DNA of 64,000 nucleotides, from contig CAYLZI010000001.1 of the NCBI GenBank assembly GCA_964388215.1, positions 6,980 through 70,979 of the forward strand, given 5' to 3'. The position numbers and the translations under genes are program-made. Under the pieces are notes generated by a model, which was not told the DNA's origin, did not search any database, and saw only the letters and a program-made list of their open reading frames with translations. The DNA is from an uncultured Anaerolinea sp. (GTDB lineage Bacteria > Chloroflexota > Anaerolineae > Anaerolineales > Villigracilaceae). Positions 1 through 64,000 of the stretch are shown piece after piece (positions within the stretch are counted from its first letter, which is position 1; each line of letters opens with the position of its first letter).

Positions 1-2
1 TT

Positions 3-1253
3 TTGCATCGTTTTATGACGGTTGACCAACAGGTCAAACAAGCGCAAAAAGTCAAACGCGCGCGCGGCTTTATCGTTGAAAACCCGTATTCCATCCGCAT
101 TGACGCATCCGTAGCCGAAGCCGCTAACTCCATGCGCCGCCACGATGTCGGCGGGCTGGTAGTAAATGATGAAAACGGCCGCTTTGCAGGGATTGTCTCG
201 CGCCGCGACATTTTGCTATCTCCGCCTGAAAAAAACCTTGTGCGGCAGGTCATGACCAGGCGCAAAAACATCGTCAGCGCGAAACCAGGTGTAACACCGG
301 AGGAAGCCCGCGCTATCCTATACGAACATCGCCTGGAAAAATTGCCCGTGCTGGATGACGACGGCAACCTGCATGGCCTGATAACCGCCCAAGACATCAT
401 CCGCCCCAGAACAACCGCCGCGCTCGATGAAAAAGGCCGCCTGCGGGTGGGAGCGGCAATCGGTGTAACGAGCGGCGAACTGGAGCGGGCCGAAGCCCTG
501 CTCGAAGCCGGAGTCGATGTCCTCGTCCTCGACATCGCGCACGGCCACGCCGACCACTGCATCGAGATGGTCAAATCGATTCGCGCCCGGTTTCCCTCCG
601 CGCAGGTCATTGCCGGAAATGTCGCCACCCTCGAAGGGGCGCGCGACCTGGCCGAAGCGGGCGCGGACGCCATCAAGGTTGGGATTGGTCCCGGCTCCAT
701 CTGCACCACCCGCATCGTAACCGGGTTCGGCGTCCCGCAGTTGACCGCCATCATGGACAGCGTGGCAGGCATCGAAGAATCGGGGCGCGACATCCCAATC
801 ATCGCCGACGGCGGCATCCAGAAGGCGGGCGATATGGTCAAGGCCCTGGCGGCAGGCGCGGAAACGGTCATGATTGGCAGCCTGTTCGCCGGAACGGAAG
901 AATCTCCCGGTTCGGCAGTCATCCGCGATGGGCAGAAGTTCAAGGTGGTGCGCGGCATGGCCTCCCTGGCCGCTACGATGGGTCGCCGCGCCGCCGAAAA
1001 TCGTGGAGATAAGGACGAATCTGCCGAAGACCCCGAAGATTGGGACAAGGTTGTGCCGGAGGGCGTGGAGGCCGTCGTCCCCTATCGCGGGCATGTCGCT
1101 GAGGTGCTGCACCAATTGGTCGGCGGGCTGCGTTCTGGGCTGAGTTATGGCGGGGCGCGCACCATCCACGAGTTGCAGGAAAACGCCGAATTCGTCGAAA
1201 TCTCCCCGGCAGGCATCCGCGAAAGCGGCTCGCATGATGTCGACAGGCTGTAA
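3..1253 (+). CDS. guaB: IMP dehydrogenase (5' end cut by window edge)
   Basis: Open from the window edge. Tandem CBS pair ([44 protein letters not shown]) inserted in a TIM barrel with catalytic loop [11 protein letters not shown] and GGIQKAGD. Confidence 0.9.
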
Positions 1254-1291
1254 CGCGAAATTTATTCGCGCTCTCGCGGTACAACACCCCT

Positions 1292-3112
1292 ATGACTACC
1301 ACCATCGTTCCTCCATCTTACGTCACCCAATCCGAAGAACTCTACGATAAACCCCTCGACCCGCAGGTAGCCCACCGCCTGGTTGGGTTCATCGCTCCCT
1401 ACAAATGGCAGATGCTCTTTGCAGCGTTCCTGATGTTGGGCGCAACCGCTTCAACCGTGATTGGCCCCTATCTGGTCAAAGTTGCCATCGATGACGGCCT
1501 GCTGGCTGGCAACCTGGCCGCCCTGCGCAACGCCGCGCTTATCTACCTGGCGGCGGCCCTTGTCCGCTGGGGGTTCATCTACTTCCGCGTCAACATCATG
1601 GCGCGCGTCGGGCAGTCGGTCATCTATGACCTGCGCAAAGTGTTGTTTGCCCACCTGCAAAAACTCTCGCTCGGTTTCTACAGCCGCTACAGCGTTGGGC
1701 GCGTCATCACGCGCGTGATGAACGATGTCGAAACTCTGCGCGAATTCGTCATCTGGGCTGTGCTGGCTATCGCCCGCGACCTGTTTGCGCTGGTCGGCAT
1801 CGTGATTGCCATGCTGGCCCTCAACGTCAAACTTACGCTCATCACCTTTGCCACCATCCCGCTCATGATTCTCGCCACAGCGATTTACCGGCGCACTGCC
1901 CGCGTGGCTTACCGCCGGGTGCGCGCCGCCATCTCGTGGGTCAACTCAGTGCTTGCCGAGAACATCAACGGCGTTCGCGTTGTCCAGGCCTTCAGCCGAC
2001 AATCCTACAACTACCAGCATTTCAGCGAATTAACCAACCGCTATCACCTGCAAACTGTGATTAGAGCGGCGAAAGTAGCCGCCTCCTTCCTGCCGGTGGT
2101 GGATGTGCTTGGCGCGCTGGCAACTGCCGCCGTCGTCTGGGTTGGGGGAACAGCCGTTTTGGGCGAAAGCATCTCGGCGGGCGTGCTGGTGGCCTTCGTG
2201 CTTTACATCGACCGCTACTTCGACCCCATCCGCGACCTGTCGCGCCGTTTCGACACGCTCCAATCGACTATGGCCGGCGGCGAGCGCATCCTGGCCCTGC
2301 TCGATACTGAAGTAGATGTGAAGGATGCCGAGGACGCCGGGGCTTTGCCGCCGATTAAGGGCGATGTGACCTTCGAGAATCTTTCCTTTCATTATTCCGA
2401 CGACCTGTCATCCCCGCAGAATGCGGGGGCTGCACTGGTCTTGCGTGAGATTAATCTGCATATCCCGGCAGGTTCCACCGTCGCCCTGGTCGGCGAGACC
2501 GGGGCTGGCAAGACCACCCTCGTCAAACTGGTTTCGCGCTTCATGGACCCAACCGAAGGCCGGGTTCTGGTCGATGGCATCGACCTGAAAACCGTCACCC
2601 AGCACAGCTTGCGCTCGCAAATGGGCGTTGTGCTGCAAGACCCCTTCCTGTTCAACGGCACAGTCAAGGAAAACATCCTGTTCGGGCGGCTCGACGCGGC
2701 CGACGCCGAAGTAGAAGCCGCCGCGAAAGCAGTCGGCGCCCACGACTTCATCATGGGGTTGCGCAAAGGCTATGACACCTCGGTCGAGGAGGGCGGCGTG
2801 CTGCTGAGCGTCGGCCAGCGCCAGTTGATTTCCTTCGCCCGCGCCCTGCTGGCCGACCCGCGCATCCTCGTCTTAGACGAGGCCACCTCCAGCGTGGATA
2901 CACAAACCGAACAGGTCATCCAGCGCGCGCTCGTCACCCTCTTTCAGGGGCGCACCAGTTTCGTCATTGCTCACCGACTCTCCACCATCACCAGCGCCGA
3001 TTTAATCGTCGTCATAGACGACGGCAGGGTTGTGGAGCAAGGCGCGCACCAGGACTTGCTCGAAAAACAGGGCATCTATTACGCGCTCTACCAGACCGGG
3101 TTTCAGGAATAA
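1292..3112 (+). CDS. ABC exporter, fused permease/ATPase (MsbA/multidrug type)
   Basis: 606 aa. N-terminal six-helix ABC transmembrane domain, then an NBD with Walker A GETGAGKTT, signature LSVGQRQ and Walker B ILVLDEATS. Confidence 0.9.
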   Translation: MTTTIVPPSYVTQSEELYDKPLDPQVAHRLVGFIAPYKWQMLFAAFLMLGATASTVIGPYLVKVAIDDGLLAGNLAALRNAALIYLAAALVRWGFIYFRVNIMARVGQSVIYDLRKVLFAHLQKLSLGFYSRYSVGRVITRVMNDVETLREFVIWAVLAIARDLFALVGIVIAMLALNVKLTLITFATIPLMILATAIYRRTARVAYRRVRAAISWVNSVLAENINGVRVVQAFSRQSYNYQHFSELTNRYHLQTVIRAAKVAASFLPVVDVLGALATAAVVWVGGTAVLGESISAGVLVAFVLYIDRYFDPIRDLSRRFDTLQSTMAGGERILALLDTEVDVKDAEDAGALPPIKGDVTFENLSFHYSDDLSSPQNAGAALVLREINLHIPAGSTVALVGETGAGKTTLVKLVSRFMDPTEGRVLVDGIDLKTVTQHSLRSQMGVVLQDPFLFNGTVKENILFGRLDAADAEVEAAAKAVGAHDFIMGLRKGYDTSVEEGGVLLSVGQRQLISFARALLADPRILVLDEATSSVDTQTEQVIQRALVTLFQGRTSFVIAHRLSTITSADLIVVIDDGRVVEQGAHQDLLEKQGIYYALYQTGFQE

Positions 3113-3117
3113 ATCCT

Positions 3118-3994
3118 ATGGATATTACCCTCGCCTTAGGCGGCGGGGCGCGCGGCGCACCTGGGCGTGCTGCGCGTACTCGAACAAGAAGGCTACCACA
3201 TCCGCGCAATTGCCGGGACGAGCATCGGCGCGATTGTCGGCGCGTTGTATGCTCGCTTTCAAAACGCGGACGAAGTCACCCGCGTCATGCAATCGGTTGA
3301 CCAATCAAAACTCTATGGCTGGCCGCTGGTGGATGGCCCAGGCTTGCTGGGAGTTCGGGGGGTTCACGATTTCCTGCGCCAGCAATTCGGCGAGGACACC
3401 TTTGCAGAATTAGCCATCCCTTGCGCAGCCGTAGCCGTTGACCTGAACAGCAACCGCGAAATCGTTTTGCAGCAAGGCCGGGTGGTCGATGCCATCATGG
3501 GTTCTATCGCCGTCCCTGGCCTGTTCCCGCCCAAACAATACAACGAATACACCCTCATCGACGGAGGCACGCTCGACCCCGTCCCCACGCGAACCGCACG
3601 CGCCCTCGCGCCCGACCTACCGGTGGTGGCAGTCTCGCTCATGGCCCCACTCGACGCTCCCAAAACGCCCCACAGCCTGCCCCTCCCCGTTCCGCAACCC
3701 CTGGTCGAGCAAATTGCCCGGTTAAGCATCACCCAGGCCGTCAGGGTCTTCGTAGATGCCATAGACATCGGCCAACGCCAAATGACCGAACTGCGCCTGC
3801 AGATAGACAAGCCCGAAGTCATCATCCGCCCAGACGTTGCCGAAATCAACCTGCTCGATAAAGTTGAAATCCCCACAATTGCCCAACGCGGCGAGGTGGC
3901 GGCGCTCAAAAGTTTGCCCGCCCTGCGCCGCGCCGTCTCCTGGCAGTCTCGCATAATGCGCGTCGTCCATCGGACGGTTGGCATTGGCTCATAA
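3118..3994 (+). pseudogene. Patatin-like phospholipase, reading frame broken near nt 3154-3160
   Basis: ATG 3118 (AGGA 9 nt upstream) opens MDITLALGGGARG, the GGGxRG oxyanion hole. The continuation HLGVLRVLEQEGYHIRAIAGTSIG (GxSxG) ... IDGG (catalytic DGG) is in the next frame (ORF 3167-3994). Confidence 0.7.
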
Positions 3995-4595
3995 CCTGCG
4001 CTTTGCCTGGGCCATCCTGCCGTATTGCGCGGTATTTTTTGGGATGCTGACCCTGCGAAGCGCCTGGGGCGCGTTAATTGGCTTTCAGCTGGCCCTCTTA
4101 CCGCTCCTGCTGACGAACCGGGAGCGGATTCATCCGTTGCTTGCTCCCGTTTCGACCCGGGTTCTCCTCCCAGCCGCCCTCGCCGGGCTGGCAGCCGGTC
4201 TTGGACTATGGCTCATCTGGCCGCTGACAGGGATTCCACCCGATTACCCGGCCCGCGTCGAATCGCTCGGCCTGCACGAGGGGACCTGGCTGCCCTTCAT
4301 CGTCTACTTCACCCTCATCAACCCCTTCATCGAAGAAGCCTACTGGCGCGGCAACCTCGGCAGCGATTCGCGCCTGCCCCAACCAGTAGATTTCCTGTTT
4401 GCCGGGTATCACGTCATCATCATCGCCTTATTCGCCTCCCCGCTCTGGTCATTGCTCGGATTTTTAATCCTGGCCGGGGCGGGTTGGCTTTGGCGGCAGA
4501 TTTCGCGCCACGCAAAAAGCCTGCTGCCCGCTGCCCTCTTTCACATGCTGGCCGATTTTTCGATTTTGGTGGCGTTATATCTCAAGGCTGGCTGA
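3978..4595 (+). CDS. CPBP family intramembrane protease (CAAX/Abi type)
   Basis: 205 aa polytopic membrane protein with FIEEAYWRG (EExxxR) and AALFHMLADF (HxxxD/N) motifs. TTG start is uncertain. Confidence 0.65.
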   Translation: MALAHNLRFAWAILPYCAVFFGMLTLRSAWGALIGFQLALLPLLLTNRERIHPLLAPVSTRVLLPAALAGLAAGLGLWLIWPLTGIPPDYPARVESLGLHEGTWLPFIVYFTLINPFIEEAYWRGNLGSDSRLPQPVDFLFAGYHVIIIALFASPLWSLLGFLILAGAGWLWRQISRHAKSLLPAALFHMLADFSILVALYLKAG

Positions 4596-4637
4596 TGGAA
4601 ATACCAACACTGGCGGAAGAGCGTTTCAGCCATCGCG

Positions 4638-5675
4638 CTAACGCACAACCAATATCACATTTGGCCCTAACTGTAGCCGCATTCCCGAATTAATAACATA
4701 AGGGGCCTGGGGCGTGAGTCGGGTGCCGTTCAAAAATGAGCCGTTGGCGCTATTCAAATCTATCACCTGGGCTTGCTTCAAATCTGGGTTGTACCGAAAT
4801 TCTACATGCTGGCGTGAAACTTCCTTTTCGCCAAGTAAGAGCGGGTGCGAGCGTCCAAGAATCGCAGGGAAGGTGTCTATTGTTAATGTGCCGCTGGCGG
4901 CTGCGGCTTTTTCAATAAACAGATGCAACCCAGGTAGAGCCTCTCCCATCATTGTTACATTTTCATCCTGTCTACCAGATGTCAAAGACCCAAAAACCGG
5001 TTCCGATTTGCCAGATTGGGTCTCCAAAAAAGAGGCGGGATGCAGGTGTTGTTGCGCATCCTCTACAGTGGGTTGCATCAAAAAAGTCATTTTAACGTTT
5101 TTGCCAAAGAAAAGAGTATCTTTGTGGCGCAATTCTGCTTTTTGGCCGGGTGCCAACACTTTTTTATTTAAGATGGTTGGGTTGGTGGGGGTTAAAGATT
5201 CGAGATAATATTTGCCATCCTTCATGCTGATTTGGGCATGGCGGCGCGAGATGCTCATACCGTTTGGGTGATTCTGGAAATTGACCGCCAGTAACATGTT
5301 ATGCTCAGCACTGTTGGTTGGCCTGCCTATCAAGGCTGGCGTCCAATCCAAAGCATATTCCCTGTCGGTTTCTTCATCCCGCAGTTTGATGCGCCCGGCG
5401 TCGAGCATCTCACGCAGGTCATCGCGGTTGGCATAGGCCAGGGTCAGTTCGTCTTGAGGCTGGATATCGGCCTTCTCGAGGGTTTGTTCGCGCGGCAGGC
5501 TTTTTTTGCTGCCCTTTAGATATAGAGCATAGCGTTCGGGCGAATCTGCCGGAATATCATCGAATTCCTTCAATATCTCTTCAATCAGCTCTCCCAACCG
5601 AAGCGTTTTTAACACCTGGGCGCGCTGGCCCTGGCGGTCAAAAATATCCAGTCGTATTTCGATATATTCTTCCAT
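4638..5675 (-). CDS. Ubiquitin-like (YukD/EsaB-like) domain fused to two FHA domains
   Basis: The N-terminal ~80 aa beta-grasp-like segment ends in TLEKADIQPQDELTLAYA. FHA 1 is LIGRP...MSISRRHAQISMKDGKYYLESL. FHA 2 is ILGRS...EVSRQHVEFRY...DLNSANGSFLNG. GGAG lies 9 nt upstream of the ATG. Confidence 0.75.
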   Translation of the reverse strand: MEEYIEIRLDIFDRQGQRAQVLKTLRLGELIEEILKEFDDIPADSPERYALYLKGSKKSLPREQTLEKADIQPQDELTLAYANRDDLREMLDAGRIKLRDEETDREYALDWTPALIGRPTNSAEHNMLLAVNFQNHPNGMSISRRHAQISMKDGKYYLESLTPTNPTILNKKVLAPGQKAELRHKDTLFFGKNVKMTFLMQPTVEDAQQHLHPASFLETQSGKSEPVFGSLTSGRQDENVTMMGEALPGLHLFIEKAAAASGTLTIDTFPAILGRSHPLLLGEKEVSRQHVEFRYNPDLKQAQVIDLNSANGSFLNGTRLTPQAPYVINSGMRLQLGPNVILVVR

Positions 5676-5677
5676 GC

Positions 5678-8600
5678 TTATGCTCCATCTTTAGGGGCTG
5701 GTTCAACGGGAAGAAGGCCCATGACGCGTGCATTGTCGAGAATATCGGCATCTGAAAGATGCGAGAGCAGGGCTTCGGGCACCCCACGCTCGAGCAATCC
5801 CTGTTTAAGTACCGCCAGGTCATATTCGGCGGAGGCAGGCATCCCCGAGGTGGGTTGCTCTGTAGCAGCAACTTGTTGCGAGGCCGGGGTGGATGGTGAT
5901 TCGGGGGTGGGCGTCTTCCAGGCCACCTTTTGATTTTGGTATCGCTTTTGGATTTTGCCAACCCAACCATCCAGGGATGCTTCCACATCATCATCTGGGT
6001 AAGGGCTGGCAATTTGGAGCATACTGGTAATGCCTGAACGGATAATGAAGCCTCGCCCCATTGGCAATTCGACCTCCGCAAGGCTGCGCGGGAATTTACC
6101 ATTCAGACGGTTGACCGCCTCTGCGCTCTTTAAGGCAATCCCAAAACTTGGCGCAGCAAAGACGCGGCGAAGGTCATCGGTAGCGCTCATAATGCCTAGC
6201 GAACCTGCTACCACCATGTAAACGCCAGCAGTCTGATATTTGCGAATCAGAGCCGAGGCGTTTTCGAAAAAGGCTGAATTTTTGCGGCTGGATTCTTCTG
6301 TGAAGGCGTCGTAATTGTCAATGAACAGCATAATTTTGCGGCGGCGCGGGTTTTTGTCAAATTCGGCGCATTCTTCTGCCAGATTGGCATAAAAATTATC
6401 CAGTTGGGAGATATCGTCAATGGTTTGGACGACGTGAGGCAGGTTTGCCAGGGAGGTCTGTTCTCCTTTCCAAAGTTTGCGCGAGTAATCTACCAGCACC
6501 ATCATCACTTCATCGGGTGAGTAATGCCAGGCAATCGAGAGCATCATCGTCCGCAGGGTGGTGGTCTTGCCAGAGAAGGGCTGTCCGATGACAACCAGGT
6601 GCGGGCCCTGTCGTTCAATATCAATCAGGGCCGGAGCCAGGCTGCGGTCATCAATACCCATTACAGCATGAATACGACGTACTTGAGGAAGTTTTGATTG
6701 ATGGAGCAAGTTATCGAGCGATGAACGCGCTGGGAGCGTTTCAATGGAGGATGGCTTTTCCCCCGTCCAACGTTCGTCCCACAATTCCTTCATCTCGATG
6801 CACATTTGCTTTGTTCTTGCCAAACCATCTGGGTCGTTTTCGGTTGGGTCAAATGTCAGAGCAGTTTGGAATTCAAGCGGCATATTGCCAACCCGCGCAT
6901 AACCACGCCCAGGGACGGGGCTTAAATCGGCGGGAACGCCGCGCCCGACGATGTCACCATAATCTGATGCGTCTGTCAGTTTGAGTGTCAGCCGCTCAGT
7001 CACCAGGCTGAAGAGTTTGCCGCCTAACGCGCTGGGAGATTCGGCTGAGAAGATGAAATGTACGCCGTAAGCGCGCGATTCGCGAATCAGCGACATGAGC
7101 GGTGACATCAAGCCATCGTAATATTCTTTAAATTCAGCGAAATTATCAATAACCAAAAGCACTGCCGGAAGGCGTTTTTCGGGATAGATGGCATTGTAGG
7201 TGTCCAGGTTAATAACTCCCGCATCGCTAAACAGCACCTGGCGGGCATCAATGATGTCGGTTACCTTTCTCAGGACGCGCAAAACGCGCTCTTCTTCTTC
7301 GGCGGTGATGACGGCCCCAACGTGGGGTAAATCCTGAAAGACAGACAATGCCCGGCCGCCAAAATCAAGGATGTAGATGTGAAGTTCGTCTGGTGAATGG
7401 GAAAGCGCCAGGCCAGAGATGACGGTTCGCAAGAAGGTGGTTTTCCCGCGCCCAGACGCGCCAAAAATGACAGCATGCCCGTTGGGGAAATTAATAGAAA
7501 GGGGCTTCTGAATGGCTTCATAGGGATTGTCTATGATTCCAAGCATTGGGCGCATGGCTGTTTTTCCCCAGCGAGCGCCTTGCCAGTCAAAACGGCCGGA
7601 TAGGCAGGCATTGGCCTGTTCATTCAGGCAAACTCCGTTTGCGTCCTCTGCCCTGCTCATGCGCAGCAGGGATAAATCATCGTCAGTCATGTAGTCCGTG
7701 TCCAGCCTGGTTTGCAGAGAAAGAACGTTTTTGTCTTTTTGCAGAGGCAGGAAGGCGGGCCAGGGTCTCCATTGCGGCTTAGATTCCTGAGTAGAGAGAT
7801 TGTATAGCATCTTGACAATCTCGTCATATAGTTTTGGCGGCTCTTCTTGCTTTTTTGCGTCTGATTTTTTTCGGTCCAGCCAGATGACGTTGGGGTTGCG
7901 CGATTCTTCTTGCGGCCCTTTGTAATCACCGCCTGTATAAGCCGTTTGGATTAATTCGATATTTTCGTTGCCAATCTGCAAATAGCCGCGCCCAGGAATA
8001 CCAGGCGGTAGGAAGGCCGCATCAGAGCGGCGCAAAACCTCGCGGCTGTCATCTGGCGTTTCAACGCGTAAACAGATACGGAATTTGATATTAGCGCGCA
8101 TCTGGTCAGTTACGCCAACGGGGCGCTGGGCCGCCAGGATGAGCGTGACGCCCAATGCGCGCCCAAGCCGGGTGATGCTTTCCAGTTGGGCCTTATACTC
8201 CGCGTTGCCAGAAATCATTTCAGCAAATTCATCAATGATGATAAAAAGATGCGGGTAAGGCTGGCTGTCTTCTTTCAGGTTTAGCCCTCTTTGGCGGTAG
8301 TGAACAATATCTTTCGATGCAGAGTAAGTGTTCAACTTCTGCCGCCGGTCGAGTTCGGCGATGATGGATGCAAAAACGCGCGCAGTAGCCGATTCGTCCA
8401 AATTGGTGACGATATCCACTGCATGAGGAAGTTTTTTGAACGGGTCGAAGGCAGACCCACCCTTGTAATCAACCAATACAAAGTTTAGCACATCTGGGCT
8501 GTAATTAAGCGCCAGGCCGATGATGAGGGTCATTAAGAGTTCGGATTTCCCCGAACCGGTAGAACCAGCGATAATACCATGCACGCCATCTGCTTTGGCC

Positions 8601-10216
8601 GAAAACGTCAGCACGCGCGGCTCATTTCCTGAAAGCAATCCAATTGCCGTTTGAAGCCAATCGGCTTGTCCAGGATTTTTGCTGCGCTGCCAGTTTTCTC
8701 GTGAAAAGTTGCGTAATTCATCCAGTGTAGAAAGGTTGAGCATTTCCAGCAAGGTCACAGTGGATGCCAGGCTTGCGCCGTATCCGCGCCGAAGTTCCTG
8801 TGGTTCAAGGGCGCGGGAATACTGCCGGGCAGTATCCTGGCTGTCTACTAAGGATGTCGTTCCGACATAGCGAATGGTGTTAAAACCGGTTTCGGCGTAA
8901 CGAAAGACCGCCTGTCCATTATCGTCGGCGAACTTGTCCACTTCCAGTATGGCTGAACAACGGCTGGGCACTTTTGAACGTTCAGGAACTAAAAATAATA
9001 TCCCTGCGCCCAACATTTCTCCGTCCATCAGGATGGTTGAAATGGCAGCTTCGCTTTCCAGGTCATGAAGGCACGACCAGCCGGGGGCCGGATGCAAGAC
9101 ATCTACCACAACCAGCAAGAAGGGCAGGCGCACATCCGCGCCACTTTCTTTGTCCTTATCTTGCAAGCGCATTCGCCGGCGTTCCAAAATGGTTCGAATA
9201 TTTTTCCAAAACAAGCGCATCCGGTCTGGCTCATTTTCTCCAGGCTTCTGCTCACTCTCAAATCGCAGAGTTTCAGACTTATCTGATTCTTTGCAGTGCG
9301 GCAAGGCATACGCCCAACGCCAGTCTGCCCGCGCAACAGCAGTTCCTGCGACATAGAGCATCGTATCTTGTGGAGAATGGAAGGTGGCATAATCAACCAG
9401 CATGGTGCGCAGGTAAGCGTAAATTTTTTCTGGGTCGCTGCCCGTAATCCCTATGGAATGCCGGATGGTCACGCCTTTGGCTTCTTGCGCCTGTTCTTCT
9501 TTCTCGCCGTCAGACTGCTGGTCGCGCTTCTTTTCAACTTTTTTGCGTTCTTTTTCATTCAGGCTCAGGTACATTGGGACAGTTACAGGAACCCCATATA
9601 GCAAACGCGAATCTTCTGCCAGGCGGGTCGCTTCGCGCATTAATGGGTTTTCAGGTTTTTCGTCTTCGGAGATTTTGTATATAACTGTAGATTGACGGGT
9701 GCTTAGGCCCAGGCGCAGGTGCAAAAAATCGTGGTCGGTGGGCCGCCGCTCCCACAACCTGGTTCCCGAACGAATAGCCTGTTCCTGTTCTTGGGACGAG
9801 CGATACAAGTCCAGGGCAATGTTGAGAGATTCAGATGGGTTGGGGTAGTTGTAAAAATAATAAATTCTTTGTTGTTCATGTTCGCTTTGCATTTGGCGGC
9901 GTAGTTCGCCCAAACGGCGCAGATAAGCAGCTTTGGCTTCTTCTATCTTCTTGTTTTCCTGAATGTGTGAGTAAACCGAGAGCAAAACCGCGCCAACAAT
10001 GGATATCAACATAGGTATCATCATTGTCATATTACGGCCCTGCCCAAAAATAGATACGAGAAAATACCCCATAATCATAAGCAAGGGCAACATGGCTTGC
10101 TGAAGCAAGCGCATCGGGTCTTTTTCGGTATCTGGCGGGTTAGGAATATCGACAACCCCTGAGGGCAGTTCCGGTTCAATCCGAGGCGGGCGTTCAATAT
10201 AAGATTTTTCAGTCAT
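5678..10216 (-). CDS. EccC/EssC-like type VII secretion ATPase (FtsK/SpoIIIE family, three P-loop modules)
   Basis: 1512 aa. N-terminus is IERPPRIEPELPSG followed by two TM helices. Walker A motifs are GSTGSGKSE, GASGRGKTT and GQPFSGKTT, with Walker B-like IIIDEFAE, LVIDNFAE and LFIDNYDA. Confidence 0.9.
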   Translation of the reverse strand: MTEKSYIERPPRIEPELPSGVVDIPNPPDTEKDPMRLLQQAMLPLLMIMGYFLVSIFGQGRNMTMMIPMLISIVGAVLLSVYSHIQENKKIEEAKAAYLRRLGELRRQMQSEHEQQRIYYFYNYPNPSESLNIALDLYRSSQEQEQAIRSGTRLWERRPTDHDFLHLRLGLSTRQSTVIYKISEDEKPENPLMREATRLAEDSRLLYGVPVTVPMYLSLNEKERKKVEKKRDQQSDGEKEEQAQEAKGVTIRHSIGITGSDPEKIYAYLRTMLVDYATFHSPQDTMLYVAGTAVARADWRWAYALPHCKESDKSETLRFESEQKPGENEPDRMRLFWKNIRTILERRRMRLQDKDKESGADVRLPFLLVVVDVLHPAPGWSCLHDLESEAAISTILMDGEMLGAGILFLVPERSKVPSRCSAILEVDKFADDNGQAVFRYAETGFNTIRYVGTTSLVDSQDTARQYSRALEPQELRRGYGASLASTVTLLEMLNLSTLDELRNFSRENWQRSKNPGQADWLQTAIGLLSGNEPRVLTFSAKADGVHGIIAGSTGSGKSELLMTLIIGLALNYSPDVLNFVLVDYKGGSAFDPFKKLPHAVDIVTNLDESATARVFASIIAELDRRQKLNTYSASKDIVHYRQRGLNLKEDSQPYPHLFIIIDEFAEMISGNAEYKAQLESITRLGRALGVTLILAAQRPVGVTDQMRANIKFRICLRVETPDDSREVLRRSDAAFLPPGIPGRGYLQIGNENIELIQTAYTGGDYKGPQEESRNPNVIWLDRKKSDAKKQEEPPKLYDEIVKMLYNLSTQESKPQWRPWPAFLPLQKDKNVLSLQTRLDTDYMTDDDLSLLRMSRAEDANGVCLNEQANACLSGRFDWQGARWGKTAMRPMLGIIDNPYEAIQKPLSINFPNGHAVIFGASGRGKTTFLRTVISGLALSHSPDELHIYILDFGGRALSVFQDLPHVGAVITAEEEERVLRVLRKVTDIIDARQVLFSDAGVINLDTYNAIYPEKRLPAVLLVIDNFAEFKEYYDGLMSPLMSLIRESRAYGVHFIFSAESPSALGGKLFSLVTERLTLKLTDASDYGDIVGRGVPADLSPVPGRGYARVGNMPLEFQTALTFDPTENDPDGLARTKQMCIEMKELWDERWTGEKPSSIETLPARSSLDNLLHQSKLPQVRRIHAVMGIDDRSLAPALIDIERQGPHLVVIGQPFSGKTTTLRTMMLSIAWHYSPDEVMMVLVDYSRKLWKGEQTSLANLPHVVQTIDDISQLDNFYANLAEECAEFDKNPRRRKIMLFIDNYDAFTEESSRKNSAFFENASALIRKYQTAGVYMVVAGSLGIMSATDDLRRVFAAPSFGIALKSAEAVNRLNGKFPRSLAEVELPMGRGFIIRSGITSMLQIASPYPDDDVEASLDGWVGKIQKRYQNQKVAWKTPTPESPSTPASQQVAATEQPTSGMPASAEYDLAVLKQGLLERGVPEALLSHLSDADILDNARVMGLLPVEPAPKDGA

Positions 10217-10227
10217 CGTTTGTCATC

Positions 10228-11340
10228 CTACACAGGCGAGATAATGAGGGCCAGGCTGAGAATGATGAATATAGCCAGGAGAGCGCCCAAAACAATAAAA
10301 ACCATGCGCCAGTTCATGCGTACGGGCTTTTTTTCCGCAGGAATAGGTGGCAGATTCTTACTCAGATGGTAAGCAAACTCTCTGACATCTGCAAAACGTC
10401 CGTCAGGAAAATGATTAATGGCTCTTTCAGCGATGTTGGGCAGGTCTTTCAGGTCCACTCTACCGGTGGGAGCCGCGCTGTCAGCCAAAACTTTCTGGTA
10501 AACGGCAGAATCGCGCAACAAATGATATTCAAAGGCCGGCTTGCCTGCCAACATTTCGTAAAGCAACAAGCCCAGCCCATAGACGTCTGTCTGCGCGCTG
10601 ACAGGTTTCTCTTGTAAAATCTCAGGGGCAGTATAAGCAGGCAAGTTATAAGAATCGCGCCAGGTTGAGGCAAAGTTTTGGGCGGTATCACCCAAGCCCA
10701 AATCTAATAACATAGCGCGCGGAATACCCTGCTTATCATAACGAACCAAAACAGAATCGGGATTGAGGCAAAGGTGGGATTTCCCGGCCCGGTGTAAATA
10801 AAGGATGACATCGGCAATGCTCAAAGTAATCCAACCGGCATATTGATACCAGGGCTGAGGGTTTTTCAGGAGCAGGTTGCGCAGGATTGTCCCCTCTGCA
10901 AAAGCAAAAACTTCATAATAGCGAATATGACCATTGACGACAATCCATCCATACGGATGCAATTGGCGGCTGCCGTGTATGTGGGCCGGCAGCAAAACCG
11001 GCAAGAGGGGATGCTGCCCCGCTTCTGCCAATTGCAAAAAAGCGCGCGCTTCTCGGCGTAATTTGTCTTCGTTCCCAGTGGTTGCAACCTTGAGGAGGAT
11101 GCGTTCTGTCTCGCGCTGCGCTTCGTAAATAATAAAAGCGCGGGCGATGACAACCGGCTGGATAATTTCGATAGGCCCGAACCACTCACCGTTATCAAAG
11201 ATTTCGGTGGCGTTTTCTGCCGGGCAATCTTTTTGCTGGCACCACAAATTAAAGTCTTGTGAAATAACATTACAACGCTGGCAAATTCGCTTCACATCGC
11301 ACCTCGCGCCAGATTGGTACATGGAATAACAGGAAACCAC
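10228..11340 (-). CDS. Tail-anchored protein-kinase-fold protein, predicted pseudokinase, with N-terminal Cys-rich (zinc-ribbon-like) segment
   Basis: Kinase-fold landmarks are kept: ILLKV, DLG, YTAPE, DVYGLGLLLYEML. HRDLKPxN is replaced by HLCLNPDS and there is no GxGxxG. CQRC-x11-CQQKDC sits at the N-terminus and a single TM helix at the extreme C-terminus. Start may be GTG 11340 or ATG 11322. Confidence 0.7.
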   Translation of the reverse strand: MVSCYSMYQSGARCDVKRICQRCNVISQDFNLWCQQKDCPAENATEIFDNGEWFGPIEIIQPVVIARAFIIYEAQRETERILLKVATTGNEDKLRREARAFLQLAEAGQHPLLPVLLPAHIHGSRQLHPYGWIVVNGHIRYYEVFAFAEGTILRNLLLKNPQPWYQYAGWITLSIADVILYLHRAGKSHLCLNPDSVLVRYDKQGIPRAMLLDLGLGDTAQNFASTWRDSYNLPAYTAPEILQEKPVSAQTDVYGLGLLLYEMLAGKPAFEYHLLRDSAVYQKVLADSAAPTGRVDLKDLPNIAERAINHFPDGRFADVREFAYHLSKNLPPIPAEKKPVRMNWRMVFIVLGALLAIFIILSLALIISPV

Positions 11341-11391
11341 GCCCAGGAAGAAGCCTGGACGTAGTTTCCTGCTTGGGCATCAAGAGCATGA

Positions 11392-11691
11392 TTAACCCAC
11401 AAATCGCTTAGAGCCAGATGTGTCTCCATCACGGTAAGCCGCAATGGCGCTGGTGATGTCCCCCGAAAGTTCCTTCATTTTTTCAGCAAGCCGCTTAATA
11501 TTGGGCAGAATGCGGTCAATAAACATCGCAGCCGCGGCGGTAGCGCCTCCCGAAAGCCAGGCTGTAACCTTCAAAACAATGCTCATTGCTTCAAGCGTTT
11601 TGGCAACCGCATCTAAAATTTCGCCAAAATTGGCAAATTTCTGGCTCATATCCTGCACAGCAGGAATATCCATATAGACTTCTTGTGCCAT
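11392..11691 (-). CDS. WXG100-like small protein (99 aa)
   Basis: Size, predicted two-helix layout, central AWLSGGATAAA turn and C-terminal YRDGD (YxxxD). GAGGAG SD upstream. Lies in the tandem WXG array. Confidence 0.6.
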   Translation of the reverse strand: MAQEVYMDIPAVQDMSQKFANFGEILDAVAKTLEAMSIVLKVTAWLSGGATAAAAMFIDRILPNIKRLAEKMKELSGDITSAIAAYRDGDTSGSKRFVG

Positions 11692-11708
11692 GTTTGCTCC
11701 TCTTTCGT

Positions 11709-12041
11709 TTAGTAAATCTGGCTAAAGACATCAATGAGCGTTTGGGCAGCCTGGGTTGCCTGCCGTTCCGCCTGGCGCATTCGTTCGGCAGACCTGCTGA
11801 TAGCCGAAGCATAGCTCTGGTTGGTATTCATAATGTTGACAAGCATGGGGATGACCTCGCTGGTCATTTCTTCTACAAAACGCACAGAGCCATCACCGCG
11901 CCAAACGCCGCCTACCACCTGGGCCACGATGGCGCGCAGGGGGGCCGTAACGGCATCTTCAATGATTCTGACCTGAGACAAAATTTGCTGCACAACGCCT
12001 TCCAGCAGCCCAAATACCAATTTGAAAAGCCCGCTAAACAT
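11709..12041 (-). CDS. WXG100-like small protein (110 aa)
   Basis: Central VWRGDGSVRFVEEM (W-x-G). AGGAGGTG SD upstream. Confidence 0.6.
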   Translation of the reverse strand: MFSGLFKLVFGLLEGVVQQILSQVRIIEDAVTAPLRAIVAQVVGGVWRGDGSVRFVEEMTSEVIPMLVNIMNTNQSYASAISRSAERMRQAERQATQAAQTLIDVFSQIY

Positions 12042-12057
12042 TATTCACCTCCTGGCT

Positions 12058-12351
12058 TTAATTAAACTTGACGCCCGCTTTGCCATCGGCAGCTTGCATA
12101 TCGGCGATAGCATGGCGGATATCGCTGGCAATTTCACGATATTTCTCGCTTAGTCTGCCTACGCGGTTAGAAAAGATACCCAATGCCATAACATATGTTT
12201 CCCCAGGCGCGCCTTGCAACGCACCGTTTTGCATTTGGGATGCGATTTTCTGGGCAGTGGAAGCAGATTGGGCCAGCCGGGCGGCAGCATTGTCGCATTG
12301 GCGCGCCATATCTTCCATGGCCGGGTAATTGGTACGGATAATATCACTCAT
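12058..12351 (-). CDS. WXG100-like small protein (97 aa), W replaced by L
   Basis: N-terminus MSDIIRTNYPAMEDMA is typical of the family. The central turn is ALQGAPGETY. AAAGGAG SD upstream. Confidence 0.65.
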   Translation of the reverse strand: MSDIIRTNYPAMEDMARQCDNAAARLAQSASTAQKIASQMQNGALQGAPGETYVMALGIFSNRVGRLSEKYREIASDIRHAIADMQAADGKAGVKFN

Positions 12352-12380
12352 TGTTATTTCTCCTTTCAGTTTTTTGCCGG

Positions 12381-12686
12381 TCAGGCCATGTTGGAGAAGT
12401 ACCCTTTGGTCTCTTCATCTGCTTGCTGAACAATTTGCATGATTTGTCCGGCAACGCTGGCAGCGACTTCAAGAGCAGCAATCATTTTTTGGGTGCGCGG
12501 GAGCGCAATGGTATTCATTTCTTCATAGAAGCGGTCAGCACCTTCACCAATCCACTGACTGCCATGCAGCGCGTCGGCCATCTGCTTCGTTTTTTGGTAC
12601 AGTTGTTGGATGTCGGCCTTTTCAGTTTCCAACATGCTGACGATGCTTTGCATTTCTTCATAGTTGACTTGAATCAAGTTAGACAT
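12381..12686 (-). CDS. WXG100 family protein (101 aa)
   Basis: MSNLIQVNYEEMQSI... with canonical central SQWIGEGADRFYEEM. AAGGAG SD upstream. Confidence 0.8.
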   Translation of the reverse strand: MSNLIQVNYEEMQSIVSMLETEKADIQQLYQKTKQMADALHGSQWIGEGADRFYEEMNTIALPRTQKMIAALEVAASVAGQIMQIVQQADEETKGYFSNMA

Positions 12687-12773
12687 TGTTTTTCACTCCT
12701 TGAGAAAAAGCGTGTGGTTCTACAAAACTGTGGATTAGTGCAAAGGTTTTATGATAGATAAATAACCACCTCC

Positions 12774-13664
12774 TTACTCTCGCGATTCTTTTGCTAAATC
12801 TTTGACTTTTTTAGCAGCCGCGCCAATCGCTGCGGCTGCCCCGGCAAGGCCGGCGGCCATGCTCCCGGCAGAAACCCCAGGTTTCTCGGTAAAATCAGGC
12901 TGCAAGGCAGGGTCGGGCGATTCTGTAACTACTGGGGGGTTATTCGATGTAAATAGGTGGTCTGGCATGGGTTGTTCGCCTCCGCTGGTTGCGCTCGTTT
13001 GGGTTGGCTCCGCGCCCAAAGCACTACCAAGCCCATTCAAACTTCCCTGTAAACCAGAGCTGCTCGAACCGCCGCCCCCGCCGCCTCCAGATGATGACGC
13101 CGGATCGGTTGGGGTGGGTTGCTGGCCTCCCAATTTTTGTCCACCAGATGAAGAATTTTCTTGAGCGGCTGATTGCTCAGCAGCCGAAGGTTGATTCGCG
13201 CCTGGTGCTGGGTCGCCTGGCCCACTCCCACCAGAACCAGGGTCACCTGACCCACTACCGCCAGAACCAGAGCCGCCTGCCCCGCTCCCGCTAGAACCGC
13301 CTGATTCTGCGTTCGAAGGGCTGTTCTGCCCTGGCAGGGGATTGTTAGAAGTACCCCCTAAAACGCTTTCAGAAGAAAAATGTTGGGCAATTTCGTCATC
13401 TTCTAATTGAATAATCTGCATTATTTTTCGCAAGGCTTCATCGGCAAGCAAGAGCGCCTCCCCGGCGCGTTTATGGGCAGGCAGAGCAACTTCTTCCATC
13501 TCTTTATAAAACGCATCTGCCGATTTGCCAATCCAATCCTGCCGCAGGGCGTGCATCCGCTGACGCAAGAGAGAATGGTCCTGTAGAAGCGTCTCGCCTT
13601 CATCGCGGAAGATGCGCGCAATTTTGACCAATTCGTCATAGTTCAATTGCAGCAAAGATGACAT
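12774..13664 (-). CDS. WXG100-domain protein with long Gly/Ser/Pro-rich C-terminal extension (296 aa)
   Basis: The N-terminal ~100 aa (LQLNYDELVKIA...QDWIGKSADAFYKEM) is WXG100-like. About 170 aa of G/S/P-rich low complexity follows, then an Ala/Gly-rich hydrophobic stretch MAAGLAGAAAAIGAAA. Confidence 0.75.
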   Translation of the reverse strand: MSSLLQLNYDELVKIARIFRDEGETLLQDHSLLRQRMHALRQDWIGKSADAFYKEMEEVALPAHKRAGEALLLADEALRKIMQIIQLEDDEIAQHFSSESVLGGTSNNPLPGQNSPSNAESGGSSGSGAGGSGSGGSGSGDPGSGGSGPGDPAPGANQPSAAEQSAAQENSSSGGQKLGGQQPTPTDPASSSGGGGGGGSSSSGLQGSLNGLGSALGAEPTQTSATSGGEQPMPDHLFTSNNPPVVTESPDPALQPDFTEKPGVSAGSMAAGLAGAAAAIGAAAKKVKDLAKESRE

Positions 13665-13676
13665 AGCAACTCCCTG

Positions 13677-15929
13677 TTAGCGGGTAATTTCAATCCGAAT
13701 CATAATTTTTGTCCCCAGTCGAACCATCGAACCGGGCTTAATCTCCACTGCCTGCGATGGGATTAATTGGAGGTTATCAACATACGTTCCATTACGACTG
13801 CCCAGGTCGGTTAAGCGATACCCTCGCCGAGCGGGGTCATAATCTATTTGGGCATGACGGCGCGATAGGTGCGGCTCAGGGATTTGCACTTCTCCCTCGG
13901 TACGTCCTATCACAACCGGAAACTGCCTGAGCGGGCGGGGTTGGCGGTCTATCTCGACAGGCGCATCAACAAGAACCAGTGTCAGGGCTGGGAAGACGGA
14001 CTCCATTGTTCTAGCAGTTTCATCCGCTCCCACAAGGGTTTGAGCGGCAATCTGTTCTTTCGCAACCGGAGGAACTTTCACTTCCCTGTTTCTGGGGCGC
14101 GCCACGAAAGGCTCATCTGTCGCAATAGGCAGCCCAGAGCCAGCCCGCAAATTTTTCCCTAATTCACCGCCCATGACAGGCGTGCCGCTGGCTTGTTTTT
14201 GCCTTGCCGAAGTGAACATCAGGAATCCTACCAGGCCAATCACAACTGCCAGGATTGCGAGCAGAAAAACAGGGTTGGCAATCATGGCTGAAGAGAGACG
14301 CTGGAACAGGGTAGGGGCTTTGTAATTCAAATCCTTATATGTATCTATTGAATATTCATTGCCGTCATCAGCCAGCGCGCGTAAAACAAGCGTATATTTT
14401 CCGCTAAGCACGCGGTTGTTTCGGAGTGGAATAATGAGCGGGTCATCGGGCTTCCCCATCATCCGAAATTCAGACCCTTCAACTTTGATGTTGGTATCCT
14501 GATTGACCAGCCAGCCATCTATGCCAGCCACCAGCGCGAGGTTGGTCAACGAAAAATCCACTTCTAAGTCAAAACCTTTTTGGCTGATTGCCTGTATTTT
14601 CAACGTCGGGAATGCCGAAGATGGGTCATAAATGAATTCGTGCCTGATTTCGCTGGCAGGCTTATCATCCTGACGGGTAATCATGAAAGGGGCGTTATCT
14701 GCCAGAGAAATTGCAGAAATTAGCAGGTAGTAACTTCGATTGGTAGTCAGAATGGATGCCGGGATTGAGTAGGTCTTGTTGGAAGATAGGTCCTCGAAAG
14801 GATATTCGCCCATCTTCGAACCGGCACTTTTGTCCCAAACTTCAATTTTGATATATTTGACCAGCTCTGGCGAAGTCATGGATAAATCAACATCATAAGA
14901 CCGGCTGGCAGCGTTGAGCGAAAAGCCCTTTAATTCCACCCTAACCTTGCTCGGCGGGCCAGGGTAGTCGGTATTTGAATTAATCGAAAAGGTTTTGCTG
15001 ATGCTCTGCGAGCCAGGTAAATTAATCGTGAGCAATACCTGGCTTGTCCCGCGCTTTGGGTAAACCTCAACCTGAACCATCCACTGAGATTTCAGCGCGT
15101 CCATGATGTTGCCAAAGGCGCTGGCGAGGTCGTCTTTTTTGACAATCGCAGAACCCCCGCCTGTCGAAGACGCCCACCCTTTGAGTTCAACTTCATTCAA
15201 ATCACCATCTTTAAGCGATAGGCCGATTGTGCTGATGGGAACCTGGCTATCCATGGCAAGATTCATCACTTCATTGAAGTTTCTCTTGCTGCACTGCTTT
15301 CCATCAATTTTTACATCTTTTCCATCAGTGAACACAATCACCGCCCGGCGGCCTACGGGCGCTTTTTGAATCGCTTCGACTGCGCTGTAAGCGGCATCGT
15401 ACAAACAGGTGCCGCCCTGCCTCTTGACAGCATACTGGTCAATGGCAAATGTAACTGCCGGGATATTCTGGGTAAAATCTTGCAGCAGTTTAATTTCGTC
15501 GTTAAATTGCACAACCGAAAAAAATGAATTATTGGGAGTATTCGTCAGCGCGGCTTTCGCGGCGCGCTTCAAATCTGGCTCAAGCCCCCCCATGCTGCCG
15601 CTTGCATCCAACACCAGCGTCACATAAATTGGAATATCAGGCCGGGTAACGGGAGACTGCGCAGTCTGGTTATACTGGGGAAGGCTAATTTCTGCATTTT
15701 GGGGCTGCGGCCCCATCACAGGCAGGCTGGTTTTGGGGTCTAATATGTTGAAGTAAACCTTCATCACCAGACCATCCGGCGTTTCCAGAGTGGAGACCTG
15801 GCTAATGCGAAGTTCCAGGCCAGTGTCTTGCTGGGCCTGCGCAATGCGAGCAAAACAAAGCAAAATCGCTAGAAAAACGACTGTAAAAATCGGCCTTGTA
15901 AGCATTCCACTTCCCTTTGGCGTATACAT
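13677..15929 (-). CDS. Membrane protein: signal peptide, extracytoplasmic VWA domain plus beta-rich region, TM helix, cytoplasmic FHA domain
   Basis: Signal-like ...LLCFARIAQAQQ. MIDAS motif LVLDASGSMGG and VIVFTDGKD. TM helix VFLLAILAVVIGLVGFLMF. C-terminal FHA is VVIGRTEGEVQIPEPHLSRRHAQIDYD...LTDLGSRNGTYVDN. Confidence 0.8.
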   Translation of the reverse strand: MYTPKGSGMLTRPIFTVVFLAILLCFARIAQAQQDTGLELRISQVSTLETPDGLVMKVYFNILDPKTSLPVMGPQPQNAEISLPQYNQTAQSPVTRPDIPIYVTLVLDASGSMGGLEPDLKRAAKAALTNTPNNSFFSVVQFNDEIKLLQDFTQNIPAVTFAIDQYAVKRQGGTCLYDAAYSAVEAIQKAPVGRRAVIVFTDGKDVKIDGKQCSKRNFNEVMNLAMDSQVPISTIGLSLKDGDLNEVELKGWASSTGGGSAIVKKDDLASAFGNIMDALKSQWMVQVEVYPKRGTSQVLLTINLPGSQSISKTFSINSNTDYPGPPSKVRVELKGFSLNAASRSYDVDLSMTSPELVKYIKIEVWDKSAGSKMGEYPFEDLSSNKTYSIPASILTTNRSYYLLISAISLADNAPFMITRQDDKPASEIRHEFIYDPSSAFPTLKIQAISQKGFDLEVDFSLTNLALVAGIDGWLVNQDTNIKVEGSEFRMMGKPDDPLIIPLRNNRVLSGKYTLVLRALADDGNEYSIDTYKDLNYKAPTLFQRLSSAMIANPVFLLAILAVVIGLVGFLMFTSARQKQASGTPVMGGELGKNLRAGSGLPIATDEPFVARPRNREVKVPPVAKEQIAAQTLVGADETARTMESVFPALTLVLVDAPVEIDRQPRPLRQFPVVIGRTEGEVQIPEPHLSRRHAQIDYDPARRGYRLTDLGSRNGTYVDNLQLIPSQAVEIKPGSMVRLGTKIMIRIEITR

Positions 15930-15994
15930 TTGTATATGGAATTATCTTAACAGGAAAAACACTTGTAAGCAACAATGTATTTCTTTGCAAAATT

Positions 15995-16006
15995 GTCAGC
16001 GCTGAC
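15995..16006. promoter_or_regulatory. Perfect 12-bp palindrome GTCAGCGCTGAC upstream of the secretion-locus operon
   Basis: Read directly. Lies 66-90 nt upstream of the two candidate starts of the VWA-FHA gene. Operator function is only a possibility. Confidence 0.3.
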
Positions 16007-16028
16007 TTAACCGCAAGACTTACATTGC

Positions 16029-16051
16029 GCTGGCTGCCTTTGGCAGCCAGC
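16029..16051 (-). terminator. 10-bp stem / 3-nt loop hairpin downstream of the Crp/Fnr gene
   Basis: GCTGGCTGCC-TTT-GGCAGCCAGC is a perfect stem. No U-tract follows on either strand, so terminator function is uncertain. Confidence 0.4.
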
Positions 16052-16134
16052 CGTATTCAAACAAGCATGGCTTCTTGCCCAACAAAACCGTTTTATTGCT
16101 ATATCATACCCACTTTACCAAAGACAATCCACCA

Positions 16135-16833
16135 TTAGTTCCATGGCTGCGCCCACTGTTGCAGCACATCGTTATCTTTGATGAGAATCCGCCGGTTTTC
16201 GACATCAATCGCCCCTGAGCGCTCCAACTCGCGCAGGGAACGCGCCACCACCTCACGCACAGTGCCGAGGCGCGCCGCCAGTTGGTCCTGGGTCCAACGG
16301 GTTGAGCCATCGCCGCGCAAGTCCTCAGGCGGAATCTTGCCAATCAGCCGCGCCAGGCGGTGCGTCACCTGGTAAAAAGCCATCTCGCTGACCAGGTTGA
16401 CGAGGTGGCGCATCATCCGCGAAAAATTTTGGATAGTTTTCCGCATAAACTCTGGGTCGGCGCTCATTAACTCCTGCACCGCATCCGCATCCACCACCCA
16501 GGCGGTTGTTTCCTCCAAGGCTTCCACGTTAACCGGGTTCTCGCCGCCATCGAAAACGGGAACCTCGTTACAAGTATCGCCCTCCTGCATTACACGGATG
16601 ATGTGCTGACGGCCAAGCGGGGAAACGCGAAAAAGTTTGACACTCCCTTTTTGGATGATATGCAACCCGGCGCACGGGTCGCCCTCCCAAAACAGGACTT
16701 CGCCGCGCTCAAAACGCCGAAGCGTGGTTGAAGCAGCTATTTTTTTTAACGAATCTTCACCTAATCCCTGGAAAAAAAGGTTGGAGCGCAGGGCATTCAG
16801 TTTTTCAGATGGGTCGATTTTTAGATGCATCAT
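16135..16833 (-). CDS. Crp/Fnr family transcriptional regulator
   Basis: cNMP-binding beta-roll (GEVLFWEGDPCAGLHIIQKGSVKLF) plus a C-terminal HTH (TQDQLAARLGTVREVVARSLRELE). Confidence 0.85.
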   Translation of the reverse strand: MMHLKIDPSEKLNALRSNLFFQGLGEDSLKKIAASTTLRRFERGEVLFWEGDPCAGLHIIQKGSVKLFRVSPLGRQHIIRVMQEGDTCNEVPVFDGGENPVNVEALEETTAWVVDADAVQELMSADPEFMRKTIQNFSRMMRHLVNLVSEMAFYQVTHRLARLIGKIPPEDLRGDGSTRWTQDQLAARLGTVREVVARSLRELERSGAIDVENRRILIKDNDVLQQWAQPWN

Positions 16834-17002
16834 GGGAGTATTGTACCTGAAATCGCCAAAACGCTGCGCAAAAGTAAATAGACGAGGGTAGAATTATGCC
16901 ATGCACAGCATTTTATGATAAAGTGTATGTGACCAAGCAGAGGGTGTAATCCGCTGCCCATATAGTTTGAGAGATATGCCCATCTGACGTGAGAGGAACA
17001 CC

Positions 17003-17560
17003 ATGAAAGCCATCAAAATACTGCGCGCTGAACAAGAACTGATTGACCGGTTCCTGACTGTCTTTGGCCTGGGGGCTGTCAAAGCGGCCCAAAATAAACC
17101 CGTCCAAGCAGGTTTTTTCATTTATGGTTGCAGTTTCATCAAAGAATTTATCGAAAATAGTTACTTCAAAAAAGAGCAGGTGTTATTCAAAGTGATGGAA
17201 GAAAATGGGCTGGCAACCGATAGCGGGCCGCTCCAGCACATGCTTGAGGAAATCACCGCCAGCCAAGAAATAAGCAGTGACCTGCTCGCAGCAGCACGCC
17301 AATGGCAAGGAGGCGACCTGGGCGGGCGCAACGGCATCATTTGGGCAACCAGCGGCTATACCACCATGCTGCGCCAGCATATTGACCGCTCACGAAGCAT
17401 CATCTTCCCCCTTGCCGAACAGATTATCCCACTAGACGAGCAGTATAAAATTGCCGAAGCCTATAACCAAATCGTATTTGAAGAAGGCGAAACCCACCCG
17501 TTTGAACATTACGAAAAAATCGTCACATCCCTGAAAGACGAAACCGACGACTGGAAATAA
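17003..17560 (+). CDS. Hemerythrin-like domain protein with degenerate metal ligands
   Basis: Spacing and flanking residues match the ~185-aa hemerythrin/HHE family as I recall it (ILRAEQELI, FIKEFIENSYFKKEQVLF, GPLQHMLEE, LRQHIDRSRSIIFPLAE). Most positions expected to be His are Q/Y/F/E. Confidence 0.5.
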   Translation: MKAIKILRAEQELIDRFLTVFGLGAVKAAQNKPVQAGFFIYGCSFIKEFIENSYFKKEQVLFKVMEENGLATDSGPLQHMLEEITASQEISSDLLAAARQWQGGDLGGRNGIIWATSGYTTMLRQHIDRSRSIIFPLAEQIIPLDEQYKIAEAYNQIVFEEGETHPFEHYEKIVTSLKDETDDWK

Positions 17561-17586
17561 GCGCGCCACCAACCCGGAGGAGAATT

Positions 17587-18366
17587 ATGCCAGAGCATCC
17601 TTACCAGCAAATTGAGACCCTTCTCTCCAGCGCAAATGCAGAGAAAATCCATGAAGGGCTAGAACTCGCCCGGAAAGAAATCGCCCGAATTGGCTCGAAA
17701 GAGGCCCGGCCGCTCTTTGAGATAGTGGCGATGCTCTTCCACTTCGACATGCTCGATCGCCCTGACCTGGTACCCGTCTTGAACGAAGCCGTCAGCCTGG
17801 TCGTTGGGTTCGGCGACTGGGTCATCCCCGAACTGTTGCATGAACTGGATGACGGCGACCTGAAAGCCCAACTAACCATTGGTCACGCTCTGGGACGCAT
17901 CGGGGCAGATGCTATCCAACCATTGATTGCCGAATACAACACGACCAGCGATTCAGCGCGGCGCGTCTTCGTATTGTATGCGCTGGGGAAGATAAAATCG
18001 CCTCGCGCCATGGATGCCTTGCCTCTCGCGCTGGATGCCGTCAACTCCGGCGACCAGGAACTGCGTGATACCGCCACGCGGGCGATTGGGAAATTTGTCG
18101 AGTTCGCCCCTTCGCTGTCAGATTCTTTACGCGAGGAAATTATCCAAAAACTCCAACGCAACCTGGCCGATAGCAGCCCAGCCATCCGCGCAAAGGCCGT
18201 CCGCAGCCTGGGCAAGTTGGCAAAATTCGGCCACCTGACACAGGGAGAGCGTCAATCGCTTAAAACCATACTGGAACGGCTGATGGGCATTGACGAAGAT
18301 TACGCATGGGATTACGCCTACATCGTGCGACGCGAAGCCGAAGAGGCCTACCAGTACGTTCAATAA
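17587..18366 (+). CDS. HEAT-repeat protein
   Basis: 259 aa of ~30-aa helical repeats, e.g. QELRDTATRAIGKF and PAIRAKAVRSLGKL. Confidence 0.7.
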   Translation: MPEHPYQQIETLLSSANAEKIHEGLELARKEIARIGSKEARPLFEIVAMLFHFDMLDRPDLVPVLNEAVSLVVGFGDWVIPELLHELDDGDLKAQLTIGHALGRIGADAIQPLIAEYNTTSDSARRVFVLYALGKIKSPRAMDALPLALDAVNSGDQELRDTATRAIGKFVEFAPSLSDSLREEIIQKLQRNLADSSPAIRAKAVRSLGKLAKFGHLTQGERQSLKTILERLMGIDEDYAWDYAYIVRREAEEAYQYVQ

Positions 18367-18424
18367 CTCACCTTACGCAGCCCGCCAAATACTTTCACAG
18401 CCGTCATCACTAACCCCGCCTTCA

Positions 18425-18815
18425 TCACCAGACATTTTTAATGTTGAGCAAGCAAAAAGAGCCGGGCAAGTGCAAATTTAGGTTGAGGCAATAGTCGAGA
18501 AACGCCAAGCCCATGCGAAAAATGCTCCAGTCCGAACGGTCTGTACGGTGAATGAGTCTGTCATAATTGGTTCGCATGGCAGGAATGCCGAGGTAGACGG
18601 GCCACAGGTACGCCAGACAAGCGGCGGCCATCAATCTTGTCAATCGCTTGGGGATTATGGCCGCCGAAGAAAGTTTCAATTTGAAAGCGTTCTTTGTAGC
18701 AGTGCCAGGCCTCATCAGGCAAGTCAAAGTTGGTGACAAGATAAATAGGTTCCGGGCATATTGCAAACGTACCCCCGCTTTTTTGCCGCGCTTGCGTAAA
18801 CAGGCGGATTAGCAA
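18425..18815 (-). mobile_element. Degenerate IS (DDE, IS4-like) transposase C-terminal remnant
   Basis: YKERFQIETFF (YxxRxxIExxF signature) in one frame. A second overlapping ORF (18425-18766) occupies another frame. No intact transposase ORF and no terminal repeats identified. Confidence 0.55.
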
Positions 18816-18833
18816 TCCACCCCACGGCCCTCG

Positions 18834-20246
18834 CTAATCATCATCGCCGCCTTCTTCCTTCTGCCCCGTCGCGTGACAGCGCAGGCAGTCGTTAAAGTCG
18901 GCGATGTTTTCTTTGCGGTGTTCCTGCTCAATTTCGGCGCGGTCGTGGCAGGTGTAGCACGTCCATTGCGCCAGGGTGGGCTGGTGACAGTCGGCGCAGG
19001 TGTTGATGCGCCCCTTTTCCTGCCCGTGATTCATGGGGAAGAGATGCAGGCCGTTATACGGCGCGGGACGCCAGGCGGCGGTAGTGTGACACGCCGAGCA
19101 AGCCTGGCCCACAAATAACCCGCGATGATAGTCCGGGTCGGCGTGGCAGGCGGCGCATTCGGTGGGCGTGCCTTTGTAGGTGTTGTCTTTGTGGCATTGG
19201 GCGCATTCCACGCTCACATGAGCGCCATCGAGCGGGAAGCGGCTGAGGGCGTGGTCAAAGGTCGCGTCTTTCCAGTCGCCGGGGTGGTGGCAGGTTTGGC
19301 AGGCCGCGCCATATTGCTCCTCGTGGGCGTCATCTTGCGCGTGACAGGAGTAGCAATCTTTGGGGGTTCCGGCGTAGCCCTGGGTGTGGCAACTCGCGCA
19401 TTCCACGCCCGTGTGCTTGCCTTCGAGCGGGAAATTGCCCAGGCTGTGGTCAAATTTGGCGGGTTTCCAGGCTTCTGGGCTGTGACAAACGCCGCATTGC
19501 AGGCCAAAATCGCCTTTGTGGGCATCATCTTTGAGATGGCAGGACTCGCACGCCCGGTTTGTGGATTGCAGTTGGGAGATTTCCCGCGCCCCAGCGTGGC
19601 AGGCGGAACACTCTACCCGTGTGTGGGCTCCCGTTAAATCGAACGCGGTCTGGCTGTGGCTGAAATCGCCGTAGCGGTCTATGCCGTCGTGGCAGGCGAG
19701 GCAATTTGCGCCAAAATCGGCGAGGTGTTTTTCGGTGTAGGGCGCGTCGAGGCTGTGGTGACATTCGGCGCAGGTAAGGGCATCGAAGCGGGAGATGCTT
19801 TCGGTGTGGCAATCGCTACAGACGAAGGAAATGCCGGGGGAACGAATCTCATGCGCGATGAGGGCGAAGCCGGTGACCTCGTGGGGGAAGTTGACTGTAT
19901 TCATAACGGTCAGCCCGGCTGAGGGGCCGGCGTGTTCCGTGTGACAGGATTGGCAGGTAGCGTCAGTTCCTTTAACGAGAATCCCGTGCAGGGTGGATGA
20001 ATCTCCCATTTCCCCCTTAATTTCAGTATGACAGACCAGGCAGCGCTCTGTCATGCGCTCGGAACCCCAAAATGGGGCGTGGCATTGTCCACAGTCGTCG
20101 CCAATTTCGGCATGGACGATGTGCAGCGCACCGGGGCTGAACATGGCGTTGCCGTTGATGACTTCCATGACGAGCAGGGCAAAAACGGCCAGGAAGCCGC
20201 TAAAGATGGCGAGGGGGGAGAGACAGCCGAGTTTGTTGTTGTTCAT
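18834..20246 (-). CDS. Multiheme cytochrome c, 18 CxxCH motifs, N-terminal signal anchor
   Basis: Start trimmed to ATG 20246 (MNNNKLGCLSPLAIFSGFLAVFALLV). I counted 18 CxxCH motifs, from CGQCH and CLVCH to CYTCH and CLRCH. The longer tracked ORF reads through a repeat and the upstream gene. Confidence 0.9.
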   Translation of the reverse strand: MNNNKLGCLSPLAIFSGFLAVFALLVMEVINGNAMFSPGALHIVHAEIGDDCGQCHAPFWGSERMTERCLVCHTEIKGEMGDSSTLHGILVKGTDATCQSCHTEHAGPSAGLTVMNTVNFPHEVTGFALIAHEIRSPGISFVCSDCHTESISRFDALTCAECHHSLDAPYTEKHLADFGANCLACHDGIDRYGDFSHSQTAFDLTGAHTRVECSACHAGAREISQLQSTNRACESCHLKDDAHKGDFGLQCGVCHSPEAWKPAKFDHSLGNFPLEGKHTGVECASCHTQGYAGTPKDCYSCHAQDDAHEEQYGAACQTCHHPGDWKDATFDHALSRFPLDGAHVSVECAQCHKDNTYKGTPTECAACHADPDYHRGLFVGQACSACHTTAAWRPAPYNGLHLFPMNHGQEKGRINTCADCHQPTLAQWTCYTCHDRAEIEQEHRKENIADFNDCLRCHATGQKEEGGDDD

Positions 20247-20257
20247 GGAAGACCTTT

Positions 20258-20335
20258 CCCTCACCCTGGCCCTCTCCCGGGGGGAGAGGAGATTTTGCCC
20301 CCTTCTCCCTTCGGGAGAAGGGCTGGGGATGAGGG
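20258..20335. repeat. GC-rich nested-palindrome repeat, family 1 (intergenic copy)
   Basis: CCCTCACCCTGG-CCCTCTCCCGGGGGGAGAGG-...-CCCTTCTCCCTTCGGGAGAAGGG-CTGGGGATGAGGG. Two internal hairpins are closed by an outer inverted repeat. It fills the gap between two minus-strand genes. Confidence 0.85.
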
Positions 20336-20899
20336 TTATTTCAGCAAAGTTGAATAGTAAAGCGCGCCAAGAATGTGGGCAAAAGCGGCGGTGAAGAGCG
20401 CCATGCCGATGGGGATGTGGATGGTGTGCCAGAGCGACATCAGGCGACGGGCGTTGGCGAGGGCGGAGGCTTGCATAACGCCGACCAGACCGGGGTCTTC
20501 GATGCCGTCGGCGGTGCGCGGGATGCGGGTGTAGATGTAGCGCCCGATGAAGCCGCTGACGACAATGATGCCGGTGAACAGCAAGGTGACGCCCGCCAGC
20601 CCGTTGAACTTCCAGGAGGAGTGAAGGAGTACCATGAAGGGGCCAACGATGCCGGTGAAAATGTGGAATTGCAGCCAGCTTGCCATGCGCCCCCAACGGG
20701 CAGAGCGGGTGCGTTTGCGCAGGCTGTAAAGGGTTTCGGTCATCAACATCAGCAGGAAGCCGAGAATACCGATGATGTGTCCGTAGAAGCCGCCCGCGGC
20801 GGGGATTTCGCGGGTGAAGAAGAGCACAGCGGCGTAGGAGGCGGCAATGAGGGCGCAGGCGAGGAAGGCGAGGAGGAGTTCTTTGGAGGAGCGGAGCAT
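20336..20899 (-). CDS. Integral membrane protein with conserved His in TM helices (possible b-type heme carrier)
   Basis: 187 aa with about 4-5 TM helices. Intramembrane His residues occur in YGHIIGILG, QFHIFTG, LLHSSW, WHTIHIPIG and FAHILG. Sits between the oxidoreductase and the cytochrome c gene. Confidence 0.6.
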   Translation of the reverse strand: MLRSSKELLLAFLACALIAASYAAVLFFTREIPAAGGFYGHIIGILGFLLMLMTETLYSLRKRTRSARWGRMASWLQFHIFTGIVGPFMVLLHSSWKFNGLAGVTLLFTGIIVVSGFIGRYIYTRIPRTADGIEDPGLVGVMQASALANARRLMSLWHTIHIPIGMALFTAAFAHILGALYYSTLLK

Positions 20900-20913
20900 A
20901 TCTGTTTCCCTGT

Positions 20914-22320
20914 TTACCTGTTTACCGGTTTTCCCGTTTGACTGACAAATTCCGCCAAAATATCGGCTATCGGCGCGTGGGGGGCGAGGAGTTGGGGGCG
21001 GATGGGGGTGATGTCGGTTTTTTCGCGGATGAGGGTTTGCAGGGAGCCGGAGAGTTTCTGGTCGCCCATGACGATGGCGCCGAGCAGGTGTTTTTCGCCA
21101 ACCATCAGGCGCAGGCGGTTGACTTCAAACCCGCCCTGGGCAACGATGACATCTGGCACTTGCCGCCAGGTTTCGCTGTCGCCGCGCGCGATGCCGAGCA
21201 GGTCGGGGTCTCCCTCACCCCTAACCCCTCTACCCTGGTGGGCACGCGTCCCGGGGGGAGATGGGAAATTGCCCCCTTCTCCCTTTGGGAGAAGGGCTGG
21301 GGATGAGGGAGGAGCCACCGCGCCAATGATGGTGACGGTCAGCCCGGCCAGGCGGGTGACGTTGAAGACAGGCGGCTTGCGGTAGGCTTCGGCGTGGCCG
21401 GTCATGTTGCGGGCGGCGGCACGGCCCTGCTCGCGGGCGGGATTCCACAGGCTGTCGAGCAGGTGTTTGCCACTGGCGGGGTCAAAGACCTGGGCCACAT
21501 CCCCGGCGGCGAAAATATCGGGCTGGCTGGCTTGCATATATTCGTTGACGATGATGCCGCGCTCACAATCCAACCCGGCTGTGCGCGCCAACTCCATGCG
21601 CGGGGCGATGCCGATGGCATACGCCAGCAGGTCGGCTTTGAGCGCGCGTCCGTCCGCCAAGCGCACGGCATTGATTTTGCCGTTTTTGCCGAGAATTTCG
21701 GCAATTTCGCTCTTGTGATGGAGGCTGATGCCCTCCTGCGCCAGCAGGCTTTCGATGATGCCCGATTCCAGTTCGTCCAGCACGCCGGGCCAGTAGCGCG
21801 GAGAGCGCAAAACGTAGTGGACTTTCATCCCGCGCGCCGCCAGCCCTTCGGCCAGTTCCAACGCGGTGATGCCGCCGCCGGTGACGATGGCGGCGCGTCC
21901 GCGTTTGGCGTTTGCCAGCAGGGCGCGCGCGTCGGCGAGATGGTCGAGTTTGTGAACGCCTTTCAACTCCGCGCCGGGGAGGTTGAGCGGCATGGCCTGC
22001 GCGCCGGTGGCAATCAGCAGTTTGTCGTAGGGCAGGCGCGTGCCGTTATCGAGTTCGACCTGTTTTTCGACGGAAAAAATGCGCGTGGCGCGGGCGCGGT
22101 AAAAACGCAGGTTGAGTTTGAGAAAATCTTCCTTGCGATAGGGGTAGAGCAGGGTTTCGTCCAGTTCGCCGGTCAGGTAGTAGGCCAGGCCGGGACGCGA
22201 GTAATAGCCAAAGGGGTCATCGCCCACAAGATGCAATTCCCCGCCGGGGTCGTGGGCGCGGATTTCTTCGGCGGCGGCAATGGCGGCAACGCCCGTGCCG
22301 AGGATGGCATAGCGGGTCAT
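20914..22320 (-). CDS. FAD-dependent pyridine nucleotide-disulfide family oxidoreductase carrying an in-frame repeat insertion
   Basis: FAD fold YAILGTGVAAIAAAEE. Second dinucleotide fold AAIVTGGGITALELAEGL, plus FAAGDVA. The insertion is listed as a separate feature. Confidence 0.85.
   Translation of the reverse strand: MTRYAILGTGVAAIAAAEEIRAHDPGGELHLVGDDPFGYYSRPGLAYYLTGELDETLLYPYRKEDFLKLNLRFYRARATRIFSVEKQVELDNGTRLPYDKLLIATGAQAMPLNLPGAELKGVHKLDHLADARALLANAKRGRAAIVTGGGITALELAEGLAARGMKVHYVLRSPRYWPGVLDELESGIIESLLAQEGISLHHKSEIAEILGKNGKINAVRLADGRALKADLLAYAIGIAPRMELARTAGLDCERGIIVNEYMQASQPDIFAAGDVAQVFDPASGKHLLDSLWNPAREQGRAAARNMTGHAEAYRKPPVFNVTRLAGLTVTIIGAVAPPSSPALLPKGEGGNFPSPPGTRAHQGRGVRGEGDPDLLGIARGDSETWRQVPDVIVAQGGFEVNRLRLMVGEKHLLGAIVMGDQKLSGSLQTLIREKTDITPIRPQLLAPHAPIADILAEFVSQTGKPVNR
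21212..21310. repeat. Family 1 repeat copy inside the oxidoreductase CDS (in frame)
   Basis: On the minus strand the first ~45 nt are near-identical to copy 20258-20335. Translated as PPSSPALLPKGEGGNFPSPPGTRAHQGRGVRGEGDP without a stop. Confidence 0.8.
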
Positions 22321-22580
22321 TTGCCCGCCTCCGCAAACAGGTTGGTGCGCTCAAATTTCAACACCCCGCGCGGGCAACGCGCCACACACTCGCCGCAGGT
22401 CAGGCAGCGGCTGTGGATGACAGGTTCGCCCTGCCAGGCGTGGCGACGCACGTCAATTTCCACCGGGCAGTTGAAGGAGCAAATCCCGCACTGCACACAG
22501 CGGGTCGGGTCGGGGGTCACCTGTCCCTGGGCGCGGCTGATGCGTTGGGAGCGTTCTTTTTGAAAAATGCGGCTGAACAT
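22317..22580 (-). CDS. 2x[4Fe-4S] ferredoxin
   Basis: Start trimmed to ATG 22580. Motifs CVQCGICSFNCP and CLTCGECVARCP. 4-nt overlap with the downstream oxidoreductase. Confidence 0.8.
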   Translation of the reverse strand: MFSRIFQKERSQRISRAQGQVTPDPTRCVQCGICSFNCPVEIDVRRHAWQGEPVIHSRCLTCGECVARCPRGVLKFERTNLFAEAGK

Positions 22581-22584
22581 ACGT

Positions 22585-22770
22585 TTATGATACTCCCAAT
22601 CGTTGAATTGGTGTACCTGCTGAATGAACTGGCTGTTTCCCTCTCCCCTGCGCGCTCCTAATGGCTGCATCCGACAACATCTTTGCTCGCAATACCGCCA
22701 GCCGTTTATCAACTTCCGACTCAATCTCTCGAAAGGTTGCTTTTGGATTCTGCTGCCGCCATTCTACCAT
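22585..22770 (-). pseudogene. Possible transposase N-terminal fragment
   Basis: The 61-aa ORF WRQQNPKATFREIESEVDKRLAVLRAKMLSDAAI resembles N-termini of some IS transposases as I recall them. No catalytic domain follows. Confidence 0.25.
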
Positions 22771-22785
22771 CCCATTGATGACTGT

Positions 22786-25266
22786 TTATTCAGGTTGAAG
22801 CCAGAAAACAACCAGGCTGCTCGCGCCTTCAAAATCGAGACAGACTTTTTGGCCTCCAGGCGCAACCTTCTCCACTGGAAACTCTATTCCATTCAGGGTT
22901 GCCTTTTGAACCCGTACCCCAAAAAGTATCACTTCAATTTGACCTGCCATGTTGTCGGCATGAACCGCCAACCGATTCCCCGTCCGTTGGTAGTGGATGT
23001 GGATTTCGCTGCCATCCCCGTTTTGGACTGTATAACTGCCCCCCTCGCCCGGTAAATAGATTTCCACGGTGAGCGGGTCGCAGGCTTTTTCTCCAACATA
23101 CCGCATGAGCGGAGCGTAGGGGAGGATAGCCCCAGCGCGGACATATAGCGGCAGAACATCCAGTGGGGCGTTGATTTCGAGCCAGCCAGGCCCTTGCAGG
23201 GTGGTCTTTTGCCAGTAATCCACCCACTCACCAGCAGGCAGGTACACTTTGCGCCTATCGCTTTCATCCAAAATGGGCGCAACGAGTAGATTTCGGCCAA
23301 ACATGTATTGGTCTTCGATGGCGAAGGTATTTGGGTCATCCTGGTATTCCAACGCCAGCGCACGCAGCATGGGCAGGCTGGTTCGCCCGCATTCGACGGC
23401 TTCGCTGAAAATGTAAGGCATCAAACGGTAGCGCAGTTCCATGTATTGACGGAAGATGGCTTCGGTCTGCTCACCATATTCCCAGGGTTCGCGCGGCGGC
23501 TGCCCATGACAACGGACATGCGACGAAAACGCGCCGAACTGTATCCAGCGGGCGTACAGGTCGGGGCCGGGCAGCCCGCTGAAGCCGCCGACATCATGAC
23601 TGTAAAACGGGAAACCGCTCAAGCCAAATCCCAGGGCAGCGCGCAAGACGCAGGCCAGGTCTTCGTAACGGGCAATCCCGTCACCAGACCAGTGCAGGGG
23701 GTAACGCTGCGAACCAGCCCAGGCGGAGCGCGCCCAAATCAGGCCCTGTCCTTTGCCGTGAACCTCTTCAGTGGCTTCGAATACCGCCCGGTTGTAAAGC
23801 AGCGGGAACAGGTTGTGCATCGCTTCGCCGGGGACGCTGTGATAGCGCGCATCGGGCGGCAAGCCCTCGCCAAAATCGGCTTTAATGGCGGAAACGCCCA
23901 GTTCGAACAATTCCTTGAACTTCGCTTTTATCCACGCTACCGCTTCAGGGTTGGAATAGTCAATAAATCCTGCATCGCTCAGGAAACCGCTGGCAAGATA
24001 TGGCTTCCCGTAAGGGCGTTTTGCAAGGTAGCCCTTTTCAGCGGCTTCCTTGAATAAAGCGGACTCTATCACCAGGTTGGGTAACTGCCACAGGCAAACG
24101 CGGAATCCCTGTTCGCGCAGGCGGGAGAGCATTGCCCTGGGGTTGGGGAAACGGGTTGGGCTAAACTTCAGGTCGCAGACCCATTCCTGCTCATACCAGC
24201 CGGTGTCAATGTGAATGACATCGCACGGGATGCGATGGGCGCGCAACTGCTCAGCCACCTGTTCGACTTGTTCCTGGTTATCGTAGGTGATGCGCCCCAT
24301 CCACAGACCAAAACTCCAGGGCGGTGGGACAGCGGGCTGGCCGGTGATGGCCGTGTAACGAGGCAGGATGTCTTTGAAGGTGGGTCCGTAGATGAAGTAG
24401 AAATCGAGCAGGTCAGAGTCTTCGACCGTCACCGAGAGCGCGGTGTGTTCGAGATTTCCAATGTTGAATCGAATGGCATTGGATGTGTTGACAAAAAGCC
24501 CATAGCCGCGCGTGCTCATGTAGAAAGGGGTCTGTTTGTAGGATGCCGGGGACGAATTGCCGAATCCTTCTTGAATCCACAACTGCCGCTGAATGTTGCG
24601 TTTGTCCATCCGGCCAAAATCCTCGCCCAGGCCGTAGATGTGTTCATCATGCCGCAGGTCAAACGAGCCAAAGCCAACCTGGTGGCTGTTTGCGCTCAAC
24701 CCGCACGGGTAAGCGTAGCGATGCAAAAAGAGCCAGCGTTCCTGCGGCGGATTCCACTGCACGGCGGGACGACGCAGCGATTCAATATCTACCGGGCGCG
24801 TTGCCCAAACCGCTCGGCTGAGCGTTCGCGGCGAAGCCTGCTCCCCGCTCCGGTCGAAGACCAGAATCTGCCAGGGTTCGCGCAAGATGACCACTCGCAG
24901 AGCGGCAGTCTCCAAAATGACGGTCTCTTTATCTTGCCACATTTGTACACGAACAGGCTCATCGAAATTCGCAACCACCATAGGTGTCTCATGGGCTGGA
25001 ACATCTTCGCCGCGAGAATAGCGCACGCGCATAATTTCGGGCGCGCAAAAATCGAGCCGCGCTGCAATGAGCGAGCCTGGCTGAGGCGCGTCAAAGGTCA
25101 CTTCGCAGCGCGTTCCGTAAAAGTCGTGGATTTGCGGCTCATATCGCAAGGAACGACAGGTCATCAGAACAGAATTTTCTTGCTGGTGGATGTCTTCCAT
25201 TTTAGAGATAAACTCTACAGGCAAGGTCTCAGATAAAAAGGTGGGGAGTTCGTGGGTTTTTGCCAT
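22786..25266 (-). CDS. Glycoside hydrolase family 31 (alpha-glucosidase/alpha-xylosidase type)
   Basis: 826 aa. Nucleophile region GVSAIKADFGE, acid/base region YSHDVGGF and a DVIHIDTGW segment. Confidence 0.9.
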   Translation of the reverse strand: MAKTHELPTFLSETLPVEFISKMEDIHQQENSVLMTCRSLRYEPQIHDFYGTRCEVTFDAPQPGSLIAARLDFCAPEIMRVRYSRGEDVPAHETPMVVANFDEPVRVQMWQDKETVILETAALRVVILREPWQILVFDRSGEQASPRTLSRAVWATRPVDIESLRRPAVQWNPPQERWLFLHRYAYPCGLSANSHQVGFGSFDLRHDEHIYGLGEDFGRMDKRNIQRQLWIQEGFGNSSPASYKQTPFYMSTRGYGLFVNTSNAIRFNIGNLEHTALSVTVEDSDLLDFYFIYGPTFKDILPRYTAITGQPAVPPPWSFGLWMGRITYDNQEQVEQVAEQLRAHRIPCDVIHIDTGWYEQEWVCDLKFSPTRFPNPRAMLSRLREQGFRVCLWQLPNLVIESALFKEAAEKGYLAKRPYGKPYLASGFLSDAGFIDYSNPEAVAWIKAKFKELFELGVSAIKADFGEGLPPDARYHSVPGEAMHNLFPLLYNRAVFEATEEVHGKGQGLIWARSAWAGSQRYPLHWSGDGIARYEDLACVLRAALGFGLSGFPFYSHDVGGFSGLPGPDLYARWIQFGAFSSHVRCHGQPPREPWEYGEQTEAIFRQYMELRYRLMPYIFSEAVECGRTSLPMLRALALEYQDDPNTFAIEDQYMFGRNLLVAPILDESDRRKVYLPAGEWVDYWQKTTLQGPGWLEINAPLDVLPLYVRAGAILPYAPLMRYVGEKACDPLTVEIYLPGEGGSYTVQNGDGSEIHIHYQRTGNRLAVHADNMAGQIEVILFGVRVQKATLNGIEFPVEKVAPGGQKVCLDFEGASSLVVFWLQPE

Positions 25267-25281
25267 GCGATGTTTGCCCTA

Positions 25282-26937
25282 TCAAAACGCGATGATGCAG
25301 CCTTCATTTGAACTGAGTGTGATTTCAGCCAGGTCAACCTTGCCCTGGCGTTCCAGGCAGGTAGACAGGAGAATCTCCCCGCCGCCCGCTTTGGGAATGG
25401 AGAGAGTCTGCTCCTGCCCCGTAAAATTCAAGGTAATCAGCAGCCGCTGTTCAGCCGATTGGCGTTCATAGGCAAACACTTCGGGCGAGCTGGTTTCCAA
25501 TGAGCGATACGCGCCAACCTGGAGCGCGGATGAACCCCGGCGAAGTTCCAACAGCCTGCGATAAAAATTCAGCATGGATTCATGGTCTTCTAGTTGGCGC
25601 GCCACGTTCACTTCAGGGTAGTTCTCGGCCAGCGGCAGCCAGGGCGCGGCTTCAGGTGTGGAAAAACCAGCATGGGGCGAATCGTCCCACTGCATGGGGG
25701 TTCTTTCGGGGTCGCGCCCGACGATATGGGCAATTTCGGGCTGGTTGACGGCCGGCGGGTCTTGCGCCATCTCCGGCGGGATGGGGACGTTTTCCATGCC
25801 GAGTTCATCGCCGTAGTAGCAGGTGGGCGTGCCGCGCAGGGTTAAGAGCAGCATGGCGGCAACCCGCGCCTGTTCCGCGCCAAGGCGGGTTGCCAGGCGA
25901 TGCTGGTCGTGGTTGCCCAATACCCAGTTGGGCCAGGCATCAGCAGGCAGGGCAGATTCGTAATCATCTACCACTTTGCGGACACTGGCCGCATTCCATT
26001 TCGTGCTGATGAGTTGGAAATTAAACGGCAGATGACATTCGCGCGCTTCAGGCGGCCCGTAATATTTGACCAGTTCCTCGTTGGGCAGGTAAATTTCGCC
26101 AACCATCATACGGTCATTGTATTCATCCAGGACGTTTCTCATACCCCGAATCAGGTTGTGGACTTCGGGCAGGTTAGCGGTGTGGATGTGGAGCAGGCTG
26201 TCGAAACGGTTGACGCCGTTCCAGTGGGGGTTGGGCGGCTCGTCACGGAAAAGCGGGTCTTTCATCATCAGCCAGATGACATCCACGCGGAATCCATCCA
26301 CGCCTTTGTCGAGCCAGAAGCGCATGGCGTCGTGCAGGGCTTTTACCACTTCGGGGTTACGATAGTTCAATTCGGGCTGCTGGGTGACGAACTGGTGCAG
26401 GTAATACTGGCCGGTTTGCTCGTCGAAGGTCCAGGCCGGGCCGCCGAAGTAACTGAGCCAGTTGTTGGGCAGTGAACTCTGACCCCCATGCTGGGGGCTT
26501 CCCCCCGCCCCTCTCCCGCTGGGAGAGGGGAGTCCATCGCGCCAGATATACCAATCGCGTTTGGGGTTGTAGCGGCTGGAGCGGCTTTCGATGAACCAGG
26601 GATGCTGGTCGGAAGTGTGATTCGGCACCAGGTCGAGCAGCAGTTTCATGCCGCGTTTGTGAGTCTCGGCCAGCAGGGTGTCAAAATCGGCCATCGAGCC
26701 AAAGAGCGGGTGAATGCCGCAGTAATCGGCCACGTCGTAGCCGAAATCGTGCATGGGCGAAGGGTAGATAGGCGAGAGCCAGACGACATCCACGCCGATG
26801 GTTTCGGAAAGGTAATCGAGGCGGCGCAGGATGCCCGGTAGGTCGCCAACTCCGTCGGCGTTGCTGTCCTGGAAACTGCGCGGGTAGATTTGGTAGATGG
26901 CGCCGGTCTGCCACCAGGAATAGATAGGGTTGTTCAT
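25282..26937 (-). CDS. GH13 alpha-glucosidase / oligo-1,6-glucosidase
   Basis: Start trimmed to ATG 26937 (GAGGAG 7 nt upstream). Motifs WWQTGAIYQIYPRSFQDSNADGVGDL, DGFRVDVIW, VGEIY and GNHDQ. Carries an in-frame repeat-derived insertion. Confidence 0.9.
   Translation of the reverse strand: MNNPIYSWWQTGAIYQIYPRSFQDSNADGVGDLPGILRRLDYLSETIGVDVVWLSPIYPSPMHDFGYDVADYCGIHPLFGSMADFDTLLAETHKRGMKLLLDLVPNHTSDQHPWFIESRSSRYNPKRDWYIWRDGLPSPSGRGAGGSPQHGGQSSLPNNWLSYFGGPAWTFDEQTGQYYLHQFVTQQPELNYRNPEVVKALHDAMRFWLDKGVDGFRVDVIWLMMKDPLFRDEPPNPHWNGVNRFDSLLHIHTANLPEVHNLIRGMRNVLDEYNDRMMVGEIYLPNEELVKYYGPPEARECHLPFNFQLISTKWNAASVRKVVDDYESALPADAWPNWVLGNHDQHRLATRLGAEQARVAAMLLLTLRGTPTCYYGDELGMENVPIPPEMAQDPPAVNQPEIAHIVGRDPERTPMQWDDSPHAGFSTPEAAPWLPLAENYPEVNVARQLEDHESMLNFYRRLLELRRGSSALQVGAYRSLETSSPEVFAYERQSAEQRLLITLNFTGQEQTLSIPKAGGGEILLSTCLERQGKVDLAEITLSSNEGCIIAF
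26495..26535. repeat. Family 1-type hairpin inside the GH13 CDS (in frame)
   Basis: CCCCTCTCCC-GCT-GGGAGAGGGG (26508-26530). Translated as part of LPSPSGRGAGGSPQHGG, between the conserved WYIWRD and PNNWLSYFGG blocks. Confidence 0.7.
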
Positions 26938-26948
26938 GCGTGGTCTCC

Positions 26949-28895
26949 TCAAATGAATTCTTCCAAATCGAACTCTTTCAGAATTGAAGGCGTTGGCGCG
27001 CCGCGCTCGTCCCAGCCGATGCGTTTGTAGTAAACCGGCAGCCAGGCGCGTAGTTCTTCAGGCGTCAGCCCCTTTCCGGCGATGGGTCCATCGGCAAGAT
27101 GGTGATAGGCGCGCGCCGAGAGGGTGTCATCAGCGGCGGTGAAACCTTCGCGCAGCAGGAACAGCCGACCCAGGTTGATGGAGCGCAGGCCGGTAGCGTT
27201 GATGTCATTGGCGCTGATTGGCTCGCCAAAGGCGGCGGAAAGCGCGTCCACCATGTGATGATATTCATACGGGTAGAAATGGCAAATGACCGCGCAGTCG
27301 AAGAAATTTTTGAAGGCAGTTTCGTAGTAGAAGCCCTCGATTTTGCGTTCCGAAATGCCCCACAAGGGCAGCGGGGCCGGAACGCCCATTTCCTTCAGCC
27401 GAGCGGCGATGTCGCCGCCGTCAAAGGTGGCAAAGGTGTCGTTCAGGTTGTGCATGTGGTCGGCGCCGGTGGCGGAGAGGGCATAGCCCATGGCCAGGGT
27501 GTGCTTGAGGCGCGGGTCGTGCAGGGGCAGTTCCTGTCCGCGCGCGACGGCCAGCATCTCCGCCGCGTTGCCGCCAAGTTGGGCGGCCATGCGCGCGCTG
27601 CCTTCGGCCATTTGGTTGCCAAGTCCTTCGCGCCTGGCAATCGAATGGATGCTTTCGATGAGGGAATGTCCGTCGCCGAAGCGCGGGCCGTCAACCAGGC
27701 CCTTTTCCGTTGCCTCCATCGCAAAGGCAATCGTGCCGCCGGTCGAGATGGTGTCCAACCCGTAGGCGGCGCATAGTTCGTTGGCTTTGGCAACCACAAC
27801 CGGGTCGTTGATTTTGCAGAGCGGGCCGAGCGCGCCCAGGCTTTCATATTCCGGGCCGCCGTATTGGGGCGCGATGGTCAAGTCGCCTGCGTGGGCAACG
27901 ACCAGTTTGCAGCGCACCGGACAGCGGCTGCAGGTGTCGCGGTCTTGTAAAATTTTCGGGAAGAAATGACTGGCATCTAGTTGCTCAATGCCCTCGAAAA
28001 CGCCGTCGCGGTAATTGTTGATGGCGGTTGCCCCGGCGTCGTGATTGAACTGCACCGAGCCGGAGGTGCCCGCCGCAATCGCCCAGCCCATCATGCCCTT
28101 GTAATTGGCGTTGACCCATTTCTGGACGGTCTGGAACAGGGCCTTGTTCGCCACGCCAATATTGGTCGAACCACGCGCGGCAATCGCCTTGAGATTTTTG
28201 CTGCCCATCACCGCGCCCATCCCTGAACGCCCGGCGGCGCGGTTGATATCGTGCATGACAGCGGCGAAGCGGGCGAGGTTTTCACCCGCCGGGCCAATCT
28301 GCGCTACGCGAACTTTCCCGCTCCGCTGCGCTACGGGGACTTTCCCGCTCCGCTGCGCTACGGGGACTTTTTCATCATCCAATTCATGCCGAATCATTTC
28401 CTGCGCATCGGTAGTCAACTTTCCCCACAGCAGAGCAGCGTCGCGGATTTCGACTGCCCCGTCTCGAATCCACACATAGACCGGCTTTTCAGCTTTGCCC
28501 TGAATAACCACCGCGTCATACCCGGCGCGTTTGAGTTCCGCGCCCCACCAGCCACCCGCCTCGCAACTGCCCAGCGCCCCCGTCAACGGGGATTTGCCGC
28601 CAACAGCGTGCCGCCCGGTTCCGGGCAGGGCCGTTCCGGTCAGCAGGCCGGGGGCGAAGATGAGCAGGTTTTCGGGGCCAAGCGGGTCGGCGTTGGCTGG
28701 CATTTCAGTCAGCAGATAATGCAGGATGAAGTTGCGCCCGCCAATGTATTTGCGATAAAACGACGCTTCCGGTTTGTCTACCCAAATTTTTCCGCTCGAT
28801 AAATCCACGCGCAAAATCTGCCCGGCGCAGGGGCTTTGCCCGGCGAGAAATTCGGGGTTGGGCTGGCTGAAAAAATAGATGGTGTTAGCGGGCAT
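26949..28895 (-). CDS. Aldehyde:ferredoxin oxidoreductase family (tungstopterin) enzyme
   Basis: Start trimmed to ATG 28895 (AGGAG 9 nt upstream). Motifs GQILRVDLSSGKI, IGPAGENLARFAAVM, GMGAVMGSKNLKAIA, GGPEYES and LDTISTGG. Confidence 0.9.
   Translation of the reverse strand: MPANTIYFFSQPNPEFLAGQSPCAGQILRVDLSSGKIWVDKPEASFYRKYIGGRNFILHYLLTEMPANADPLGPENLLIFAPGLLTGTALPGTGRHAVGGKSPLTGALGSCEAGGWWGAELKRAGYDAVVIQGKAEKPVYVWIRDGAVEIRDAALLWGKLTTDAQEMIRHELDDEKVPVAQRSGKVPVAQRSGKVRVAQIGPAGENLARFAAVMHDINRAAGRSGMGAVMGSKNLKAIAARGSTNIGVANKALFQTVQKWVNANYKGMMGWAIAAGTSGSVQFNHDAGATAINNYRDGVFEGIEQLDASHFFPKILQDRDTCSRCPVRCKLVVAHAGDLTIAPQYGGPEYESLGALGPLCKINDPVVVAKANELCAAYGLDTISTGGTIAFAMEATEKGLVDGPRFGDGHSLIESIHSIARREGLGNQMAEGSARMAAQLGGNAAEMLAVARGQELPLHDPRLKHTLAMGYALSATGADHMHNLNDTFATFDGGDIAARLKEMGVPAPLPLWGISERKIEGFYYETAFKNFFDCAVICHFYPYEYHHMVDALSAAFGEPISANDINATGLRSINLGRLFLLREGFTAADDTLSARAYHHLADGPIAGKGLTPEELRAWLPVYYKRIGWDERGAPTPSILKEFDLEEFI
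28301..28372. repeat. 27-nt tandem repeat (about 2.6 copies), family 2, in frame inside the AOR gene
   Basis: GCGCTACG(C/G)G(A/G)ACTTTCCCGCTCCGCT units, translated as KVPVAQRSG-KVPVAQRSG-KVRVAQ. Confidence 0.85.
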
Positions 28896-29187
28896 AAAAC
28901 GAGACTCCTGCAATCTGAAATAAAAAGCGAACATTATCCCCTGGTTGTAAAACATGGTTCAAGTCGCTGACCAGGCCGCTGCTCGTGCCCTGCGGCTTGA
29001 CCAGTGCAATGACGGCCCTGGGCAGGCGGATTCCCTCGGCTTCGAGCGCCTGGCGGATAGTTTGCCCGGCAGCGACAGGGATATTTTTTGTATCGCTGTC
29101 CGCGCCCCAAATTACCTGGCTGGTGGTTGCGTCGAAGCGGAGAATCGCTTGAGCAGGGTGCATTGAGTCTCTTGAAAAGCGCTTCAT
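28885..29187 (-). CDS. Small hypothetical protein, weakly ThiS/MoaD-like in layout
   Basis: The ORF overlaps the AOR start by 11 nt. No strong motif and no C-terminal GG. Start is ambiguous (29196, 29187 or 29163). Confidence 0.35.
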   Translation of the reverse strand: MKRFSRDSMHPAQAILRFDATTSQVIWGADSDTKNIPVAAGQTIRQALEAEGIRLPRAVIALVKPQGTSSGLVSDLNHVLQPGDNVRFLFQIAGVSFYAR

Positions 29188-29189
29188 TG

Positions 29190-29369
29190 CCCTCACCCTG
29201 GCCCTCTCCCGGTGGGAGAGGGGAAAATCCCGTAAACTGGGAAGCTCCCTTCTCCCGGCGGAGAGGGGAAAATCCCGTAAACTGGGAAGCTCCCTTCTCT
29301 CGGTGGAGAGGGGAAAATCCCGTAAACTGGGAAGCTCCCTTCTCTCGGTGGGGGAGGGCGTAGGGTGAG
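29190..29369. repeat. Family 1 repeat expanded to 3.5 tandem 45-bp units
   Basis: Units start at 29202, 29247, 29292 and 29337 (partial): CCCTTCTCYCGGYGGAGAGGGGAAAATCCCGTAAACTGGGAAGCT. Bracketed by CCCTCACCCTG ... TAGGGTGAG. Intergenic. Confidence 0.9.
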
Positions 29370-29382
29370 ATAACGAATGCTA

Positions 29383-30375
29383 TTACAGTCGTCCGCCCAT
29401 CGTCAGGGCCATCAGCGCCTTCTGGATGTGCATGCGGTTTTCGGCTTCGTCATAAATGACCGATTGCGGGCCATCCACCACCGCATCGGTGGCTTCGTAG
29501 CCGCGGTCAATCGGCATACAGTGCATGTAGATGGCTTCCTTCTTGGCCAGACCCATCATGCGCTCATCGCAAATCCAGTCTTTGTGCTGGTCGCACATGG
29601 CCTGCACTTCTTTCGGCTCTTCAGTGACCATGATGGGTCCCCAAGATTTAGCGTAGACGATGTCGGCGTCTTCGGCCCCGGTGTCCATATCATCTACAAT
29701 TTCAAATTTGGTGCCGTTTTCGGCGGCGTGTTTCTGGGCCAATTCCAGGCACTTGGGCATCATCTCGAATCCTTTGGGGTGCGAGAGGGTGACATCCATG
29801 CCAAAGCGGGTCATCAGCATAATAAGAGCCTGCGGCACCGAGAGCGGGCGGACGTACTTCGGCGCGTAAGTCCACGAGATGACAAATTTGCGCCCGCGCA
29901 GGTTGTCCCCAAACTTCTCGCGGATGGTCATCAGGTCGGCCATCGCCTGGCAGGGGTGGTCCACATCGTCCTGCATCGAGATGACCGGAATGTTCATGTA
30001 TTTTGCCAGTTCGTACTGATAGGCCTGCCCAATGCCGGTGCGGCAATCACGCAGCGCCAGTCCGTGACCGTAGCGTTCGAGCACCATGCCGGTATCTTTG
30101 GGGCTTTCGCCATGCCCAACCTGGGTGGCGGCGGGGGTCAGGTAAATGGCGTGGCCGCCGAGTTGGGCCATGCCGGCCTCGAAACTGTTGCGGGTGCGGG
30201 TCGATTCTTCGAAAAAGAGCATATAAAGAATGCGGCTGCGCAGGATGTGGTCGTGCTGTTCGCCAAAGGCAAAGCGGCGCTTGAGTTCATCGGCGGCGTC
30301 GAGCATGGCGGTCAGTTCGTCCACGCTCCAATCTTCAGTGGTGATAAAGTCTTTTCCGAACAGGGTGGTTTTCAT
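29383..30375 (-). CDS. YgeW-like carbamoyltransferase (ATCase/OTCase superfamily)
   Basis: STRTR and HPCQ motifs. LSVPQALIMLMTRFGMDVTLSHP, DADIVYAKSW, QHKDWICDE and YMHCMP closely track E. coli YgeW as I recall it. Confidence 0.8.
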   Translation of the reverse strand: MKTTLFGKDFITTEDWSVDELTAMLDAADELKRRFAFGEQHDHILRSRILYMLFFEESTRTRNSFEAGMAQLGGHAIYLTPAATQVGHGESPKDTGMVLERYGHGLALRDCRTGIGQAYQYELAKYMNIPVISMQDDVDHPCQAMADLMTIREKFGDNLRGRKFVISWTYAPKYVRPLSVPQALIMLMTRFGMDVTLSHPKGFEMMPKCLELAQKHAAENGTKFEIVDDMDTGAEDADIVYAKSWGPIMVTEEPKEVQAMCDQHKDWICDERMMGLAKKEAIYMHCMPIDRGYEATDAVVDGPQSVIYDEAENRMHIQKALMALTMGGRL

Positions 30376-30427
30376 TTTCGTTTCTCCTTAAATTATTTTT
30401 GACTCTACCGCAAAAACCAATTAACCA

Positions 30428-30497
30428 TGAAGGTCACGAAGGAACGCAAAGGAAATGCTCTTCACCTTTAACCTTCGTGTACTTTGCGCCCTTTGTG
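30428..30497. repeat. Intergenic palindromic segment (CACGAAGG / CCTTCGTG, CGCAAAG / CTTTGCG)
   Basis: Inverted 7-8-mers at 30435-30442/30472-30479 and 30445-30451/30482-30488 allow alternative hairpins between two co-directional genes. Confidence 0.5.
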
Positions 30498-30517
30498 TTT
30501 AAAGGTTTGCAGCGGAT

Positions 30518-31729
30518 TCATTTTTGATTTGCGTACATGAACGGGAACAGCGCATAAAACATGGCAGCCCGCTTCACTTTTTCGAGATTGACCTGGTCTT
30601 CCTGGGTGTGGACGTATTTCTCTTGCTGCGGCCCAAAGCCCAGGGTGGGGATTCCGGCGGCCCCGGCGGAATACGTTCCATCGGTGCTGAACTTCCAGAC
30701 AGCGACTTCAGCGGGCTTTTTCCACAAGGCTTGATAGGTGGCCTGTCCCGCTGCCAGCAGCGGGCTGTTTTCATCCAGCAGCCAGCCGGGGAAAAAGGCC
30801 TGGTCGTCGAGATTGAGTCCGGTATGGGCGCGGACGGCTTGAAACGGGATTTCGACCGTTGCTCCGAGCGGTTCGACCACCCGGAGAAGTGATTCCGTGA
30901 CCGAGGCGGGCGTCTCGCCCGGAACCAGCCGCCGGTCGAGGGCGATTTCGCACCAGCCCGGCACCGAGTTGGGGGTATGCGGCCCCAAAATCAGCGTGAC
31001 AACCTGATTCCCTTGCCCGAAGGTGGGGTCAACCGGCAGGCTGGCGTTCATCTTTTCGACTGCTTCGATGACGGGCAGCATTTTCAGGATTGCATTTTCG
31101 CCCAGGTTGGGCGTGGAGGCGTGGGCCGCCTTGCCTTTGGCGCGCACACGCACTTCGCAGCGCCCGCGATGACCGCGCCGCAGGGTCAGGTCGGTGGCTT
31201 CGGCCAGCAACACGGCGTCGGGGCGCAATCCGTCGCGCTCGACCAGTGAGCGCAGGGCAAAACCCTCGGCGTCTTCTTCGAGGGTCGCGCCCATCACCAC
31301 CACCGAACAGCCGGGGTCAATTCCCAACTGCTTGAGAATCGCCGCGCCGTAGACGATGGCCGCCACGCCCGCTTTGCAGTCGGAAGCGCCCAGACCGTAG
31401 AGCGTGCCGTCCACGATGACCGCGTCAAGGGGTGGGTAGGGCCATTCCTTTTCATCGGCGATTTCGTTGGTGTCGAGGTGGGCGTTGTAGAGCAGGACGG
31501 GTTTGCCTGCGCCGATTTGACCGAGGGCATTCCCGGCAGAGTCCATCCAGACCTTGTCACAGCCGATGGCGCGTAACTCGGCCAGGGTGCGCTCGACGGC
31601 CGGGCCTTCCTCGCCGGTGTAGGTGCGGATACGCACGATGTCCGCGAGAAATTTCACCATGTCCGGGAACAGGGTTTCGGCGGTTTGTTCAATTTGCTGG
31701 GCGAGTTTTTCCAAATCGTAATTTTGCAT
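30518..31729 (-). CDS. YgeY-like M20 family peptidase/deacylase
   Basis: Start trimmed to ATG 31729 (GGAG upstream), giving 403 aa. Motifs NAHLDT, GASDCKAG, LEEDAEG and WKFSTDGTYSAGAAGIPTLGFGP resemble E. coli YgeY as recalled. Confidence 0.8.
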   Translation of the reverse strand: MQNYDLEKLAQQIEQTAETLFPDMVKFLADIVRIRTYTGEEGPAVERTLAELRAIGCDKVWMDSAGNALGQIGAGKPVLLYNAHLDTNEIADEKEWPYPPLDAVIVDGTLYGLGASDCKAGVAAIVYGAAILKQLGIDPGCSVVVMGATLEEDAEGFALRSLVERDGLRPDAVLLAEATDLTLRRGHRGRCEVRVRAKGKAAHASTPNLGENAILKMLPVIEAVEKMNASLPVDPTFGQGNQVVTLILGPHTPNSVPGWCEIALDRRLVPGETPASVTESLLRVVEPLGATVEIPFQAVRAHTGLNLDDQAFFPGWLLDENSPLLAAGQATYQALWKKPAEVAVWKFSTDGTYSAGAAGIPTLGFGPQQEKYVHTQEDQVNLEKVKRAAMFYALFPFMYANQK

Positions 31730-31795
31730 ATTGCTCCGTACTGCAGCATTCATGCCGCAAACACCAGGCGACATAAATGTCGCGCTACAAGCCCG

Positions 31796-32821
31796 TTAGG
31801 CAACCCGGTATTTCAACGGTTGACCTGTGAGAACGGCAAGCAGGTTGTCGTAATCCATATTGCGCCTGAATTCCGCTCCGGTTGCCGCCTCGGCCCCCGC
31901 AGCGGTGTGCGGGGTGAGCAGCAGGTTGACTTGCGGATTTCGAGCGAGACTCACCAGCGGGTCATCGGGACGAATAGGTTCCCAGTTGAAAGTATCGAGC
32001 GCCGCGCCGCCCAGTTGACCGGAGCGCAGGGCTGAGGCAACCGCTTCTGCATCCGCCGTCGTCCCGCCTCCGGCGTGTACCAGCAGCAGGCCGGGCTTGC
32101 AGACGGCAAAGAATTTGGCGTCCAATAGGCGATGGGTTTCGGGGAAGTCCGGCAGCAGGTTGAGCAGGATGTCTGCATGTTGCTGGATGTCTGCGATGCT
32201 GGCGTATTCGATTTCGAGTTCAGCCTCCGCATGGGCTGAAATGCGCTGGCGTTTGTTGTAAATCACCTGGCAGTCGAAGGCGCGCAGGCGGCGGGCCAGT
32301 TCAATCCCGATTTCGCCGAATCCCAAAATGCCGACCGTTTTGCCAAAGATTCCGCCGATGTTGTCGCGGCGCGACCAGTTGTAGGCGAAGTAGTCCTCGG
32401 TACATTCCTGGGGCTGGCCCCAATCGGGCGCGGCTTGTTCGGCGATTTGGGTCACTTCACGCAGGCGTTTGACCAGGGCCAGGGCGGCCATCAGCATGTG
32501 TTCGGCCACCAACTGACAGCCGGAGACGGGGTTGGCGCAGGCGGGAATCCCCGCCGCTTTCGCCGCATCCAGGTCAATGTCCCAGGTCTGGCGTCCGAGG
32601 CGTTGAATCAGTTTAAGATTGTGTCCAGCCTCGATGAGTTCCGCATCCAGCGCGCCAACCCGCTCGCTGATGAGAAAATCCACCTGCGGCAGCAGTTCCA
32701 GCATTTCGGCGCGGGAGGGGTTGCGGCGCATGATGATTTTCAATCCCGGCGGGGCGGAGTCAATCGCTGCTTGCTGGTGACGCAATCCGCGCTGGGTGGT
32801 GAACAGGACTGTATATTTCAT
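31796..32821 (-). CDS. D-isomer-specific 2-hydroxyacid dehydrogenase family
   Basis: Start trimmed to ATG 32821 (TAATG overlap with the upstream stop). NAD fold GILGFGEIGIELARRL. Catalytic-region LLTPHTAAG. Confidence 0.85.
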   Translation of the reverse strand: MKYTVLFTTQRGLRHQQAAIDSAPPGLKIIMRRNPSRAEMLELLPQVDFLISERVGALDAELIEAGHNLKLIQRLGRQTWDIDLDAAKAAGIPACANPVSGCQLVAEHMLMAALALVKRLREVTQIAEQAAPDWGQPQECTEDYFAYNWSRRDNIGGIFGKTVGILGFGEIGIELARRLRAFDCQVIYNKRQRISAHAEAELEIEYASIADIQQHADILLNLLPDFPETHRLLDAKFFAVCKPGLLLVHAGGGTTADAEAVASALRSGQLGGAALDTFNWEPIRPDDPLVSLARNPQVNLLLTPHTAAGAEAATGAEFRRNMDYDNLLAVLTGQPLKYRVA

Positions 32822-33843
32822 TACGGCTCCCAATCGGCGAAGGCGTCTACCACCGGTTTGATGTCGTCCATCATCGGGTAGAGAATCGGGCAGGTCACGC
32901 CCGCTTCGATGTATTCCTTCACTTTGGCGCGGCACTCGTCCGAAGTGCCGACCGCCATCAGGTTGCGCACCACGTCATCGGGGATGACCTTGCTGGTGCG
33001 GATGTAGTCTTCCTCGGTGGCGGGCCAGCTCATCATGGATTGTACTTTCGCAAGCAGTTCCTCGCTGACGCCGGAGGCCTTCATGATGTGCGGCTCGGTC
33101 GCCAGGTAGTAAGAGACCAGTTTCTTGCCCTCGGCCATCGCCGCGTCGGGGTCTTTGTCTGATAGACAGCAGACCAGCAGTTCGGGGCGGTCAACGTGGG
33201 CCAGGGTTTTGCCAGATTTTTGAGCGCCTTTTTCAACCAACTCCACCGCCCTGCGAATGTAATCCACCGAGACGACGTAATTTAGCACCACGCCATCGCA
33301 AATTTCGCCGGCCAGTTCGAGCATTTTGTCGCCGGTGGCACCGATGTAGAGCGGAATGTCGCGGGGCGAGGCGTCGCCAAAGGCCACATCCAAACGGATG
33401 CGGTCGAGGTTGACAAATTCGCCCTGATAGGTGACTTCCTCCATCGTGAACAACCGGCGGATGGATTCGATGTGTTCGCGCATGGCCTTGAGCGGTTTCT
33501 CGCGTTTGACGCCCACGCGCCCGGCAATCGGCTCCCACCACGCGCCCAGGCCGAGCATGACGCGCCCGCGCCCGTCCACCTTGCCGCCCAGTTCCCACAT
33601 CGTGCTCCACGAAGCGGCAATCACCGCCGGGTTGCGCGTCCAGATGGGCAGCACGCCGGAGCCAAAGCGCAGGCGTTTGGTGTGGTTTAAGAAGGCGCTC
33701 ATCATCACGATGCAGTCGCGCGCCAGGCGGGTATCGGCCTGCCAGATTTCGCTGAAGCCGCGTTCCTCGGCATAGCGGGCAATTTCCAGTTCGTACTGGA
33801 TGTTGTGCTTGTCTTGCATGTAAAGAGCCATTCGTTGCGCCAT
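32821..33843 (-). CDS. Luciferase-like (LLM class) flavin/F420-dependent oxidoreductase
   Basis: 340 aa. [21 protein letters not shown] and following TIM-barrel blocks are typical of the LLM family. The cofactor cannot be assigned by eye. Confidence 0.75.
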
Positions 33844-33869
33844 ATTCTTTACTCCAGGCTTGTCTCGAA

Positions 33870-35231
33870 TTATGAGAGATAGGATTTCAGGTTGACCATT
33901 GGATATGTGACGCGCTCGCCATACGGGCGGCGCTCTGGCTTATACGTCGCGTCTATGCCCATTTTGTTCTGTACGCCGCGCATATCGGCGGTCGGGTCCA
34001 TTTCGTGGCCCTGCGCGCCGGGGACGAGGAAGGTGTCCTTGCCCCAATCCACGCGATTGGTCAGCGCCCACAGCACATCGGCGGGGTCGTAGATATTCAC
34101 ATCGGGGTCAACTATGATGACTTTGGCAATGTTGACGTGCGCGGTGAAAGCCGCCATGGCCGCGTTCTTGGGTTCGCCGGGGTTGGTCTTTGCCAGTTGG
34201 ACAATTGCCAAAAACCCATTGCCATAGGGCGGAATGTGCAGGGCGGTCACGTTGCGGCTGACGTGGCGCACAAAGCGCAGCAGCAGCGGCTCGCGCGGCA
34301 GGACGTTGCCGATGTAGATATGCTCATCCCAGCCGGGGACGATGGTCTGGTAAATCGGGTTATCGCGGAAGCAGATGGCGGTCACTTCAAACGTGGGCGA
34401 TTCCCACAACTCGCCGTAGTAGCCGTGAAATTCGGCCAGCGGCCCTTCGGCGTGACGGATGTGCGGCGGCAGGCAGCCTTCGATGACAATTTCACTGTAG
34501 AACGGCACGCGCACATCCACGGTCACGCCCTTGCAAGTTTTGACCGGTTCGCCGCGCAGCGCCCCGGCAATTGCCAGTTCGTCATCGTCATAACGCGCCC
34601 CGGCAGCAATCATAATGGCCGGGTCGAGGCCAATGGCAATGGCAATTTGGAGCGACTCATCTTTGGCCTGGTGATGTTTGTAAAACTGCATGACATGCCG
34701 CCACTCGTTGACATTGAACCCAAAGGTATGCGGGCCAAGAATCTGCATTCGGTTGTAAGAAAGGTTGCCGCGCCCTGAAACCGGGTCGGTACAGACCGTC
34801 ACGCCGCCGGTGATGAAGGGGCCGCCATCGTGTTCACCGTGCGTGGGGATGGGCAGTTGGTACAGGTTGATTTGGTCGCCAGTGATGATGTTCTGCTTCC
34901 AGGCGGAAGTCTCGCCCACCAACTGCGGCTGAATCCCGTTACCGATTTCGAGCGACTTGCCCATTTGGTTAGGAACTTCGCCTGTGGCGCATTGCAGTGC
35001 CAGCGCCGCGCTGGACGGGCTGACCACCGCGTTGGCAAAAACCGGCCAGGGGAGTGTATCCGCCGCGCGGGCGGGCTGCTCAAAAACGACAGGCCCTTGT
35101 CCCTGCCTGGCCAGGGTCGCGGCGACGTTGGCGAGTTCGTGTTCCAGGTGAACCGGCTTGCGGATGCGGGTCATCTGGCGGGCTTCTTCCAAAACTTCGA
35201 TGTAACTTCTCAGGTCATAAATACGGTTCAT
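33870..35231 (-). CDS. UbiD family (prFMN-dependent) decarboxylase
   Basis: 453 aa. Family-typical N-terminus [22 protein letters not shown], plus [15 protein letters not shown] and AIAIGLDP blocks. Confidence 0.8.
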
Positions 35232-35295
35232 GGTTGCCTCGCTAAATTGCTAAACTCCAAAGTCTCCCGACTTTGGAACATCAACAAACTCCGCA

Positions 35296-36471
35296 TTATC
35301 GAATCGGATAACCACCCACTTCACGGGCGGTTTCGAGCATGGCGAGGTAATATTCCGGCACTACTCCCAGATGGATGGAATTGCTGGACGAAAGCAGGAA
35401 GCCTCCACCGGGCGCGGCGGCGCGGATGACGCGGGCGGTTTCTTCTTTGACCGCTTCCACCGGCCCATTTACCAGCACAGTCGAGCAATCCACGTTGCCA
35501 ATCAGCGTCAGGCGGTCGCCGTATTGCTTTTTGATGGCGGCGATGTCCATCCCGGCGCGAGGTTCGATGGACTGGAAGGCATCCACACCCGAATCAATCA
35601 TCCCTTCGAGCAGGCTGTTGACGTTGCCGTCGGTGTGTTTGACGTACACTCCGCCGTAGCGGTGACACAAGTCAGTAATTTGTTTGAGGCGCGGGAAGAC
35701 GAATTTGCGAAAATGGCGCGGCGAAAAGATGGGCGCGCGCGAAGCCGCCCAATCGTAACCGCCGTGCAGGCCGTCCACGCCGCGCTGGAGCAGGGCTTCG
35801 CCAAGCATGAGGGTGGTTTTTAACTGGACATCCAGGTAGCGTTCGATTAAATTTGGGGCTTGCACCAGGCCGATGAGGAAGGTCTCCGCCCAATCGTAGG
35901 TGGAACCGATATGCACATCCGCCGAACCGAGAATCATGCGCTCGTTTCCAAACTCGGTAAGGACGCGGTCAACGATGGAAAAATCCCAATCTTCGAGGCG
36001 TGGCTCGCTGGCTTCCATGATGGAGGTCACGCGCTCCAGCTCTTCCAGCCCGCCGCGCTTCAAACTGGAATCAATCTGGTCGTAGGTGTCGCTATCGGGG
36101 GCGTAACGGCATAGGCCCCAAACGCCGTTAGAATCCTCGAATCGCCAGGTGACTTCGTCCACCTGTTCGGGAACCAGCGGGTTGGCCGGGAAGGGGTCAC
36201 AGTCAACGAGGGGGAAAACATCCAGGTCGAGCGTCCGCCAAAGTTCGATGTCGTCAGTAGCGAGCTGTTCTCGATATTGCTTGAATTGGCCTGCCATCAG
36301 CGCCTGGTTTTGTTTGACGCCCCGCGAAAGCCCGCCGAAGCCACACAGGGTTTCGCGCCCCAACACATGAGCAGCGGTAGGGTTATCAATCGTCAGTTCA
36401 AAAACCGGGACGCGGTCTGCTTCCTGGTGGGCAAATGCCAGTTTGGCGCGTTCTTTGCCGAAGGCGTTCAT
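35296..36471 (-). CDS. Uroporphyrinogen decarboxylase (URO-D) fold family protein
   Basis: 391 aa. The C-terminal half (VYVKHTDGNV...GVDAFQSIEP...LIGNVDCSTVL...GGGFLLSSSNSI) matches the URO-D/MtaA-type layout. Confidence 0.7.
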   Translation of the reverse strand: MNAFGKERAKLAFAHQEADRVPVFELTIDNPTAAHVLGRETLCGFGGLSRGVKQNQALMAGQFKQYREQLATDDIELWRTLDLDVFPLVDCDPFPANPLVPEQVDEVTWRFEDSNGVWGLCRYAPDSDTYDQIDSSLKRGGLEELERVTSIMEASEPRLEDWDFSIVDRVLTEFGNERMILGSADVHIGSTYDWAETFLIGLVQAPNLIERYLDVQLKTTLMLGEALLQRGVDGLHGGYDWAASRAPIFSPRHFRKFVFPRLKQITDLCHRYGGVYVKHTDGNVNSLLEGMIDSGVDAFQSIEPRAGMDIAAIKKQYGDRLTLIGNVDCSTVLVNGPVEAVKEETARVIRAAAPGGGFLLSSSNSIHLGVVPEYYLAMLETAREVGGYPIR

Positions 36472-37757
36472 AAGTCCAATCCTGCCTTTTTTCGTAAAAT
36501 TTTTATTGCGCTTTGCGCTTCCTTGAGAATGGCTGCTTCATCGAGCATGATGAGTTTGCCCTCTTGCATGAGCCAGTCGCCGCCCACCATCAGGGCTTGC
36601 GCGTCGCTGGCGCGGGCGCATAAAGCCAGGGTCGAGTCAAGGTCATGCGCGGGGGCCGACCAGACCGAATCGAGGTTGACCAGGCACAGGTCGGCGGGCT
36701 GGCCGACGGTCAATCCGCTGCTTGTCGTTGCCATTTCCAAAGCCTGGCGCGGAGCAATGGCAGCGGCGTCCAAACTGGAAGCGCGCGCCAGCATGAGCGC
36801 CGTTTTCATGTTCTCGAAGCAATCCTGCGTGTCGTTGGAGGCCGGGCCGTCGGTGCCTAGCCGCAGGTTGATTCCTTTTCTGAGCATGGTCTTGACAGGC
36901 GCAATGCCCGAACCAAGCACCGCGTTGCTGACCGGGCAATGCACCACCGGCGCGCCGCGTTCGGTCAGTAAATCCATTTCGGCCTCCTCCACCCAGACAG
37001 CGTGGACGATTTGACAGCAAGGGTCGAGAATGCCCAGGCTTTCGAGCCAGGCCACCGGGCGCAGGCCGGTTTCCTTAAGGGTCATTTCCACTTCGTCAGC
37101 AGTTTCCGAGACGTGGACGTGGGTAAACGAGTCGAATTGGCGGGCGAGGGCGTGGGTCTTGACAAGGGTTTCCGCCGAGGCGCGCCAGGGAGTCAGCGGG
37201 CCGCTGGCAAACTTGACGAGTTCGGTTTCCTGCCCGAAGAAATATTCGAGTTCTTCCAGAATGGCTTGGGGCGCTTCGGCCCCGTTGCCCCGGTCTGACC
37301 AGGCGCGGGCAATGGTGACGCGCAGACCCGATTTTTTCGCGGCGCGGATAACGGCTTCGGTAAACCCTGGCGCGCGGGTGATTTTCTGGTGATCAACCAC
37401 CGTTCCGGCCCCGCTGCGAATGTTTTCGGCCAACCCAATCAGGGCGGCCAGTTCCAAAACTTCCTCCGACATAGCGTCTTGCAGCGGCCAGATGAGTTCC
37501 TTCAGCCAGCGCAAAAGCGGACGCCCGCCAGCCAACCCGCGCATGAAGGTTTGCGAAAGGTGGGTATGCCCATTGACCAGGGCGGGGAGGGCGGCCATGC
37601 CGCGAGCGTCAAAGCAGCGGCGGGGCCAAGTGTCCGCCCCAGCCGGCGGCGGAATTTCTCCAATCGCGGCGATGCGCCCATCTTGAATCAGGAGGTCGCC
37701 GGTTTGCCAGCCGCCGGGGACGAGGATGTGGGCGTTTGTGATTAATGTGTCAGGCAC
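36468..37757 (-). CDS. Amidohydrolase, TRZ/ATZ / nucleobase-deaminase type
   Basis: Motifs LVNGHTHLSQTFMRG (HxH), HVHVSET, VHAVW and LGTDGPASN. Confidence 0.85.
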   Translation of the reverse strand: MPDTLITNAHILVPGGWQTGDLLIQDGRIAAIGEIPPPAGADTWPRRCFDARGMAALPALVNGHTHLSQTFMRGLAGGRPLLRWLKELIWPLQDAMSEEVLELAALIGLAENIRSGAGTVVDHQKITRAPGFTEAVIRAAKKSGLRVTIARAWSDRGNGAEAPQAILEELEYFFGQETELVKFASGPLTPWRASAETLVKTHALARQFDSFTHVHVSETADEVEMTLKETGLRPVAWLESLGILDPCCQIVHAVWVEEAEMDLLTERGAPVVHCPVSNAVLGSGIAPVKTMLRKGINLRLGTDGPASNDTQDCFENMKTALMLARASSLDAAAIAPRQALEMATTSSGLTVGQPADLCLVNLDSVWSAPAHDLDSTLALCARASDAQALMVGGDWLMQEGKLIMLDEAAILKEAQSAIKILRKKAGLDL

Positions 37758-38892
37758 GAGTCAACTCATCGAAGGCGCGTTCGGCTTCTTCCTGGGTCAT
37801 GTCGTCAGTGATTTCAAAAGCAAAGCCTTTGCCGCCAAGTTCGTTGATGATTTTTCGCGCGCCGCTGAGACTGGTATAGACCTGGCACAATTTCCCGCCC
37901 TCGCGGATGCGCCGGAGCAGGTCGAGCCATTCCTCGGCAGGAGGCGCTCCGGCACCGGCAATCCATTGGATGCCGCGCAGTTTTTCGAGCGACAGAAGTT
38001 GGTCGAGGTGGCGAATCTGACCCTTGCCATCCAGATGATAGAAGGGATAGGCAATCTCGTCACAACATTCTTGCAAATCTGGCATAACAAAGCGTTTGAA
38101 CATGGCGGGCGAAATCATGTAGGCAAAGTCGCTTTGCAGCATGTACATTCCCCGCTGGAAATCGCGGGATAAGGGCTGAGGCGCCCACAGGCAAGACCAA
38201 CCGCTGCTGCCCATACCGGCCTGGTCGAGCAGGCGGTGCTGGATTTTGTAACATTCCAGCCAGGCGCGCCGAATCTGACCACATAAGCGTTCCACTTCGG
38301 CGGGTTGGTCGAGCATTTCCACCGCCAGCCGCTGCGCCCCAACCAACGAGGCCAAAACGTCGAGGTTGCCGCCGAGGTCGGTGATGCCGTAGGTGAGTTG
38401 ATTGCCCCAGCGTTCGATTCCGGATTCAGTCAGGGTGTAGATGCGCCGCCAGAGCGGGTGTTCCAGGTTCAGGGTCAGGTCAATCTCTTTGAGCGGAATC
38501 TTCTCCCAGGATACGCCGTCTGCATTGGTTGAAGGAGAGAACCAGGTGCTGCCATCCACAAATTCGTATTCCGAGCCGAGCAAGGCGGCCAACACGCCGG
38601 GGCCAATGTTGATGTAGAACTTTGGCAGGCCGTCGCCAAGATAATAGGCGGCTTCGATGATGTCCTGGTAGCGGTTCAGCACTTCTTCGACCGGCATACC
38701 GAGCGGATAAAAGCCAGCAAAAGTCCAATTGGGCTTGGAACCGGCGTCGAGCCGGGTTTTGTGCCAGCCAAATTGACGATATCCCTCGCAAACCACCATT
38801 GGCCGTTGGAGCGAGCCATCCCACCAGGCCTGCCAGTTGACGCGGGCTTGCTGCCATTCTTTTTGTCCAAATTCAAGGTTGAGGGGTTTCAT
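37750..38892 (-). CDS. Hypothetical protein, possibly a distant URO-D-fold relative
   Basis: 380 aa. Translationally coupled on both sides (4- and 8-nt overlaps). The C-terminal FYHLDGKGQIRHLDQLL...GIQWIAGAG layout is reminiscent of URO-D family C-termini. No firm motif. Confidence 0.55.
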   Translation of the reverse strand: MKPLNLEFGQKEWQQARVNWQAWWDGSLQRPMVVCEGYRQFGWHKTRLDAGSKPNWTFAGFYPLGMPVEEVLNRYQDIIEAAYYLGDGLPKFYINIGPGVLAALLGSEYEFVDGSTWFSPSTNADGVSWEKIPLKEIDLTLNLEHPLWRRIYTLTESGIERWGNQLTYGITDLGGNLDVLASLVGAQRLAVEMLDQPAEVERLCGQIRRAWLECYKIQHRLLDQAGMGSSGWSCLWAPQPLSRDFQRGMYMLQSDFAYMISPAMFKRFVMPDLQECCDEIAYPFYHLDGKGQIRHLDQLLSLEKLRGIQWIAGAGAPPAEEWLDLLRRIREGGKLCQVYTSLSGARKIINELGGKGFAFEITDDMTQEEAERAFDELTRA

Positions 38893-41690
38893 CGCAGTTT
38901 TTTTCCTATCGCAAGCGGGATGATACGCTGGCGTTTGCCGGTGGCCTGGAAAACAGCGTTGGCAATGGCGGGCGCAATGGCTATCAGGGCCGGTTCGGCC
39001 AGGCCTTTGGCACCAAACGGCCCTTCAGGCTGGATGGTGTCGAGGTAGGTCAGGTCAACTTCGGGCATGTCTAGGGCGGTGGGCATGGTGTACTCGCGCA
39101 GGCTCAGTTTGTCGGGGCAGCCATTGGTGAAGGTGAAATCTTCGGTGACGGCGTAGCCCAAACCCTGGGCGATGCCGCCAAGCATTTGTCCCTTTGCGCC
39201 GCCGGGGAAGATGATTTTGCCTCCGTCATGCGCCGCCCAGACTTTGATGACCTTCAGGTCGCCGGTGCGCGTGTTGACCTCGACTTCGGCCACCTGCGCG
39301 CCATAGCAGTAGGCGTAGTAGGGGACGCCGGTGCCAGTTTTAAAGTCCCAGTGGATTTCGGGCAGCTGCCAATAGCCCTGAGCCGAAAGCGGCAGGCTCA
39401 TCTCATGGGCATGGTCAACGACCTGCTCGAAAGCGGCCTCGTTTTCGCTGGCGCTGATGTAATGCCCCCCCAGGCAGTGAATTTCTTCGGGAGCGCAGCC
39501 GAGCAAATCGGCGGCAGCCAGCAGCAGGGTCTGGCGCAGTTTTTCAGATGTCACTTTGACGGCGTTGCCGCCAACGAAGGTGGCGCGCGAGGCAACCGTA
39601 GGGCCAGATTCGATGGCGGTCTGGGTATCAGGACGCAGCATTTTGATGCGGTCGGGCGTGATTCCAAGCACTTCAGCGGCCACCAGGGTAAAGATGGTGC
39701 GGCTGCCTTGCCCGTAGTCGGTCATACCATGTTGCAGGGTCAGGGTGTAGTCAGATTCGATGCGCAGGGTGGCGTTGGCGTAATCCAGCCCTTCGCCGCC
39801 GAGTCCACTGCCGTGGAAGTAGCAAGCCACCCCCAACCCGCGCCGAATTTCCTGTTCGGCGGGCTGGGCCGCGAATTGGGCGCGTTTCTTATCCCAACCC
39901 GAGCGCTGGCGCACCCATTCGAGGCTGCGAGTCAGGTAGACATCATGTTCGATGGTGTTGCCGGTAAAGGCGCAGTCGCCTTTATGCAGGACGTTTTGCA
40001 GGCGAAAGTCAATTGGGTCGCGCCCCACCTGGGCGGCCAGTTCGTCAATCGCCATTTCGATGGCGGCGCAGGCCTGCGGGTTGCCAAATCCGCGAAATGC
40101 GCCAGAGTAGCCGTTGTTGGTGTAGACGATGTCAGTATCGACGGTGGCGGCTTCGTAACGGTAGCATCCGGCAGCGTGCATGGTAGCGCGCCAGGCTGAA
40201 AGGGTAGACATCGAAGCAAATGCCCCGCTATCAGAGAGCAGGTCGGCGTGGGCGGCGCGCAGGCGTCCATCAGAATCGGCGCCCAGACGCAGGCGAATTT
40301 CCATCCACTCACGCTTGTAGGAGGCCGCCATAGATTCGCTGCGGTCGAGCACCAGCCGCACTGGACGCCCAGAAAGCAGCGCCAGCTTACCGACCTGGGC
40401 CGAAATCTGGTAGCCGATGTCGTCCTTGCCGCCGAAAGAACCGCCCACCGGTGGCTGGATGATGCGGACTTTGTCCTGCGGGAGGCCGAGCAGGGAGGCA
40501 GCGTTGTTGCGGTTAACAAAGGGGCTTTGGTCGTTGGCGTAAATGGTGATACTGCCATCCACGCCGGGGACAGCCAGCGCGGCTTCGGTCTCGACGTAGG
40601 CGTGTTCCTGGTGTTGGAAGGTGTAGGTCTGGTCGAGTTTTTGGGGACATTCGGCCAGGATGGGCTGCGGGTCGCCGTTGCGGACGATGTGGCGTTCACA
40701 CAGGTTGCTGCCCTGCCCTGAATTTTCGGGGATGACGACCCCAGCGGAAAGCGCCGTATGCGGGTCGCTGACGACTGGCAGGGGTTCAAGCTCAAGTTGA
40801 ATGGCGCGGACGCCCTCCAGCGCGGCGGCTTCGCTTTCGGCGGCGACAACGGCAACCGCCTCGCCGACATGGCGCGTTTTCTCGTGCGCCACCACAAAAG
40901 CGTCGCGCACCGGCCACCCAAACAGGCCGTTATTGACAAAATCGGCGCTGGTGATGACGGCCTTGACGCCGGGAATCGCGCGCGCCGGGGCCACATCCAG
41001 CCTTTTGATGCGGGCATGAGGCAACGGGCTGCGCAGGGTTTTGGCGTATAACATGCCGGGGAATTTCATGTCGCCGATGTATTTTGCCTTGCCGAGCACT
41101 TTTTCGTAGCCATCGGCTGCCGGGGCTTTGGGGTTGCCGATATAGCGGTAGGTGCTTTCTGCGGGTGGGGAATCAGGGTGGACACGCAGGTCCACCCCTA
41201 CGCTGCGGCTGTGGGCGACTTCTTCAAGGGCGTCCACAATCTGCTGGTAGCCGGTACAGCGGCACAGGACGGGATGGATGGCTACCTTGATGTCGTCGCG
41301 GGCCGGGGCCGGGTTGTGGCGCAGCAGGGCTTCACCCGCCAGCACCATAGCCGGGATGCAGAACCCGCACTGGGTGGTGCCGTGACGCAGGAAAGCCTGC
41401 TGGATGTCGCCGGGGCCGCCGTTCGGGGCGTGAACGCCTTCGATGGTGGTGACAGATTTCCCAGCCACGTTAACGGCTTTGGTCTGGCAAGACTTAATCA
41501 GTTGGTCGTCCACGATGACCGAACACGCGCCACAATCGCCACACTCGCAGCCGATTTTCGTGCCGGTTAACCCGAGTTGGTTGCGCAGCAGGTTTGCCAG
41601 GCTGGTTTCCGAATCGACCTGGCAGGTGACGGATTCCCCGTTAAGGGTGAAAGTTAACTGTTGCATGGTTGTCGAGCCTTGTCGAGACAT
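38889..41690 (-). CDS. XdhD/MOP-like molybdenum hydroxylase: fused 2x[2Fe-2S] and molybdopterin subunits, no FAD domain
   Basis: 933 aa. N-terminal GCECGDCGACSV and CRCTGYQQIV, then xanthine dehydrogenase-family Moco domains (GGSFGGKDD, GFGNPQ). No CoxM/XdhB-type FAD subunit in the window. Confidence 0.9.
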   Translation of the reverse strand: MSRQGSTTMQQLTFTLNGESVTCQVDSETSLANLLRNQLGLTGTKIGCECGDCGACSVIVDDQLIKSCQTKAVNVAGKSVTTIEGVHAPNGGPGDIQQAFLRHGTTQCGFCIPAMVLAGEALLRHNPAPARDDIKVAIHPVLCRCTGYQQIVDALEEVAHSRSVGVDLRVHPDSPPAESTYRYIGNPKAPAADGYEKVLGKAKYIGDMKFPGMLYAKTLRSPLPHARIKRLDVAPARAIPGVKAVITSADFVNNGLFGWPVRDAFVVAHEKTRHVGEAVAVVAAESEAAALEGVRAIQLELEPLPVVSDPHTALSAGVVIPENSGQGSNLCERHIVRNGDPQPILAECPQKLDQTYTFQHQEHAYVETEAALAVPGVDGSITIYANDQSPFVNRNNAASLLGLPQDKVRIIQPPVGGSFGGKDDIGYQISAQVGKLALLSGRPVRLVLDRSESMAASYKREWMEIRLRLGADSDGRLRAAHADLLSDSGAFASMSTLSAWRATMHAAGCYRYEAATVDTDIVYTNNGYSGAFRGFGNPQACAAIEMAIDELAAQVGRDPIDFRLQNVLHKGDCAFTGNTIEHDVYLTRSLEWVRQRSGWDKKRAQFAAQPAEQEIRRGLGVACYFHGSGLGGEGLDYANATLRIESDYTLTLQHGMTDYGQGSRTIFTLVAAEVLGITPDRIKMLRPDTQTAIESGPTVASRATFVGGNAVKVTSEKLRQTLLLAAADLLGCAPEEIHCLGGHYISASENEAAFEQVVDHAHEMSLPLSAQGYWQLPEIHWDFKTGTGVPYYAYCYGAQVAEVEVNTRTGDLKVIKVWAAHDGGKIIFPGGAKGQMLGGIAQGLGYAVTEDFTFTNGCPDKLSLREYTMPTALDMPEVDLTYLDTIQPEGPFGAKGLAEPALIAIAPAIANAVFQATGKRQRIIPLAIGKKLR

Positions 41691-41711
41691 TGTGGCTTCC
41701 TTTCTTTCAAA

Positions 41712-42443
41712 CTACACCAACGCCCTGCCGCCATCCACAAAATAGACCGCGCCGGTGGTGAAGTCATTTTCAATCAGAAAAACGGTCAGTTGGGCCACAT
41801 CTTGCGGCGAGCCGACCCGTTTGACCAGCGAGTTATCCACCGCCCAGGCCACTTTCTCCGGGCTGGGGTTGGGCGGCAGCAGGACAGTTCCGGGCGCAAT
41901 CGCGTTGACGCGCACATGCGGCGCGAGTTCGACGGCCAGCGATTTGGTCAGCGAAACCAGGCCGGCCTTGCTGGCGGCGTGGTGGGCGTATCCACTCCAG
42001 ACCTGGAAGGCCGACAGGTCGGTGATGTTGAGAATAACGCCGCGCTCCTGTTTCAGCATGGCCGGGGCAACGGCCTGGGCGCACAGAAATGGGCCTTTCA
42101 GGTTGACATCCAGTGCCATGTCCCAGTCGGCTTCACTGATTTCGAGAAAGGGCGATTTGAGCCAAACGGAGGCATTATTAATCAGCGCGTCAATTCGGCC
42201 ATATTCGGCCAGGGTTTTGTTCACAAAAGCCTGCACCTGGGCAGAATCGCGCACTTCGACCTGACCGGCCAGGCAGCGCGCGCCCAGGGCTTCGAGTTCG
42301 GCGCGGGTTTCTCGCCAGGGTTCGTCGTCGGCGTAGTAGGTGAAGGCAATATGCGCGCCTTTTTCGGCCAGCGTGAGGGCCACTTCGCGCCCAACGCGAG
42401 TGGCCGCGCCGGTAATCAAGATGACACTGTCTTTGATTTGCAT
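41712..42443 (-). CDS. SDR, FolM/pteridine-reductase-like
   Basis: Start trimmed to ATG 42443 (AGGAG upstream). Motifs ILITGAATRVG, NNASVW, YAHHAASK and FVDGGRAL. Confidence 0.8.
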   Translation of the reverse strand: MQIKDSVILITGAATRVGREVALTLAEKGAHIAFTYYADDEPWRETRAELEALGARCLAGQVEVRDSAQVQAFVNKTLAEYGRIDALINNASVWLKSPFLEISEADWDMALDVNLKGPFLCAQAVAPAMLKQERGVILNITDLSAFQVWSGYAHHAASKAGLVSLTKSLAVELAPHVRVNAIAPGTVLLPPNPSPEKVAWAVDNSLVKRVGSPQDVAQLTVFLIENDFTTGAVYFVDGGRALV

Positions 42444-42513
42444 AATTTCTCTCCTGTTAGAGTCCAACGACTCCTGGCGTTGGTCAAAAGCCAGAGACTT
42501 TTGACTCCCTGAA

Positions 42514-43251
42514 TTACATCGTCACGCCGCCTTCGACGATAATCATCTGCCCGGTGACGAAATCAGAGAGCATAAGAAACTCGAGGGCGCGGCAGATGTC
42601 TTGCGGACTGCCGACTTTTTTCAGCGGAGATTTTTCCGCAATCGCAGCCCATTGTTCGTCTGTGTAATCGGGCGGCTTCAAAACCGCTCCCGGCAGAATG
42701 GCATTAACGCGGATTTTGGGCCCTAGCCGCAACGCGGAAAGGCGGGTAACCGCCCATAATGCCGTTTTAGAGACGCCGTGGTCGGGGTATTGCAAGGTGG
42801 GGCGTTTAACGCTTTCATCAATGATGTTGACAATGGAACCTCCCTCCCCCTCAATCATGTGACGGGCTACCTGTTGAGTAAAGAAGAATGGCCCGCGCGC
42901 ATTGGTGTTCAAAACGTTGTCCCAATCATTGGGGTTGATATCGAAGAAATCACGCTCTTCAAAGTTGGATGCACTGTTGACCAATACATTGACCTTGCCG
43001 AAGCGGGTCAGAATGGCCTCCACGGCAGGTTTAATCTCGTTTGCGTTAGATTGGTCGCAGCGGATGGCAAAGCACTGGCGTCCGAGAGCCTCAATTTCGG
43101 CACGGGTTTCCTCAGCGGGTTTGGCCGAGGAGCGGTAAGTAATGGCAACGCGCATCCCCAGGCGGGCAGCGTGCAAGGCCATGGCTTTGCCCAGGCGAAT
43201 CGCGCCGCCGGTGATGAGGATGACTTTATCTCTTAGATCGGATGGTTCCAC
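42514..43251 (-). CDS. SDR, FolM/pteridine-reductase-like (paralogue)
   Basis: Motifs ILITGGAIRLG, NSASNF, YPDHGVSK and IVEGGVTM. Confidence 0.8.
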   Translation of the reverse strand: MEPSDLRDKVILITGGAIRLGKAMALHAARLGMRVAITYRSSAKPAEETRAEIEALGRQCFAIRCDQSNANEIKPAVEAILTRFGKVNVLVNSASNFEERDFFDINPNDWDNVLNTNARGPFFFTQQVARHMIEGEGGSIVNIIDESVKRPTLQYPDHGVSKTALWAVTRLSALRLGPKIRVNAILPGAVLKPPDYTDEQWAAIAEKSPLKKVGSPQDICRALEFLMLSDFVTGQMIIVEGGVTM

Positions 43252-43351
43252 GGGCTCCTCTTTTCTGAATGGAGTCGAAAGTCTCCAAACGTTCGCGCAA
43301 AATCGGGAGATTCTTGCGCCCGTCTGGGTATTGCACTCCAGCCCAAACTAC

Positions 43352-44686
43352 TTATAACGCCAGCGCAAACGGGCGTTCAATGAGTTGCTTCACGCGCTGG
43401 AGGAATTTCGCGGCGGGCGCGCCGTCTACCAAACGGTGGTCGAAGGACAGGCTGAGCGCCATCATCTCACGCAGGATAATTTGCCCGTTCAAGCCGACCG
43501 GTTTCGAGGCAATCCGACCAACGCCCAGGATGGCGCATTCGGGCGGGTTGATGAGCGGGGTGAAGGCGTCAATTTCGTACGCGCCCAAGTTGGTGATGGT
43601 GAAGGTTCCGCCGCTCAATTCGTCGGGCAGGCTGCGGCTTTGGGTGGCGCGCTCGGCCAGGCTGTTGATTTCCTGATTAATCTGGCGCAGACTTTTAGCG
43701 GGGACCTCGCGCACGACCGGCACGAGCAACCCGCGCGGGGTATCCACCGCCAGGCCCAGGTTGATGCCCGGCATGGTTTGCAGGCCGGTTTCGGTCAGTT
43801 GGGCGTTGAGATTGGGATGTTCAGCCAGGGCGAGGGCGACGAGGCGCATGAGCAGGGCGTTGTAGGAAATTTTCTCGTTTTGAGCGGCCATCTCAGCGTT
43901 GAGTTGCTGGCGGGCGGCCACCAGGTTGGTGGCGTCGGCTTCGGTGGTCAGGGTCACTTGCGGTCGTTCGCGCCAACTCTGCGAAAGGCGCTCGGCGATA
44001 ATGCCGCGCAGTCCGCTCAGGGGAAACGGGGCGGATGGGGCGGGCTTGCCGACGAGTGCTTTTTCGACATCCCCGCGCATGATGCGTCCACCCGCGCCGC
44101 TGCCGGGCACGGAGGCCAAATCCAGCCCGGCTTGTTCGGCGGCGCGCTGGGCGACAGGCGAGGCTTTGACTGTGGGTTTTGTCTCGACGTTGCTCGACAA
44201 CCGTGCTGCAGCGCGTTGGACATCCTCCGTCACAATCATGCCGCGAATCCCGCTGCCACTGATTTCTTCTAATGAGATGTTCAACTTCCGCGCCAGAGTC
44301 CGCGCTTTGGGGCTGGCGGGCGAGGTGTCAGGTGATGAGGTGTCAGGCTTGCCCTGAGACTGGTCGAAGGGTGTCAGGGAGGGAATGTCGGATGTTGGAT
44401 TTTCACCGCTGACGGCGTGATGTCCGCTGACGGTTCCGCCGCTTAACGTTCCCACCGGGGAAAGCACCGGCACAGTCACATCCACCGGGGTCGAAATTTT
44501 CAAATAGCCATTGGCAGGCGCTTCGATTTCGACGGTGGACTTTTCATTTTCGATGATGAAAAGCGTCTCGCCTTTGTTGGCCCACTCGCCATCGGCTTTG
44601 ACCCATTCGATGATTTTGCCTTCGGTCATGGTCAGGCCCAGGCGGGGCATGACCACTTGATAGACTGCTGTATCTTTTTCTGCCAT
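43352..44686 (-). CDS. 2-oxoacid dehydrogenase E2 (dihydrolipoamide acyltransferase) with one lipoyl and two subunit-binding domains
   Basis: Lipoyl domain IIENEKSTVEIEAP. PSBD 1 is SPKARTLARKLNISLEEISGSGIRGMI. PSBD 2 is SPVAQRAAEQAGLDLASVPGSGAGGRI. Catalytic SFDHRLVDGA. Confidence 0.9.
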   Translation of the reverse strand: MAEKDTAVYQVVMPRLGLTMTEGKIIEWVKADGEWANKGETLFIIENEKSTVEIEAPANGYLKISTPVDVTVPVLSPVGTLSGGTVSGHHAVSGENPTSDIPSLTPFDQSQGKPDTSSPDTSPASPKARTLARKLNISLEEISGSGIRGMIVTEDVQRAAARLSSNVETKPTVKASPVAQRAAEQAGLDLASVPGSGAGGRIMRGDVEKALVGKPAPSAPFPLSGLRGIIAERLSQSWRERPQVTLTTEADATNLVAARQQLNAEMAAQNEKISYNALLMRLVALALAEHPNLNAQLTETGLQTMPGINLGLAVDTPRGLLVPVVREVPAKSLRQINQEINSLAERATQSRSLPDELSGGTFTITNLGAYEIDAFTPLINPPECAILGVGRIASKPVGLNGQIILREMMALSLSFDHRLVDGAPAAKFLQRVKQLIERPFALAL

Positions 44687-44689
44687 GGT

Positions 44690-45532
44690 TTACTCCGGGT
44701 GGACACCTGGAACCACAGGGTGGACACTTGGGTCCACCCCGACGAATATTTGTTTGACGCGCTCGAAGGCGGCGGTTTCGTTGTCAGAGGGGCTGAATTC
44801 CATGCCAATCAGGCCGTCGAAACCCAGTTGGCGCAGTTTGCGGGCCAGGTTGGGGAAGTTGATTTCGCCGGTGCCTGGTTCCTGGCGGGTAGGCGAATCG
44901 CCGATGTGGAAGGTGGGATACAGACCCCAGTAGGCTTCCATGCCGTACATCAGGTTGCCGGCGGTGCGCTGTTGGTGATAACAATCGAAAGATAGCCGCA
45001 ACTGGGGATGGTTAAATCGCCGCACCCAATCCGCCGCCAGGTCATGGTCATGCACCAGTACGCCGCCCTGGATGTGGAACTCGTTGAGGGCCTCGACCCA
45101 CACCTCGACCTTCGTCTGTTCGACCAGTTTCATAATTTTCTCGGTCTGGTTGAGCAGGTTGGCGTATTGCTCGGCCTCGGTCACGTTACGCGACAGGCGG
45201 CGGGTCCACTCTTTGCCGTCCACGATGTCAATTTGATTGGAAAAGATGAAAAGGTGTTCCACGCTGTAGCGTTCAGCCATTTCGAGGCTTTCGGCCCACG
45301 AGCGCAGGGTCTTTTCGTTATCTGCCGGGTCGGCCAGCGAACCCATGTCCTCGTCGAAGGTCGAGTTGATGATTCCGCCCAGGCGCTTGCATTCCGCAGA
45401 AAGTTCGGCAATGGGCGCGCTGCGCCAGCACCAGACATCGTAACGTTTGACGCCCAAATCCATGAAGGGAGCGACGCGCTCGACCATCGGGCGGTCTTTG
45501 AACCAGAAATCAAGGTAGCCGGTGAATTCCAT
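44690..45532 (-). CDS. Xylose isomerase-like TIM-barrel protein (hydroxypyruvate isomerase/sugar-phosphate epimerase family)
   Basis: 280 aa. The family layout (MEFTGYLDFWF..., NEFHIQG, HIGDSP, EINF) sits between the E1 beta and E2 genes. Confidence 0.75.
   Translation of the reverse strand: MEFTGYLDFWFKDRPMVERVAPFMDLGVKRYDVWCWRSAPIAELSAECKRLGGIINSTFDEDMGSLADPADNEKTLRSWAESLEMAERYSVEHLFIFSNQIDIVDGKEWTRRLSRNVTEAEQYANLLNQTEKIMKLVEQTKVEVWVEALNEFHIQGGVLVHDHDLAADWVRRFNHPQLRLSFDCYHQQRTAGNLMYGMEAYWGLYPTFHIGDSPTRQEPGTGEINFPNLARKLRQLGFDGLIGMEFSPSDNETAAFERVKQIFVGVDPSVHPVVPGVHPE
44697..44739. repeat. Direct repeat GGGTGGACAC(C/T)TGG x2 plus hairpin GGGTGGAC/GTCCACCC just upstream of the E2 start
   Basis: Repeats at 44697-44710 and 44718-44731; inverted arm at 44732-44739. 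Encodes the C-terminal tail VHPVVPGVHPE of the upstream gene. Confidence 0.7.
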
Positions 45533-45585
45533 GTATATCTCATCCTTTCGGGCAGATACATAGGTCTGCCCCTACGGGCCCGCCG

Positions 45586-46566
45586 TTATTTGTTCCAAAA
45601 ACTGCGCGCAGCCCTGACGACATCCTCCACGCCCGGCAGAACGTTTTGCTCCAGTTCGGGGCTGTAGGGCAAGGGGACGTTTTTCGCGCCAACGCGCAGG
45701 ATGGGGCCGTCGAGATATTCGATGGCGCGTTCAGCCAGTACTGCGGCGATTTCCGCACCCGGCCCAGAGCGGACGTGCGCTTCGTGGGCAATGACCACCC
45801 GTCCGGTTTTTGCGACCGAGTCAATCAGGCCTTGGGCGTCGAGCGGGACGAGAGTGCGTGGGTCAATCACCTCGGCGTCAATTCCCTCGGCTGCCAATTT
45901 TTCGGCGGCTTGCAGGGCTTTCTGTACCATAATGCCGATTCCAATGATGGTCACGTCTTTGCCGGAGCGCAGGATGTTGGCTTTGCCAAACGGCACGCTG
46001 AAATCGGGGTCGGTGGGGACATCGCCTTTCAAACCATAGAGCATTTTGTGTTCAAAGAACAGCACCGGGTCTTGCCCGCGCAGGGCGGTTTTGAGCAGGC
46101 CTTTGGCATCGGCAGCGGTGGCGGGGACAACAATTTTCAGTCCCGGCACGTTCATAAACCACGATTCAGGGCTTTGCGAGTGCTGGGCGGCAGCGGAACC
46201 GGGCGAGCCGCTGGTAACTCGGATGGTGAGCGGCACATTGGCCTTGCCACCGCTCATAAAGCGCGCTTTGGCTACCTGGTTGACAATCTGGTCTCCCGCG
46301 CACATCAGGAAGTCGCCGAACATGATTTCAGCAATCGGGCGCATCCCGCTCATTGCGGCTCCCAGCGCGCTGCCGATGATGGCAATTTCAGAAATAGCGG
46401 TGTCGCGCACTCGCTCTGGCCCAAACTCTTCCAACATGCCGTTGGAGACGCCCCACACCCCGTTAAATATGCCCACATCTTCGCCCATCAGGAAGACGTT
46501 CGGAACGCTGCGCATTTCTTCGCACATCGCTTCGCGGATTGCTTCGGAAAAAGTAATTTCACGCAT
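45586..46566 (-). CDS. 2-oxoacid dehydrogenase E1 beta subunit
   Basis: 326 aa. EAIREAMCEEMRSVPNVFLMGEDVG, VRDTAISE and the transketolase-like C-terminal domain. Confidence 0.9.
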   Translation of the reverse strand: MREITFSEAIREAMCEEMRSVPNVFLMGEDVGIFNGVWGVSNGMLEEFGPERVRDTAISEIAIIGSALGAAMSGMRPIAEIMFGDFLMCAGDQIVNQVAKARFMSGGKANVPLTIRVTSGSPGSAAAQHSQSPESWFMNVPGLKIVVPATAADAKGLLKTALRGQDPVLFFEHKMLYGLKGDVPTDPDFSVPFGKANILRSGKDVTIIGIGIMVQKALQAAEKLAAEGIDAEVIDPRTLVPLDAQGLIDSVAKTGRVVIAHEAHVRSGPGAEIAAVLAERAIEYLDGPILRVGAKNVPLPYSPELEQNVLPGVEDVVRAARSFWNK

Positions 46567-46578
46567 TGTTTTCCTCGC

Positions 46579-47601
46579 TTAAAAAACCAGTCCATCGTGG
46601 GTGTCGGCATAGACACCCGCTAAGGCGTCTTCGGGCGCGAGACGGGGGGCAGCGGCGGCAAAGGCCACCGCTTCATTGAGCGCGGCAAAGACCTGGCCCT
46701 GAATTTCCTCCAGATGGCCGTCATCCAAAACACCGGCTTTAAGCACCTGGGCGCGGAAGGCGGCAATCGCATCGCGGGCTTTCCAGGATTCGATTTCCTC
46801 GACGCTGCGATAAACCTGGGGGTCGCCCTCGTAGTGTCCGCGCCAGCGGTAGGTTTTGGCCTCGATGAAGGTCGGCCCCTGCCCGGAACGGGCGCGCTCG
46901 GCGGCGGCGCGGACGGCTTCATAAACCGCCAGCACATCGTTGCCGTCCACAATCACGCCGGGCATGCCGTAACCAGCAGCGCGGACGGCCAAATCGGTGA
47001 CCGGTGTGCAGCGATGCATGGCCGTGCCTTCGCCGTACAGGTTATTTTCACAGAAAAAGATGACCGGCAGTTTCCAAACCCCGGCCTGGTTGGCCGCTTC
47101 GTGGAAGGCGCCTTCGTTGGTGGCGCCATCGCCGAAGAAAGCCAGGGCGAGGTGGGGCTGTTTTCGCATGGAAAAAGCCAAAGCCGCGCCCACCGCAATC
47201 GGGATACCGCCGCCGACGATTCCGTTCGCTCCCAAGATGCCGAGGTCGAAATCGGCCATGTGCAGCGAACCGCCGCGTCCCAGGCAGTAACCAGGCGAAC
47301 GGGCGGCCAGTTCGGCCATCATGTATTTCGGGTCGCCGCCTTTGGCAACCAGGTGGCCGTGTCCGCGATGCGTGCTGGTAATCACATCGTCTTTGGTGAG
47401 TGCCAGGCACGCGCCCACAGCGGTGGCTTCCTGCCCAACGCAGGAGTGGATGAAGCCGGGAATCAGGCCGCCGTGCCGTTCCTCAATGGCGCGCAGTTCA
47501 AACTCGCGCGCCATGTTCATGCGCCGGAACATCTCGGCCAGCAATTCCACGGGGTATCTCGTCCCCATGCTTTTTTGGGGGTGGGTAAGGGGATTGTCCA
47601 T
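46579..47601 (-). CDS. 2-oxoacid dehydrogenase E1 alpha subunit (TPP-binding)
   Basis: Start trimmed to ATG 47601 (AAGGAG upstream). TPP motif GDGATNEG...NN, plus YRWRGH. Confidence 0.9.
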   Translation of the reverse strand: MDNPLTHPQKSMGTRYPVELLAEMFRRMNMAREFELRAIEERHGGLIPGFIHSCVGQEATAVGACLALTKDDVITSTHRGHGHLVAKGGDPKYMMAELAARSPGYCLGRGGSLHMADFDLGILGANGIVGGGIPIAVGAALAFSMRKQPHLALAFFGDGATNEGAFHEAANQAGVWKLPVIFFCENNLYGEGTAMHRCTPVTDLAVRAAGYGMPGVIVDGNDVLAVYEAVRAAAERARSGQGPTFIEAKTYRWRGHYEGDPQVYRSVEEIESWKARDAIAAFRAQVLKAGVLDDGHLEEIQGQVFAALNEAVAFAAAAPRLAPEDALAGVYADTHDGLVF

Positions 47602-47645
47602 GTTGCTCCTTGATTCGGGCGGATACACAATCCGTCCCTGCTTGG

Positions 47646-48989
47646 TTAGGCCGCCCACAGCCGTTTGGCGGCGGCGCGCGCGTTTGCTTTGAGTTCAGTC
47701 CAGTCTACATTCAACACCTGTCCATCACGCATGAGCGTTTTGCCCGCCACAACGGTGGCCTTTACATCGGAGGCGTGACAGTAGAGCAGGAGTTGGTCGT
47801 ACAGGTTATGCTCTTCGAGCGGGGTGGGTAAATCGGGGACGATGAGCTGGAAATCGGCCTGCCAGCCGGGTTCCAGCCGCCCAACCCCTTCCAGGCTGAT
47901 GGCTTTTGCGCCGCCCTCGGTCGCCATATACCAGACTTCGTGAGCGGGCATGACCTGCGGGTTGAGATGAGCGGCCTTGTGAATTAAGAATGCTCCGCGC
48001 ATGACCTCGAAGAAATCGTGGATGTAGCCGTCGCTGCCCAGCCCGACGGTAATACCGGCCTGCAACAGTTGCGGCACAGGGGCAATCCCGCCGCCGACTT
48101 CGCAGTTCGAGAGCGGCATGTGGGTAGCGCTGACCCCTCGCGCGGCCATCAACTCAATTTCATCGGGCGAGAGTTGCACGCATTGCGAGGCCAACATCCC
48201 ACTCCGCTGCGCTTCGGGGACTTTGCCCGGCCCCAGTACGCCCAGGCTGTCATAATAGAACATCGGGCGCATTCCAAATTTCTCGAGGCAGTATTTCGGC
48301 TCATAGACGCCCTCCGAAACATGGGCATGAGTCAGCGCGCCACGTTTCAAAGCCATCTCGAATGCCTGGCGGATGAAATCGGCATTGCAGGTGAAGGTGG
48401 TGTGGAAACACATCATCCCGGTCAGCAGCGAACCGACTGGACGCGAATCGATAAATTCAGCGTTTTCGCGCAGGCCGAGTTGGGCATTTGCTTCCGAAAC
48501 GCGCTGGGTGGCCTCGAAGGACAGGATTCCGCGCAGGCCGCGTTTTTCGAGCAGATTGGCCTGGGCCTTCAAGATTCCCGGCAGGGCGTTGGGGGCTTCC
48601 TGGCAGTCGTAAAAGGAGGTGATTCCGCTCTGTACCATGCGCGCGGTCTGAATGTCGGTGGCAGCGCAAATCATCTCGATATCGAGGCGGTTTTCGATGC
48701 GAGGCCACCAGAATTCTTCAAGGAAGTCCCAAAAGCCGATGGGGACTGATTGCATGGGAATCCCATGCGCCAGGACTCCATACAGGTGGGTGTGGGCGTC
48801 CACGAAACCGGGGGCCAGCACCCGTCCGGGCGCGTCCCAGACTTCATCGTCGGGGTAGTGCTGGCGCAGGTCGGCGTGGGGGGCCACGTCGCTGACGCGG
48901 TCAGATTCAACGCGAATCCCCCAGCCCTTGCGCGGGGACTCACGGGGGGAGGTGATTACCCACTCGGGCAGGACAATTAAATTTGGCAT
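47646..48989 (-). CDS. SsnA-like amidohydrolase
   Basis: Start trimmed to ATG 48989. Motifs GFVDAHTHLY, FWWPRIENRLD...SGITSFYDCQEAP...LRGILSFEATQR and GSDGYIHD track E. coli SsnA as recalled. Contains a 9-codon family 2 insertion. Confidence 0.8.
   Translation of the reverse strand: MPNLIVLPEWVITSPRESPRKGWGIRVESDRVSDVAPHADLRQHYPDDEVWDAPGRVLAPGFVDAHTHLYGVLAHGIPMQSVPIGFWDFLEEFWWPRIENRLDIEMICAATDIQTARMVQSGITSFYDCQEAPNALPGILKAQANLLEKRGLRGILSFEATQRVSEANAQLGLRENAEFIDSRPVGSLLTGMMCFHTTFTCNADFIRQAFEMALKRGALTHAHVSEGVYEPKYCLEKFGMRPMFYYDSLGVLGPGKVPEAQRSGMLASQCVQLSPDEIELMAARGVSATHMPLSNCEVGGGIAPVPQLLQAGITVGLGSDGYIHDFFEVMRGAFLIHKAAHLNPQVMPAHEVWYMATEGGAKAISLEGVGRLEPGWQADFQLIVPDLPTPLEEHNLYDQLLLYCHASDVKATVVAGKTLMRDGQVLNVDWTELKANARAAAKRLWAA
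48198..48228. repeat. Family 2 element, single copy, in frame inside the SsnA-like gene
   Basis: CCCACTCCGCTGCGCTTCGGGGACTTTGCCC versus CCCGCTCCGCTGCGCTACGGGGACTTTCCCG in the AOR gene, 28 of 31 identical. Translated KVPEAQRSG. Confidence 0.8.
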
Positions 48990-50133
48990 GAAAATTGCCT
49001 CGCTTCTTGATACTTGCGTCCAAATTTGCAAAAGGAGTGCGCGGGGCCAGGTTGTTGCCCTCGCGCAGGACAAAACGCCCGCCCTCGCAGATACCTGAGT
49101 TCAGGATGCGCCGGGTTTCCTCGCGGACGGCATCGGGGGTTCCGTTGAGCAGCAGCATGATGTTCGGGCCGCCGTGAATCAGCACTTCCGGACCAAGTTC
49201 CTGCCTGAGTTTTCCGAAGTCAACCGGGAAGCCGGTTTCGAATTCCCGGGCGTTGATTTCATCGCGCAGGGTTTTGAAGTGGCGGGTCGCGTCGCCGCAT
49301 AAGTGAACTTTGACGCGGCTTGGAGAACCGAGCCCAACGATGAGCTTGCGATAAACCGGGACGAGGAATTCCCGCAGCATTTTAGTCGAAATCAACTGAA
49401 TAGAATCGTCGGCAAAGAATAGTTCCTGCCCGGAGGCCGACAAACCGAAAAACTGCATGTGGGCGCGGATGCGCTGGATGGTGCCTTCGGTGATGTAATC
49501 GAGCAGGTCGCGGGCGTATTGCGGGTCTTCGTACAGGTCGGTCAGGAAATCGCCGCCGCGCAGGGCAATCGCCAGCGTAAACGGGCCAGAAGTCCAGATG
49601 CCGAAGGGCGCCATGCGGATGGGGCTTCCATGATAGGTTGGATTCCGATGGATGCGCTCGCTCATCTCGTCGAAGATTTGATGGGCTTTGGCATACCAGC
49701 CGCCTTTGAGCGGGTCGGGCAGTCCCAAATCTTTGAAAGCATTTTTGTGTTCACCGTCGAAAATAGGTTTGGTATCTGGAACCTGGTTGGGGAGAAATAC
49801 CACCGGAGCGCCGAAATAGGCAGCTTCGTCGTAGTTCTGCAAATCAACCTTGGCGAGGAACTCATCCGGCAACCCGATGGGGTCGTCGCAATAGGGGGCA
49901 ATCTTCTCGACGCGCCAGGCCTGGCTGCGCAACTGGAAACCGAGCATGGTCGCGGCCTCGGTCGAGTAAGACTCAAAAGTGACCGCTTCGCCAGGGTTCA
50001 GGTCGTCGTTGAAGATGAAGAACTGGGTCGCTGTACCTAACTGTACCGGCGGGCGTATCGGCTGCCCAGCACGGAAGGCTTCCAAAATGGCTCTGGATTC
50101 TTCATTGTGCTTTGCGTTCTCTGCAATGTACAT
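48940..50133 (-). CDS. URO-D fold family protein (paralogue)
   Basis: Start trimmed to ATG 50133, because the longer ORF overlaps the regulator gene. Motifs VKVHLCGDATRHF, LIHGGPNIMLL and GGRFVLREGNNL. Its 3' end overlaps the next gene by 50 nt. Confidence 0.7.
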   Translation of the reverse strand: MYIAENAKHNEESRAILEAFRAGQPIRPPVQLGTATQFFIFNDDLNPGEAVTFESYSTEAATMLGFQLRSQAWRVEKIAPYCDDPIGLPDEFLAKVDLQNYDEAAYFGAPVVFLPNQVPDTKPIFDGEHKNAFKDLGLPDPLKGGWYAKAHQIFDEMSERIHRNPTYHGSPIRMAPFGIWTSGPFTLAIALRGGDFLTDLYEDPQYARDLLDYITEGTIQRIRAHMQFFGLSASGQELFFADDSIQLISTKMLREFLVPVYRKLIVGLGSPSRVKVHLCGDATRHFKTLRDEINAREFETGFPVDFGKLRQELGPEVLIHGGPNIMLLLNGTPDAVREETRRILNSGICEGGRFVLREGNNLAPRTPFANLDASIKKRGNFHAKFNCPARVGNHLPP

Positions 50134-50158
50134 AGTCCTGTGAATACCTTTTGATGGT

Positions 50159-50710
50159 TTAGAACACCGGCGGGGTGATAACTGAAATCCAGCGCGTGCC
50201 GCACTCACAAGCGCAGCGGATTTCGAGCAGTTGAGCGCCGTTAAAGTAGACAGAGTCGCCCGCTTCAAGGGTATATCGCCCGTCATCCAAGCCGACAATG
50301 AGCGAGCCTTCCAAGACAAAAATCATTTCTTCGGTTTCGACACTCAGGCGGCGGGCGATGTTCTCGCTGTTGTATTTGATATGCCCAATGATGGATTCAA
50401 ATTTACCAGTCAGGTCAGGAGTCAGCAGTTCGTAAGAGACACGTTCGTCATCCAGGTCTATCATTGGGCGGTTATCGGCGCGCACAACGGGCAATTCGGA
50501 GTGGGGTTCAGTGAGAAAATACATCATGGGAACGTTGAGCGCGTCTGAAATTTTTTGCAGCGAAGCAAGCGAAGCGTTGGTGACGCCGCGTTCAAGCTGG
50601 CTAAGAAAAGAGGCCGTCAAGTCAGTTTTTTCGGCCAGCTCGCGCAATGAAAGCCCCAGAATAGCGCGCCGACGGTTAAGCCGCTTTCCAATGACAAGCA
50701 TATCAGTCAT
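50159..50710 (-). CDS. XRE-family HTH regulator with C-terminal cupin domain
   Basis: HTH LSLRELAEKTDLTASFLSQLERG. Cupin IFVLEGSLIVGLDDGRYTLEAGDSVYF. First gene of the co-directional island. Confidence 0.85.
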   Translation of the reverse strand: MTDMLVIGKRLNRRRAILGLSLRELAEKTDLTASFLSQLERGVTNASLASLQKISDALNVPMMYFLTEPHSELPVVRADNRPMIDLDDERVSYELLTPDLTGKFESIIGHIKYNSENIARRLSVETEEMIFVLEGSLIVGLDDGRYTLEAGDSVYFNGAQLLEIRCACECGTRWISVITPPVF

Positions 50711-50881
50711 AAATTCCTCCTTGCTTTACGTTTGTAAAGTATAACTTTACTTTTGTATTATATCAAGATTGAAATTAAATTCAATAGCCTACGGCATCGT
50801 GGGCAGGGCTTTCTCAAGAAAGCAAGCTTCTTCATCCCACCTGCCCCTCTACCCTGGCATCATGGTAAACTACAGGAAGAA

Positions 50882-51041
50882 ACTTTTATCTAGCCACCGT
50901 ACAGTTTCAAAATTGGACGCGGACGAGCGCCGATAAACGCGGAAAAATCATTTTTATTCCGAAGAAAGTTAAGAAAAATTCCGCGTTTTCAGCGTCAATC
51001 CGCGTCCGAAAAACAAAGTGTCTGGTGGCTAGACTTTTATC
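50882..51041. mobile_element. MITE-like palindromic element (142 bp) with 9-bp direct target-site duplication
   Basis: ACTTTTATC at 50882-50890 and 51033-51041. Termini are TAGCCACC ... GGTGGCTA. Nested inverted repeats are GGACGCGGA/TCCGCGTCC and AAACGCGGAA/TTCCGCGTTT. No coding capacity. Confidence 0.65.
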
Positions 51042-51052
51042 AGGAGCAAACA

Positions 51053-51772
51053 ATGACCCACCTGTTATATCAGACTGATGCGTATCTCAAGGAATTTAGC
51101 GCAAACATCACAGATGTTGATGAAGCCGCGCGCGCAGTCATCCTCGACCAATCGGCATTTTACCCCGGCGGGGGCGGCCAGCCCTACGATTTGGGGACGC
51201 TGGTCATTGACGGCGCGACATACCCCGTAACACAAGTTAAAAAACCAGGCTCAGACACGCTGCACTTTCTTGTTGGAGATGCGAATCTGCCGGCAGTTGG
51301 CGCGGCTGTAACAGGTTTCATTGATTGGGAACGCCGCTACAATCTGATGCGTACGCACACCGCCCTGCACATCCTATGCGGATGCGTATTCCGCGATTAT
51401 GGCGCGCTGGTAACGGGCGGCAACATGGACCCACTCGAAGGGCGCATGGATTTCGAATTCGAGACCCTGCGCGGAGAGTTGGTCGGTGAAATCGAGGCCG
51501 CCATCAACCGCGAGGTGGCTGCTGCGCGCGCGGTGCGCGTCAAAATCTTGCCGCGCGAAGAAGCCTTCCAAATCCCTGACCTGATTCGCACAAAAATCAA
51601 CCTGCTGCCCGAGGGAATAACCGAAGTGCGCACCGTCGAAATCATCGGACTAGATTTGCAAGCCGATGGCGGCACGCACGTCCAAAATACATCTGAAGTA
51701 GGCAGCATCAAGGTGATAGATTACAAGTCAAAAGGCGCAATCAATAAACGGATTTACATCAAAATTCTGTAA
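51053..51772 (+). CDS. alaX: AlaX-type alanyl-tRNA editing protein (tRNA synthetase second additional domain)
   Basis: 239 aa. Motifs LYQTDAYLKEF, FYPGGGGQP, RTHTALHIL (HxxxH) and DGGTHV. Confidence 0.8.
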   Translation: MTHLLYQTDAYLKEFSANITDVDEAARAVILDQSAFYPGGGGQPYDLGTLVIDGATYPVTQVKKPGSDTLHFLVGDANLPAVGAAVTGFIDWERRYNLMRTHTALHILCGCVFRDYGALVTGGNMDPLEGRMDFEFETLRGELVGEIEAAINREVAAARAVRVKILPREEAFQIPDLIRTKINLLPEGITEVRTVEIIGLDLQADGGTHVQNTSEVGSIKVIDYKSKGAINKRIYIKIL

Positions 51773-51836
51773 CGCGAATTTTTTCGCGCCGCAACCCGAT
51801 AAAAACTTTGCGATAGACCTGTTTGCGCAAGGAAAC

Positions 51837-52448
51837 ATGAAACGATTTTTCATATTTTCTCTTTTTTTGTTGGCTTTCACAGTCTCCTGTGCCTCGCCTA
51901 CCCCAAACCCACAGGCGCAAATCCAGGCGGCGGTGGCTGCTACCCTGGCAGCCATTCCGCCCAACACGCCTGCCCCCATCCCCACACCCTACCCAACCTC
52001 AACGCCAGTTTCACTGGTCAACCTGTTTTGCTCATACCGCTTCTGCATCGGCCACCCGCAAGATGCTTACCTGATTGACCAGGGAGCGCGGCGCAATCCA
52101 CCCATCCCCAGCACCTACGATTACGGCGTTTTGTTCAGTTACAGCACCAACCTATTCCTGCAAATGGCCTGGACTCTCAGCGGGCCATCTTTTGACCCGC
52201 AGGGCGCAATGCGTTTAATTATGGATGAAACCGAGCAATTTCAGGGCGGGATGGAGACCATCCTGACACCGACCCTGAATATTTTTTACATCCCCATTAA
52301 TATTTCCAGCCAATCCACGCTGCCCTTTGGCGGGATGGCTGCCTGGCAATGCGGCGGGCGCAATTTTGTCTGGAAGATTTACACGCTGCAAGACGGCATG
52401 GCGCCGGGCTTGCTGAAGCAAGCAGTAGACCAGTTCCGGTGTGAGTGA
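51837..52448 (+). CDS. Putative lipoprotein, unknown function
   Basis: Signal peptide with lipobox-like LAFTVSC, followed by a Pro/Thr-rich linker. Confidence 0.55.
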   Translation: MKRFFIFSLFLLAFTVSCASPTPNPQAQIQAAVAATLAAIPPNTPAPIPTPYPTSTPVSLVNLFCSYRFCIGHPQDAYLIDQGARRNPPIPSTYDYGVLFSYSTNLFLQMAWTLSGPSFDPQGAMRLIMDETEQFQGGMETILTPTLNIFYIPINISSQSTLPFGGMAAWQCGGRNFVWKIYTLQDGMAPGLLKQAVDQFRCE

Positions 52449-52453
52449 AAAAG

Positions 52454-52487
52454 AAACGTCCCGAAGATATAAGCCTTCGGGACGTTT
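52454..52487. terminator. Bidirectional rho-independent terminator between convergent genes
   Basis: 13-bp stem AAACGTCCCGAAG / CTTCGGGACGTTT with an 8-nt loop. T-runs follow on both strands. Confidence 0.8.
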
Positions 52488-52489
52488 TA

Positions 52490-53686
52490 TCACGCCAAAA
52501 CTGCTGCCCTTGCCTGCCTGAAATGCGCTCGGTCGTGTTCCACCATAAACCCGGCCAATTCGCGCAGGTGGGTTGGCCCAAAGATGGTGTGCCTGGCTGG
52601 GCGATCCCACTCTTGCAGAGAGAGTATTTTCAGCCTTTCCACCAGGCGGGCACGGGCGGTCACAAACTGCTGGAAGGCCAACGCACCATCTTGCTCAATA
52701 TAGCGGCGCTCCTCGGCCCAGGGGTCGGTATTTTGCCCGGCAACGACCGGGTTTTCTCCGCCCAAAACCGCCTCGACGCGCAGCAGATTCACTTCGGCAT
52801 CCACATCGCGCAGGTGACAGAGAATCTCGTTCAAGGCCCATTCTCCCGGCGCGGGGCGGCGATGCCACTTTTCTGGCGGGGTGATGCGGGTAAGGTGGTG
52901 CATCAGCGCGGGCGCGGCATGGAGCGCAGCAACCAGGGCTGAGGGGGAGGAAAAATCGGCTTTTAGCGCGGATACATCTGTCGTTTCGAGGAATGCCCTT
53001 AAGTCGGATAATGTCCCCTGTGGGATTCCTTCCGCATCGGGCGAGGACTGCCCATTGGTCTTGAGCCAGAAAACAGGGATGCCAGCCTGACGAGCAGGGA
53101 TAACATCCCGCTCGATGCTGTCTCCAACCATCAGCAGAGGACTCTCTCCATTCCAACCCAGGTGGCCGAGGAATTCGCCAAAATAGGCCACCGAGGCTTT
53201 GGCAAAGTGGAAGGTTTGGAAGTCGGAAACCAGGCGAAAGGGGTAGGTTTCGGGGGCCAGTTCAGCCCAACGCAGGCGGTGCAGAATGGCTTTGCGTGGG
53301 AAGAGCGGGTCGGTGGCAACCGATACGTCCCAGCCGCGTGAGAGCGCCCATTCGACCAGTGATATGGCTTCGGGGCGCGGCTGGGTAAGCGGCTGGAGCG
53401 TGGGGAAAATCTCGTCGTAGAATTGTTCAATTTGGTCGGCGACGGCTTCGCGGGTTGTCCCCAGTGGCGGGTAAAATTGTTCGCTGAAGACTTGTTCGAG
53501 GGTTTGGTCGACGCGGGTGCTGCGGTACATCGCCATTGTGGAACGCATGAGTTCCTGAAGCATTTGCTGGGGCGGCACGAAATCGGCCAGGTGCGCAGCC
53601 AGTTTTTGAAAATAAATTGGAACAAGGGATTCAATGTTTGAATCAAGCAGGGTGTCGTCGAGGTCGAAGAGCAGGTGGAAGGTCAT
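52490..53686 (-). CDS. HAD-superfamily hydrolase fused to a DinB-like domain
   Basis: Start trimmed to ATG 53686. HAD motif I LLFDLDDTLL, with GDSIERD late. The C-terminal ~150 aa has DinB-type His landmarks (ILCHLRDVD, VEHDRAHFRQ). Confidence 0.75.
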   Translation of the reverse strand: MTFHLLFDLDDTLLDSNIESLVPIYFQKLAAHLADFVPPQQMLQELMRSTMAMYRSTRVDQTLEQVFSEQFYPPLGTTREAVADQIEQFYDEIFPTLQPLTQPRPEAISLVEWALSRGWDVSVATDPLFPRKAILHRLRWAELAPETYPFRLVSDFQTFHFAKASVAYFGEFLGHLGWNGESPLLMVGDSIERDVIPARQAGIPVFWLKTNGQSSPDAEGIPQGTLSDLRAFLETTDVSALKADFSSPSALVAALHAAPALMHHLTRITPPEKWHRRPAPGEWALNEILCHLRDVDAEVNLLRVEAVLGGENPVVAGQNTDPWAEERRYIEQDGALAFQQFVTARARLVERLKILSLQEWDRPARHTIFGPTHLRELAGFMVEHDRAHFRQARAAVLA

Positions 53687-54012
53687 GGTTTCACGTCGAA
53701 GATGGGGGGCAAAGGGTGGCATTCGCCGCAGCCAACGTGCGGCTCTTTAACATTGCGTTTGGTTTTGCTGCAATAGGCTGCGATTTGTACGCGGCGCATG
53801 AACATGGCGCTGAAGGGGCGGGCAACGCTTGGTTTAAGTTGCTGGTGTTCACAGGCGTTGGCGCGGACGATGCCGAGCACGGGGCAAGTTTTGCACAGGT
53901 CGGGCGACCAATCTTGCCCGGCGGCTTTGAGCAGGCGGCATTCTTCTACGGTGCGCCCGCGAAAGTAGTCGCCATAAAAATAGGTGCAGTCAATGCCAGA
54001 GGGAGTGCGCAT
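53683..54012 (-). CDS. Small Cys-rich protein (8 Cys, two CxxC), unknown function
   Basis: 109 aa. CKTC and CGEC pairs plus 4 further Cys. ATGA overlap with the downstream HAD-DinB gene. Confidence 0.5.
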   Translation of the reverse strand: MRTPSGIDCTYFYGDYFRGRTVEECRLLKAAGQDWSPDLCKTCPVLGIVRANACEHQQLKPSVARPFSAMFMRRVQIAAYCSKTKRNVKEPHVGCGECHPLPPIFDVKP

Positions 54013-54014
54013 GG

Positions 54015-54076
54015 GGATTTACGATTTACGATTTTGGATTTTCGGTTTGTCGAGTAACGATTTTCGATTTCGGATT
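54015..54076. repeat. Heptanucleotide-type repeats (CGATTT[T/A] units) in the leader region
   Basis: GGATTTACGATTTACGATTTTGGATTTTCGG (54015-54045) and CGATTTTCGATTTCGGATT (54058-54076). Confidence 0.6.
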
Positions 54077-54084
54077 GTAACATC

Positions 54085-54116
54085 AAAGCGAAAGCCCCGG
54101 GCGCAAATCCCAGGGC
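54085..54116 (-). terminator. Rho-independent terminator of efp
   Basis: Minus strand reads GCCCUGGG-AUUUGCG-CCCGGGGC (one G-U pair) followed by UUUCGCUUU, 38 nt after the efp stop. Confidence 0.55.
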
Positions 54117-54153
54117 TATTCTTCAAATTTTCTTCAACCTTTAACGCTGCGGT

Positions 54154-54711
54154 TCAGACGCGGGTGACGTATTCGCCAGTGCGGGTGTCAACGCGGATGA
54201 CGTCGCCTGTTTTAACGAAGTTGGGACACTGCACTTCAACGCCGGTCTCGGTGCGGACTTTTTTGGTGACGCCGGTGGCGGTGTCGCCGCGCACGGCGGT
54301 TTCGGCGTATTCAACCAGCAGGTCTACGGTAATGGGCATTTCGACATCCAGCGGCTCGCCTTTGTAGAAGGTCAGTTTGCATTCCATGCCTTCTTTCAGG
54401 AATTGCGCGCTATCGCCGAGCACGTCAGCCTTGACGGCAGGCTGGTCAAAGGTGTCGTTATCCATGAAGTAGTACAAATCGCCGTCGCTATAAAGATATT
54501 GCGAGTTGTGAAAATCCAGGTTGGCTTCTGGCACGCGGTCGCCAGACTGGAAGGTTTTTTCAATATTCGAACCACTGCGCAGGTTGCGGGCTTTGATGCG
54601 GATGCTGGCATTGCCGCGCCCCGATTTGTTGTGGCTATAATCCAACACCTTAAAAAGTTGGCCGTCCAGTTCAAAGGTGACGCCTTTGCGTAAATCGTTT
54701 ACATCAATCAT
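54154..54711 (-). CDS. efp: Elongation factor P
   Basis: 185 aa. Full-length colinearity with EF-P (DLRKGVTFELDG..., KSGRGNA loop, VDTRTGEYVTRV end). Confidence 0.95.
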   Translation of the reverse strand: MIDVNDLRKGVTFELDGQLFKVLDYSHNKSGRGNASIRIKARNLRSGSNIEKTFQSGDRVPEANLDFHNSQYLYSDGDLYYFMDNDTFDQPAVKADVLGDSAQFLKEGMECKLTFYKGEPLDVEMPITVDLLVEYAETAVRGDTATGVTKKVRTETGVEVQCPNFVKTGDVIRVDTRTGEYVTRV

Positions 54712-54840
54712 GTCTTTCCTCTTTTTGCTTGCGGGTGAAATTGAGCGGCGGGATTATAGCATTGGAGGGGCGGGCTTGGCAAGGTGACCAAAAATCCGTC
54801 GCTTTTTGCGTAAGGGTTTTTCTTTTCCAACATCTTCAAA

Positions 54841-55080
54841 TCAAAGAATCGCTATCTTTCCCGTTACAAACAGCACGGCCACGCCAATCAGGCAAATCAC
54901 CAGGAACAACAATGTGGAAAGGACAAAGCGCTGCGCTGCTGTCATGCCCAAGATTTTCTTGCTTTTTTTCTTTCTAACCACCGGGCGGTTGGAAACAGCC
55001 AGGACAGGCTGGGGCTTATCTACCTGCTCGCCTTCAAAAATTGGTTGGCTGCTATCGCGTAAATCGTCAAACATGTTCAC
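54841..55080 (-). CDS. Small single-pass membrane protein
   Basis: 79 aa with GAGGTG SD. A basic stretch (RKKKSKK) precedes one TM helix. Confidence 0.45.
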   Translation of the reverse strand: MNMFDDLRDSSQPIFEGEQVDKPQPVLAVSNRPVVRKKKSKKILGMTAAQRFVLSTLLFLVICLIGVAVLFVTGKIAIL

Positions 55081-55103
55081 CTCGCGGGTCAGAGTATATC
55101 ATA

Positions 55104-55138
55104 CAGGTTTGGGCCAAAAAATTTCCAGGTTTGGGCCA
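55104..55138. repeat. 13-nt direct repeat CAGGTTTGGGCCA x2, spaced 9 nt
   Basis: Copies at 55104-55116 and 55126-55138, just upstream of the small membrane-protein gene. Confidence 0.6.
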
Positions 55139-55164
55139 GAGTTGGGAGATTTCGGGCTTCATCA

Positions 55165-55980
55165 TCACACAGGGCGCAGATGGACTTCGCCGAAATGGAT
55201 GATTTTTACCACTCCTTCGGGCAATCTCAACTGCAAACTGCCATCCGGTTCGAGGCCATGCGCCTGCCCGATGAGTGTCTCGGCTTCGCTTACCCAGACA
55301 CGCACAGTTTCACCGCGAAAGGCCAGCGCAGACTCCCAGTCGCGCAGGAATATGCCTGATGCCAACATGCCCCTGCGGCGTTGAATCGCTTCGAGCAGAG
55401 TCTTAAGCAGGGTAGCGCGCGAGATAAGGACCTGCCCTTCGGCGTGAACGCAGGTGGCAGGGTAGTTCAATCCTTCAGGAGGCGGGACCGAGCCTGGGCT
55501 AACGTTGATTCCTATTCCCAGAACTACGCTCTCCGCGTCCATCCCCACCCAAACGGTTTCGGCTAAAATTCCGGCCACTTTTTTACGCCGAATCAGCACA
55601 TCATTCGGCCATTTGACCTGCGCTTCAATACCGTGTTGTTTAAGCGCATCTACTAACGCCAGCGCTCCCAGGCCAGAAAACAGGCCAATTTTTTTACGTT
55701 CGATGCCTGTTGGGCGCAAAACCAGGCTAAAGGCGAGCGCGGAGCCGGGCGGGGTAAACCAGCGCCGGCCCTGGCGGCCTCGTCCGTTGGTTTGTTCGTC
55801 GGCAAGGACGAGCGAGAAATCGGGCGCACCTGCTGAGGCCCAGGCCAGGGCTTCGTCGTTGGTAGAGCCGATGGATGCGAAAAATCGCAAACCGCCCGGC
55901 AGGAGTCCCTGCAAGGCGGTCGTAAATTCGGTTTCGTGGGAGTTACTGGAAGATGCCCCAGGGGTTGATATATGCGCCAT
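55165..55980 (-). CDS. birA: Biotin--[acetyl-CoA-carboxylase] ligase (no N-terminal HTH)
   Basis: Motifs TNGRGRQGRRW and KWPNDVLI..KKVAGILAE. The ATG 55980 start is uncertain. Confidence 0.8.
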   Translation of the reverse strand: MAHISTPGASSSNSHETEFTTALQGLLPGGLRFFASIGSTNDEALAWASAGAPDFSLVLADEQTNGRGRQGRRWFTPPGSALAFSLVLRPTGIERKKIGLFSGLGALALVDALKQHGIEAQVKWPNDVLIRRKKVAGILAETVWVGMDAESVVLGIGINVSPGSVPPPEGLNYPATCVHAEGQVLISRATLLKTLLEAIQRRRGMLASGIFLRDWESALAFRGETVRVWVSEAETLIGQAHGLEPDGSLQLRLPEGVVKIIHFGEVHLRPV

Positions 55981-57049
55981 TTCTCCGCGCCTCAAAGTGT
56001 AGGTGCGCTCCAAAGGAATTACCAGTGTTGCCCGATGCGCCAATGACCGCGCCGCGCCCGACTACCGTGCCAACCGATACGTTGATGACGCTCAGGTGGG
56101 CGTAGAGGGTGGTGTAGCCGTTACAGTGGTCTATTACGATGTAGTTGCCGTAGCCATTGTTCCAGCCCCCGGCGGCTTTGGTGACGACGCCGCTGGCGGC
56201 GGCATAGATGGGCGCGCCTTCAACAGCCGCAATATCTATGGCATAGTGACCGGGGAAGTAGTCATTGCCTGAAAGGTAGGTTTCGCCCGCCGGCCATCCA
56301 AACCCGCTGAATGAGACTTTGCAAGTGCCAGGTGCTACGCTGCCGACATCCACGCTGGGGGCTTTCGATTCGCGCCAGCCGCCGGGAATCATAACCCATT
56401 GGCTCAGATTCGGCTGTGGGTTGCTCAAATCCAGGGCGTTGCCCGGCCAATTGATGATGTCTTGGGGGCTGGCGCGATATTCGGCTGCGATTTTTTCAAT
56501 GGTGTCGCCGCCTTTCCACTGGTAGAGCAAGCCATCGGTGGGTGGAATTTGCAATTCCTGACCGGGTTTAAGGCCGTGCGGGTCATCGTTTAAGACGTCG
56601 AAATTTGCCCAGAGCAGGGTTTCGGGTTTGATGTTGAACTCGGTGGCAATCCGATACAAGGCATCTCCGCGCCGCACGGTGTGATTGAGCACTGCGTATT
56701 GTGGGCGCTGCGGGATGATGGTTTCCAGTTTCAGGTCTCGGTCTATAGAGGGCAGGGCAAGCATGGAAACAGCAGGTCCTGGCGCAACCACCCCCATCGG
56801 CGGCTGGGCGCTGACCTGGGTTGGAGCAGCCGTTGGCGGCAGGCTCGGCTCGGTGCTGGCTGAAACGTTGCGGCGCGAAGCGTGCCAATAAGCGAAAATG
56901 CCCAGGCAAAGCACAATCAGCAGTGTAATTCCCCAACTGATAAGGTTAAACCGATAAGAGGATGAAGGGCGTTGCATAGGTTGATATTCGTTATTCAATA
57001 TTCGAGACACATTACTGGATGGTCGAGTTATCGAATATCGCGTTTTCAC
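55943..57049 (-). CDS. LysM-domain M23 family metallopeptidase
   Basis: N-terminal TM helix and two LysM repeats (HTVRRGDALYRIATEF, WKGGDTIEKIAAEY). M23 motifs HYAIDIAA and GNSFGAHLHFE. Confidence 0.85.
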   Translation of the reverse strand: MKTRYSITRPSSNVSRILNNEYQPMQRPSSSYRFNLISWGITLLIVLCLGIFAYWHASRRNVSASTEPSLPPTAAPTQVSAQPPMGVVAPGPAVSMLALPSIDRDLKLETIIPQRPQYAVLNHTVRRGDALYRIATEFNIKPETLLWANFDVLNDDPHGLKPGQELQIPPTDGLLYQWKGGDTIEKIAAEYRASPQDIINWPGNALDLSNPQPNLSQWVMIPGGWRESKAPSVDVGSVAPGTCKVSFSGFGWPAGETYLSGNDYFPGHYAIDIAAVEGAPIYAAASGVVTKAAGGWNNGYGNYIVIDHCNGYTTLYAHLSVINVSVGTVVGRGAVIGASGNTGNSFGAHLHFEARRNGAYINPWGIFQ

Positions 57050-58329
57050 ATACTTTCATGAAGGGTTTCTAAGAAATCTTGGTTGTTCTTGGTTTTGGAC
57101 ATGCGGGTGATAATGGCTTCGGTTGCCACAGTTTGGTCCATGCCTGCGCCCTGCGGCGGGTTGGAGGTCATCTGCCCATACATGCGGCGCATCGTCCAAA
57201 CGCGCTGGAGGATGTCTGGCCCAAGCAACAGGTCTTCGCGGCGGGTGGAGGAGCGTTCGATATCCACTGCCGGGAAGATGCGCCGCTCTTGCAGTTTGCG
57301 CGAGAGGTGCAGCTCCATGTTGCCGGTGCCTTTGAATTCTTCGTAAACGACATCATCGAGCCGGGAGCCGGTATCTACCAGGCAAGTGGCGATGATGGTG
57401 AGTGAGCCACCTTCTTCAATATTACGCGCCGCGCCAAAAAAATGTTTGGGCGGGTAAAGCGCGGAGGGATCCATGCCGCCAGAGAGGGTGCGGCCAGAGG
57501 GGTTCACCGTCAGGTTGTAGGCGCGCGCGAGGCGGGTGATAGAATCCATCAAGATGACGACATGGCGACCAATTTCCACCAGGCGTTTGGCGCGGTCGAG
57601 CGCAATTTCAGCGGTGCGGACGTGTGACGTCACCGGCTCATCAAAAGTGGAGGCAATCACTTCGGCATCCACCGAGCGGTCCATATCGGTCACTTCTTCG
57701 GGGCGTTCGCCAATCAGCGCCACCATCAGGTGAACATCGGGGTACTGGGTCGAAATGGCGTTCGCAATCTGCTTCAAAATGGTGGTTTTCCCGGCTTTGG
57801 GTGGAGAAACAATCAGGCCGCGCTGCCCGCGCCCAATGGGGGTAATCAAGTTAATCACGCGAGTCGCGAGAATATCTCCCCTTGTCTCCAGGTCAAATCG
57901 TTTTTCAGGGAAAATTGGGGTCAGCGATTCAAACTTTGGGCGGCGGCGTGCGTCTTCAGGGTCAACGCCATTGACAGATTCAACCTTCAACATTCCCCAG
58001 TGCCGCTCCGATTCACGCGGCGGGCGCGCGTGACCCAAAATTAGGTCGCCAGAGCGCAGTTCATAACGCCGCAATTGGGCCTGTGAAACGTAAACATCAT
58101 CATCGCTGATGCTGTAACGCGCTGAACGAAGGAAACCGATTCCCTCATCCATAATTTCCAAAATGCCGCCGCGAATTTCAAGTCCTTCGCGCTGGGCTTC
58201 CTCCTGGCGCAAACGAAGCACCAGGGCCTCCTTCTTCAACCGGTTGGCATTCTGGATGCCAAACTCTTTAATTGCCATGTGGCGAAGGTCAGCAAGAGGT
58301 TTACTTTCAAGTTCAAGGATATTCATCAT
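57046..58329 (-). CDS. rho: Transcription termination factor Rho
   Basis: Start trimmed to ATG 58329. Rho N-terminal and RNA-binding domains (GILEIMDEGIGFLR), Walker A SPPKAGKTT, full-length colinearity. Confidence 0.95.
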   Translation of the reverse strand: MMNILELESKPLADLRHMAIKEFGIQNANRLKKEALVLRLRQEEAQREGLEIRGGILEIMDEGIGFLRSARYSISDDDVYVSQAQLRRYELRSGDLILGHARPPRESERHWGMLKVESVNGVDPEDARRRPKFESLTPIFPEKRFDLETRGDILATRVINLITPIGRGQRGLIVSPPKAGKTTILKQIANAISTQYPDVHLMVALIGERPEEVTDMDRSVDAEVIASTFDEPVTSHVRTAEIALDRAKRLVEIGRHVVILMDSITRLARAYNLTVNPSGRTLSGGMDPSALYPPKHFFGAARNIEEGGSLTIIATCLVDTGSRLDDVVYEEFKGTGNMELHLSRKLQERRIFPAVDIERSSTRREDLLLGPDILQRVWTMRRMYGQMTSNPPQGAGMDQTVATEAIITRMSKTKNNQDFLETLHESM

Positions 58330-58567
58330 GGGTTTTTCTCTGCTTGGGAAATGGGATGTGGCAAACAAAAGCCCCGTCCCAGGAATAAGGACGTGGTGAA
58401 GGTTTTAATTTTTAGAATCGGGAAATCTTCTCATGAAACCTGGCCCCGCGGCCACCCTTGTTACAATTTTATTTTCAACCGTTCGGGGAATTGCATTGAT
58501 TATAGCACGATTTTTTCATGTGGAATGACAATTTCATGACGTCGTTGCCAACCTGAAACAGGCTCCG

Positions 58568-60205
58568 TCAAATAAGCGTCATCGCGCACCCATCGGCGCG
58601 AGGGTCGCTCCCCGCTAAAAGCGTGCCGCCGCTATCACGGAGAATCACCTGTCCCCGGCCAAAGAGCGCCCGCCCCCAACCGCTAACCGGGCGGACGAGA
58701 TGCCCCATATCAGCCAGGGAAGCCATCGTCTGAAGCGGAATCCCCTCTTCGAGCGCTACCGCATCTGATGACTTGCCGTCCTCCAAACAAAAACGCGGCA
58801 TGTCGAGAGCAGATTGCGGGTCGAGGCCATCGGCCATGAGCGCCAGACCAACCTGGACGTGTCCCTGCGGCTGCATAAATCCGCCCATCACGCCGAATGG
58901 GCCAAAAAGCGAGCCATCCGCCTCGCAAGTGATCAGGCCAGGGATAATCGTGTGGTAGGGCCGCTTGCGAGGTTCCAGGCGATTGGGGTGGGCCGGGTCG
59001 AGGCTGAAGTTGTGTCCCCGGTTCTGGAGGGTAAATCCCCAGCCCTGAGGAACAATTCCCGTGCCGAATCCCATGTAATTGCTGTTGATGAAGGAGCATG
59101 CGTTGCCCCACTTATCGGCAACGCAGAAGTAAACCGTATCCGACGAGGCAAACGGGCGTCCGCGCTTCTGGTTGAGGGTGGCGCATTTGGGATTTATTAG
59201 TTTGCGCCGTTCAGTGGCGTATTCTTTGGAGAGTAACCACTGCCAACCGGAGTCCAACGTCTCCTGACGTTGGAAAGATGGGTCGGCGACATACCAGCGT
59301 GTATCGGCAAAGGCCAGCCGCAAGGATTCGATTTCGAGATGCAGTCGTTCAACCGAGAGTGGATTCAGCCCGGCGAGGTCGAATCCCTCCAGCAGGTTGA
59401 GCGCTAACAATGCAGTAATCCCCTGCCCGCTGGGTGGGCATTCATAGACACGAAAATCGCCAAAGGTGACGCTGGCGGGCGTCTCCCAAGTGGATTTGTG
59501 CGTAACAAGGTCCTCGGCGGTCATGCAGCCGCCCACGCTTTGCAAGACTTTCAGAATGGCTTCGGCAATTTCGCCCTCGTAAAAAGCCTGCTTGCCGCCC
59601 TCGGCAATCGTTTTAAGGGTACGCGCCAGGCCAGGGTTGCGGAAAATCTCCCCGGCGCGAGGCCCGCGCCCCTCGATGGTCAGTTCGTGGCCGTTGGGGG
59701 CAGTTTTTAATTGTCGTTCCGCGCCGCGCCCCCAAAAATAGGAGGTGAGTGGGGCAACCGGGAATCCATGTTCAGCCAGGAGAACCGCCGGGGAAAGGAT
59801 TTCGGACATTGCAAGCGTGCCATGCCGCGCGATGAGGTCACACCAGCCAGCACATGCCCCAGGTACGGTAACAGTATGCGGGTGGAAGGCGGGCAGGTCA
59901 GAACCCAGCCCCTCGCGCCGGAGGCGTTCGAGCGTCAATCCGGATGGAGCGCGGCCTGAGCCATTTAGCGCCGTCACTTGTTGAGTCTGGGAATTGTAGA
60001 ACAGCGCGAACATATCACCGCCCAAGCCGGTGGAGATTGGCTCGGTGACATTAAGCGCAGCGGCGACGGCGACAGCCGCATCGGCGGCGTTACCGCCCCG
60101 CGCCAATATTTCTAACCCGGCGGCAGTGGCTAACGGCTGGGAGGCGGCCACCATGCCGCCCCTGCCATAAATTGTGGAGCGTTGCGAGTTGAATTCTGGG
60201 TTCAT
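58568..60205 (-). CDS. ggt: Gamma-glutamyltranspeptidase
   Basis: Motifs GGNAADAAVAVAAALNVTEP and GLGGDMF. Autoprocessing/nucleophile region SSDTVYF. GGFMQPQG. Confidence 0.9.
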   Translation of the reverse strand: MNPEFNSQRSTIYGRGGMVAASQPLATAAGLEILARGGNAADAAVAVAAALNVTEPISTGLGGDMFALFYNSQTQQVTALNGSGRAPSGLTLERLRREGLGSDLPAFHPHTVTVPGACAGWCDLIARHGTLAMSEILSPAVLLAEHGFPVAPLTSYFWGRGAERQLKTAPNGHELTIEGRGPRAGEIFRNPGLARTLKTIAEGGKQAFYEGEIAEAILKVLQSVGGCMTAEDLVTHKSTWETPASVTFGDFRVYECPPSGQGITALLALNLLEGFDLAGLNPLSVERLHLEIESLRLAFADTRWYVADPSFQRQETLDSGWQWLLSKEYATERRKLINPKCATLNQKRGRPFASSDTVYFCVADKWGNACSFINSNYMGFGTGIVPQGWGFTLQNRGHNFSLDPAHPNRLEPRKRPYHTIIPGLITCEADGSLFGPFGVMGGFMQPQGHVQVGLALMADGLDPQSALDMPRFCLEDGKSSDAVALEEGIPLQTMASLADMGHLVRPVSGWGRALFGRGQVILRDSGGTLLAGSDPRADGCAMTLI

Positions 60206-60208
60206 TTT

Positions 60209-61489
60209 TTAAATCTGCTTGAGAGACACCATAACCTTATCCACGCGGTTGCCGTCCATATCCATTACCTCGAAGCGCAGCCCCCCCCACTCGAACATGT
60301 CGGATTCGTGCGGCACACTGCCCAGGTGGTTCATGATAAAGCCGCCTAGAGTTTCGTATTCGTCCTCATCGGGAAGGTGGCGGATGTTGAAAATTTCCTT
60401 AAAGTCTTCAACATCCAGCATTCCATCGAGCAGCCACGAACCATCTTGACGTTGGGTGGCTTGCGGCTCGCCATCTTGAATATCGCCCACAATTTCCTCG
60501 AGGATGTCGCTGATGGTCAGCAAGCCTTCCACCGAGCCAAATTCATCAACGACAATGAGCATTTCTGCTTCACCTGCTTTGAAAACTTCGAGCGCGCGCG
60601 AGGCGTGCGCAGTTTCGGGGACGTAAGTGACCGATTGCAAGTTCAATTTCAAGCGCAGGGGCGCGCCATGCAGGCTTTCGAGCAACAGGTCGCGGGCTTT
60701 GATGACGCCCAGCACCGTATCGAGGCTGTCTTCGCAGACCGGGAATTGGGAGAAAGGGCTTTCTTCGATGACCTTTTTGATTTCTTCGGGCGAATCATTC
60801 ACATCCAGCCAGACGATTTCGGAGCGCGGGGTCATTAATGAGAACACCCGCCGGTCGTGCAAGCGGAAAACGCCCTCGACCATATCCTGTTCCACTTCGC
60901 CAAAAACACCCGCTTGAGTGCCTTGGTCTAGTTGTACCAGAAGTTCCTCTTCTGTCACCGGCGGCTCCAGGTTGGGTTTAACGCCCAACAGGCGCAGCAT
61001 CAGGTCTGTCGAAGCGCCTAGTAGCCATACCAGCGGAGAAAACAGGCGCGAGACGAACAGCATTGGCCCGGCAACAATCATTGCTGCCCGCTCTGGGTTA
61101 TGGAGCGCGAGCCGCTTGGGAACCAACTCGCCCAGCACCAAAGACAGGCTGGTGATAACCAATACGACGCTGCCCAGGGCAATTGAACCGGCATGTTCTG
61201 CCAGCCAGGGCACGTCGTCTATCCATGCCGCCACTGGTTCAGCGATTGCCGCGCCACCGACCGCGCCAGCCAGCACGCCGATAAGCGTAATCCCGATTTG
61301 TACTGTTGATAGAAAAGCATTGGGGCTTTCTGCCAGATGCAGAGCTGTTTTTGCGCCCAGGTCGCCTTCATTGACCCTCTGTTGAAGGCGCGCCTTGCGA
61401 GATGAAACAACTGCCATTTCTGAAAGTGCAAAAACACCGTTGAGAACAATGAGTAGAAAGACGATTAGTATTTCTAGGCTTACATCCAT
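60209..61489 (-). CDS. Hemolysin/CNNM family protein (DUF21-CBS pair-CorC_HlyC)
   Basis: N-terminal DUF21 membrane domain (LNGVFALSEMAVVSSRK), a CBS pair, and a C-terminal CorC/HlyC transporter-associated domain. Confidence 0.85.
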   Translation of the reverse strand: MDVSLEILIVFLLIVLNGVFALSEMAVVSSRKARLQQRVNEGDLGAKTALHLAESPNAFLSTVQIGITLIGVLAGAVGGAAIAEPVAAWIDDVPWLAEHAGSIALGSVVLVITSLSLVLGELVPKRLALHNPERAAMIVAGPMLFVSRLFSPLVWLLGASTDLMLRLLGVKPNLEPPVTEEELLVQLDQGTQAGVFGEVEQDMVEGVFRLHDRRVFSLMTPRSEIVWLDVNDSPEEIKKVIEESPFSQFPVCEDSLDTVLGVIKARDLLLESLHGAPLRLKLNLQSVTYVPETAHASRALEVFKAGEAEMLIVVDEFGSVEGLLTISDILEEIVGDIQDGEPQATQRQDGSWLLDGMLDVEDFKEIFNIRHLPDEDEYETLGGFIMNHLGSVPHESDMFEWGGLRFEVMDMDGNRVDKVMVSLKQI

Positions 61490-61548
61490 TTTGCTTGTTT
61501 TACCTCGAGGAATTCAACGTACTTCACCCAAAATTTTGGTGTTTCATT

Positions 61549-62613
61549 TTACCGTACAACGTCAATTCCTGCGCCTTCGGCAACCTCGCCCACCACCCAA
61601 ATCGGCTGATTCAATTCACGCGCGCGTTTCTCAAAGAGAGAGAGTTTCTCGGCTGAAACGGAAAGCAACAGCCCGCCGCTGGTTTGGGCATCGAACAGGA
61701 GCATTTGTTCCATTTCGCTGATTCCTTCGTCAAAATGGACGTATTCGCCATAAAACAGGCGATTGTCTGCCGAGCCGCCGGGGAAAATCCATTGTTCGGC
61801 ATATTTGCGGGCGCAGGAAATGAATGGAATTTTGTCAAATTCGAGGCGGAAGCGGGACCCCGAAGCGTTAGACATCTCCCATCCATGCCCGAGCAGGCTG
61901 AAGCCGGTAATATCGGTTCCGGCGCGGATTTCAAACTCATTCGCCAATTGCCCGGCCTTTGCGTTGAGGCTGCTCATCCAGCCGGTGGCCTCGTTCACAT
62001 CCTCCGGCGCGGCCACTCCGCGCTTGAGGGCAGTGGTCGTCACGCCAAAACCGAGCGGTTTGGTCAATATTAGAAAGTCGCCAGGTTTTGCGCCGCCTTT
62101 GGTCATCATTTTTTGCGGATGAACAAAACCAAGCGCCACCAGCCCAAATTTCGGTTCTTTATCTTGAACCGTGTGCCCGCCCGCCACCACCACGCCCGCT
62201 TCGCGGCATTTTTCCGCGCCGCCGCGCAAAATTTCACTGGCAAATTCGGTAGGCAAATCGGGCGGCAGGGCGGCAATGTTGAGAGCCAGGAAGGGCTGCC
62301 CGCCCATGGCGTAAATATCTGAAAGCGAGTTGGCTGCCGCAATCGCGCCGTATTCGTAGGGCGAATCGACCACTGGAGTAAAGAAATCGGTCGTCACCAC
62401 CAGGGCGCGCGCGTCATCCAGCCGCCAGACCGCCGCATCGTCGGGGCCAGCCAGCCCAACCAGCAAATCCGGGTACTCGCCCGGCTGGAACAAATTAGAG
62501 ACAGGGCGCAGAACCTGCGCCAGCGTTTCCGCATTAAGTTTAGATGCTCAACCAGCGCAGCTGGAAAGCGTCGTAAGGCGGATTTGACGCCCAGAAGTGG
62601 CATTTTCATTCAT
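61549..62613 (-). CDS. selD: Selenide, water dikinase (selenophosphate synthetase) with in-frame UGA (Sec) at codon 22
   Basis: Tracked ORF 61549-62493 (...LLVGLAGPDDAAVWRL, TTDFFTPVVD, SDIYAMGG) lacks the N-terminus. The same frame upstream reads MNENATSGRQIRLTTLSSCAG-TGA-ASKLNAETLAQVLRPVSN from ATG 62613. The TGA (62548-62550) aligns with the Cys/Sec of the GAGCGCK motif. Confidence 0.85.
62505..62521 (-). promoter_or_regulatory. Candidate SECIS stem-loop for selD
   Basis: Minus strand reads GGCGCAG-GUU-CUGCGCC (7-bp perfect stem), starting 26 nt downstream of the UGA. Confidence 0.5.
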
Positions 62614-62772
62614 TGATAAACTCCAAAGCGATATCAGGTTTTTATTTTACTCCAGCAAACCGGCTGACCGATTACTTTTTCTCGAATCGATAGGCCTTGA
62701 CCTGCGCCTTTTCCAACGTCACCAGCCCGGCAGAGATGCGCGGGGCAACGATACCGAGCAGGTTTACTGGCA

Positions 62773-63642
62773 TTATTCGCCACTCCCGCCCAAATTTATT
62801 TCAGGAATGTGGACGGTTTTCTCCTTGCCCAATTCAATCGAACGTTCGTAGGCTGCCCAGATGGCGCGCGAGACGGCAGTGCGAAAACCGGCTTTTTCGA
62901 GATAGTATAACGCCTGGGCAGTCGTCCCACCGGGGGATGTGACCTGGTTGCGAAGGGTTGCGACGTGCGCCTGGTCTCTCTGATTGCGCGACTCAAAATA
63001 GGCCACCGAGCCTTTGAGCGTCTCCACCACCAACCGCTCTGAAACCTGACGCGAAAAGCCCATGTGAACACCCGCATCAATCATTGCTTCCATGAATAGG
63101 AAAATATAGGCTGGCCCCGTGCCTGAAAGCGCGGTCGCCATATCAAGATAATTCTCATCATCCACCTCGACCTGCTCTCCTAACGCGCCAATGACCGCCC
63201 GCGCCAGTTCCTTCTGCGCCTGGCTGGCCGCGGGGGAGGACATCCAGACAGTAATGCCCTGGCCGATTTGGGCGGGTGTATTAGGCATTGAACGCACAAT
63301 CGCTTCATGGCCCAGTCCATGACCAATTTTGGTAATTTTTGCCCCAGCCACAATTGAAAGAACCAGGGCATGAGGGGCAATTGCGCCTCGCAGGCCTTTG
63401 AGCACTTCGGTCAGACGCTGCGGCTTAACCGAGAGAACTACCAGGTCGGCGCCCTCAACGGCGAGACGATTATCGGTAAATGGCCGGGTCCCATAGCGCT
63501 CGCGCAAGTCTTCCACACGCTGGGCATGAACATCCGCTGTCAACATATCTGCAGGATTCGCCAACCCCTGACGGATGAGTCCGGCGATCATGGCTTCGCC
63601 CATTGCGCCTGAACCGATAAAAGCAATTTTTTTATTCAGCAT
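62773..63642 (-). CDS. proC: Pyrroline-5-carboxylate reductase
   Basis: Motifs KIAFIGSGAMGEAMIAGL, SVKPQ, MPNTPA and SPGGTT. Confidence 0.9.
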   Translation of the reverse strand: MLNKKIAFIGSGAMGEAMIAGLIRQGLANPADMLTADVHAQRVEDLRERYGTRPFTDNRLAVEGADLVVLSVKPQRLTEVLKGLRGAIAPHALVLSIVAGAKITKIGHGLGHEAIVRSMPNTPAQIGQGITVWMSSPAASQAQKELARAVIGALGEQVEVDDENYLDMATALSGTGPAYIFLFMEAMIDAGVHMGFSRQVSERLVVETLKGSVAYFESRNQRDQAHVATLRNQVTSPGGTTAQALYYLEKAGFRTAVSRAIWAAYERSIELGKEKTVHIPEINLGGSGE

Positions 63643-63681
63643 TTTTTACTCCTATAGCAGGCTGCATGGATATTTCTCCAT

Positions 63682-63707
63682 AAAAAAGCGGAAGCAAGCT
63701 TCCGCGC
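63682..63707 (-). terminator. Rho-independent terminator of ruvA
   Basis: Minus strand reads GCGGAAG-CUUG-CUUCCGC followed by UUUUUUAU, about 25 nt after the ruvA stop. Confidence 0.75.
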
Positions 63708-63731
63708 TCAAGACTGCTCACTGATTACTGA

Positions 63732-64000
63732 TTACTGGAAATACCCCAGCGCCATCCGCAACTTCTCTTCCACATCGTCAGGGGCGTCCTTGGGTAAAGA
63801 TTGCAGCGCCGACTGGGCTTCGATGACCGAGTAGCCGAGCGCGGTCAGGGCGGCCAGTACTTCTGAATCGGTATCAGACATAGCGGCGATTTTTTCCAAC
63901 CCGCTGGCAGGTTTGAGCCGGTCTTTGAGATAGAGTAACATCTTTTGGGCGGTTTTCTTGCCCACGCCAGGGACGCGGCTGAGCAAGTCTGCTTCTTCAC
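63732..64000 (-). CDS. ruvA: Holliday junction helicase subunit RuvA (3' part; start beyond window)
   Basis: Helix-hairpin-helix LSRVPGVGKKTAQKMLLYLKDRL and C-terminal domain III (LTALGYSVIEAQSAL). The frame stays open to the window end. Confidence 0.85.
   Translation of the reverse strand, partial: EEADLLSRVPGVGKKTAQKMLLYLKDRLKPASGLEKIAAMSDTDSEVLAALTALGYSVIEAQSALQSLPKDAPDDVEEKLRMALGYFQ

Follow-up and report, generated by a model that had tools for sequence, protein, structure and literature searches.

A 27-base unit inserted in two unrelated enzyme genes probably belongs to a family of very small, mobile dispersed repeats

How did two unrelated enzyme genes come to carry the same 27 bases of DNA? 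In a 64-kb window (the whole stretch of DNA that was analysed) the unit occurs as two exact tandem copies in a gene for an aldehyde:ferredoxin oxidoreductase (AOR) and once more in a gene for an amidohydrolase (Table 1), and the AOR and amidohydrolase copies are translated in one common frame. Tandem Repeats Finder gave a period of 27, 2.7 copies and 95% matches for 28299-28370, in line with the approximately 2.6 copies of the first-pass annotation, and the coding strand reads as two exact units followed by the native sequence AAAGTTCGCGTAGCGCAG; the single amidohydrolase copy in the same frame was likewise as annotated. The AOR copy number of two is as assembled. The AOR protein has the Pfam domains AFOR_N and AFOR_C and matches the solved structure 1AOR (E=3e-107), and the second protein has Amidohydro_1 and Amidohydro_3 and matches 3HPA. 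The best NCBIfam match of the latter is SsnA and hence the label ‘SsnA-like’ is fair, although the match lies under the cut-off. No further copies were found in the window, either with up to 7 mismatches or by a profile search, so that the total stands at two loci. The window was simulated 200 times with a second-order Markov model; the closest match to the unit in these runs had 6 mismatches or more as against the 2 observed, which excludes chance for the amidohydrolase match.

Table 1. Copies of the 27-base unit, the adjoining native sequence, the host genes and the insert junctions (marked by a slash), with positions numbered along the window.
Feature	Coordinates	Strand	Description
Element copy 1 (5' copy), AOR	28344..28370	-	AAAGTCCCCGTAGCGCAGCGGAGCGGG, the 27-base unit, read as KVPVAQRSG; AOR residues 176-184
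Element copy 2, AOR	28317..28343	-	Identical to copy 1; AOR residues 185-193
Native AOR sequence	28299..28316	-	AAAGTTCGCGTAGCGCAG, K-V-R-V-A-Q of the conserved KVRVAQIGPAGEN block; adjoins the insert
Amidohydrolase element copy	48198..48224	-	AAAGTCCCCGAAGCGCAGCGGAGTGGG, 25/27 identical; read as KVPEAQRSG, residues 256-264
Host gene 1, tungsten-type aldehyde:ferredoxin oxidoreductase (AOR), P0001	26949..28895	-	648 aa, intact open reading frame
Host gene 2, SsnA-like amidohydrolase / deaminase-family protein, P0121	47646..48989	-	447 aa, intact open reading frame
Insert junctions			GATGAA/AAAGTCCCC and GGG/AAAGTTCGC

Alignment of the host proteins with their homologues agreed with the earlier view that the AOR segment is an insert. 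None of the 39 closest AOR homologues aligned (82-65% identity) has the 18 residues, and the 9-residue amidohydrolase insert is missing in 117 of 119 homologues and present in 2, giving a total of 3 filled alleles in 120. Both inserts are gaps relative to 1AOR and 3HPA. Because they are missing in nearly all homologues and in the solved structures, the AOR and amidohydrolase segments are, on these alignments, true insertions. In the predicted structures, which had been proposed as a check for loops, both inserts are coil lying between a helix and a strand, with pLDDT values below 50 in the AOR insert and, in the amidohydrolase insert, for residues 256-261. Hence both inserts model as disordered surface loops.

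Empty alleles are known for three insertion sites only, namely the amidohydrolase site and two sites in AOR, A and B. Site A is the one occupied in the window and, among the AOR orthologues compared, is filled there only; site B is empty in the window gene, and an AOR orthologue that is 86% identical (on locus L134) has site A empty and one copy at site B. Each of the three inserts falls between two codons, directly 5' of A(T/A)NG, and is made up of one or two whole copies of the same 27 nt (27, 27 and 2 x 27); target-site duplication is absent throughout. At AOR site B and the amidohydrolase site the right flank is A/AT(N)G and the left flank has 2-3 nt of G, and neither site has homology of the kind found at AOR site A. 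Across 130 distinct copies the flanks show conservation of A at -4, A at -2, G at -1, G at +1 and A at +2, followed by preferences for T and G, and these conserved flank positions suggest recognition of the element ends.

At AOR site A the orthologues read AAA RTC CGC GTG GCG CAG, which is at most 16/18 identical to the first 18 nt of the element. The corresponding sequence in the window, AAAGTTCGCGTAGCGCAG, is the sole non-element site there within 3 mismatches of these 18 nt, for a chance expectation of 0.28. As it both resembles the 5' end of the element and directly adjoins the insert, AAAGTTCGCGTAGCGCAG at 28299-28316 is likely, by sequence, to be the target or homology site of the AOR insertion, which strengthens the earlier hint of a homology-guided event. 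Nothing in the AOR orthologues corresponds to the final 9 nt of the unit (CGGAGCGGG).

The amidohydrolase site has a longer history. Its insert is common to relatives at 82-89% identity, and the two AOR copies are the same in sequence and private to this genome; therefore, the amidohydrolase copy is the older. The three filled alleles do not form a clade and are interleaved with empty ones on the gene tree: a filled allele (P0122) is 96% identical to an empty one (P0123), and another (P0126) is the sister of an empty one (P0130). The split between filled and empty alleles is backed by 1 informative site only in the alignment. Empty alleles read CCG GGN ATG, and the codon before the insert is GGC in 3/3 filled alleles and GGA or GGT in the empty ones. 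This pattern is a hint that the filled alleles go back to a single ancestor, with exchange of short tracts, and not to several insertions; a search for a recombination tract as the cause of the patchy distribution found no informative site near the insert except this GGC codon. The interleaving is also compatible with precise loss. Comparison of orthologous sites thus shows the gain of copies and possibly also their loss.

The unit is not confined to this genome. We searched for further copies with an exact scan of 596 Gb of reference genomes for the 22-nt core TCCCCGNAGCGCAGCGGAGNGG (20 specified bases; about 1 chance match expected at uniform composition), which gave at least 139 copies, spread over at least 118 loci. 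Among the matches listed, 77 loci belong to Chloroflexota, 13 to Smithella/Syntrophaceae, 16 to Actinomycetota and 12 to others, with at least 3-6 loci each in several bins (for example contig prefixes JBDRGC01, CAWAOA01 and CAYZGO01). Most of these sequences are metagenome bins and some cross-phylum matches look mis-binned, such as L065, the flanks of which are the same as those of the Smithella locus L033. As far as these assignments go, Anaerolineae (Chloroflexota) commonly carry the family, and it occurs also in Smithella-type genomes; it is widespread in Anaerolineae and apparently undescribed so far. The matches listed comprise intergenic copies, head-to-tail arrays (periods of 27, 30, 54 and 60) and copies within unrelated genes, which are read in more than one frame and lie in either orientation. 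Arrays with the 27-nt period occur at L055, L080 and L132, and partial units at L098 resemble slippage between internal AGCG repeats. Tandem heptamer runs (CTACCAG, CAACTAT, CCATTCA and CGTGAAA) flank some copies.

Most genic copies among the matches listed share one frame, (K)VPxAQRSG, found in GlmS, UppS, an OppC-like permease, BioB and a phytoene/squalene synthase. The element is read as SPRSAAER in a DegT aminotransferase and an ABC ATPase, and lies on the opposite strand in the Der GTPase. Hence the original statement that the unit is always in frame holds in that the inserts are multiples of three, and fails in that one frame is not used throughout. Five of the six frames of the unit are free of stops, and the sixth has a stop only in the T variant. 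The consensus, A-N-A-G TCCCCG-N-AGCG-N-AGCG-G-AG-Y-GGGA, has three NAGCG pentamers as its core inside a short TCCC/GGGA inverted repeat, with a conserved span of 28 nt; its two variable positions N1 and N2 show no covariation. We distinguish a CTACAG sub-family with a GTAG tag, which adjoins a short stem on the reverse strand of ...GGGACTACAG, and the AAAG sub-family of the window, which has neither a GTAG nor a CGTC tag.

Folded as single-stranded DNA, the unit formed only weak structures (-2.8 to -4.4 kcal/mol) that were no better than those of shuffled sequences (z from -0.54 to +0.61), for which reason we do not call it a REP. An Rfam scan of the window and 18 element-bearing loci at gathering thresholds returned tRNAs only, so the unit represents no described RNA family. 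The T variant (GTAGCGCAGC..GG.AGCG) resembles the D-arm of bacterial tRNA-Pro; we regard this likeness as coincidence, the commonest variant having A at that position. The KVPxAQRSG variants, concatenated, shared words with 1596 candidates in a database of 5.8 billion proteins, none at E<=10. Carriage by phages was discarded upon finding only 2 matches in IMG/VR. CRISPR repeats, uptake sequences and variable regions of diversity-generating retroelements (DGR) were all dropped: the arrays lack spacers, the copies are insertions rather than products of point mutation, and the size is wrong. One Y1_Tnp gene was found (L136, 1948-2451), approximately 80 nt from the nearest element copy and flanked by a different GTAG-tagged hairpin repeat, and tblastn detected no other Y1 genes in approximately 1 Mb of element-bearing loci. 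No general adjacency to RAYT/Y1 genes was seen in these loci.

By analogy, the best reading places the unit nearest to cyanobacterial small dispersed repeats (SDRs) and to intragenic REPs. SDR1-8 are reportedly the subject of a 2008 description by Elhai et al. of seemingly mobile repeats in Nostoc punctiforme and its relatives. To our knowledge, no mechanism of SDR movement has been described since. The 27-base unit falls within the 21-27 nt class described there, is non-coding, occurs as dispersed and tandem copies, is present or absent at orthologous sites, and has a mobility inferred without a known mechanism; its copies, like SDRs, also occur beside tandem heptamers and other short repeats or inside them. 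PMC5861425 reports SDRs from Nostocaceae only. In contrast, the present family occurs in Chloroflexota and Desulfobacterota, so that it would be an analogue and not a homologue, and it differs further in that its insertion in conserved enzyme genes is documented against empty orthologous sites, in three cases.

REPs are high-copy, dispersed and often clustered repeats of 20-40 nt (Di Nocera et al. 2013, PMC3733652; Bertels and Rainey 2011, PMC3116915). Intragenic REPs with GTAG or CGTC tags encode short peptides in several species, often as dimers, and GTAG repeats occur in Chloroflexi (Di Nocera et al. 2013, PMC3733652). Our unit is similarly short, dispersed, often clustered and also intragenic, and one sub-family carries the GTAG tag. 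However, REPs are strong imperfect palindromes whereas the unit has an inverted repeat of 4-6 bp and no significant fold, REPINs are inverted doublets whereas its clusters run head-to-tail, and the AAAG sub-family of the window is untagged, with no cognate RAYT found in approximately 1 Mb of element-bearing loci. Rickettsia palindromic elements (RPEs) lie in frame in many metabolic genes that are unrelated to each other, where the protein fold can accommodate them (Ogata et al. 2000, as summarised in PMC10969869). The 27-base element is also found in frame in unrelated genes, but RPEs are palindromes of approximately 100-150 bp restricted to Rickettsia, and the unit has 27 nt and is barely palindromic.

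MITEs span approximately 50-500 bp, with terminal inverted repeats and target-site duplication, in contrast to 27 nt, the TCCC/GGGA inverted repeat only and no duplication at three sites. With MITEs and PATEs, the miniature elements derived from IS200/IS605, the element shares that it is non-autonomous and presumably mobilised in trans. With IS200/IS605 elements it shares the lack of target-site duplication and insertion beside a short specific sequence (here A(T/A)NG on the right flank), but it has no convincing subterminal hairpins, and neither a parent IS nor a linked enzyme was found.

We consider it probable that the 27-mer represents a mobile dispersed repeat of very small size (27-28 nt), non-coding and with defined ends. 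We infer that a trans-acting enzyme recognising these ends would move or copy the element. Our best guess for this enzyme is a single-strand-DNA HUH/Y1 activity, IS200/IS605- or RAYT-like, since it would fit insertion without duplication, exact ends, head-to-tail arrays and a loss that may be precise; this step we put forward tentatively. Against it weigh the weak fold of the unit, which sets it apart from REPs and IS200/IS605 ends, and the different hairpin repeat around the one Y1 gene found. Replication slippage could then grow or shrink arrays, leading to the two identical AOR copies. A copy in a gene would persist only if it adds a multiple of three bases, keeps the frame open and falls in a surface loop that tolerates it. 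In genes with high third-position G+C, ATNG would fall mostly at codon position 1 (60% of ATNG in the window's ORFs begin there), so that target preference alone would explain the (K)VPxAQRSG frame. A fuller reading, which is possible but doubtful, holds that the 27-28-nt element actively transposes without duplication, homes to look-alikes of its own 5' end (thereby building head-to-tail arrays), repeatedly hits or precisely leaves the same codon boundary in orthologues, and has crossed between Chloroflexota and Desulfobacterota.

The unit could also have spread without a dedicated enzyme. Copies or arrays already present would then serve as the source for template switching (copy choice) guided by homology or microhomology, or for ectopic gene conversion; we regard this as conceivable rather than likely. 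A nascent strand on a look-alike, such as AAAGTYCGCGTRGCGCAG in AOR, would mispair with an array, copy one or more 27-nt units and return. The AOR-A insert does adjoin a 16/18-identical native 18-mer that is unique in the window, and for this homology a recombinational or template-switch route is no worse a fit than an enzymatic one; two units followed by the native 18-mer without duplication are the expected product of a switch into and out of an array, arrays of the 27-nt period exist, and the partial units at L098 look like internal AGCG slippage. However, AOR site B and the amidohydrolase site gained the same 27 nt with the same ends in the absence of such homology, where switching from arrays should yield arbitrary rotations and lengths. 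The conserved flanks point instead to recognised ends, and rare replication errors alone would hardly sustain spread over many genomes of at least two phyla.

The native look-alike had also raised the possibility that the AOR repeat is a duplicated and diverged copy of the KVRVAQ-coding sequence, the amidohydrolase copy being unrelated or derived. Such a local origin accounts for the 16/18 likeness to the first 18 nt of the unit but is very improbable: native duplication would give ATTGGCCCG where the unit has the unmatched CGGAGCGGG, other genomes carry the unit at no fewer than 118 loci, and the insertion in the amidohydrolase gene is the earlier one. For the same reasons (9 of the 27 nt lack a native counterpart, and the unit is present elsewhere in the window and in other genomes) we rejected an ordinary intragenic VNTR of native sequence. 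That most genic copies share one frame might suggest that different proteins each gained, through protein-level convergence or selection, a peptide motif with a function, for example in modification or cleavage. We hold this to be extremely improbable, given that identity extends at the DNA level to synonymous positions, that the unit is found between genes and in arrays and, within genes, also in two further sense frames and in antisense orientation, that the frame bias is predicted by the ATNG preference together with third-position G+C bias, and that the inserts are modelled as disordered loops. The copies might finally be artefacts of assembly or binning derived from a mis-assembled repetitive k-mer. 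This is highly improbable, as the host genes are conserved and intact and the inserts lie exactly between their codons, the amidohydrolase insert recurs in two independent assemblies, one from JGI and one from Logan, the family is present in assemblies of many projects, and the AOR array is short (54 nt). Collectively, the occurrence of the unit between genes, in arrays and in unrelated genes in several frames, and its presence or absence in orthologues, upheld the original preference for a mobile or templated mini-insertion over convergence and went against a local origin in AOR.

The small mobile repeat that we favour implies that DNA elements of very small size are able to spread and, in doing so, give proteins additional peptide loops, and extends the phenomenon of very small repeats known from Nostoc to another phylum and many uncultured genomes. 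The clean filled and empty sites in conserved enzymes fix the element ends to within one base, and the ends together with the target preference (A(T/A)NG or an element look-alike) provide a handle on the mechanism in the form of testable predictions. The copies also form a natural record of where loops of 9-18 residues fit into AOR, GlmS, Der and BioB with the reading frame kept. Such inserts shift alignments and may pass for lineage-specific features of proteins, and their presence or absence could serve as a strain marker in Anaerolineae populations. If the active-transposition reading is true, the element would be among the smallest mobile DNA elements known, and would offer a sequence-defined, widely distributed model for how SDR-type mini-elements move.

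Copies of the 27-nt element, its host genes and the other repeats that we observed are collected in the table. The first-pass annotation, which had reported a KVP(V/E)AQRSG-coding unit shared by the AOR (aldehyde:ferredoxin oxidoreductase) gene and an SsnA-like amidohydrolase gene, is confirmed for both genes. On the minus strand the AOR gene reads GAT GAT GAA, two copies of AAA GTC CCC GTA GCG CAG CGG AGC GGG, then AAA GTT CGC GTA GCG CAG ATT GGC, and the '0.6 copy' of the tandem repeat is native KVRVAQ-coding sequence. Neither a search tolerating as many as 7 mismatches nor a family-derived profile turned up another copy in the window. When the window was simulated 200 times with a second-order Markov model, the closest sequence to the unit always differed at 6 or more positions, hence the similarity between the two genes is not due to chance.

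Coordinates of the element copies, host genes and neighbouring repeats
Feature	Sequence	Position	Strand	Remarks
Tandem repeat, AOR gene	window	28299-28370		period 27, 2.7 copies, 95% matches (Tandem Repeats Finder)
Full unit, AOR gene	window	28344-28370	minus	identical to unit at 28317-28343, as assembled
Full unit, AOR gene	window	28317-28343	minus	identical to unit at 28344-28370, as assembled
Third copy, amidohydrolase gene	window	48198-48224	minus	25/27 identity, same frame as AOR copies
AOR, tungsten-type, 648 aa	window	26949-28895	minus	Pfam AFOR_N + AFOR_C; 1AOR match E=3e-107
Amidohydrolase, 447 aa	window	47646-48989	minus	best NCBIfam match SsnA, under cut-off
45-nt repeat	window	29205-29358		3.4 tandem copies, 93% matches
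30-nt repeat	window	13210-13298		three units, in frame
ORF with 30-nt repeat, 296 aa	window	12774-13664	minus
Short tandem repeat GATTTTC	window	54016-54070		7.7 copies
Short tandem repeat CTGTTTAC	window	20902-20939		4.8 copies
Short tandem repeat ACTGATT	window	63720-63737		2.6 copies
P0126 amidohydrolase gene	L002	140-1504
Y1_Tnp gene	L136	1948-2451		low-G+C, RAYT-like
REPtron-like region	L136	1800-2651

Two longer repeats were also observed in the window. The 45-nt unit, which holds a hairpin-like motif CCCTCTCCC...GGGAGAGGG, lies in the spacer between an ornithine-carbamoyltransferase-like gene and a ThiS-like ORF upstream of AOR; the matching spacer in the syntenic locus L124 is just ~25 nt, so it is the window alone that shows this insertion or expansion, and no copy of the unit was found in the other loci examined. 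The 30-nt unit, unrelated to the 27-mer, encodes a Gly/Ser-rich linker (GSGGSGSGDPGSGGSGPGDP) in a protein whose N-terminus resembles a WXG100/ESAT-6-type domain (DWIGKSADAF).

The 18 residues KVPVAQRSGKVPVAQRSG are absent, exactly, from all 39 of the closest AOR homologues aligned (82-65% identity), and the 9-residue amidohydrolase insert is present in only 2 of 119 homologues, P0122 (89% identity, GKIPEAQRSG) and P0126 (82% identity, GKVPEAQRSG). Both inserts are gaps in alignments to solved structures. The AlphaFold models each contain a single internal stretch with pLDDT <50, residues 176-192 in AOR and 256-261 in the amidohydrolase, and in both it is coil linking a helix to a strand. Together these features identify both inserts as loop decorations on otherwise intact enzymes.

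We scanned the GTDB representatives (one genome per species, 596 Gb) with the pattern TCCCCGNAGCGCAGCGGAGNGG, whose 20 specified bases give an expectation of ~1 match at uniform composition. At least 139 exact copies were found at 118 or more loci. By record title, and among the matches listed, at least 77 loci are from Chloroflexota (Anaerolineales, Anaerolineae, Flexilinea, Brevefilum and others), at least 16 from Solirubrobacterales/Actinomycetes, at least 13 from Smithella/Syntrophaceae and at least 12 from other taxa. Several bins gave 3-6 loci apiece among the matches listed, these per-genome copy numbers being lower bounds. The element-bearing sequences are mostly metagenome bins and some of the 'other' loci look mis-binned. 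Judged by their flanks, this is likely for L065 (a contig binned as Moraniibacteriota, with flanks near-identical to those of the Smithella contig L033) and for L016 and L069 ('Acidobacteriota' contigs with flanks typical of Anaerolineales copies), and the cross-phylum range is for this reason probably overstated. The actinobacterial loci are probably also distinct from the family, in that the 22-nt core lies inside one longer conserved motif (...GCAATCTG..GCGCG(N)CGCGC..TTC TCCCCGGAGCGCAGCGGAGGGG AGGTCAATTCCGGAGGAGGGG..CCCCTCC) resembling three consecutive hairpins (L009, L021, L025, L027, L039, L054, L061, L063, L064, L074, L078, L079, L082, L083, L110 and L114). Two of these loci were compared with Rfam and gave no match for the motif, so it may belong to a structured RNA not yet described or to a repeat separate from the 27-mer.

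Family copies are single or form head-to-tail arrays with periods of 27 (L055, L080), 30 (L034, L036, L084), 54 (L057) and 60 nt (L045, two variants alternating). A profile search adds variants that differ chiefly at the first base of each pentamer, the core being NAGCG-NAGCG-GAGYG. Other short repeats or tandem heptamers often surround the copies, and heptamer runs like those of the window flank them in L077, L122, L136 and loci of assembly prefix JBDRGC01. Just two copies were found in viral contigs, no Rfam family matches the element, and no published description of the family was found in the literature searched.

Pfam confirms that copies lie inside genuine genes of unrelated families. 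The element is read as VPxAQRSG in GlmS, UppS (two copies, at the N-terminus), an OppC-like permease, BioB and a phytoene/squalene synthase, as SPRSAAER in a DegT-family aminotransferase and an ABC ATPase linker, and from the opposite strand (SAALRG) in the Der GTPase. This use of the same DNA in other frames and on both strands contradicts a selected peptide motif. Five of the six frames are stop-free and the sixth has a stop in the T variant only. At genic insertions AT(N)G comes after the element, and 60% of ATNG in the window ORFs start at codon position 1 because the third position is 65% G+C. Hence no explanation at the protein level is required for the surplus of VPxAQRSG readings.

Empty alleles are known at the DNA level for three insertion sites only. 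AOR site A is filled in the window alone when compared with the 39 aligned homologues. Scanning metagenomes for the sub-family found in the window (AAAGTCCCCGNAGCGCAGCGGAGNGGG) yielded 14 loci, among them L134, whose AOR is 86% identical to its orthologue in the window; here site A is empty and one copy lies at a site B (…EKNL[KVPGAQRSG]IDGPRFG…) that is empty in the window and all other orthologues. The three filled amidohydrolase alleles form no clade, P0122 being 96% identical to the empty P0123 and P0126 sister to the empty P0130 (92%). When three alleles of each state, filled and empty, were aligned as DNA, one informative site only backed the split between them, and no common haplotype surrounds the insert. 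Such a pattern requires that the element inserted repeatedly at one codon boundary, was precisely lost, or was exchanged in very short tracts; the codon before the insert, GGC in filled alleles and GGA or GGT in empty ones, weighs slightly in favour of the filled alleles sharing one origin. Furthermore, arrays vary in copy number, as do the orthologous intergenic loci L098, L130, L133 and L142. Among about a dozen genic insertions, orthologous AOR genes were hit twice independently and the amidohydrolase boundary was hit, or vacated, repeatedly, which suggests that insertion hot spots exist. Besides the 27-mer, P0126 has an unlike insert of 21 nt, likewise in frame (alignment columns 549-570, region AAGCATGTCCCGAGTTGCGAGGGAAAC, peptide HKHVPSCEGN), missing in the other five of the six alleles, which from its TCCC...GGGA architecture, shared with the 27-mer, may represent another mini-insertion family.

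At all three sites the gain is an exact multiple of one 27 nt, between codons and with no target duplication, the boundary being ambiguous by one A. Empty amidohydrolase alleles join CCG GGN to ATG (filled: CCG GGC, 27 nt, ATG), AOR site B joins AAT CTS to RTN GAC (filled: AAT CTC, 27 nt, ATA GAC) and site A joins GAx to AAA RTC CGC (filled: GAA, twice 27 nt, AAA GTT CGC). Flank positions -4 (A), -2 (A), -1 (G), +1 (G) and +2 (A) are conserved among 130 distinct copies, and T is less strongly preferred at +3 and G at +5. This makes the conserved unit 28 nt long, with adjacent units in 27-nt arrays sharing one A. In orthologues, the native sequence after the site A insert matches the first 18 nt of the element at up to 16 of 18 positions; outside the element copies, no other site of the window comes within three mismatches of this 18-mer (0.28 expected by chance). 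Hence the element landed directly upstream of the closest look-alike of its 5' end, a geometry that also produces head-to-tail arrays.

The copies therefore make up a family whose ends are defined and whose members were gained, with no duplication, at orthologous sites beside A(T/A)NG or a self-look-alike. Its dispersal in unrelated genes and its gain at orthologous sites support the earlier proposal of a mobile or templated mini-insertion, and the insertion, family and gain/loss evidence contradicts both local duplication of AOR sequence and an assembly artefact. We favour a model where a trans-acting activity recognising the element's ends moves the 27-mer, since the ends are identical at AOR site B and in the amidohydrolase, both without flanking homology; the second AOR copy would then come from replication slippage. 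The main rival model, in which arrays act as donors for template switching or ectopic conversion without a dedicated enzyme, accounts very well for AOR site A but leaves the constant ends at the other two sites unexplained, and we regard it as rather unlikely. For an end-recognising activity the best available analogy, albeit a tentative one, would be a single-strand HUH/Y1-type enzyme, given the lack of duplication, the short adjacent target, possible precise excision and self-targeting arrays. The 27-nt unit itself folds poorly.

The sole Y1 gene near a 27-mer copy is in L136, and no other was found in the ~1 Mb of loci examined. Its flanks hold hairpin repeats of its own, different from the 27-mer. 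Three of these, tagged with GTAG (GTAG GTCACGTTTCCAACGTGAC), lie upstream of it, and one similar hairpin, CTACCAG heptamers and then 2-3 copies of the 27-mer family downstream; from this arrangement the region looks like a REPtron in a repeat 'junkyard'.

GTAG- and CGTC-tagged REPs have been described within genes, with GTAG repeats in Chloroflexi (Di Nocera et al. 2013, PMC3733652). However, the 27-mer is barely palindromic, it forms no inverted doublets in its arrays, and neither tag is present in the sub-family of the window. It likewise lacks the inverted terminal repeats, duplication and size of classical MITEs, and although Rickettsia RPEs also insert in frame in unrelated genes, they are ~150 bp (PMC10969869). 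We therefore use none of these three labels. The closest analogue is the Nostoc small dispersed repeats (SDRs), which are 21-27 nt, dispersed and tandem, and apparently mobile by an unknown mechanism. They are reported from Nostocaceae only (PMC5861425). The heptamer neighbours of the 27-mer recall the heptameric repeats associated with cyanobacterial SDRs. Since the Nostoc SDRs come closest and the other classes do not fit, we file the 27-mer family as a newly recognised case, in a new phylum, of the very small mobile repeats that occur dispersed in genomes and are still poorly understood.

Follow-up and report, generated by a model that had tools for sequence, protein, structure and literature searches.

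The reductive uric-acid/2,8-dioxopurine cluster of E. coli and clostridia comprises xdhD-ygfM, ygfK (or UacX), ssnA, hyuA, ygeW (or UacY), yqeA, ygeY and ygeX (PMC12507026; bioRxiv 10.1101/2025.04.24.650524). In Chloroflexota, clusters with SsnA are described as having a PF00296 'F420-dependent' enzyme where others have YgfK/UacX (PMC12507026). Pterins are degraded by another set of genes. Cluster I of Cupriavidus sp. LA-1 encodes a pterin deaminase, a lumazine dehydrogenase, a 6,7-dihydroxylumazine isomerase and a UbiD-type xanthine-8-carboxylate decarboxylase together with UbiX, and in published work its distribution is limited to Proteobacteria and Actinomycetota (PMC12391406). The homologous pterin cluster of S. 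meliloti pSymB (locus L047) was used for comparison.

The window, a 64-kb stretch of DNA from an uncultured Anaerolinea sp., contained 18 intact open reading frames running from position 50710 down to 29383 after refinement of the starts. These and all features described below lie on the minus strand. All genes named in a first-pass annotation were recovered as intact minus-strand frames; the 19 genes it announced came to 18 on counting, and its own list likewise names 18. The overlaps of 1 to 8 nt that it described were present at four junctions (Mo-hydroxylase/'hypothetical' gene, 4 nt; 'hypothetical' gene/TRZ/ATZ amidohydrolase, 8 nt; TRZ/ATZ amidohydrolase/second URO-D-fold gene, 4 nt; luciferase-like oxidoreductase/2-hydroxyacid dehydrogenase, 1 nt), while the remaining genes were separated by gaps of 3 to 142 nt. 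Judged by analogy with the described pathways, this is on balance probably a composite catabolic island for the anaerobic breakdown of a purine-type, possibly pteridine, fused-pyrimidine N-heterocycle, with a reductive core into which an accessory block would funnel. The core has the appearance of the reductive urate/purine pathway described in 2025 in an F420-linked form, and the accessory block partly parallels the pterin/lumazine-to-xanthine route of the same year. The inferred substrate, an N-heterocycle of the purine or pterin type as first proposed, is still the best reading.

The gene island is real and conserved in uncultured Anaerolineae (Chloroflexota). Gene order was identical in L002 (an Anaerolineales MAG), L004/L026, L006/L007, L042 and many metagenome contigs, and the core was kept in rearranged or compact versions (L013/L034, L043, L011, L029/30). 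Linkage was counted in 21 distinct loci that were 9 kb or longer, and as contigs were cut the figures are lower bounds. The Mo-enzyme clade (55-83% identity) was present in at least 20 of the 21 loci, the luciferase-like oxidoreductase in at least 16, YgeY in at least 12, the carbamoyltransferase in at least 11 and the SsnA-like protein in at least 10; the deaminase-type TRZ/ATZ amidohydrolase gene adjoined those of the Mo enzyme and UbiD in at least 12. Since the arrangement was found again at about 20 distinct loci of Chloroflexota and the partners stay together in rearranged versions, the gene linkage is functional and beyond chance. The test of co-conservation proposed in the first-pass annotation thus found the partners together in several different gene orders. 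All cluster types share the XRE-cupin regulator, the Mo-hydroxylase, the Mer-like oxidoreductase, the SsnA-like and the Hyi-like protein, usually with the YgeW-like and YgeY proteins. The latter two are an accessory pair: both were missing in L006 and L007, where the cluster was otherwise whole, and the island is therefore not 'built around' them as had been supposed.

The combination of a Mo-hydroxylase with SsnA-type, YgeW-type and YgeY M20 proteins is that of the reductive urate cluster, but identities to the E. coli proteins were only 28-36%, and the Mo enzyme is of another clade, differs in its active site and lacks an FAD subunit. According to Pfam this protein (38889-41690) is a fused hydroxylase with two [2Fe-2S] domains and the Moco domains but no FAD domain, and it forms a clade of its own. 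It had been called XdhD-like; its score against TIGR03313 was 317 with a cutoff of 1102, and its active-site signature is D/R/F/L/E against Q/N/Y/I/E in XdhD, so that it is not XdhD-like in family or in active site. The equivalents D423, R501, F535, L630 and E899 were invariant in five orthologues. Four of the five positions resemble canonical xanthine oxidoreductase (D for E802, R880, F914 and E1261), whereas the S. meliloti lumazine dehydrogenase (LuDH) orthologue has Q/V/Y/A/E. The closest solved relative was the D. gigas aldehyde oxidoreductase MOP (1vlb/1sij; 397 bits), in which one polypeptide likewise carries two [2Fe-2S] domains and the Moco domains without an FAD domain; Arg501, Leu626 and the catalytic Glu are common to both enzymes. 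Unlike MOP, the enzyme has Asp in place of Phe425 and Phe in place of Tyr535, giving the pair of an acidic residue and Arg found in xanthine oxidoreductases, and its gene context is that of heterocycle catabolism.

The Mer-like luciferase-like oxidoreductase (LLM, 32821-33843) was conserved more highly than any other member of the cluster (82-96% identity). Its ten best NCBIfam matches were all F420-class LLM families and all six PDB matches were Mer, so that from its sequence the enzyme is probably F420-dependent. Here it replaces YgfK/UacX and is probably the YgfK equivalent, as proposed for Chloroflexota (PMC12507026). With E. coli proteins as queries (tblastn, E<=1e-6) no homologues of YgeX, HyuA, YqeA (carbamate kinase), YgfK or YgfM were detected in the 64-kb window. 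The absence of ygeX, hyuA, yqeA and ygfK noted earlier thus holds for the window, except that the ygfK function is probably supplied by LLM. For hyuA it does not extend to the sister loci, which do carry HyuA-type hydantoinases (TIGR02033 passed; 38% identity to E. coli HyuA), as the reductive urate cluster does. YgeX catalyses the last step to pyruvate, and in its absence the proposal does not account for what becomes of the C3 skeleton.

The SsnA-like amidohydrolase of the cog0402 group (47646-48989) had SsnA as its best NCBIfam match, in agreement with the first assignment, but the score was below the cutoff (244 against 444 bits) and identity to E. coli SsnA was 28%. More than 2800 homologues were found, the top ones in Chloroflexota MAGs, and the gene was linked to those of the Mo enzyme and LLM in all cluster types; it is inferred to be the ring-opening hydrolase. 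The YgeW-like (short) carbamoyltransferase (29383-30375) was below all NCBIfam cutoffs (AOTC 265/288, YgeW 224/453). BLAST scores were 217 bits for YgeW, 135 for ArgI and 77 for PyrB; the ornithine motif DxxxSMG was absent, and KSW.P and QHKDW.C were common to YgeW. Scores and motifs thus favour YgeW over argF, as first annotated. The YgeY-family M20 hydrolase (30518-31774) passed its cutoffs (NF009555, 367 against 321; TIGR03526, 343 against 321.5), which bears out the earlier assignment. The SsnA-like protein, the carbamoyltransferase, the Mo enzyme, LLM and both short-chain dehydrogenases each fell short of the curated cutoff for the nearest family.

By correspondence with the reductive urate pathway of E. 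coli and Clostridium, the Mo enzyme would first adjust the oxidation pattern of the purine. A hydride from LLM, probably derived from F420H2, would then dearomatise the ring in place of YgfK/UacX, and the rings would be opened by the SsnA-like protein and, where present, a second cyclic amidohydrolase. Finally, the carbamoyltransferase and the M20 hydrolase would remove two ureido groups. About ten further conserved genes are absent from all accounts of that pathway: UbiD, three URO-D-fold proteins, two SDRs, E1/E2, the Hyi-like protein, the 2-hydroxyacid dehydrogenase and an aldehyde:ferredoxin oxidoreductase (AFOR). The block of deaminase-type amidohydrolase, UbiD, URO-D-fold proteins, two TGxxxRxG SDRs and E1/E2 is undescribed. 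In the proposed scheme the accessory enzymes, which would also include the 2-hydroxyacid dehydrogenase, a small ORF with AFOR and the glycosidases, may remove or modify substituents. A side chain of the diol/polyol or glycosyl type would be converted to an aldehyde and then to a carboxylate and removed by decarboxylation, with deamination in addition, which would give substituted heterocycles (pterins/lumazines, modified purines) access to the core. The three URO-D-fold proteins are given no step in this scheme.

The Cupriavidus cluster has the same side-by-side arrangement of an XOR-family Mo-hydroxylase, an amidohydrolase-superfamily deaminase and UbiD, and its route ends in the purine xanthine, which would feed the core found here. 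It differs in several respects. The present island lacks an Amidohydro_2 isomerase (DHLI), a GTP-binding chaperone and UbiX, the Mo subunit is 33% identical with a different active-site signature, and the host is an anaerobe-type Chloroflexota. The TRZ/ATZ (cog0402) amidohydrolase (36468-37757) is of the deaminase type (best NCBIfam match 5'-deoxyadenosine deaminase, 294 against 522; best PDB match the MTA/SAH deaminase 4f0r) and belongs to another subgroup, with no BLAST match to the CDA-like pterin deaminase. UbiX was likewise not found among the annotated genes of the window.

The UbiD-family (prFMN) decarboxylase (33870-35231) passed TIGR00148 (293 against 245). Its best PDB match was 6h6v/6h6x (258 bits). 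It was 36% identical to Cupriavidus HmfF (216 bits) and 34.5% to the S. meliloti xanthine-8-carboxylate decarboxylase (XCDC) orthologue (189 bits, over 316 residues), hence slightly closer to the furan-dicarboxylate decarboxylase, and its best plasmid matches were in Cupriavidus hmf-type clusters with UbiX, a GMC oxidase and a Mo enzyme. Together with the sugar-related neighbours, this would suit a pathway that breaks down a heteroaromatic aldehyde or acid without nitrogen, for instance furfural/HMF-type products of sugar degradation, in which AFOR would oxidise the aldehyde, the HmfF-like UbiD decarboxylate, an HmfA-like Mo-hydroxylase hydroxylate the ring and E1/E2 oxidise the 2-oxo acid. 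We consider such a pathway very unlikely, as a CoA ligase is lacking and two cog0402 amidohydrolases, the carbamoyltransferase, the YgeY hydrolase and the hydantoinases would have no role in it. Moreover, the Mo enzyme was just 28% identical to HmfA, less than to LuDH or XdhA, and sister loci offer a nucleoside/nucleotide context, with a 5'-nucleotidase, a Bmp/PnrA-type nucleoside-binding protein and a QueT transporter. A DeoC-like aldolase was also present in the sister-locus context.

The TPP-dependent E1 alpha (46579-47658; PF00676, 286 bits), E1 beta (45586-46566; Transket_pyr and Transketolase_C, NF006667 subfamily cutoff passed with 374 against 321) and E2 lipoyl acyltransferase (43352-44686; lipoyl, E3-binding and catalytic domains) match the domain sets of acetoin/pyruvate-dehydrogenase-type complexes and of Rhizobiales plasmid E1-E2-E3 sets. 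In contrast to these, no E3 (LpdA) gene was found in the run and LipA is missing from the cluster, and a Hyi-like TIM barrel, in most sister loci with an extra SDR, lies between E1 beta and E2. E1 alpha was 55-57% identical to Rhizobiales plasmid proteins encoded in sugar-ABC/PfkB/E1-E2-E3 loci. Because the closest relatives of E1 in plasmid records are encoded in sugar loci, the suggested oxidation of a ring-derived 2-oxo acid by E1/E2 is unsupported.

These loci are plain sugar loci without heterocycle genes, and they raise the possibility of two or three adjacent, perhaps co-regulated pathways with no single linking substrate: a purine pathway of the reductive urate type, a carbohydrate/keto-polyol pathway (E1/E2, Hyi-like protein, SDR3, 2-hydroxyacid dehydrogenase, AFOR, GH13/GH31 and ABC transporter) and a heteroaromatic-acid decarboxylation unit. 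We regard this as doubtful, though a serious possibility. The compact clusters L013 and L043 do without E1/E2, UbiD and AFOR, YgeY and the carbamoyltransferase come and go, and homologues of the 'hypothetical' URO-D-fold protein (about 47% identity) occur in unrelated sugar loci. On the other hand, the modules are interleaved, with the SsnA-like gene before E1 and LLM between UbiD and the D-isomer 2-hydroxyacid dehydrogenase (2-HADH, 31796-32821). The Hyi-like/2-oxo-tetronate-isomerase-like protein (44690-45532; AP_endonuc_2 by Pfam and NCBIfam) is encoded within the E1/E2 block although it is a member of the shared core, being 67% identical to the AP_endonuc_2 protein of compact type II clusters. 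E1, UbiD, LLM, Mo enzyme and TRZ/ATZ amidohydrolase were still combined in the rearranged L011 and L029/30, and translational coupling spans the genes from the Mo enzyme through the 'hypothetical' protein and the TRZ/ATZ amidohydrolase to the second URO-D-fold protein.

The first URO-D-fold protein (48940-50133; PF01208, 70 bits) is MtaA-like and has the H-x-C motif ('HLCGD') typical of Zn alkyl transferases; an orthologue was present in L026 only and absent in L002 and most sister loci. The second (35296-36471; PF01208, 78 bits) had MtaA 4ay7 as its best PDB match (52 bits). The product previously listed as hypothetical (37750-38892) had no Pfam or NCBIfam match, but its AF2 model (pLDDT 92.9) gave MtaA 4ay8 (E 2.6e-8, TM 0.59/0.64) and URO-D structures as top Foldseek hits, and hhalign against the alignment of the second protein gave 88.6%; it is thus a third URO-D/MtaA-fold protein. 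The first SDR (42514-43251), of the FolM/PTR1 type with TGxxxRxG, had PRK09134 and pteridine reductase as best NCBIfam matches, both below cutoff; its motifs are TGGAIRLG and HGVSK, with His at the usual position of the catalytic Tyr. The second SDR (41712-42467), of the same type, was 40% identical to the first, with motifs TGAATRVG and HAASK and pteridine reductase as best NCBIfam match (207 against 288).

Pterin cofactors are normal substrates of Mer/MCH homologues and PTR1-signature SDRs. With the H-x-C motif retained by the first URO-D-fold protein and no transporter genes in the 64-kb window, one might think of a cluster for the biosynthesis or salvage of a cofactor (a modified pterin, a deazapurine or a flavin-like compound), with the PTR1-like and Mer-like reductases, MtaA-like alkyl transferases and carbamoyltransferase as tailoring enzymes. 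This seems very improbable: ring-opening amidohydrolases, E1/E2, AFOR, glycosidases and the sister-locus 5'-nucleotidases and uptake systems indicate catabolism, and neither a GTP cyclohydrolase nor any other gene for starting pterin/flavin biosynthesis was observed. The regulator also speaks against it, as its PuuR-like XRE-cupin architecture is associated with catabolic regulators.

For the catabolic island, the co-directional run continued past 29383 to 18834 with a small ORF, AFOR, GH13, GH31, a Pyr_redox_2 protein and a multihaem cytochrome. The small conserved ORF (about 28885-29187), possibly beta-grasp/ThiS-like by sub-threshold ThiS matches, was 66% identical to an 89-aa ORF of L004 and preceded AFOR in L002, L004, L006, L007, L020, L021 and L026. 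The tungsten-type AFOR (26949-28955; AFOR_N and AFOR_C) came after the cluster in L002, L004, L006, L007, L021 and L036 and is part of the conserved set, forming its conserved end beyond the limits first assigned to the island. The sequenced stretch of L029 lacked AFOR and encoded an aldehyde dehydrogenase of the NAD type; an aldehyde intermediate is thereby suggested. The GH13 alpha-amylase-family glycosidase (25282-26952) overlapped AFOR by 4 nt and was followed by a co-directional GH31 glycosidase (22786-25266); GH31 came after AFOR in L006, L007 and L021 and was inside the operon in L011. Across the loci the cluster was flanked by CUT1-type ABC transporters or glycosidases. Like the sugar loci around the nearest E1 relatives and the TGxxxRxG motif in both SDRs, these neighbours speak for the funnelling role proposed for the accessory block.

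The XRE-HTH and cupin regulator (50159-50710; Pfam HTH_3 and Cupin_2) scored 65 bits against NCBIfam PuuR, under the cutoff, and its orthologues (40-72% identity) were first in the cluster in L002, L011, L013, L019, L034, L042 and L043. In a scan of 37-52 kb the two best sigma-70-like promoter matches adjoined this gene. They overlap each other upstream of it (50738-50784), are consensus matches only at 10/12 each, and one has an extended-10 TG.

ORF calling identified 18 intact genes on the minus strand of the window between positions 50710 and 29383, one fewer than the 19 that stood in the title of the first-pass annotation; three over-long ORF starts were shortened before the final gene order was obtained. 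The run begins with an XRE-HTH/cupin regulator, a first URO-D-fold protein, an SsnA-like amidohydrolase (47646-48989), E1 alpha, E1 beta and a Hyi-like TIM barrel. These are followed by E2, two SDRs (41712-43251), a fused 2Fe-2S/Moco enzyme (38889-41690, here called the Mo enzyme) and a 380-aa protein without a family match (37750-38892). The last seven genes code for a TRZ/ATZ-type amidohydrolase (36468-37757), a second URO-D-fold protein, UbiD (33870-35231), a luciferase-like oxidoreductase (LLM, 32821-33843), a D-2-hydroxyacid dehydrogenase (2-HADH), a YgeY-like M20 hydrolase and a carbamoyltransferase (29383-30375). All domain types named previously were confirmed by Pfam and NCBIfam. Overlaps of 1-8 nt, earlier ascribed to many of the genes, occurred at four junctions, while the other junctions had gaps of at most 142 nt.

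The same-strand run continued past 29383 down to 18834 with a small ORF, AFOR (26949-28955), GH13, GH31, a Pyr_redox_2 protein and a multihaem cytochrome, the GH13 and AFOR genes overlapping by 4 nt. Consensus matching placed the region's best promoter-like matches immediately upstream of the regulator gene. Scans of the whole window for tRNA and Rfam families gave no matches, and terminator scans carried no information, shuffled sequences giving more matches. The GC content of the cluster region was 0.58-0.62, compared with 0.49-0.61 elsewhere in the window. The region is thus not clearly separated from the rest, and the word island carries no sense of horizontal transfer here. The nearest relatives of the cluster proteins were from MAGs of Anaerolineales and other Chloroflexota.

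The proposed co-conservation of the arrangement was borne out. The order from the regulator to AFOR was identical in an Anaerolineales MAG (L002), with protein identities of 66-96% and only the first URO-D-fold protein missing, and it was present in many metagenome loci. It was found again at lower identity via homologues of the 380-aa and SsnA-like proteins, and was also recovered by a metagenome scan with the Mo-enzyme alignment. That scan was far richer than a scan of genome contigs with the Mo enzyme, which gave two loci only, one of them unrelated (29% identity). Identity between the window and L002 formed a mosaic: LLM, carbamoyltransferase, YgeY, UbiD, the second URO-D-fold protein, the Hyi-like protein and E1 were 90-96% identical, and the Mo enzyme, the 380-aa protein, the first SDR, E2, the SsnA-like and TRZ/ATZ amidohydrolases and the regulator only 66-77%. 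The protein sequences suggest that substrate-facing enzymes may diverge faster, or be exchanged.

Two sister loci (L006 and L007) possessed the complete stretch running from the SDRs through AFOR to GH31 but neither YgeY nor the carbamoyltransferase. This pair is therefore accessory, and the earlier picture of an island built around YgeW/YgeY had to be given up. In nearly all loci of sufficient length the cluster was followed by the small ORF and AFOR, and L029 had an NAD-type aldehyde dehydrogenase instead; an aldehyde-oxidising step is therefore part of the conserved set. A compact cluster (L043) consisted only of a divergently oriented LLM gene, the regulator, a hydantoinase, the SsnA-like gene and a split Mo enzyme. 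Two others (L013 and L034) began with the regulator, an HcnABC-like dehydrogenase, an AP_endonuc_2 protein, a DeoC-like aldolase, an FGGY kinase and a methenyl-H4MPT cyclohydrolase (Mch) homologue, followed by the SsnA-like gene, a split Mo enzyme, LLM, carbamoyltransferase and YgeY. The AP_endonuc_2 protein of the compact clusters was 67% identical to the Hyi-like protein of the window. In the rearranged loci L011, L019 and L029/30 the same families again stood together, on different strands.

Family counts were made for 21 distinct loci, each 9 kb or longer, and all figures are lower bounds since contigs end early. The Mo-enzyme clade occurred in at least 20 of these loci and LLM in at least 16; TRZ/ATZ, UbiD and YgeY were each present in at least 12, the carbamoyltransferase in at least 11 and the SsnA-like enzyme in at least 10. 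From these counts and from the compact and rearranged loci, the shared core is therefore the regulator, Mo enzyme, LLM, SsnA-like amidohydrolase and Hyi-like TIM barrel, usually with the carbamoyltransferase and YgeY and often with a hydantoinase. The genes might instead belong to separate purine, carbohydrate and heteroaromatic-acid pathways that are merely adjacent. We consider this rather unlikely, as the genes are interleaved and the rearranged loci keep the combination.

The ygeW-xdhD region of E. coli has been characterised biochemically (PMC12507026). XdhD reduces urate to 2,8-dioxopurine, which is dearomatised by YgfK, or by UacX in C. difficile; SsnA then opens the ring and HyuA the hydantoin, YgeW (or UacY) and YgeY cleave off the two ureido groups, and YgeX converts diaminopropionate to pyruvate (PMC12507026). 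The same pathway was reached independently in a preprint (bioRxiv 10.1101/2025.04.24.650524). The cluster is a conserved multi-gene unit whose core matches this reductive urate pathway family by family. For the SsnA-like amidohydrolase, SsnA was indeed the best-scoring family, but its 244 and 239 bits were about half of the curated cutoffs of 444 and 455 (NF005540 and TIGR03314), and identity to E. coli SsnA was 28%. The corresponding proteins of the sister loci reached 252-272 bits against the SsnA models. The M20 hydrolase deserves the name YgeY-like, since it passed both curated cutoffs (NF009555, 367 vs. 321; TIGR03526, 343 vs. 321.5). The carbamoyltransferase remained below every cutoff, with 224 and 212 bits for the YgeW models (cutoffs 453 and 500), and was ranked by BLAST closest to YgeW, then ArgI, then PyrB. 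It lacks the ornithine motif DxxxSMG, has the motifs KSW.P and QHKDW.C in common with YgeW and is about 65 residues shorter than YgeW.

No match to the diaminopropionate ammonia-lyase YgeX or the carbamate kinase YqeA was found in the window by tblastn, in agreement with what had been noted before, and no such gene was assigned in any locus map. YgfK and YgfM homologues were likewise absent from the window and assigned in no locus map. As YgeX, carbamate kinase, YgfK and YgfM are all missing, the pathway must end in another way. A HyuA-type hydantoinase (TIGR02033) was not detected by tblastn in the 64-kb window. The reported absence of hyuA and ygfK equivalents thus holds for the window, but five sister loci (L011, L013, L019, L042 and L043) encode a hydantoinase of this type (503 bits vs. 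a cutoff of 393; 38% identity to E. coli HyuA), and for YgfK a substitute has been proposed. SsnA clusters of Chloroflexota were reported to lack YgfK/UacX and to contain a PF00296 'F420-dependent' enzyme instead, suggested to be an alternative reductase (PMC12507026).

The LLM of the window, which has no YgfK/UacX homologue but does encode this Mer-like protein, fits the proposed substitute by its sequence. Its ten best NCBIfam matches were all F420-class LLM families, all solved relatives were methylene-H4MPT reductases, and conservation within the cluster was highest for this protein (82-96% identity). In four sister loci (L013, 8938-9915; L034; L040; L019) an Mch gene (258 bits vs. a cutoff of 229) was located directly upstream of the SsnA-like gene, and the Mer-like LLM is likewise encoded in the Mch-bearing compact Chloroflexota clusters. 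Homologues of Mch and Mer may have been co-opted for the chemistry of the purine imidazole ring.

The designation of the hydroxylase as XdhD-like did not hold. Against the XdhD-type model TIGR03313 the Mo enzyme scored 317 bits (cutoff 1102); its identity to XdhD was 28%, below that to XdhA, its active site is different and a YgfM FAD subunit is missing. Its best solved relative was the aldehyde oxidoreductase of D. gigas, with which it shares a single-chain architecture without an FAD domain. At the five classical substrate-site positions of xanthine oxidoreductases it has Asp, Arg, Phe, Leu and Glu, invariant in five orthologues, whereas these positions are Q/N/Y/I/E in E. coli XdhD and Q/A/Y/T/E in XdhA. 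In canonical xanthine oxidoreductases a pair of an acidic residue and Arg, together with the catalytic Glu, holds the oxo-purine or oxo-pteridine. By analogy, the acidic residue, Arg and Glu of the Mo enzyme may serve the same purpose.

The pterin/lumazine route of Cupriavidus was considered for comparison. It comprises a pterin deaminase, an XOR-family lumazine dehydrogenase, an Amidohydro_2 isomerase producing xanthine-8-carboxylate and a UbiD/UbiX decarboxylase yielding xanthine (PMC12391406). The homologous cluster on S. meliloti pSymB (L047) was used as sequence reference. Three of the four enzyme classes are reproduced in the window, at class level only, by the contiguous Mo enzyme, deaminase-type amidohydrolase and UbiD, and the purine product of a route of this type would feed the core. 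The Mo enzyme gave its best match among the references compared to the lumazine dehydrogenase orthologue of S. meliloti (33% identity, 359 bits), but the site signatures differ and the Mo enzyme lacks an FAD subunit. No Amidohydro_2 match, as expected for a 6,7-dihydroxylumazine isomerase, was present among the cluster proteins. BLASTP of seven of them (SsnA-like, Mo enzyme, 380-aa protein, TRZ/ATZ, UbiD and both annotated URO-D-fold proteins) gave no match to the S. meliloti DHLI or GTP-binding proteins.

UbiD passed TIGR00148, and no UbiX was found among the annotated ORFs of the window. Identification of UbiD as an orthologue of the xanthine-8-carboxylate decarboxylase XCDC was rejected, as it was no closer to the S. 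meliloti XCDC orthologue (34.5% identity over 316 residues) than to HmfF (36% over 444 residues); the parallel is kept at class level. Its best solved relative was 6h6v/6h6x, which we take to be the furan-dicarboxylate decarboxylase HmfF, and its best plasmid matches were UbiD genes of hmf-type clusters of Cupriavidus. A furanic pathway of the HMF type is nevertheless very improbable, for it would have no use for amidohydrolases, carbamoyltransferase and YgeY. Two plasmid UbiD contexts examined as candidate XCDC clusters proved to contain a ubiquinone UbiD with UbiT/U/V genes.

The TRZ/ATZ-type enzyme is a deaminase-type cog0402 amidohydrolase without BLAST similarity to the CDA-like PDA of the pSymB cluster. 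As its distribution looked complementary to that of HyuA, it was considered as a HyuA replacement. This was dismissed because its solved relatives are deaminases and because a HyuA-type enzyme is present in L042, a cluster of the window type whose relatives carry TRZ/ATZ downstream, the L042 stretch ending at the gene for the 380-aa protein.

The 380-aa protein, previously labelled hypothetical, belongs to a family of more than 1400 members. It had no Pfam match at sequence level, and a PDB profile search with its family was empty. Its structural model (pLDDT 92.9) matched MtaA (E = 2.6e-8) and URO-D structures (E = 4e-7 to 2e-5) in Foldseek with a probability of 1.00, and hhalign against the profile of the second URO-D-fold protein gave a probability of 88.6%. 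The protein is thus predicted to have the URO-D/MtaA fold, and the island therefore encodes three putative URO-D-fold proteins. Family members at about 47% identity (L009 and L010) belong to carbohydrate loci, where they adjoin GFO_IDH_MocA, AP_endonuc_2, GH65, rhamnosidase and another URO-D protein, and their sequence context hints at a sugar-related, non-methyltransferase function of this family.

Both SDRs, paralogues with 40% identity and a common atypical active site, possess the dinucleotide motif TGxxxRxG (TGGAIRLG and TGAATRVG), which we regard as the FolM/PTR1 signature. Pteridine reductase was among their best NCBIfam matches, with 187 and 207 bits for PRK09135 below the cutoff of 288. 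The catalytic YxxxK is absent from both; His is found at the Tyr position (HGVSK and HAASK) and a Tyr three residues upstream. Most sister loci contain an additional SDR with a classical TGGGRGIG motif between E1 beta and the Hyi-like gene. No E3 accompanies E1 alpha, E1 beta and E2 in the cluster. The Pyr_redox_2 protein close by is devoid of the dimerisation domain, and E3 may have its gene elsewhere. E1 alpha was 55-57% identical to Rhizobiales plasmid proteins, the closest plasmid-borne relatives. In the one locus examined, on A. tumefaciens pAtCFBP7129b (L049), an E1-E2-LpdA-LipA set lies beside a sugar ABC transporter, a PfkB kinase and an oxidoreductase, and it seems that no 2-oxoacid-dehydrogenase-like complex of this kind has so far been characterised in sugar catabolism.

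A CUT1-type ABC transporter directly preceded the SsnA-like gene in several sister loci, and GH1, GH13 and GH31 glycosidases flanked or entered the operon. Other neighbours in the sister loci were 5'-nucleotidases, a Bmp/PnrA-type binding protein, a QueT transporter and a DeoC-like aldolase, which suggests a purine or nucleoside flavour. A cluster for cofactor biosynthesis, contradicted by the ring-opening enzymes, the uptake systems and the nucleotidases, is extremely improbable.

We lean slightly towards a composite reading, a core of the reductive urate type combined with an accessory block that prepares substituted substrates. In the core, the Mo enzyme would set the oxidation pattern of the heterocycle, and LLM would dearomatise it by hydride transfer, probably from F420H2. 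The SsnA-like enzyme, and the hydantoinase where present, would open the rings, and the carbamoyltransferase (by phosphorolysis to carbamoyl phosphate) and YgeY would release the ureido groups. The accessory block, which we infer more weakly than the core, would prepare substituted substrates. Here the SDRs would oxidise a diol or polyol side chain, and the acetoin-dehydrogenase-like E1/E2 would cleave it to acyl-CoA and a heteroaryl aldehyde. AFOR, or the aldehyde dehydrogenase of L029, would form the carboxylate, which UbiD would remove, and the cog0402 enzyme would deaminate. As YgeX is missing, the C3 product may be processed by the Hyi-like isomerase and 2-HADH.

It is unlikely, though worth stating, that the island encodes a complete and so far undescribed anaerobic route from side-chain-bearing or glycosylated pteridines to small molecules. 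Similarly doubtful are the candidate substrates of such a route, namely biopterin/neopterin-type pigments and cofactors, or ribityl-lumazines. The glycosidases and the ABC transporter would take up and deglycosylate the compound before SDRs, E1/E2, AFOR and UbiD act. After deamination the Mo enzyme would hydroxylate, URO-D-fold proteins would replace the ring-contracting Amidohydro_2 isomerase, and an F420-driven reductive purine pathway (LLM, SsnA-like enzyme, carbamoyltransferase and YgeY) would come last. As the first-pass annotation had stated, no substrate can be named from sequence.

The link between an SsnA-type cluster and an F420-type LLM in Chloroflexota has already been the subject of a one-paragraph bioinformatic remark (PMC12507026), and the core is therefore a version of a known pathway. 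No description was found in the literature searched of the Mo-enzyme clade with its own active site, of the conserved association of the cluster with UbiD, three URO-D-fold proteins, TGxxxRxG SDRs, E1/E2, AFOR and glycosidases, or of the Mch homologue in the compact clusters. A literature search for UbiD, xanthine dehydrogenase and amidohydrolase together in anaerobes also yielded no paper. The anaerobic breakdown of purines was not elucidated until 2025, and then in gut Proteobacteria and Firmicutes alone; the breakdown of pterins was resolved in the same year, in aerobic Proteobacteria from soil alone. Sediments, digesters and microbial mats harbour Anaerolineae among their most abundant uncultured bacteria, and these organisms are thought to live on cell debris. 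If the interpretation is true, a conserved island of some 20 genes would assign Anaerolineae a definite part in the recycling of nucleobases and cofactors, link an F420-type reductase and Mer/Mch-like enzymes with the opening of heterocyclic rings, and bring UbiD, URO-D-fold and tungsten enzymes into heterocycle chemistry. The island provides candidate genes for an F420-dependent purine reductase, a new Mo-hydroxylase clade and non-methyltransferase URO-D-fold enzymes, all orphan activities, and several of its proteins could be expressed and assayed directly.

Beyond GH31, on the same strand, 18834-22320 encodes a 620-aa multihaem cytochrome c with c7/c3-type repeats and an MtrC-like stretch, together with the Pyr_redox_2 flavoprotein. 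The two could provide an electron outlet; conservation with the cluster was not seen. The divergent neighbour of the regulator gene (51053-51772, plus strand) is an AlaXM-type alanyl-tRNA editing protein (273 bits vs. a cutoff of 300), a type typical of archaea. The source is bacterial: further genes of the window code for Rho and a LysM-M23 peptidase, and a type VII/WXG100-like secretion locus lies at 5678-15929, with a GC content (0.49-0.52) below that of the rest of the window. This locus comprises an EccC-like FtsK/SpoIIIE ATPase of 1512 aa, a Ser/Thr kinase, a WXG100-domain protein and a VWA-FHA protein. At 52490-53722 on the minus strand, a 410-aa fusion protein combines an HAD-type hydrolase domain with a C-terminal DinB_2 domain.

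Follow-up and report, generated by a model that had tools for sequence, protein, structure and literature searches.

A probable selenocysteine-type selD gene with a SECIS-like hairpin in an uncultured Anaerolineales bacterium

Selenophosphate synthetase (SelD; selenide,water dikinase) makes the selenium donor required for Sec-tRNA(Sec) synthesis and is the second most widespread selenoprotein family in bacteria. Selenium-dependent positive feedback has long been discussed for the enzymes of this family that contain selenocysteine (Sec) themselves. Sec-containing bacterial SelD proteins, such as those of Haemophilus influenzae, Aquifex aeolicus, many Deltaproteobacteria and Clostridia, carry Sec at the catalytic position, and their genes possess an intragenic bacterial SECIS (bSECIS) after the UGA; these enzymes are textbook knowledge (PMC1794560, PMC13188914). 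The SelD of Escherichia coli (Cys17 type, PDB 3u0o, 347 aa) differs in having a Cys codon (TGC/TGT) and no SECIS. The E. coli fdhF gene has a stem-loop of this kind inside its coding sequence soon after the Sec UGA, the minimal hairpin starting 11 nt after the UGA and containing a bulged U. Selenoproteins were already known in Chloroflexi in 2006.

The gene described here lies in a window of 64 kb, which is the whole stretch of DNA analysed, from an uncultured lineage of Anaerolineales (Chloroflexota). It encodes the same enzyme family as the known Sec-type genes, with the UGA at the same catalytic position and a hairpin after it, and the UGA at 62550-62548 is very probably decoded as Sec22 by SelB bound at that hairpin, making this a Sec-type selD. 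The differences from known Sec-type SelD concern the lineage, a SECIS with 33 nt between the UGA and the loop, and a second small hairpin in the spacer; the motif around the codon is SSCAG-U-ASK, compared with GAG-C-GCK in E. coli. The gene adds a member to the known Sec-type SelD and leaves the current understanding of the family unchanged.

The selD gene and its in-frame UGA

The full-length selD coding sequence occupies positions 61549-62613 of the minus strand, running from an ATG at 62613-62611 to a TAA at 61551-61549, with 354 codons when the predicted Sec22 is counted. Direct reading of this strand showed that the sole in-frame stop ahead of the TAA is the TGA at 62550-62548. The translation reads MNENATSGRQIRLTTLSSCAG up to this codon and ASKLNAETLAQVLRPVSN... 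after it, and a second excerpt of the same selD translation around the TGA likewise passes from MNENATSGRQIRLTTLSSCAG across the codon into ASKLNAETLAQVLRPVSNLF... The ATG at 62611-62613 is regarded as the true start on the basis of the sequence and of the N-terminal 21 residues, which are kept in relatives (MxExxxSGRQIRLTxLSxCAG); a Shine-Dalgarno sequence, GGAG (62621-62624, minus strand), precedes it with a 7-nt spacer.

Translated across the UGA, the product of 354 aa scored 356.5 bits against TIGR00476 (cutoff 125) and 336.4 bits against NF002098 (cutoff 299), and the SelD profile already matches from residue 12 onward, ahead of the UGA. The AIR-synthase-related N- and C-terminal domains (PF00586 and PF02769) are found in the precomputed assignments for the public gene call P0001, for all listed homologs and for the ortholog L129. 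Structure alignment over the full length gave A. aeolicus SelD (2yye) as the best PDB match (E = 1.4e-69), whose wild-type residue at the UGA position is Sec. E. coli SelD (3u0o) also aligned end to end (E = 2e-68, residues 9-348), with its catalytic loops matching; this alignment (sscagCaskl against shgagCgcki) places the UGA at Cys17 of 'SHGAGCGCK' and Lys25 at Lys20. A Cys is likewise found opposite the UGA in 12 full-length relatives of 67-72% identity (LSSCAG-C-ASKLNAETL). Having passed two equivalog models, the gene is identified by its sequence as SelD, as the first-pass annotation had proposed. The alignments with E. coli Cys17 and with the 12 Cys-type relatives bear out the further proposal that the UGA sits at the Cys/Sec motif of SelD: by homology the codon, residue 22, is the catalytic Cys/Sec position in the glycine-rich N-terminal loop (SSCAG-U-ASK). 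The coordinates first given for the ATG, the TGA and the hairpin, together with the 26-nt spacing, were all correct on direct reading.

That annotation had also expected gene callers to truncate this gene, and they do. The mechanical list of open reading frames contains a 314-aa frame with a TTG start (61549-62493, minus strand) which begins inside the protein, and so does the public gene call for an identical sequence (P0001, 305 aa, with TTG 62466 as its start). Public calls in this clade are shortened to about 305 aa, and those for nearly all of the closest relatives fall between 282 and 336 aa; one of 304 aa bears the NCBI name SelD. An overlapping 71-aa frame (62394-62609, minus strand, another frame), previously dismissed as an artefact, is open in none of 117 relatives, in agreement with that verdict.

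The UGA itself is strongly conserved. A TGA is present at this codon in 80/80 species-representative genome loci, almost all from metagenome-assembled genomes of Anaerolineae or Chloroflexota, at 50-88% protein identity and with coding kept on both sides. Even when metagenomes were scanned with a Cys-type protein as seed, 38 of the 44 loci recovered had TGA and 6 had TGC/TGT. Across genomic and metagenomic sequences, 118 of 124 related loci have the TGA, with the reading frame kept across it. The ATG, Shine-Dalgarno sequence, TGA and hairpins all recur in the ortholog L129 (80% identical; 4.44-Mb contig of GCA_041301925.1), where the start region is arranged as GGAG-N5-ATG.

The hairpins downstream of the UGA

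The candidate SECIS is an apical hairpin (hairpin 2) with the sequence GGCGCAG-GUU-CUGCGCC at 62505-62521 of the minus strand (loop at 62512-62514), which starts 26 nt after the TGA and has a perfect stem. The bSECIS consensus applied here specifies a loop of 3-9 nt, a stem of 4-16 bp, a UGA-to-loop distance of 16-37 nt and a minimum free energy of at most -7.5 kcal/mol, and includes a G within the two opening loop positions, N1-G-[G/U]-N-N2 (PMC13188914). Hairpin 2 lies within each of these ranges, having a loop of 3 nt (GUU), a stem of 7 bp, a UGA-to-loop distance of 33 nt and a free energy of -12.1 kcal/mol; the loop pattern G-GUU-C supplies the G, and the loop opens with G-U. Folded as a single sequence, the hairpin had a z-score of -3.1, with 4/200 shuffles equally stable, and its 64-nt context a modest z-score of -1.7. 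The GCAGGU(U)CUGC core matches the experimentally defined fdhF SECIS (UGA-N11-GGUUGCAGGUCUGCACC, K-12 genome): the shared apical core is GCAGGUCUGC in fdhF and GCAGGUUCUGC in the window, and the loop opens with G-U in both. In contrast to the fdhF element, the window hairpin, a predicted SelB target, stands 26 rather than 11 nt after the UGA, and its 7-bp stem has no bulge.

Constraint on the hairpin was assessed in related sequences. The RNAalifold consensus structure was empty for the ungapped 81-sequence alignment, after which covariation was evaluated by explicit pair counting in the same alignment. In the hairpin 2 columns 93.3% of cells are paired, compared with 25-60% in slid controls, and none of 500 shuffles attained the observed pairing, so that the comparison, unlike the single fold, places the hairpin far beyond chance. 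Both-sided changes occur in 5 of the 7 pairs (19 cells). For instance, GACGCAG...CUGCGUC has A-U in place of G-C, and all 7 sequences with ACG among the 81 have CGT; other compensatory variants are AGCGCAG...CUGCGCU, GGCGCAA...UUGCGCC, GGCGCG...CGCGCC and GUCGCAG...CUGCGAC. Synonymous variation points in the same direction: among 118 Sec-type sequences, third-position entropy in the four stem codons is 0.14, 0.21, 0.32 and 0.07, the third base of the Arg stem codon being only C or T, both of which pair with G31. In the same sequences the entropy reaches 1.60 at the Val codon of the loop and 1.97 at the Pro codon directly outside the stem, the latter similar to flanking four-fold sites. Since hairpin 2 lies within the coding sequence, it constrains the protein as well, fixing both the peptide LAQVLRP and the codons used for it. 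A perfect stem together with all four bSECIS criteria is found in 101 of 119 Sec-type sequences, and in 95 of these the UGA and the hairpin are 32-33 nt apart. In most of the remaining Sec-type sequences the same hairpin occurs with a bulge, as in the relatives L096 and L100, where an A or U is bulged.

Rfam gave no match, either for the whole window at the gathering threshold or, at E <= 10, for a local stretch of 251 nt. According to the literature, bacterial SECIS elements are too heterogeneous for a single covariance model, and an Rfam match does not define a bSECIS; neither this blank nor that of RNAalifold bears on the SECIS conclusion. The agreement with the four criteria, the covariation, the synonymous constraint and the absence of the hairpin in Cys-type genes uphold the original suggestion of a SECIS-like hairpin, and support the prediction that hairpin 2 behaves as a bacterial SECIS.

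A smaller hairpin (hairpin 1), GCG-GAAA-CGC at 62523-62532 of the minus strand (-3.9 kcal/mol), folds in the spacer and is a putative element suggested by its fold and by constraint at the nucleotide level, as in the window's subtype its Thr codon is ACG in 57/57 sequences and the partner Ala codon GCG in 57 of 58. Other clades also have a hairpin at the spacer, in a shifted register (AGCGC-UGAA-GCGCU or GGGCC-CUGA-GGCCC); hairpin 1 was rejected as a fixed conserved helix, its register differing between clades. It is unlikely that SelB binds hairpin 1 instead of hairpin 2, or both as a composite SECIS. The loop of hairpin 1 does begin with G, 18 nt after the UGA and inside the 16-37 nt range, and its codons are constrained as described; moreover, a divergent clade (L065, L067, L074, L075 and L079) has an upstream stem of 8 bp with a GUC or AUC loop at 17 nt past the UGA, together with a degraded or bulged hairpin 2. 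However, the 3 bp and -3.9 kcal/mol of hairpin 1 in the window fall short of the minimum of 4 bp and of the -7.5 kcal/mol required, and the register changes among clades, whereas hairpin 2 is nearly invariant, with its G-U loop start and its likeness to the fdhF SECIS. A composite two-hairpin recoding signal, in which hairpin 2 stands unusually far from the UGA and the SECIS has moved to the upstream position in the divergent sister clade, is put forward here tentatively. Under such an arrangement the spacer hairpin would shorten the effective distance between the UGA and hairpin 2, or would pause the ribosome. If true, this would constitute a documented SECIS relocation inside one orthologous gene.

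Decoding of the UGA and the selenocysteine machinery

Selenocysteine insertion would require machinery beyond the selD gene. The 64-kb window contains no tRNA genes, and hence no tRNA-Sec, and tblastn searches of the window seeded with E. coli, L068 and L069 proteins found neither selA nor selB. A non-exhaustive scan of TGA-joined reading frames in the window gave 125 mostly spurious candidates, none of them a convincing further selenoprotein gene. Linkage to the machinery was observed at the same locus in only two relatives, both distant (50-53% identity): in L068, tRNA-SeC, a Sec-type selD, selA (579.6 bits) and selB (308.6 bits) follow one another, and in L069, from Chloroflexota, a Sec-type selD has selB (270.7 bits, cutoff 242.25) at a distance of 5 kb. 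In the flanks of the 80 loci, tRNA-SeC was found only in L068. A SelB homolog search showed that SelB is abundant in Chloroflexota, and returned no copy linked to the genomes bearing the closest selD loci. We infer that selA, selB and selC are present in this genome.

Around the molybdenum hydroxylase and YgeY genes of the window, neither YqeB nor YqeC was found among the ORFs scanned (at least 180 aa). The molybdenum hydroxylase scored 570 bits against a TIGR03311 cutoff of 830, below the Se-dependent XDH equivalog, and YgeY alone exceeded its cutoffs (367 against 321 and 342.8 against 321.5). The neighbourhood thus falls short of the selenium-dependent molybdenum hydroxylase trait.

In the proposed mechanism, translation would begin at ATG 62613 and would not terminate at the UGA at 62550-62548. 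SelB with GTP and Sec-tRNA(Sec) would be tethered to the mRNA by GGCGCAG-GUU-CUGCGCC (62521-62505), which offers G-U at the start of the loop 33 nt past the UGA, and would deliver selenocysteine as residue 22, placing it in the selenium-binding glycine-rich loop. As SelD makes the donor for Sec-tRNA(Sec), a Sec-containing SelD would have its own synthesis under selenium-dependent positive feedback. We infer the Sec insertion, the SelB binding and the feedback loop from the arrangement of the gene and its relatives.

A very unlikely alternative to Sec insertion is that a near-cognate tRNA reads the codon through with a standard amino acid (Cys, Trp or Arg), the hairpin serving as a general enhancer. 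The hymenopteran SPS1-UGA is read through without any Sec machinery, and a conserved SPS-UGA with a stem-loop occurs in animals unable to make selenoproteins (PMC4561486); the empty search for the machinery within the 64-kb window would be compatible with such a process. On the other hand, hairpin 2 fits the SelB-type bSECIS criteria and has its apical core in common with the fdhF SECIS, a Sec-type selD stands beside selC, selA and selB in L068 and beside selB in L069, and SelB is common in Chloroflexota. Bacteria are not known to carry out efficient Sec-independent read-through of such a UGA. If the UGA were instead a true stop, leaving a 21-codon remnant of a pseudogene or truncated gene, a shortened SelD, or none, would be made from an internal start; gene callers give exactly such models, of 300-321 aa, and an internal TTG is available at 62493. 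This is nevertheless highly improbable, as a decaying remnant could not keep the TGA and the 21 codons upstream of it over 118 loci down to 50% identity. In addition, neither the catalytic Sec/Cys nor the N-terminal-loop Lys would be present in the truncated product, a good Shine-Dalgarno sequence precedes ATG 62613, and the internal starts vary between relatives, with called lengths anywhere from 282 to 336 aa. A sequencing or assembly error would have to recur as the same TGA in 118 independently assembled loci, and a genetic code in which UGA is sense genome-wide conflicts with the use of TGA as an ordinary stop, since 21 of the window's 57 long ORFs end in TGA and genes there are intact under table 11; the probability left to either is negligible. 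Sequencing error, recent pseudogene and reassigned code were rejected on the conservation of the TGA and on these normal TGA stops.

Cys-type relatives and the significance of the corrected gene

The Cys-type SelD of sister Anaerolineae (P0039, P0061 and L082-L084) are 67-72% identical to the window product and have the same motif, LSSCAG-C-ASKL. They differ in having TGC or TGT for the TGA, in the loss of the hairpin and in forming a derived clade. At the hairpin columns the mean folding energy is -2.75 kcal/mol in Cys-type sequences, compared with -10.5 kcal/mol in Sec-type sequences, and LG[KR]ILAP replaces LAQVLRP at the Cys-type loci. When 126 sequences were placed in a neighbour-joining tree with distant Cys-type SelD as the root, the 15 close Cys-type sequences all grouped together in a single clade whose sister is the clade of the window; this pair is nested under 15 successive sister groups consisting entirely of Sec-type sequences. 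The nesting indicates that Sec is ancestral here and that Cys is a single derived replacement. The bias of SelD toward Sec-to-Cys conversions (PMC1794560) is in agreement with this tree.

Together, the 119 Sec-type and 21 Cys-type sequences provide a natural example of an intragenic SECIS freezing both codons and a peptide (LAQVLRP), of the relaxation of this constraint after a single Sec-to-Cys conversion, and of Sec as the ancestral state of SelD over a large part of Anaerolineae. The practical gain is in annotation: the true gene would have 354 codons with Sec22, and the public calls, both for this gene and for almost all of its close relatives, are without the catalytic residue. By the corrected call, the organism probably decodes Sec and uses selenium.

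Genes of the window outside selD

Several genes of the window are similar to marker genes of the selenium-cofactor (Mo-hydroxylase) trait that is linked to SelD. The five such genes, all on the minus strand (30518-31774, 38889-41690, 36468-37757, 47646-49073 and 29383-30375), include a YgeY-family "selenium metabolism-linked hydrolase" that scored above the two NCBIfam cutoffs; a Mo-hydroxylase of the xanthine-dehydrogenase family (933 aa) whose best match was the Se-dependent XDH model, at a sub-threshold score; two SsnA-like amidohydrolases; and one carbamoyltransferase. The defining markers of the trait, YqeB and YqeC, were not found among the window ORFs of at least 180 aa.

Four further minus-strand genes encode anaerobe-type enzymes (26949-28955, 33870-35231, 35296-36471 and 48940-50319). 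These are one aldehyde:ferredoxin oxidoreductase of the tungsten type, one decarboxylase of the UbiD family, and two URO-D/MtaA-like methyltransferase homologs whose long N-terminal regions lack assignment. An FtsK/SpoIIIE-type ATPase of 1512 aa (5678-10216, minus strand) was matched by EssC and EccC, two models for type VII secretion, and passed the cutoff of the EccCb domain model (368.6 against 346.55); the ORFs flanking it (10228-11340 and 12774-15929) have no family assignment.

Public SelD predictions and atypical selD loci

N-terminal truncation is systematic in the public SelD predictions of the window's clade (P0001-P0120), which measure 282-336 aa against approximately 354 for the full-length protein, and the internal start codons chosen are inconsistent among them. 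One of these truncated predictions, P0015 (304 aa), bears the NCBI name SelD.

Two Sec-type selD copies (L045 and L050), both retaining the TGA, were observed in MAG CAWAAC01 on contigs 10517 and 23805; they could be paralogs of each other or stem from a mixed bin. Anaerolineae-like Sec-type selD genes also come from MAGs that carry the labels Syntrophothermus (L052), Planctomycetota (L070) and Spirochaetaceae (L077). Locus L068, from a MAG labelled Alphaproteobacteria, holds a compact selC(-)-selD(Sec)-selA-selB cluster (9783-14379) whose SelD shares 50% identity with the Anaerolineae type. Horizontal transfer or mis-binning could account for these four loci.

Hairpins downstream of the selD catalytic codon

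The Cys-type SelD proteins of sister Anaerolineae (P0039-P0096; loci L082-L084 and L123) form one clade placed inside all-Sec clades. Their genes have lost the SECIS hairpin, and the peptide LAQVLRP, encoded across it in the window, is replaced by LG[KR]ILAP; in L082, a remnant hairpin (CGCUGGG-GAAAAU-CCUGGCG) is still present at a shifted position.

A second small hairpin, GCG-GAAA-CGC (62523-62532, minus strand; alignment A2, columns 13-31), occupies the spacer that separates the UGA from the SECIS hairpin in the window gene. Synonymous sites of this spacer hairpin are constrained, with ACG in all 57 sequences (57/57) and GCG in 57 of 58, and its register differs from clade to clade. In the divergent clade comprising L065, L067, L074, L075 and L079, its stem is 8 bp long and its loop, 17 nt past the UGA, reads GUC or AUC, and the downstream hairpin is degraded. 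The combination of an upstream 8-bp stem and a degraded downstream hairpin may reflect relocation of the SECIS in this clade.
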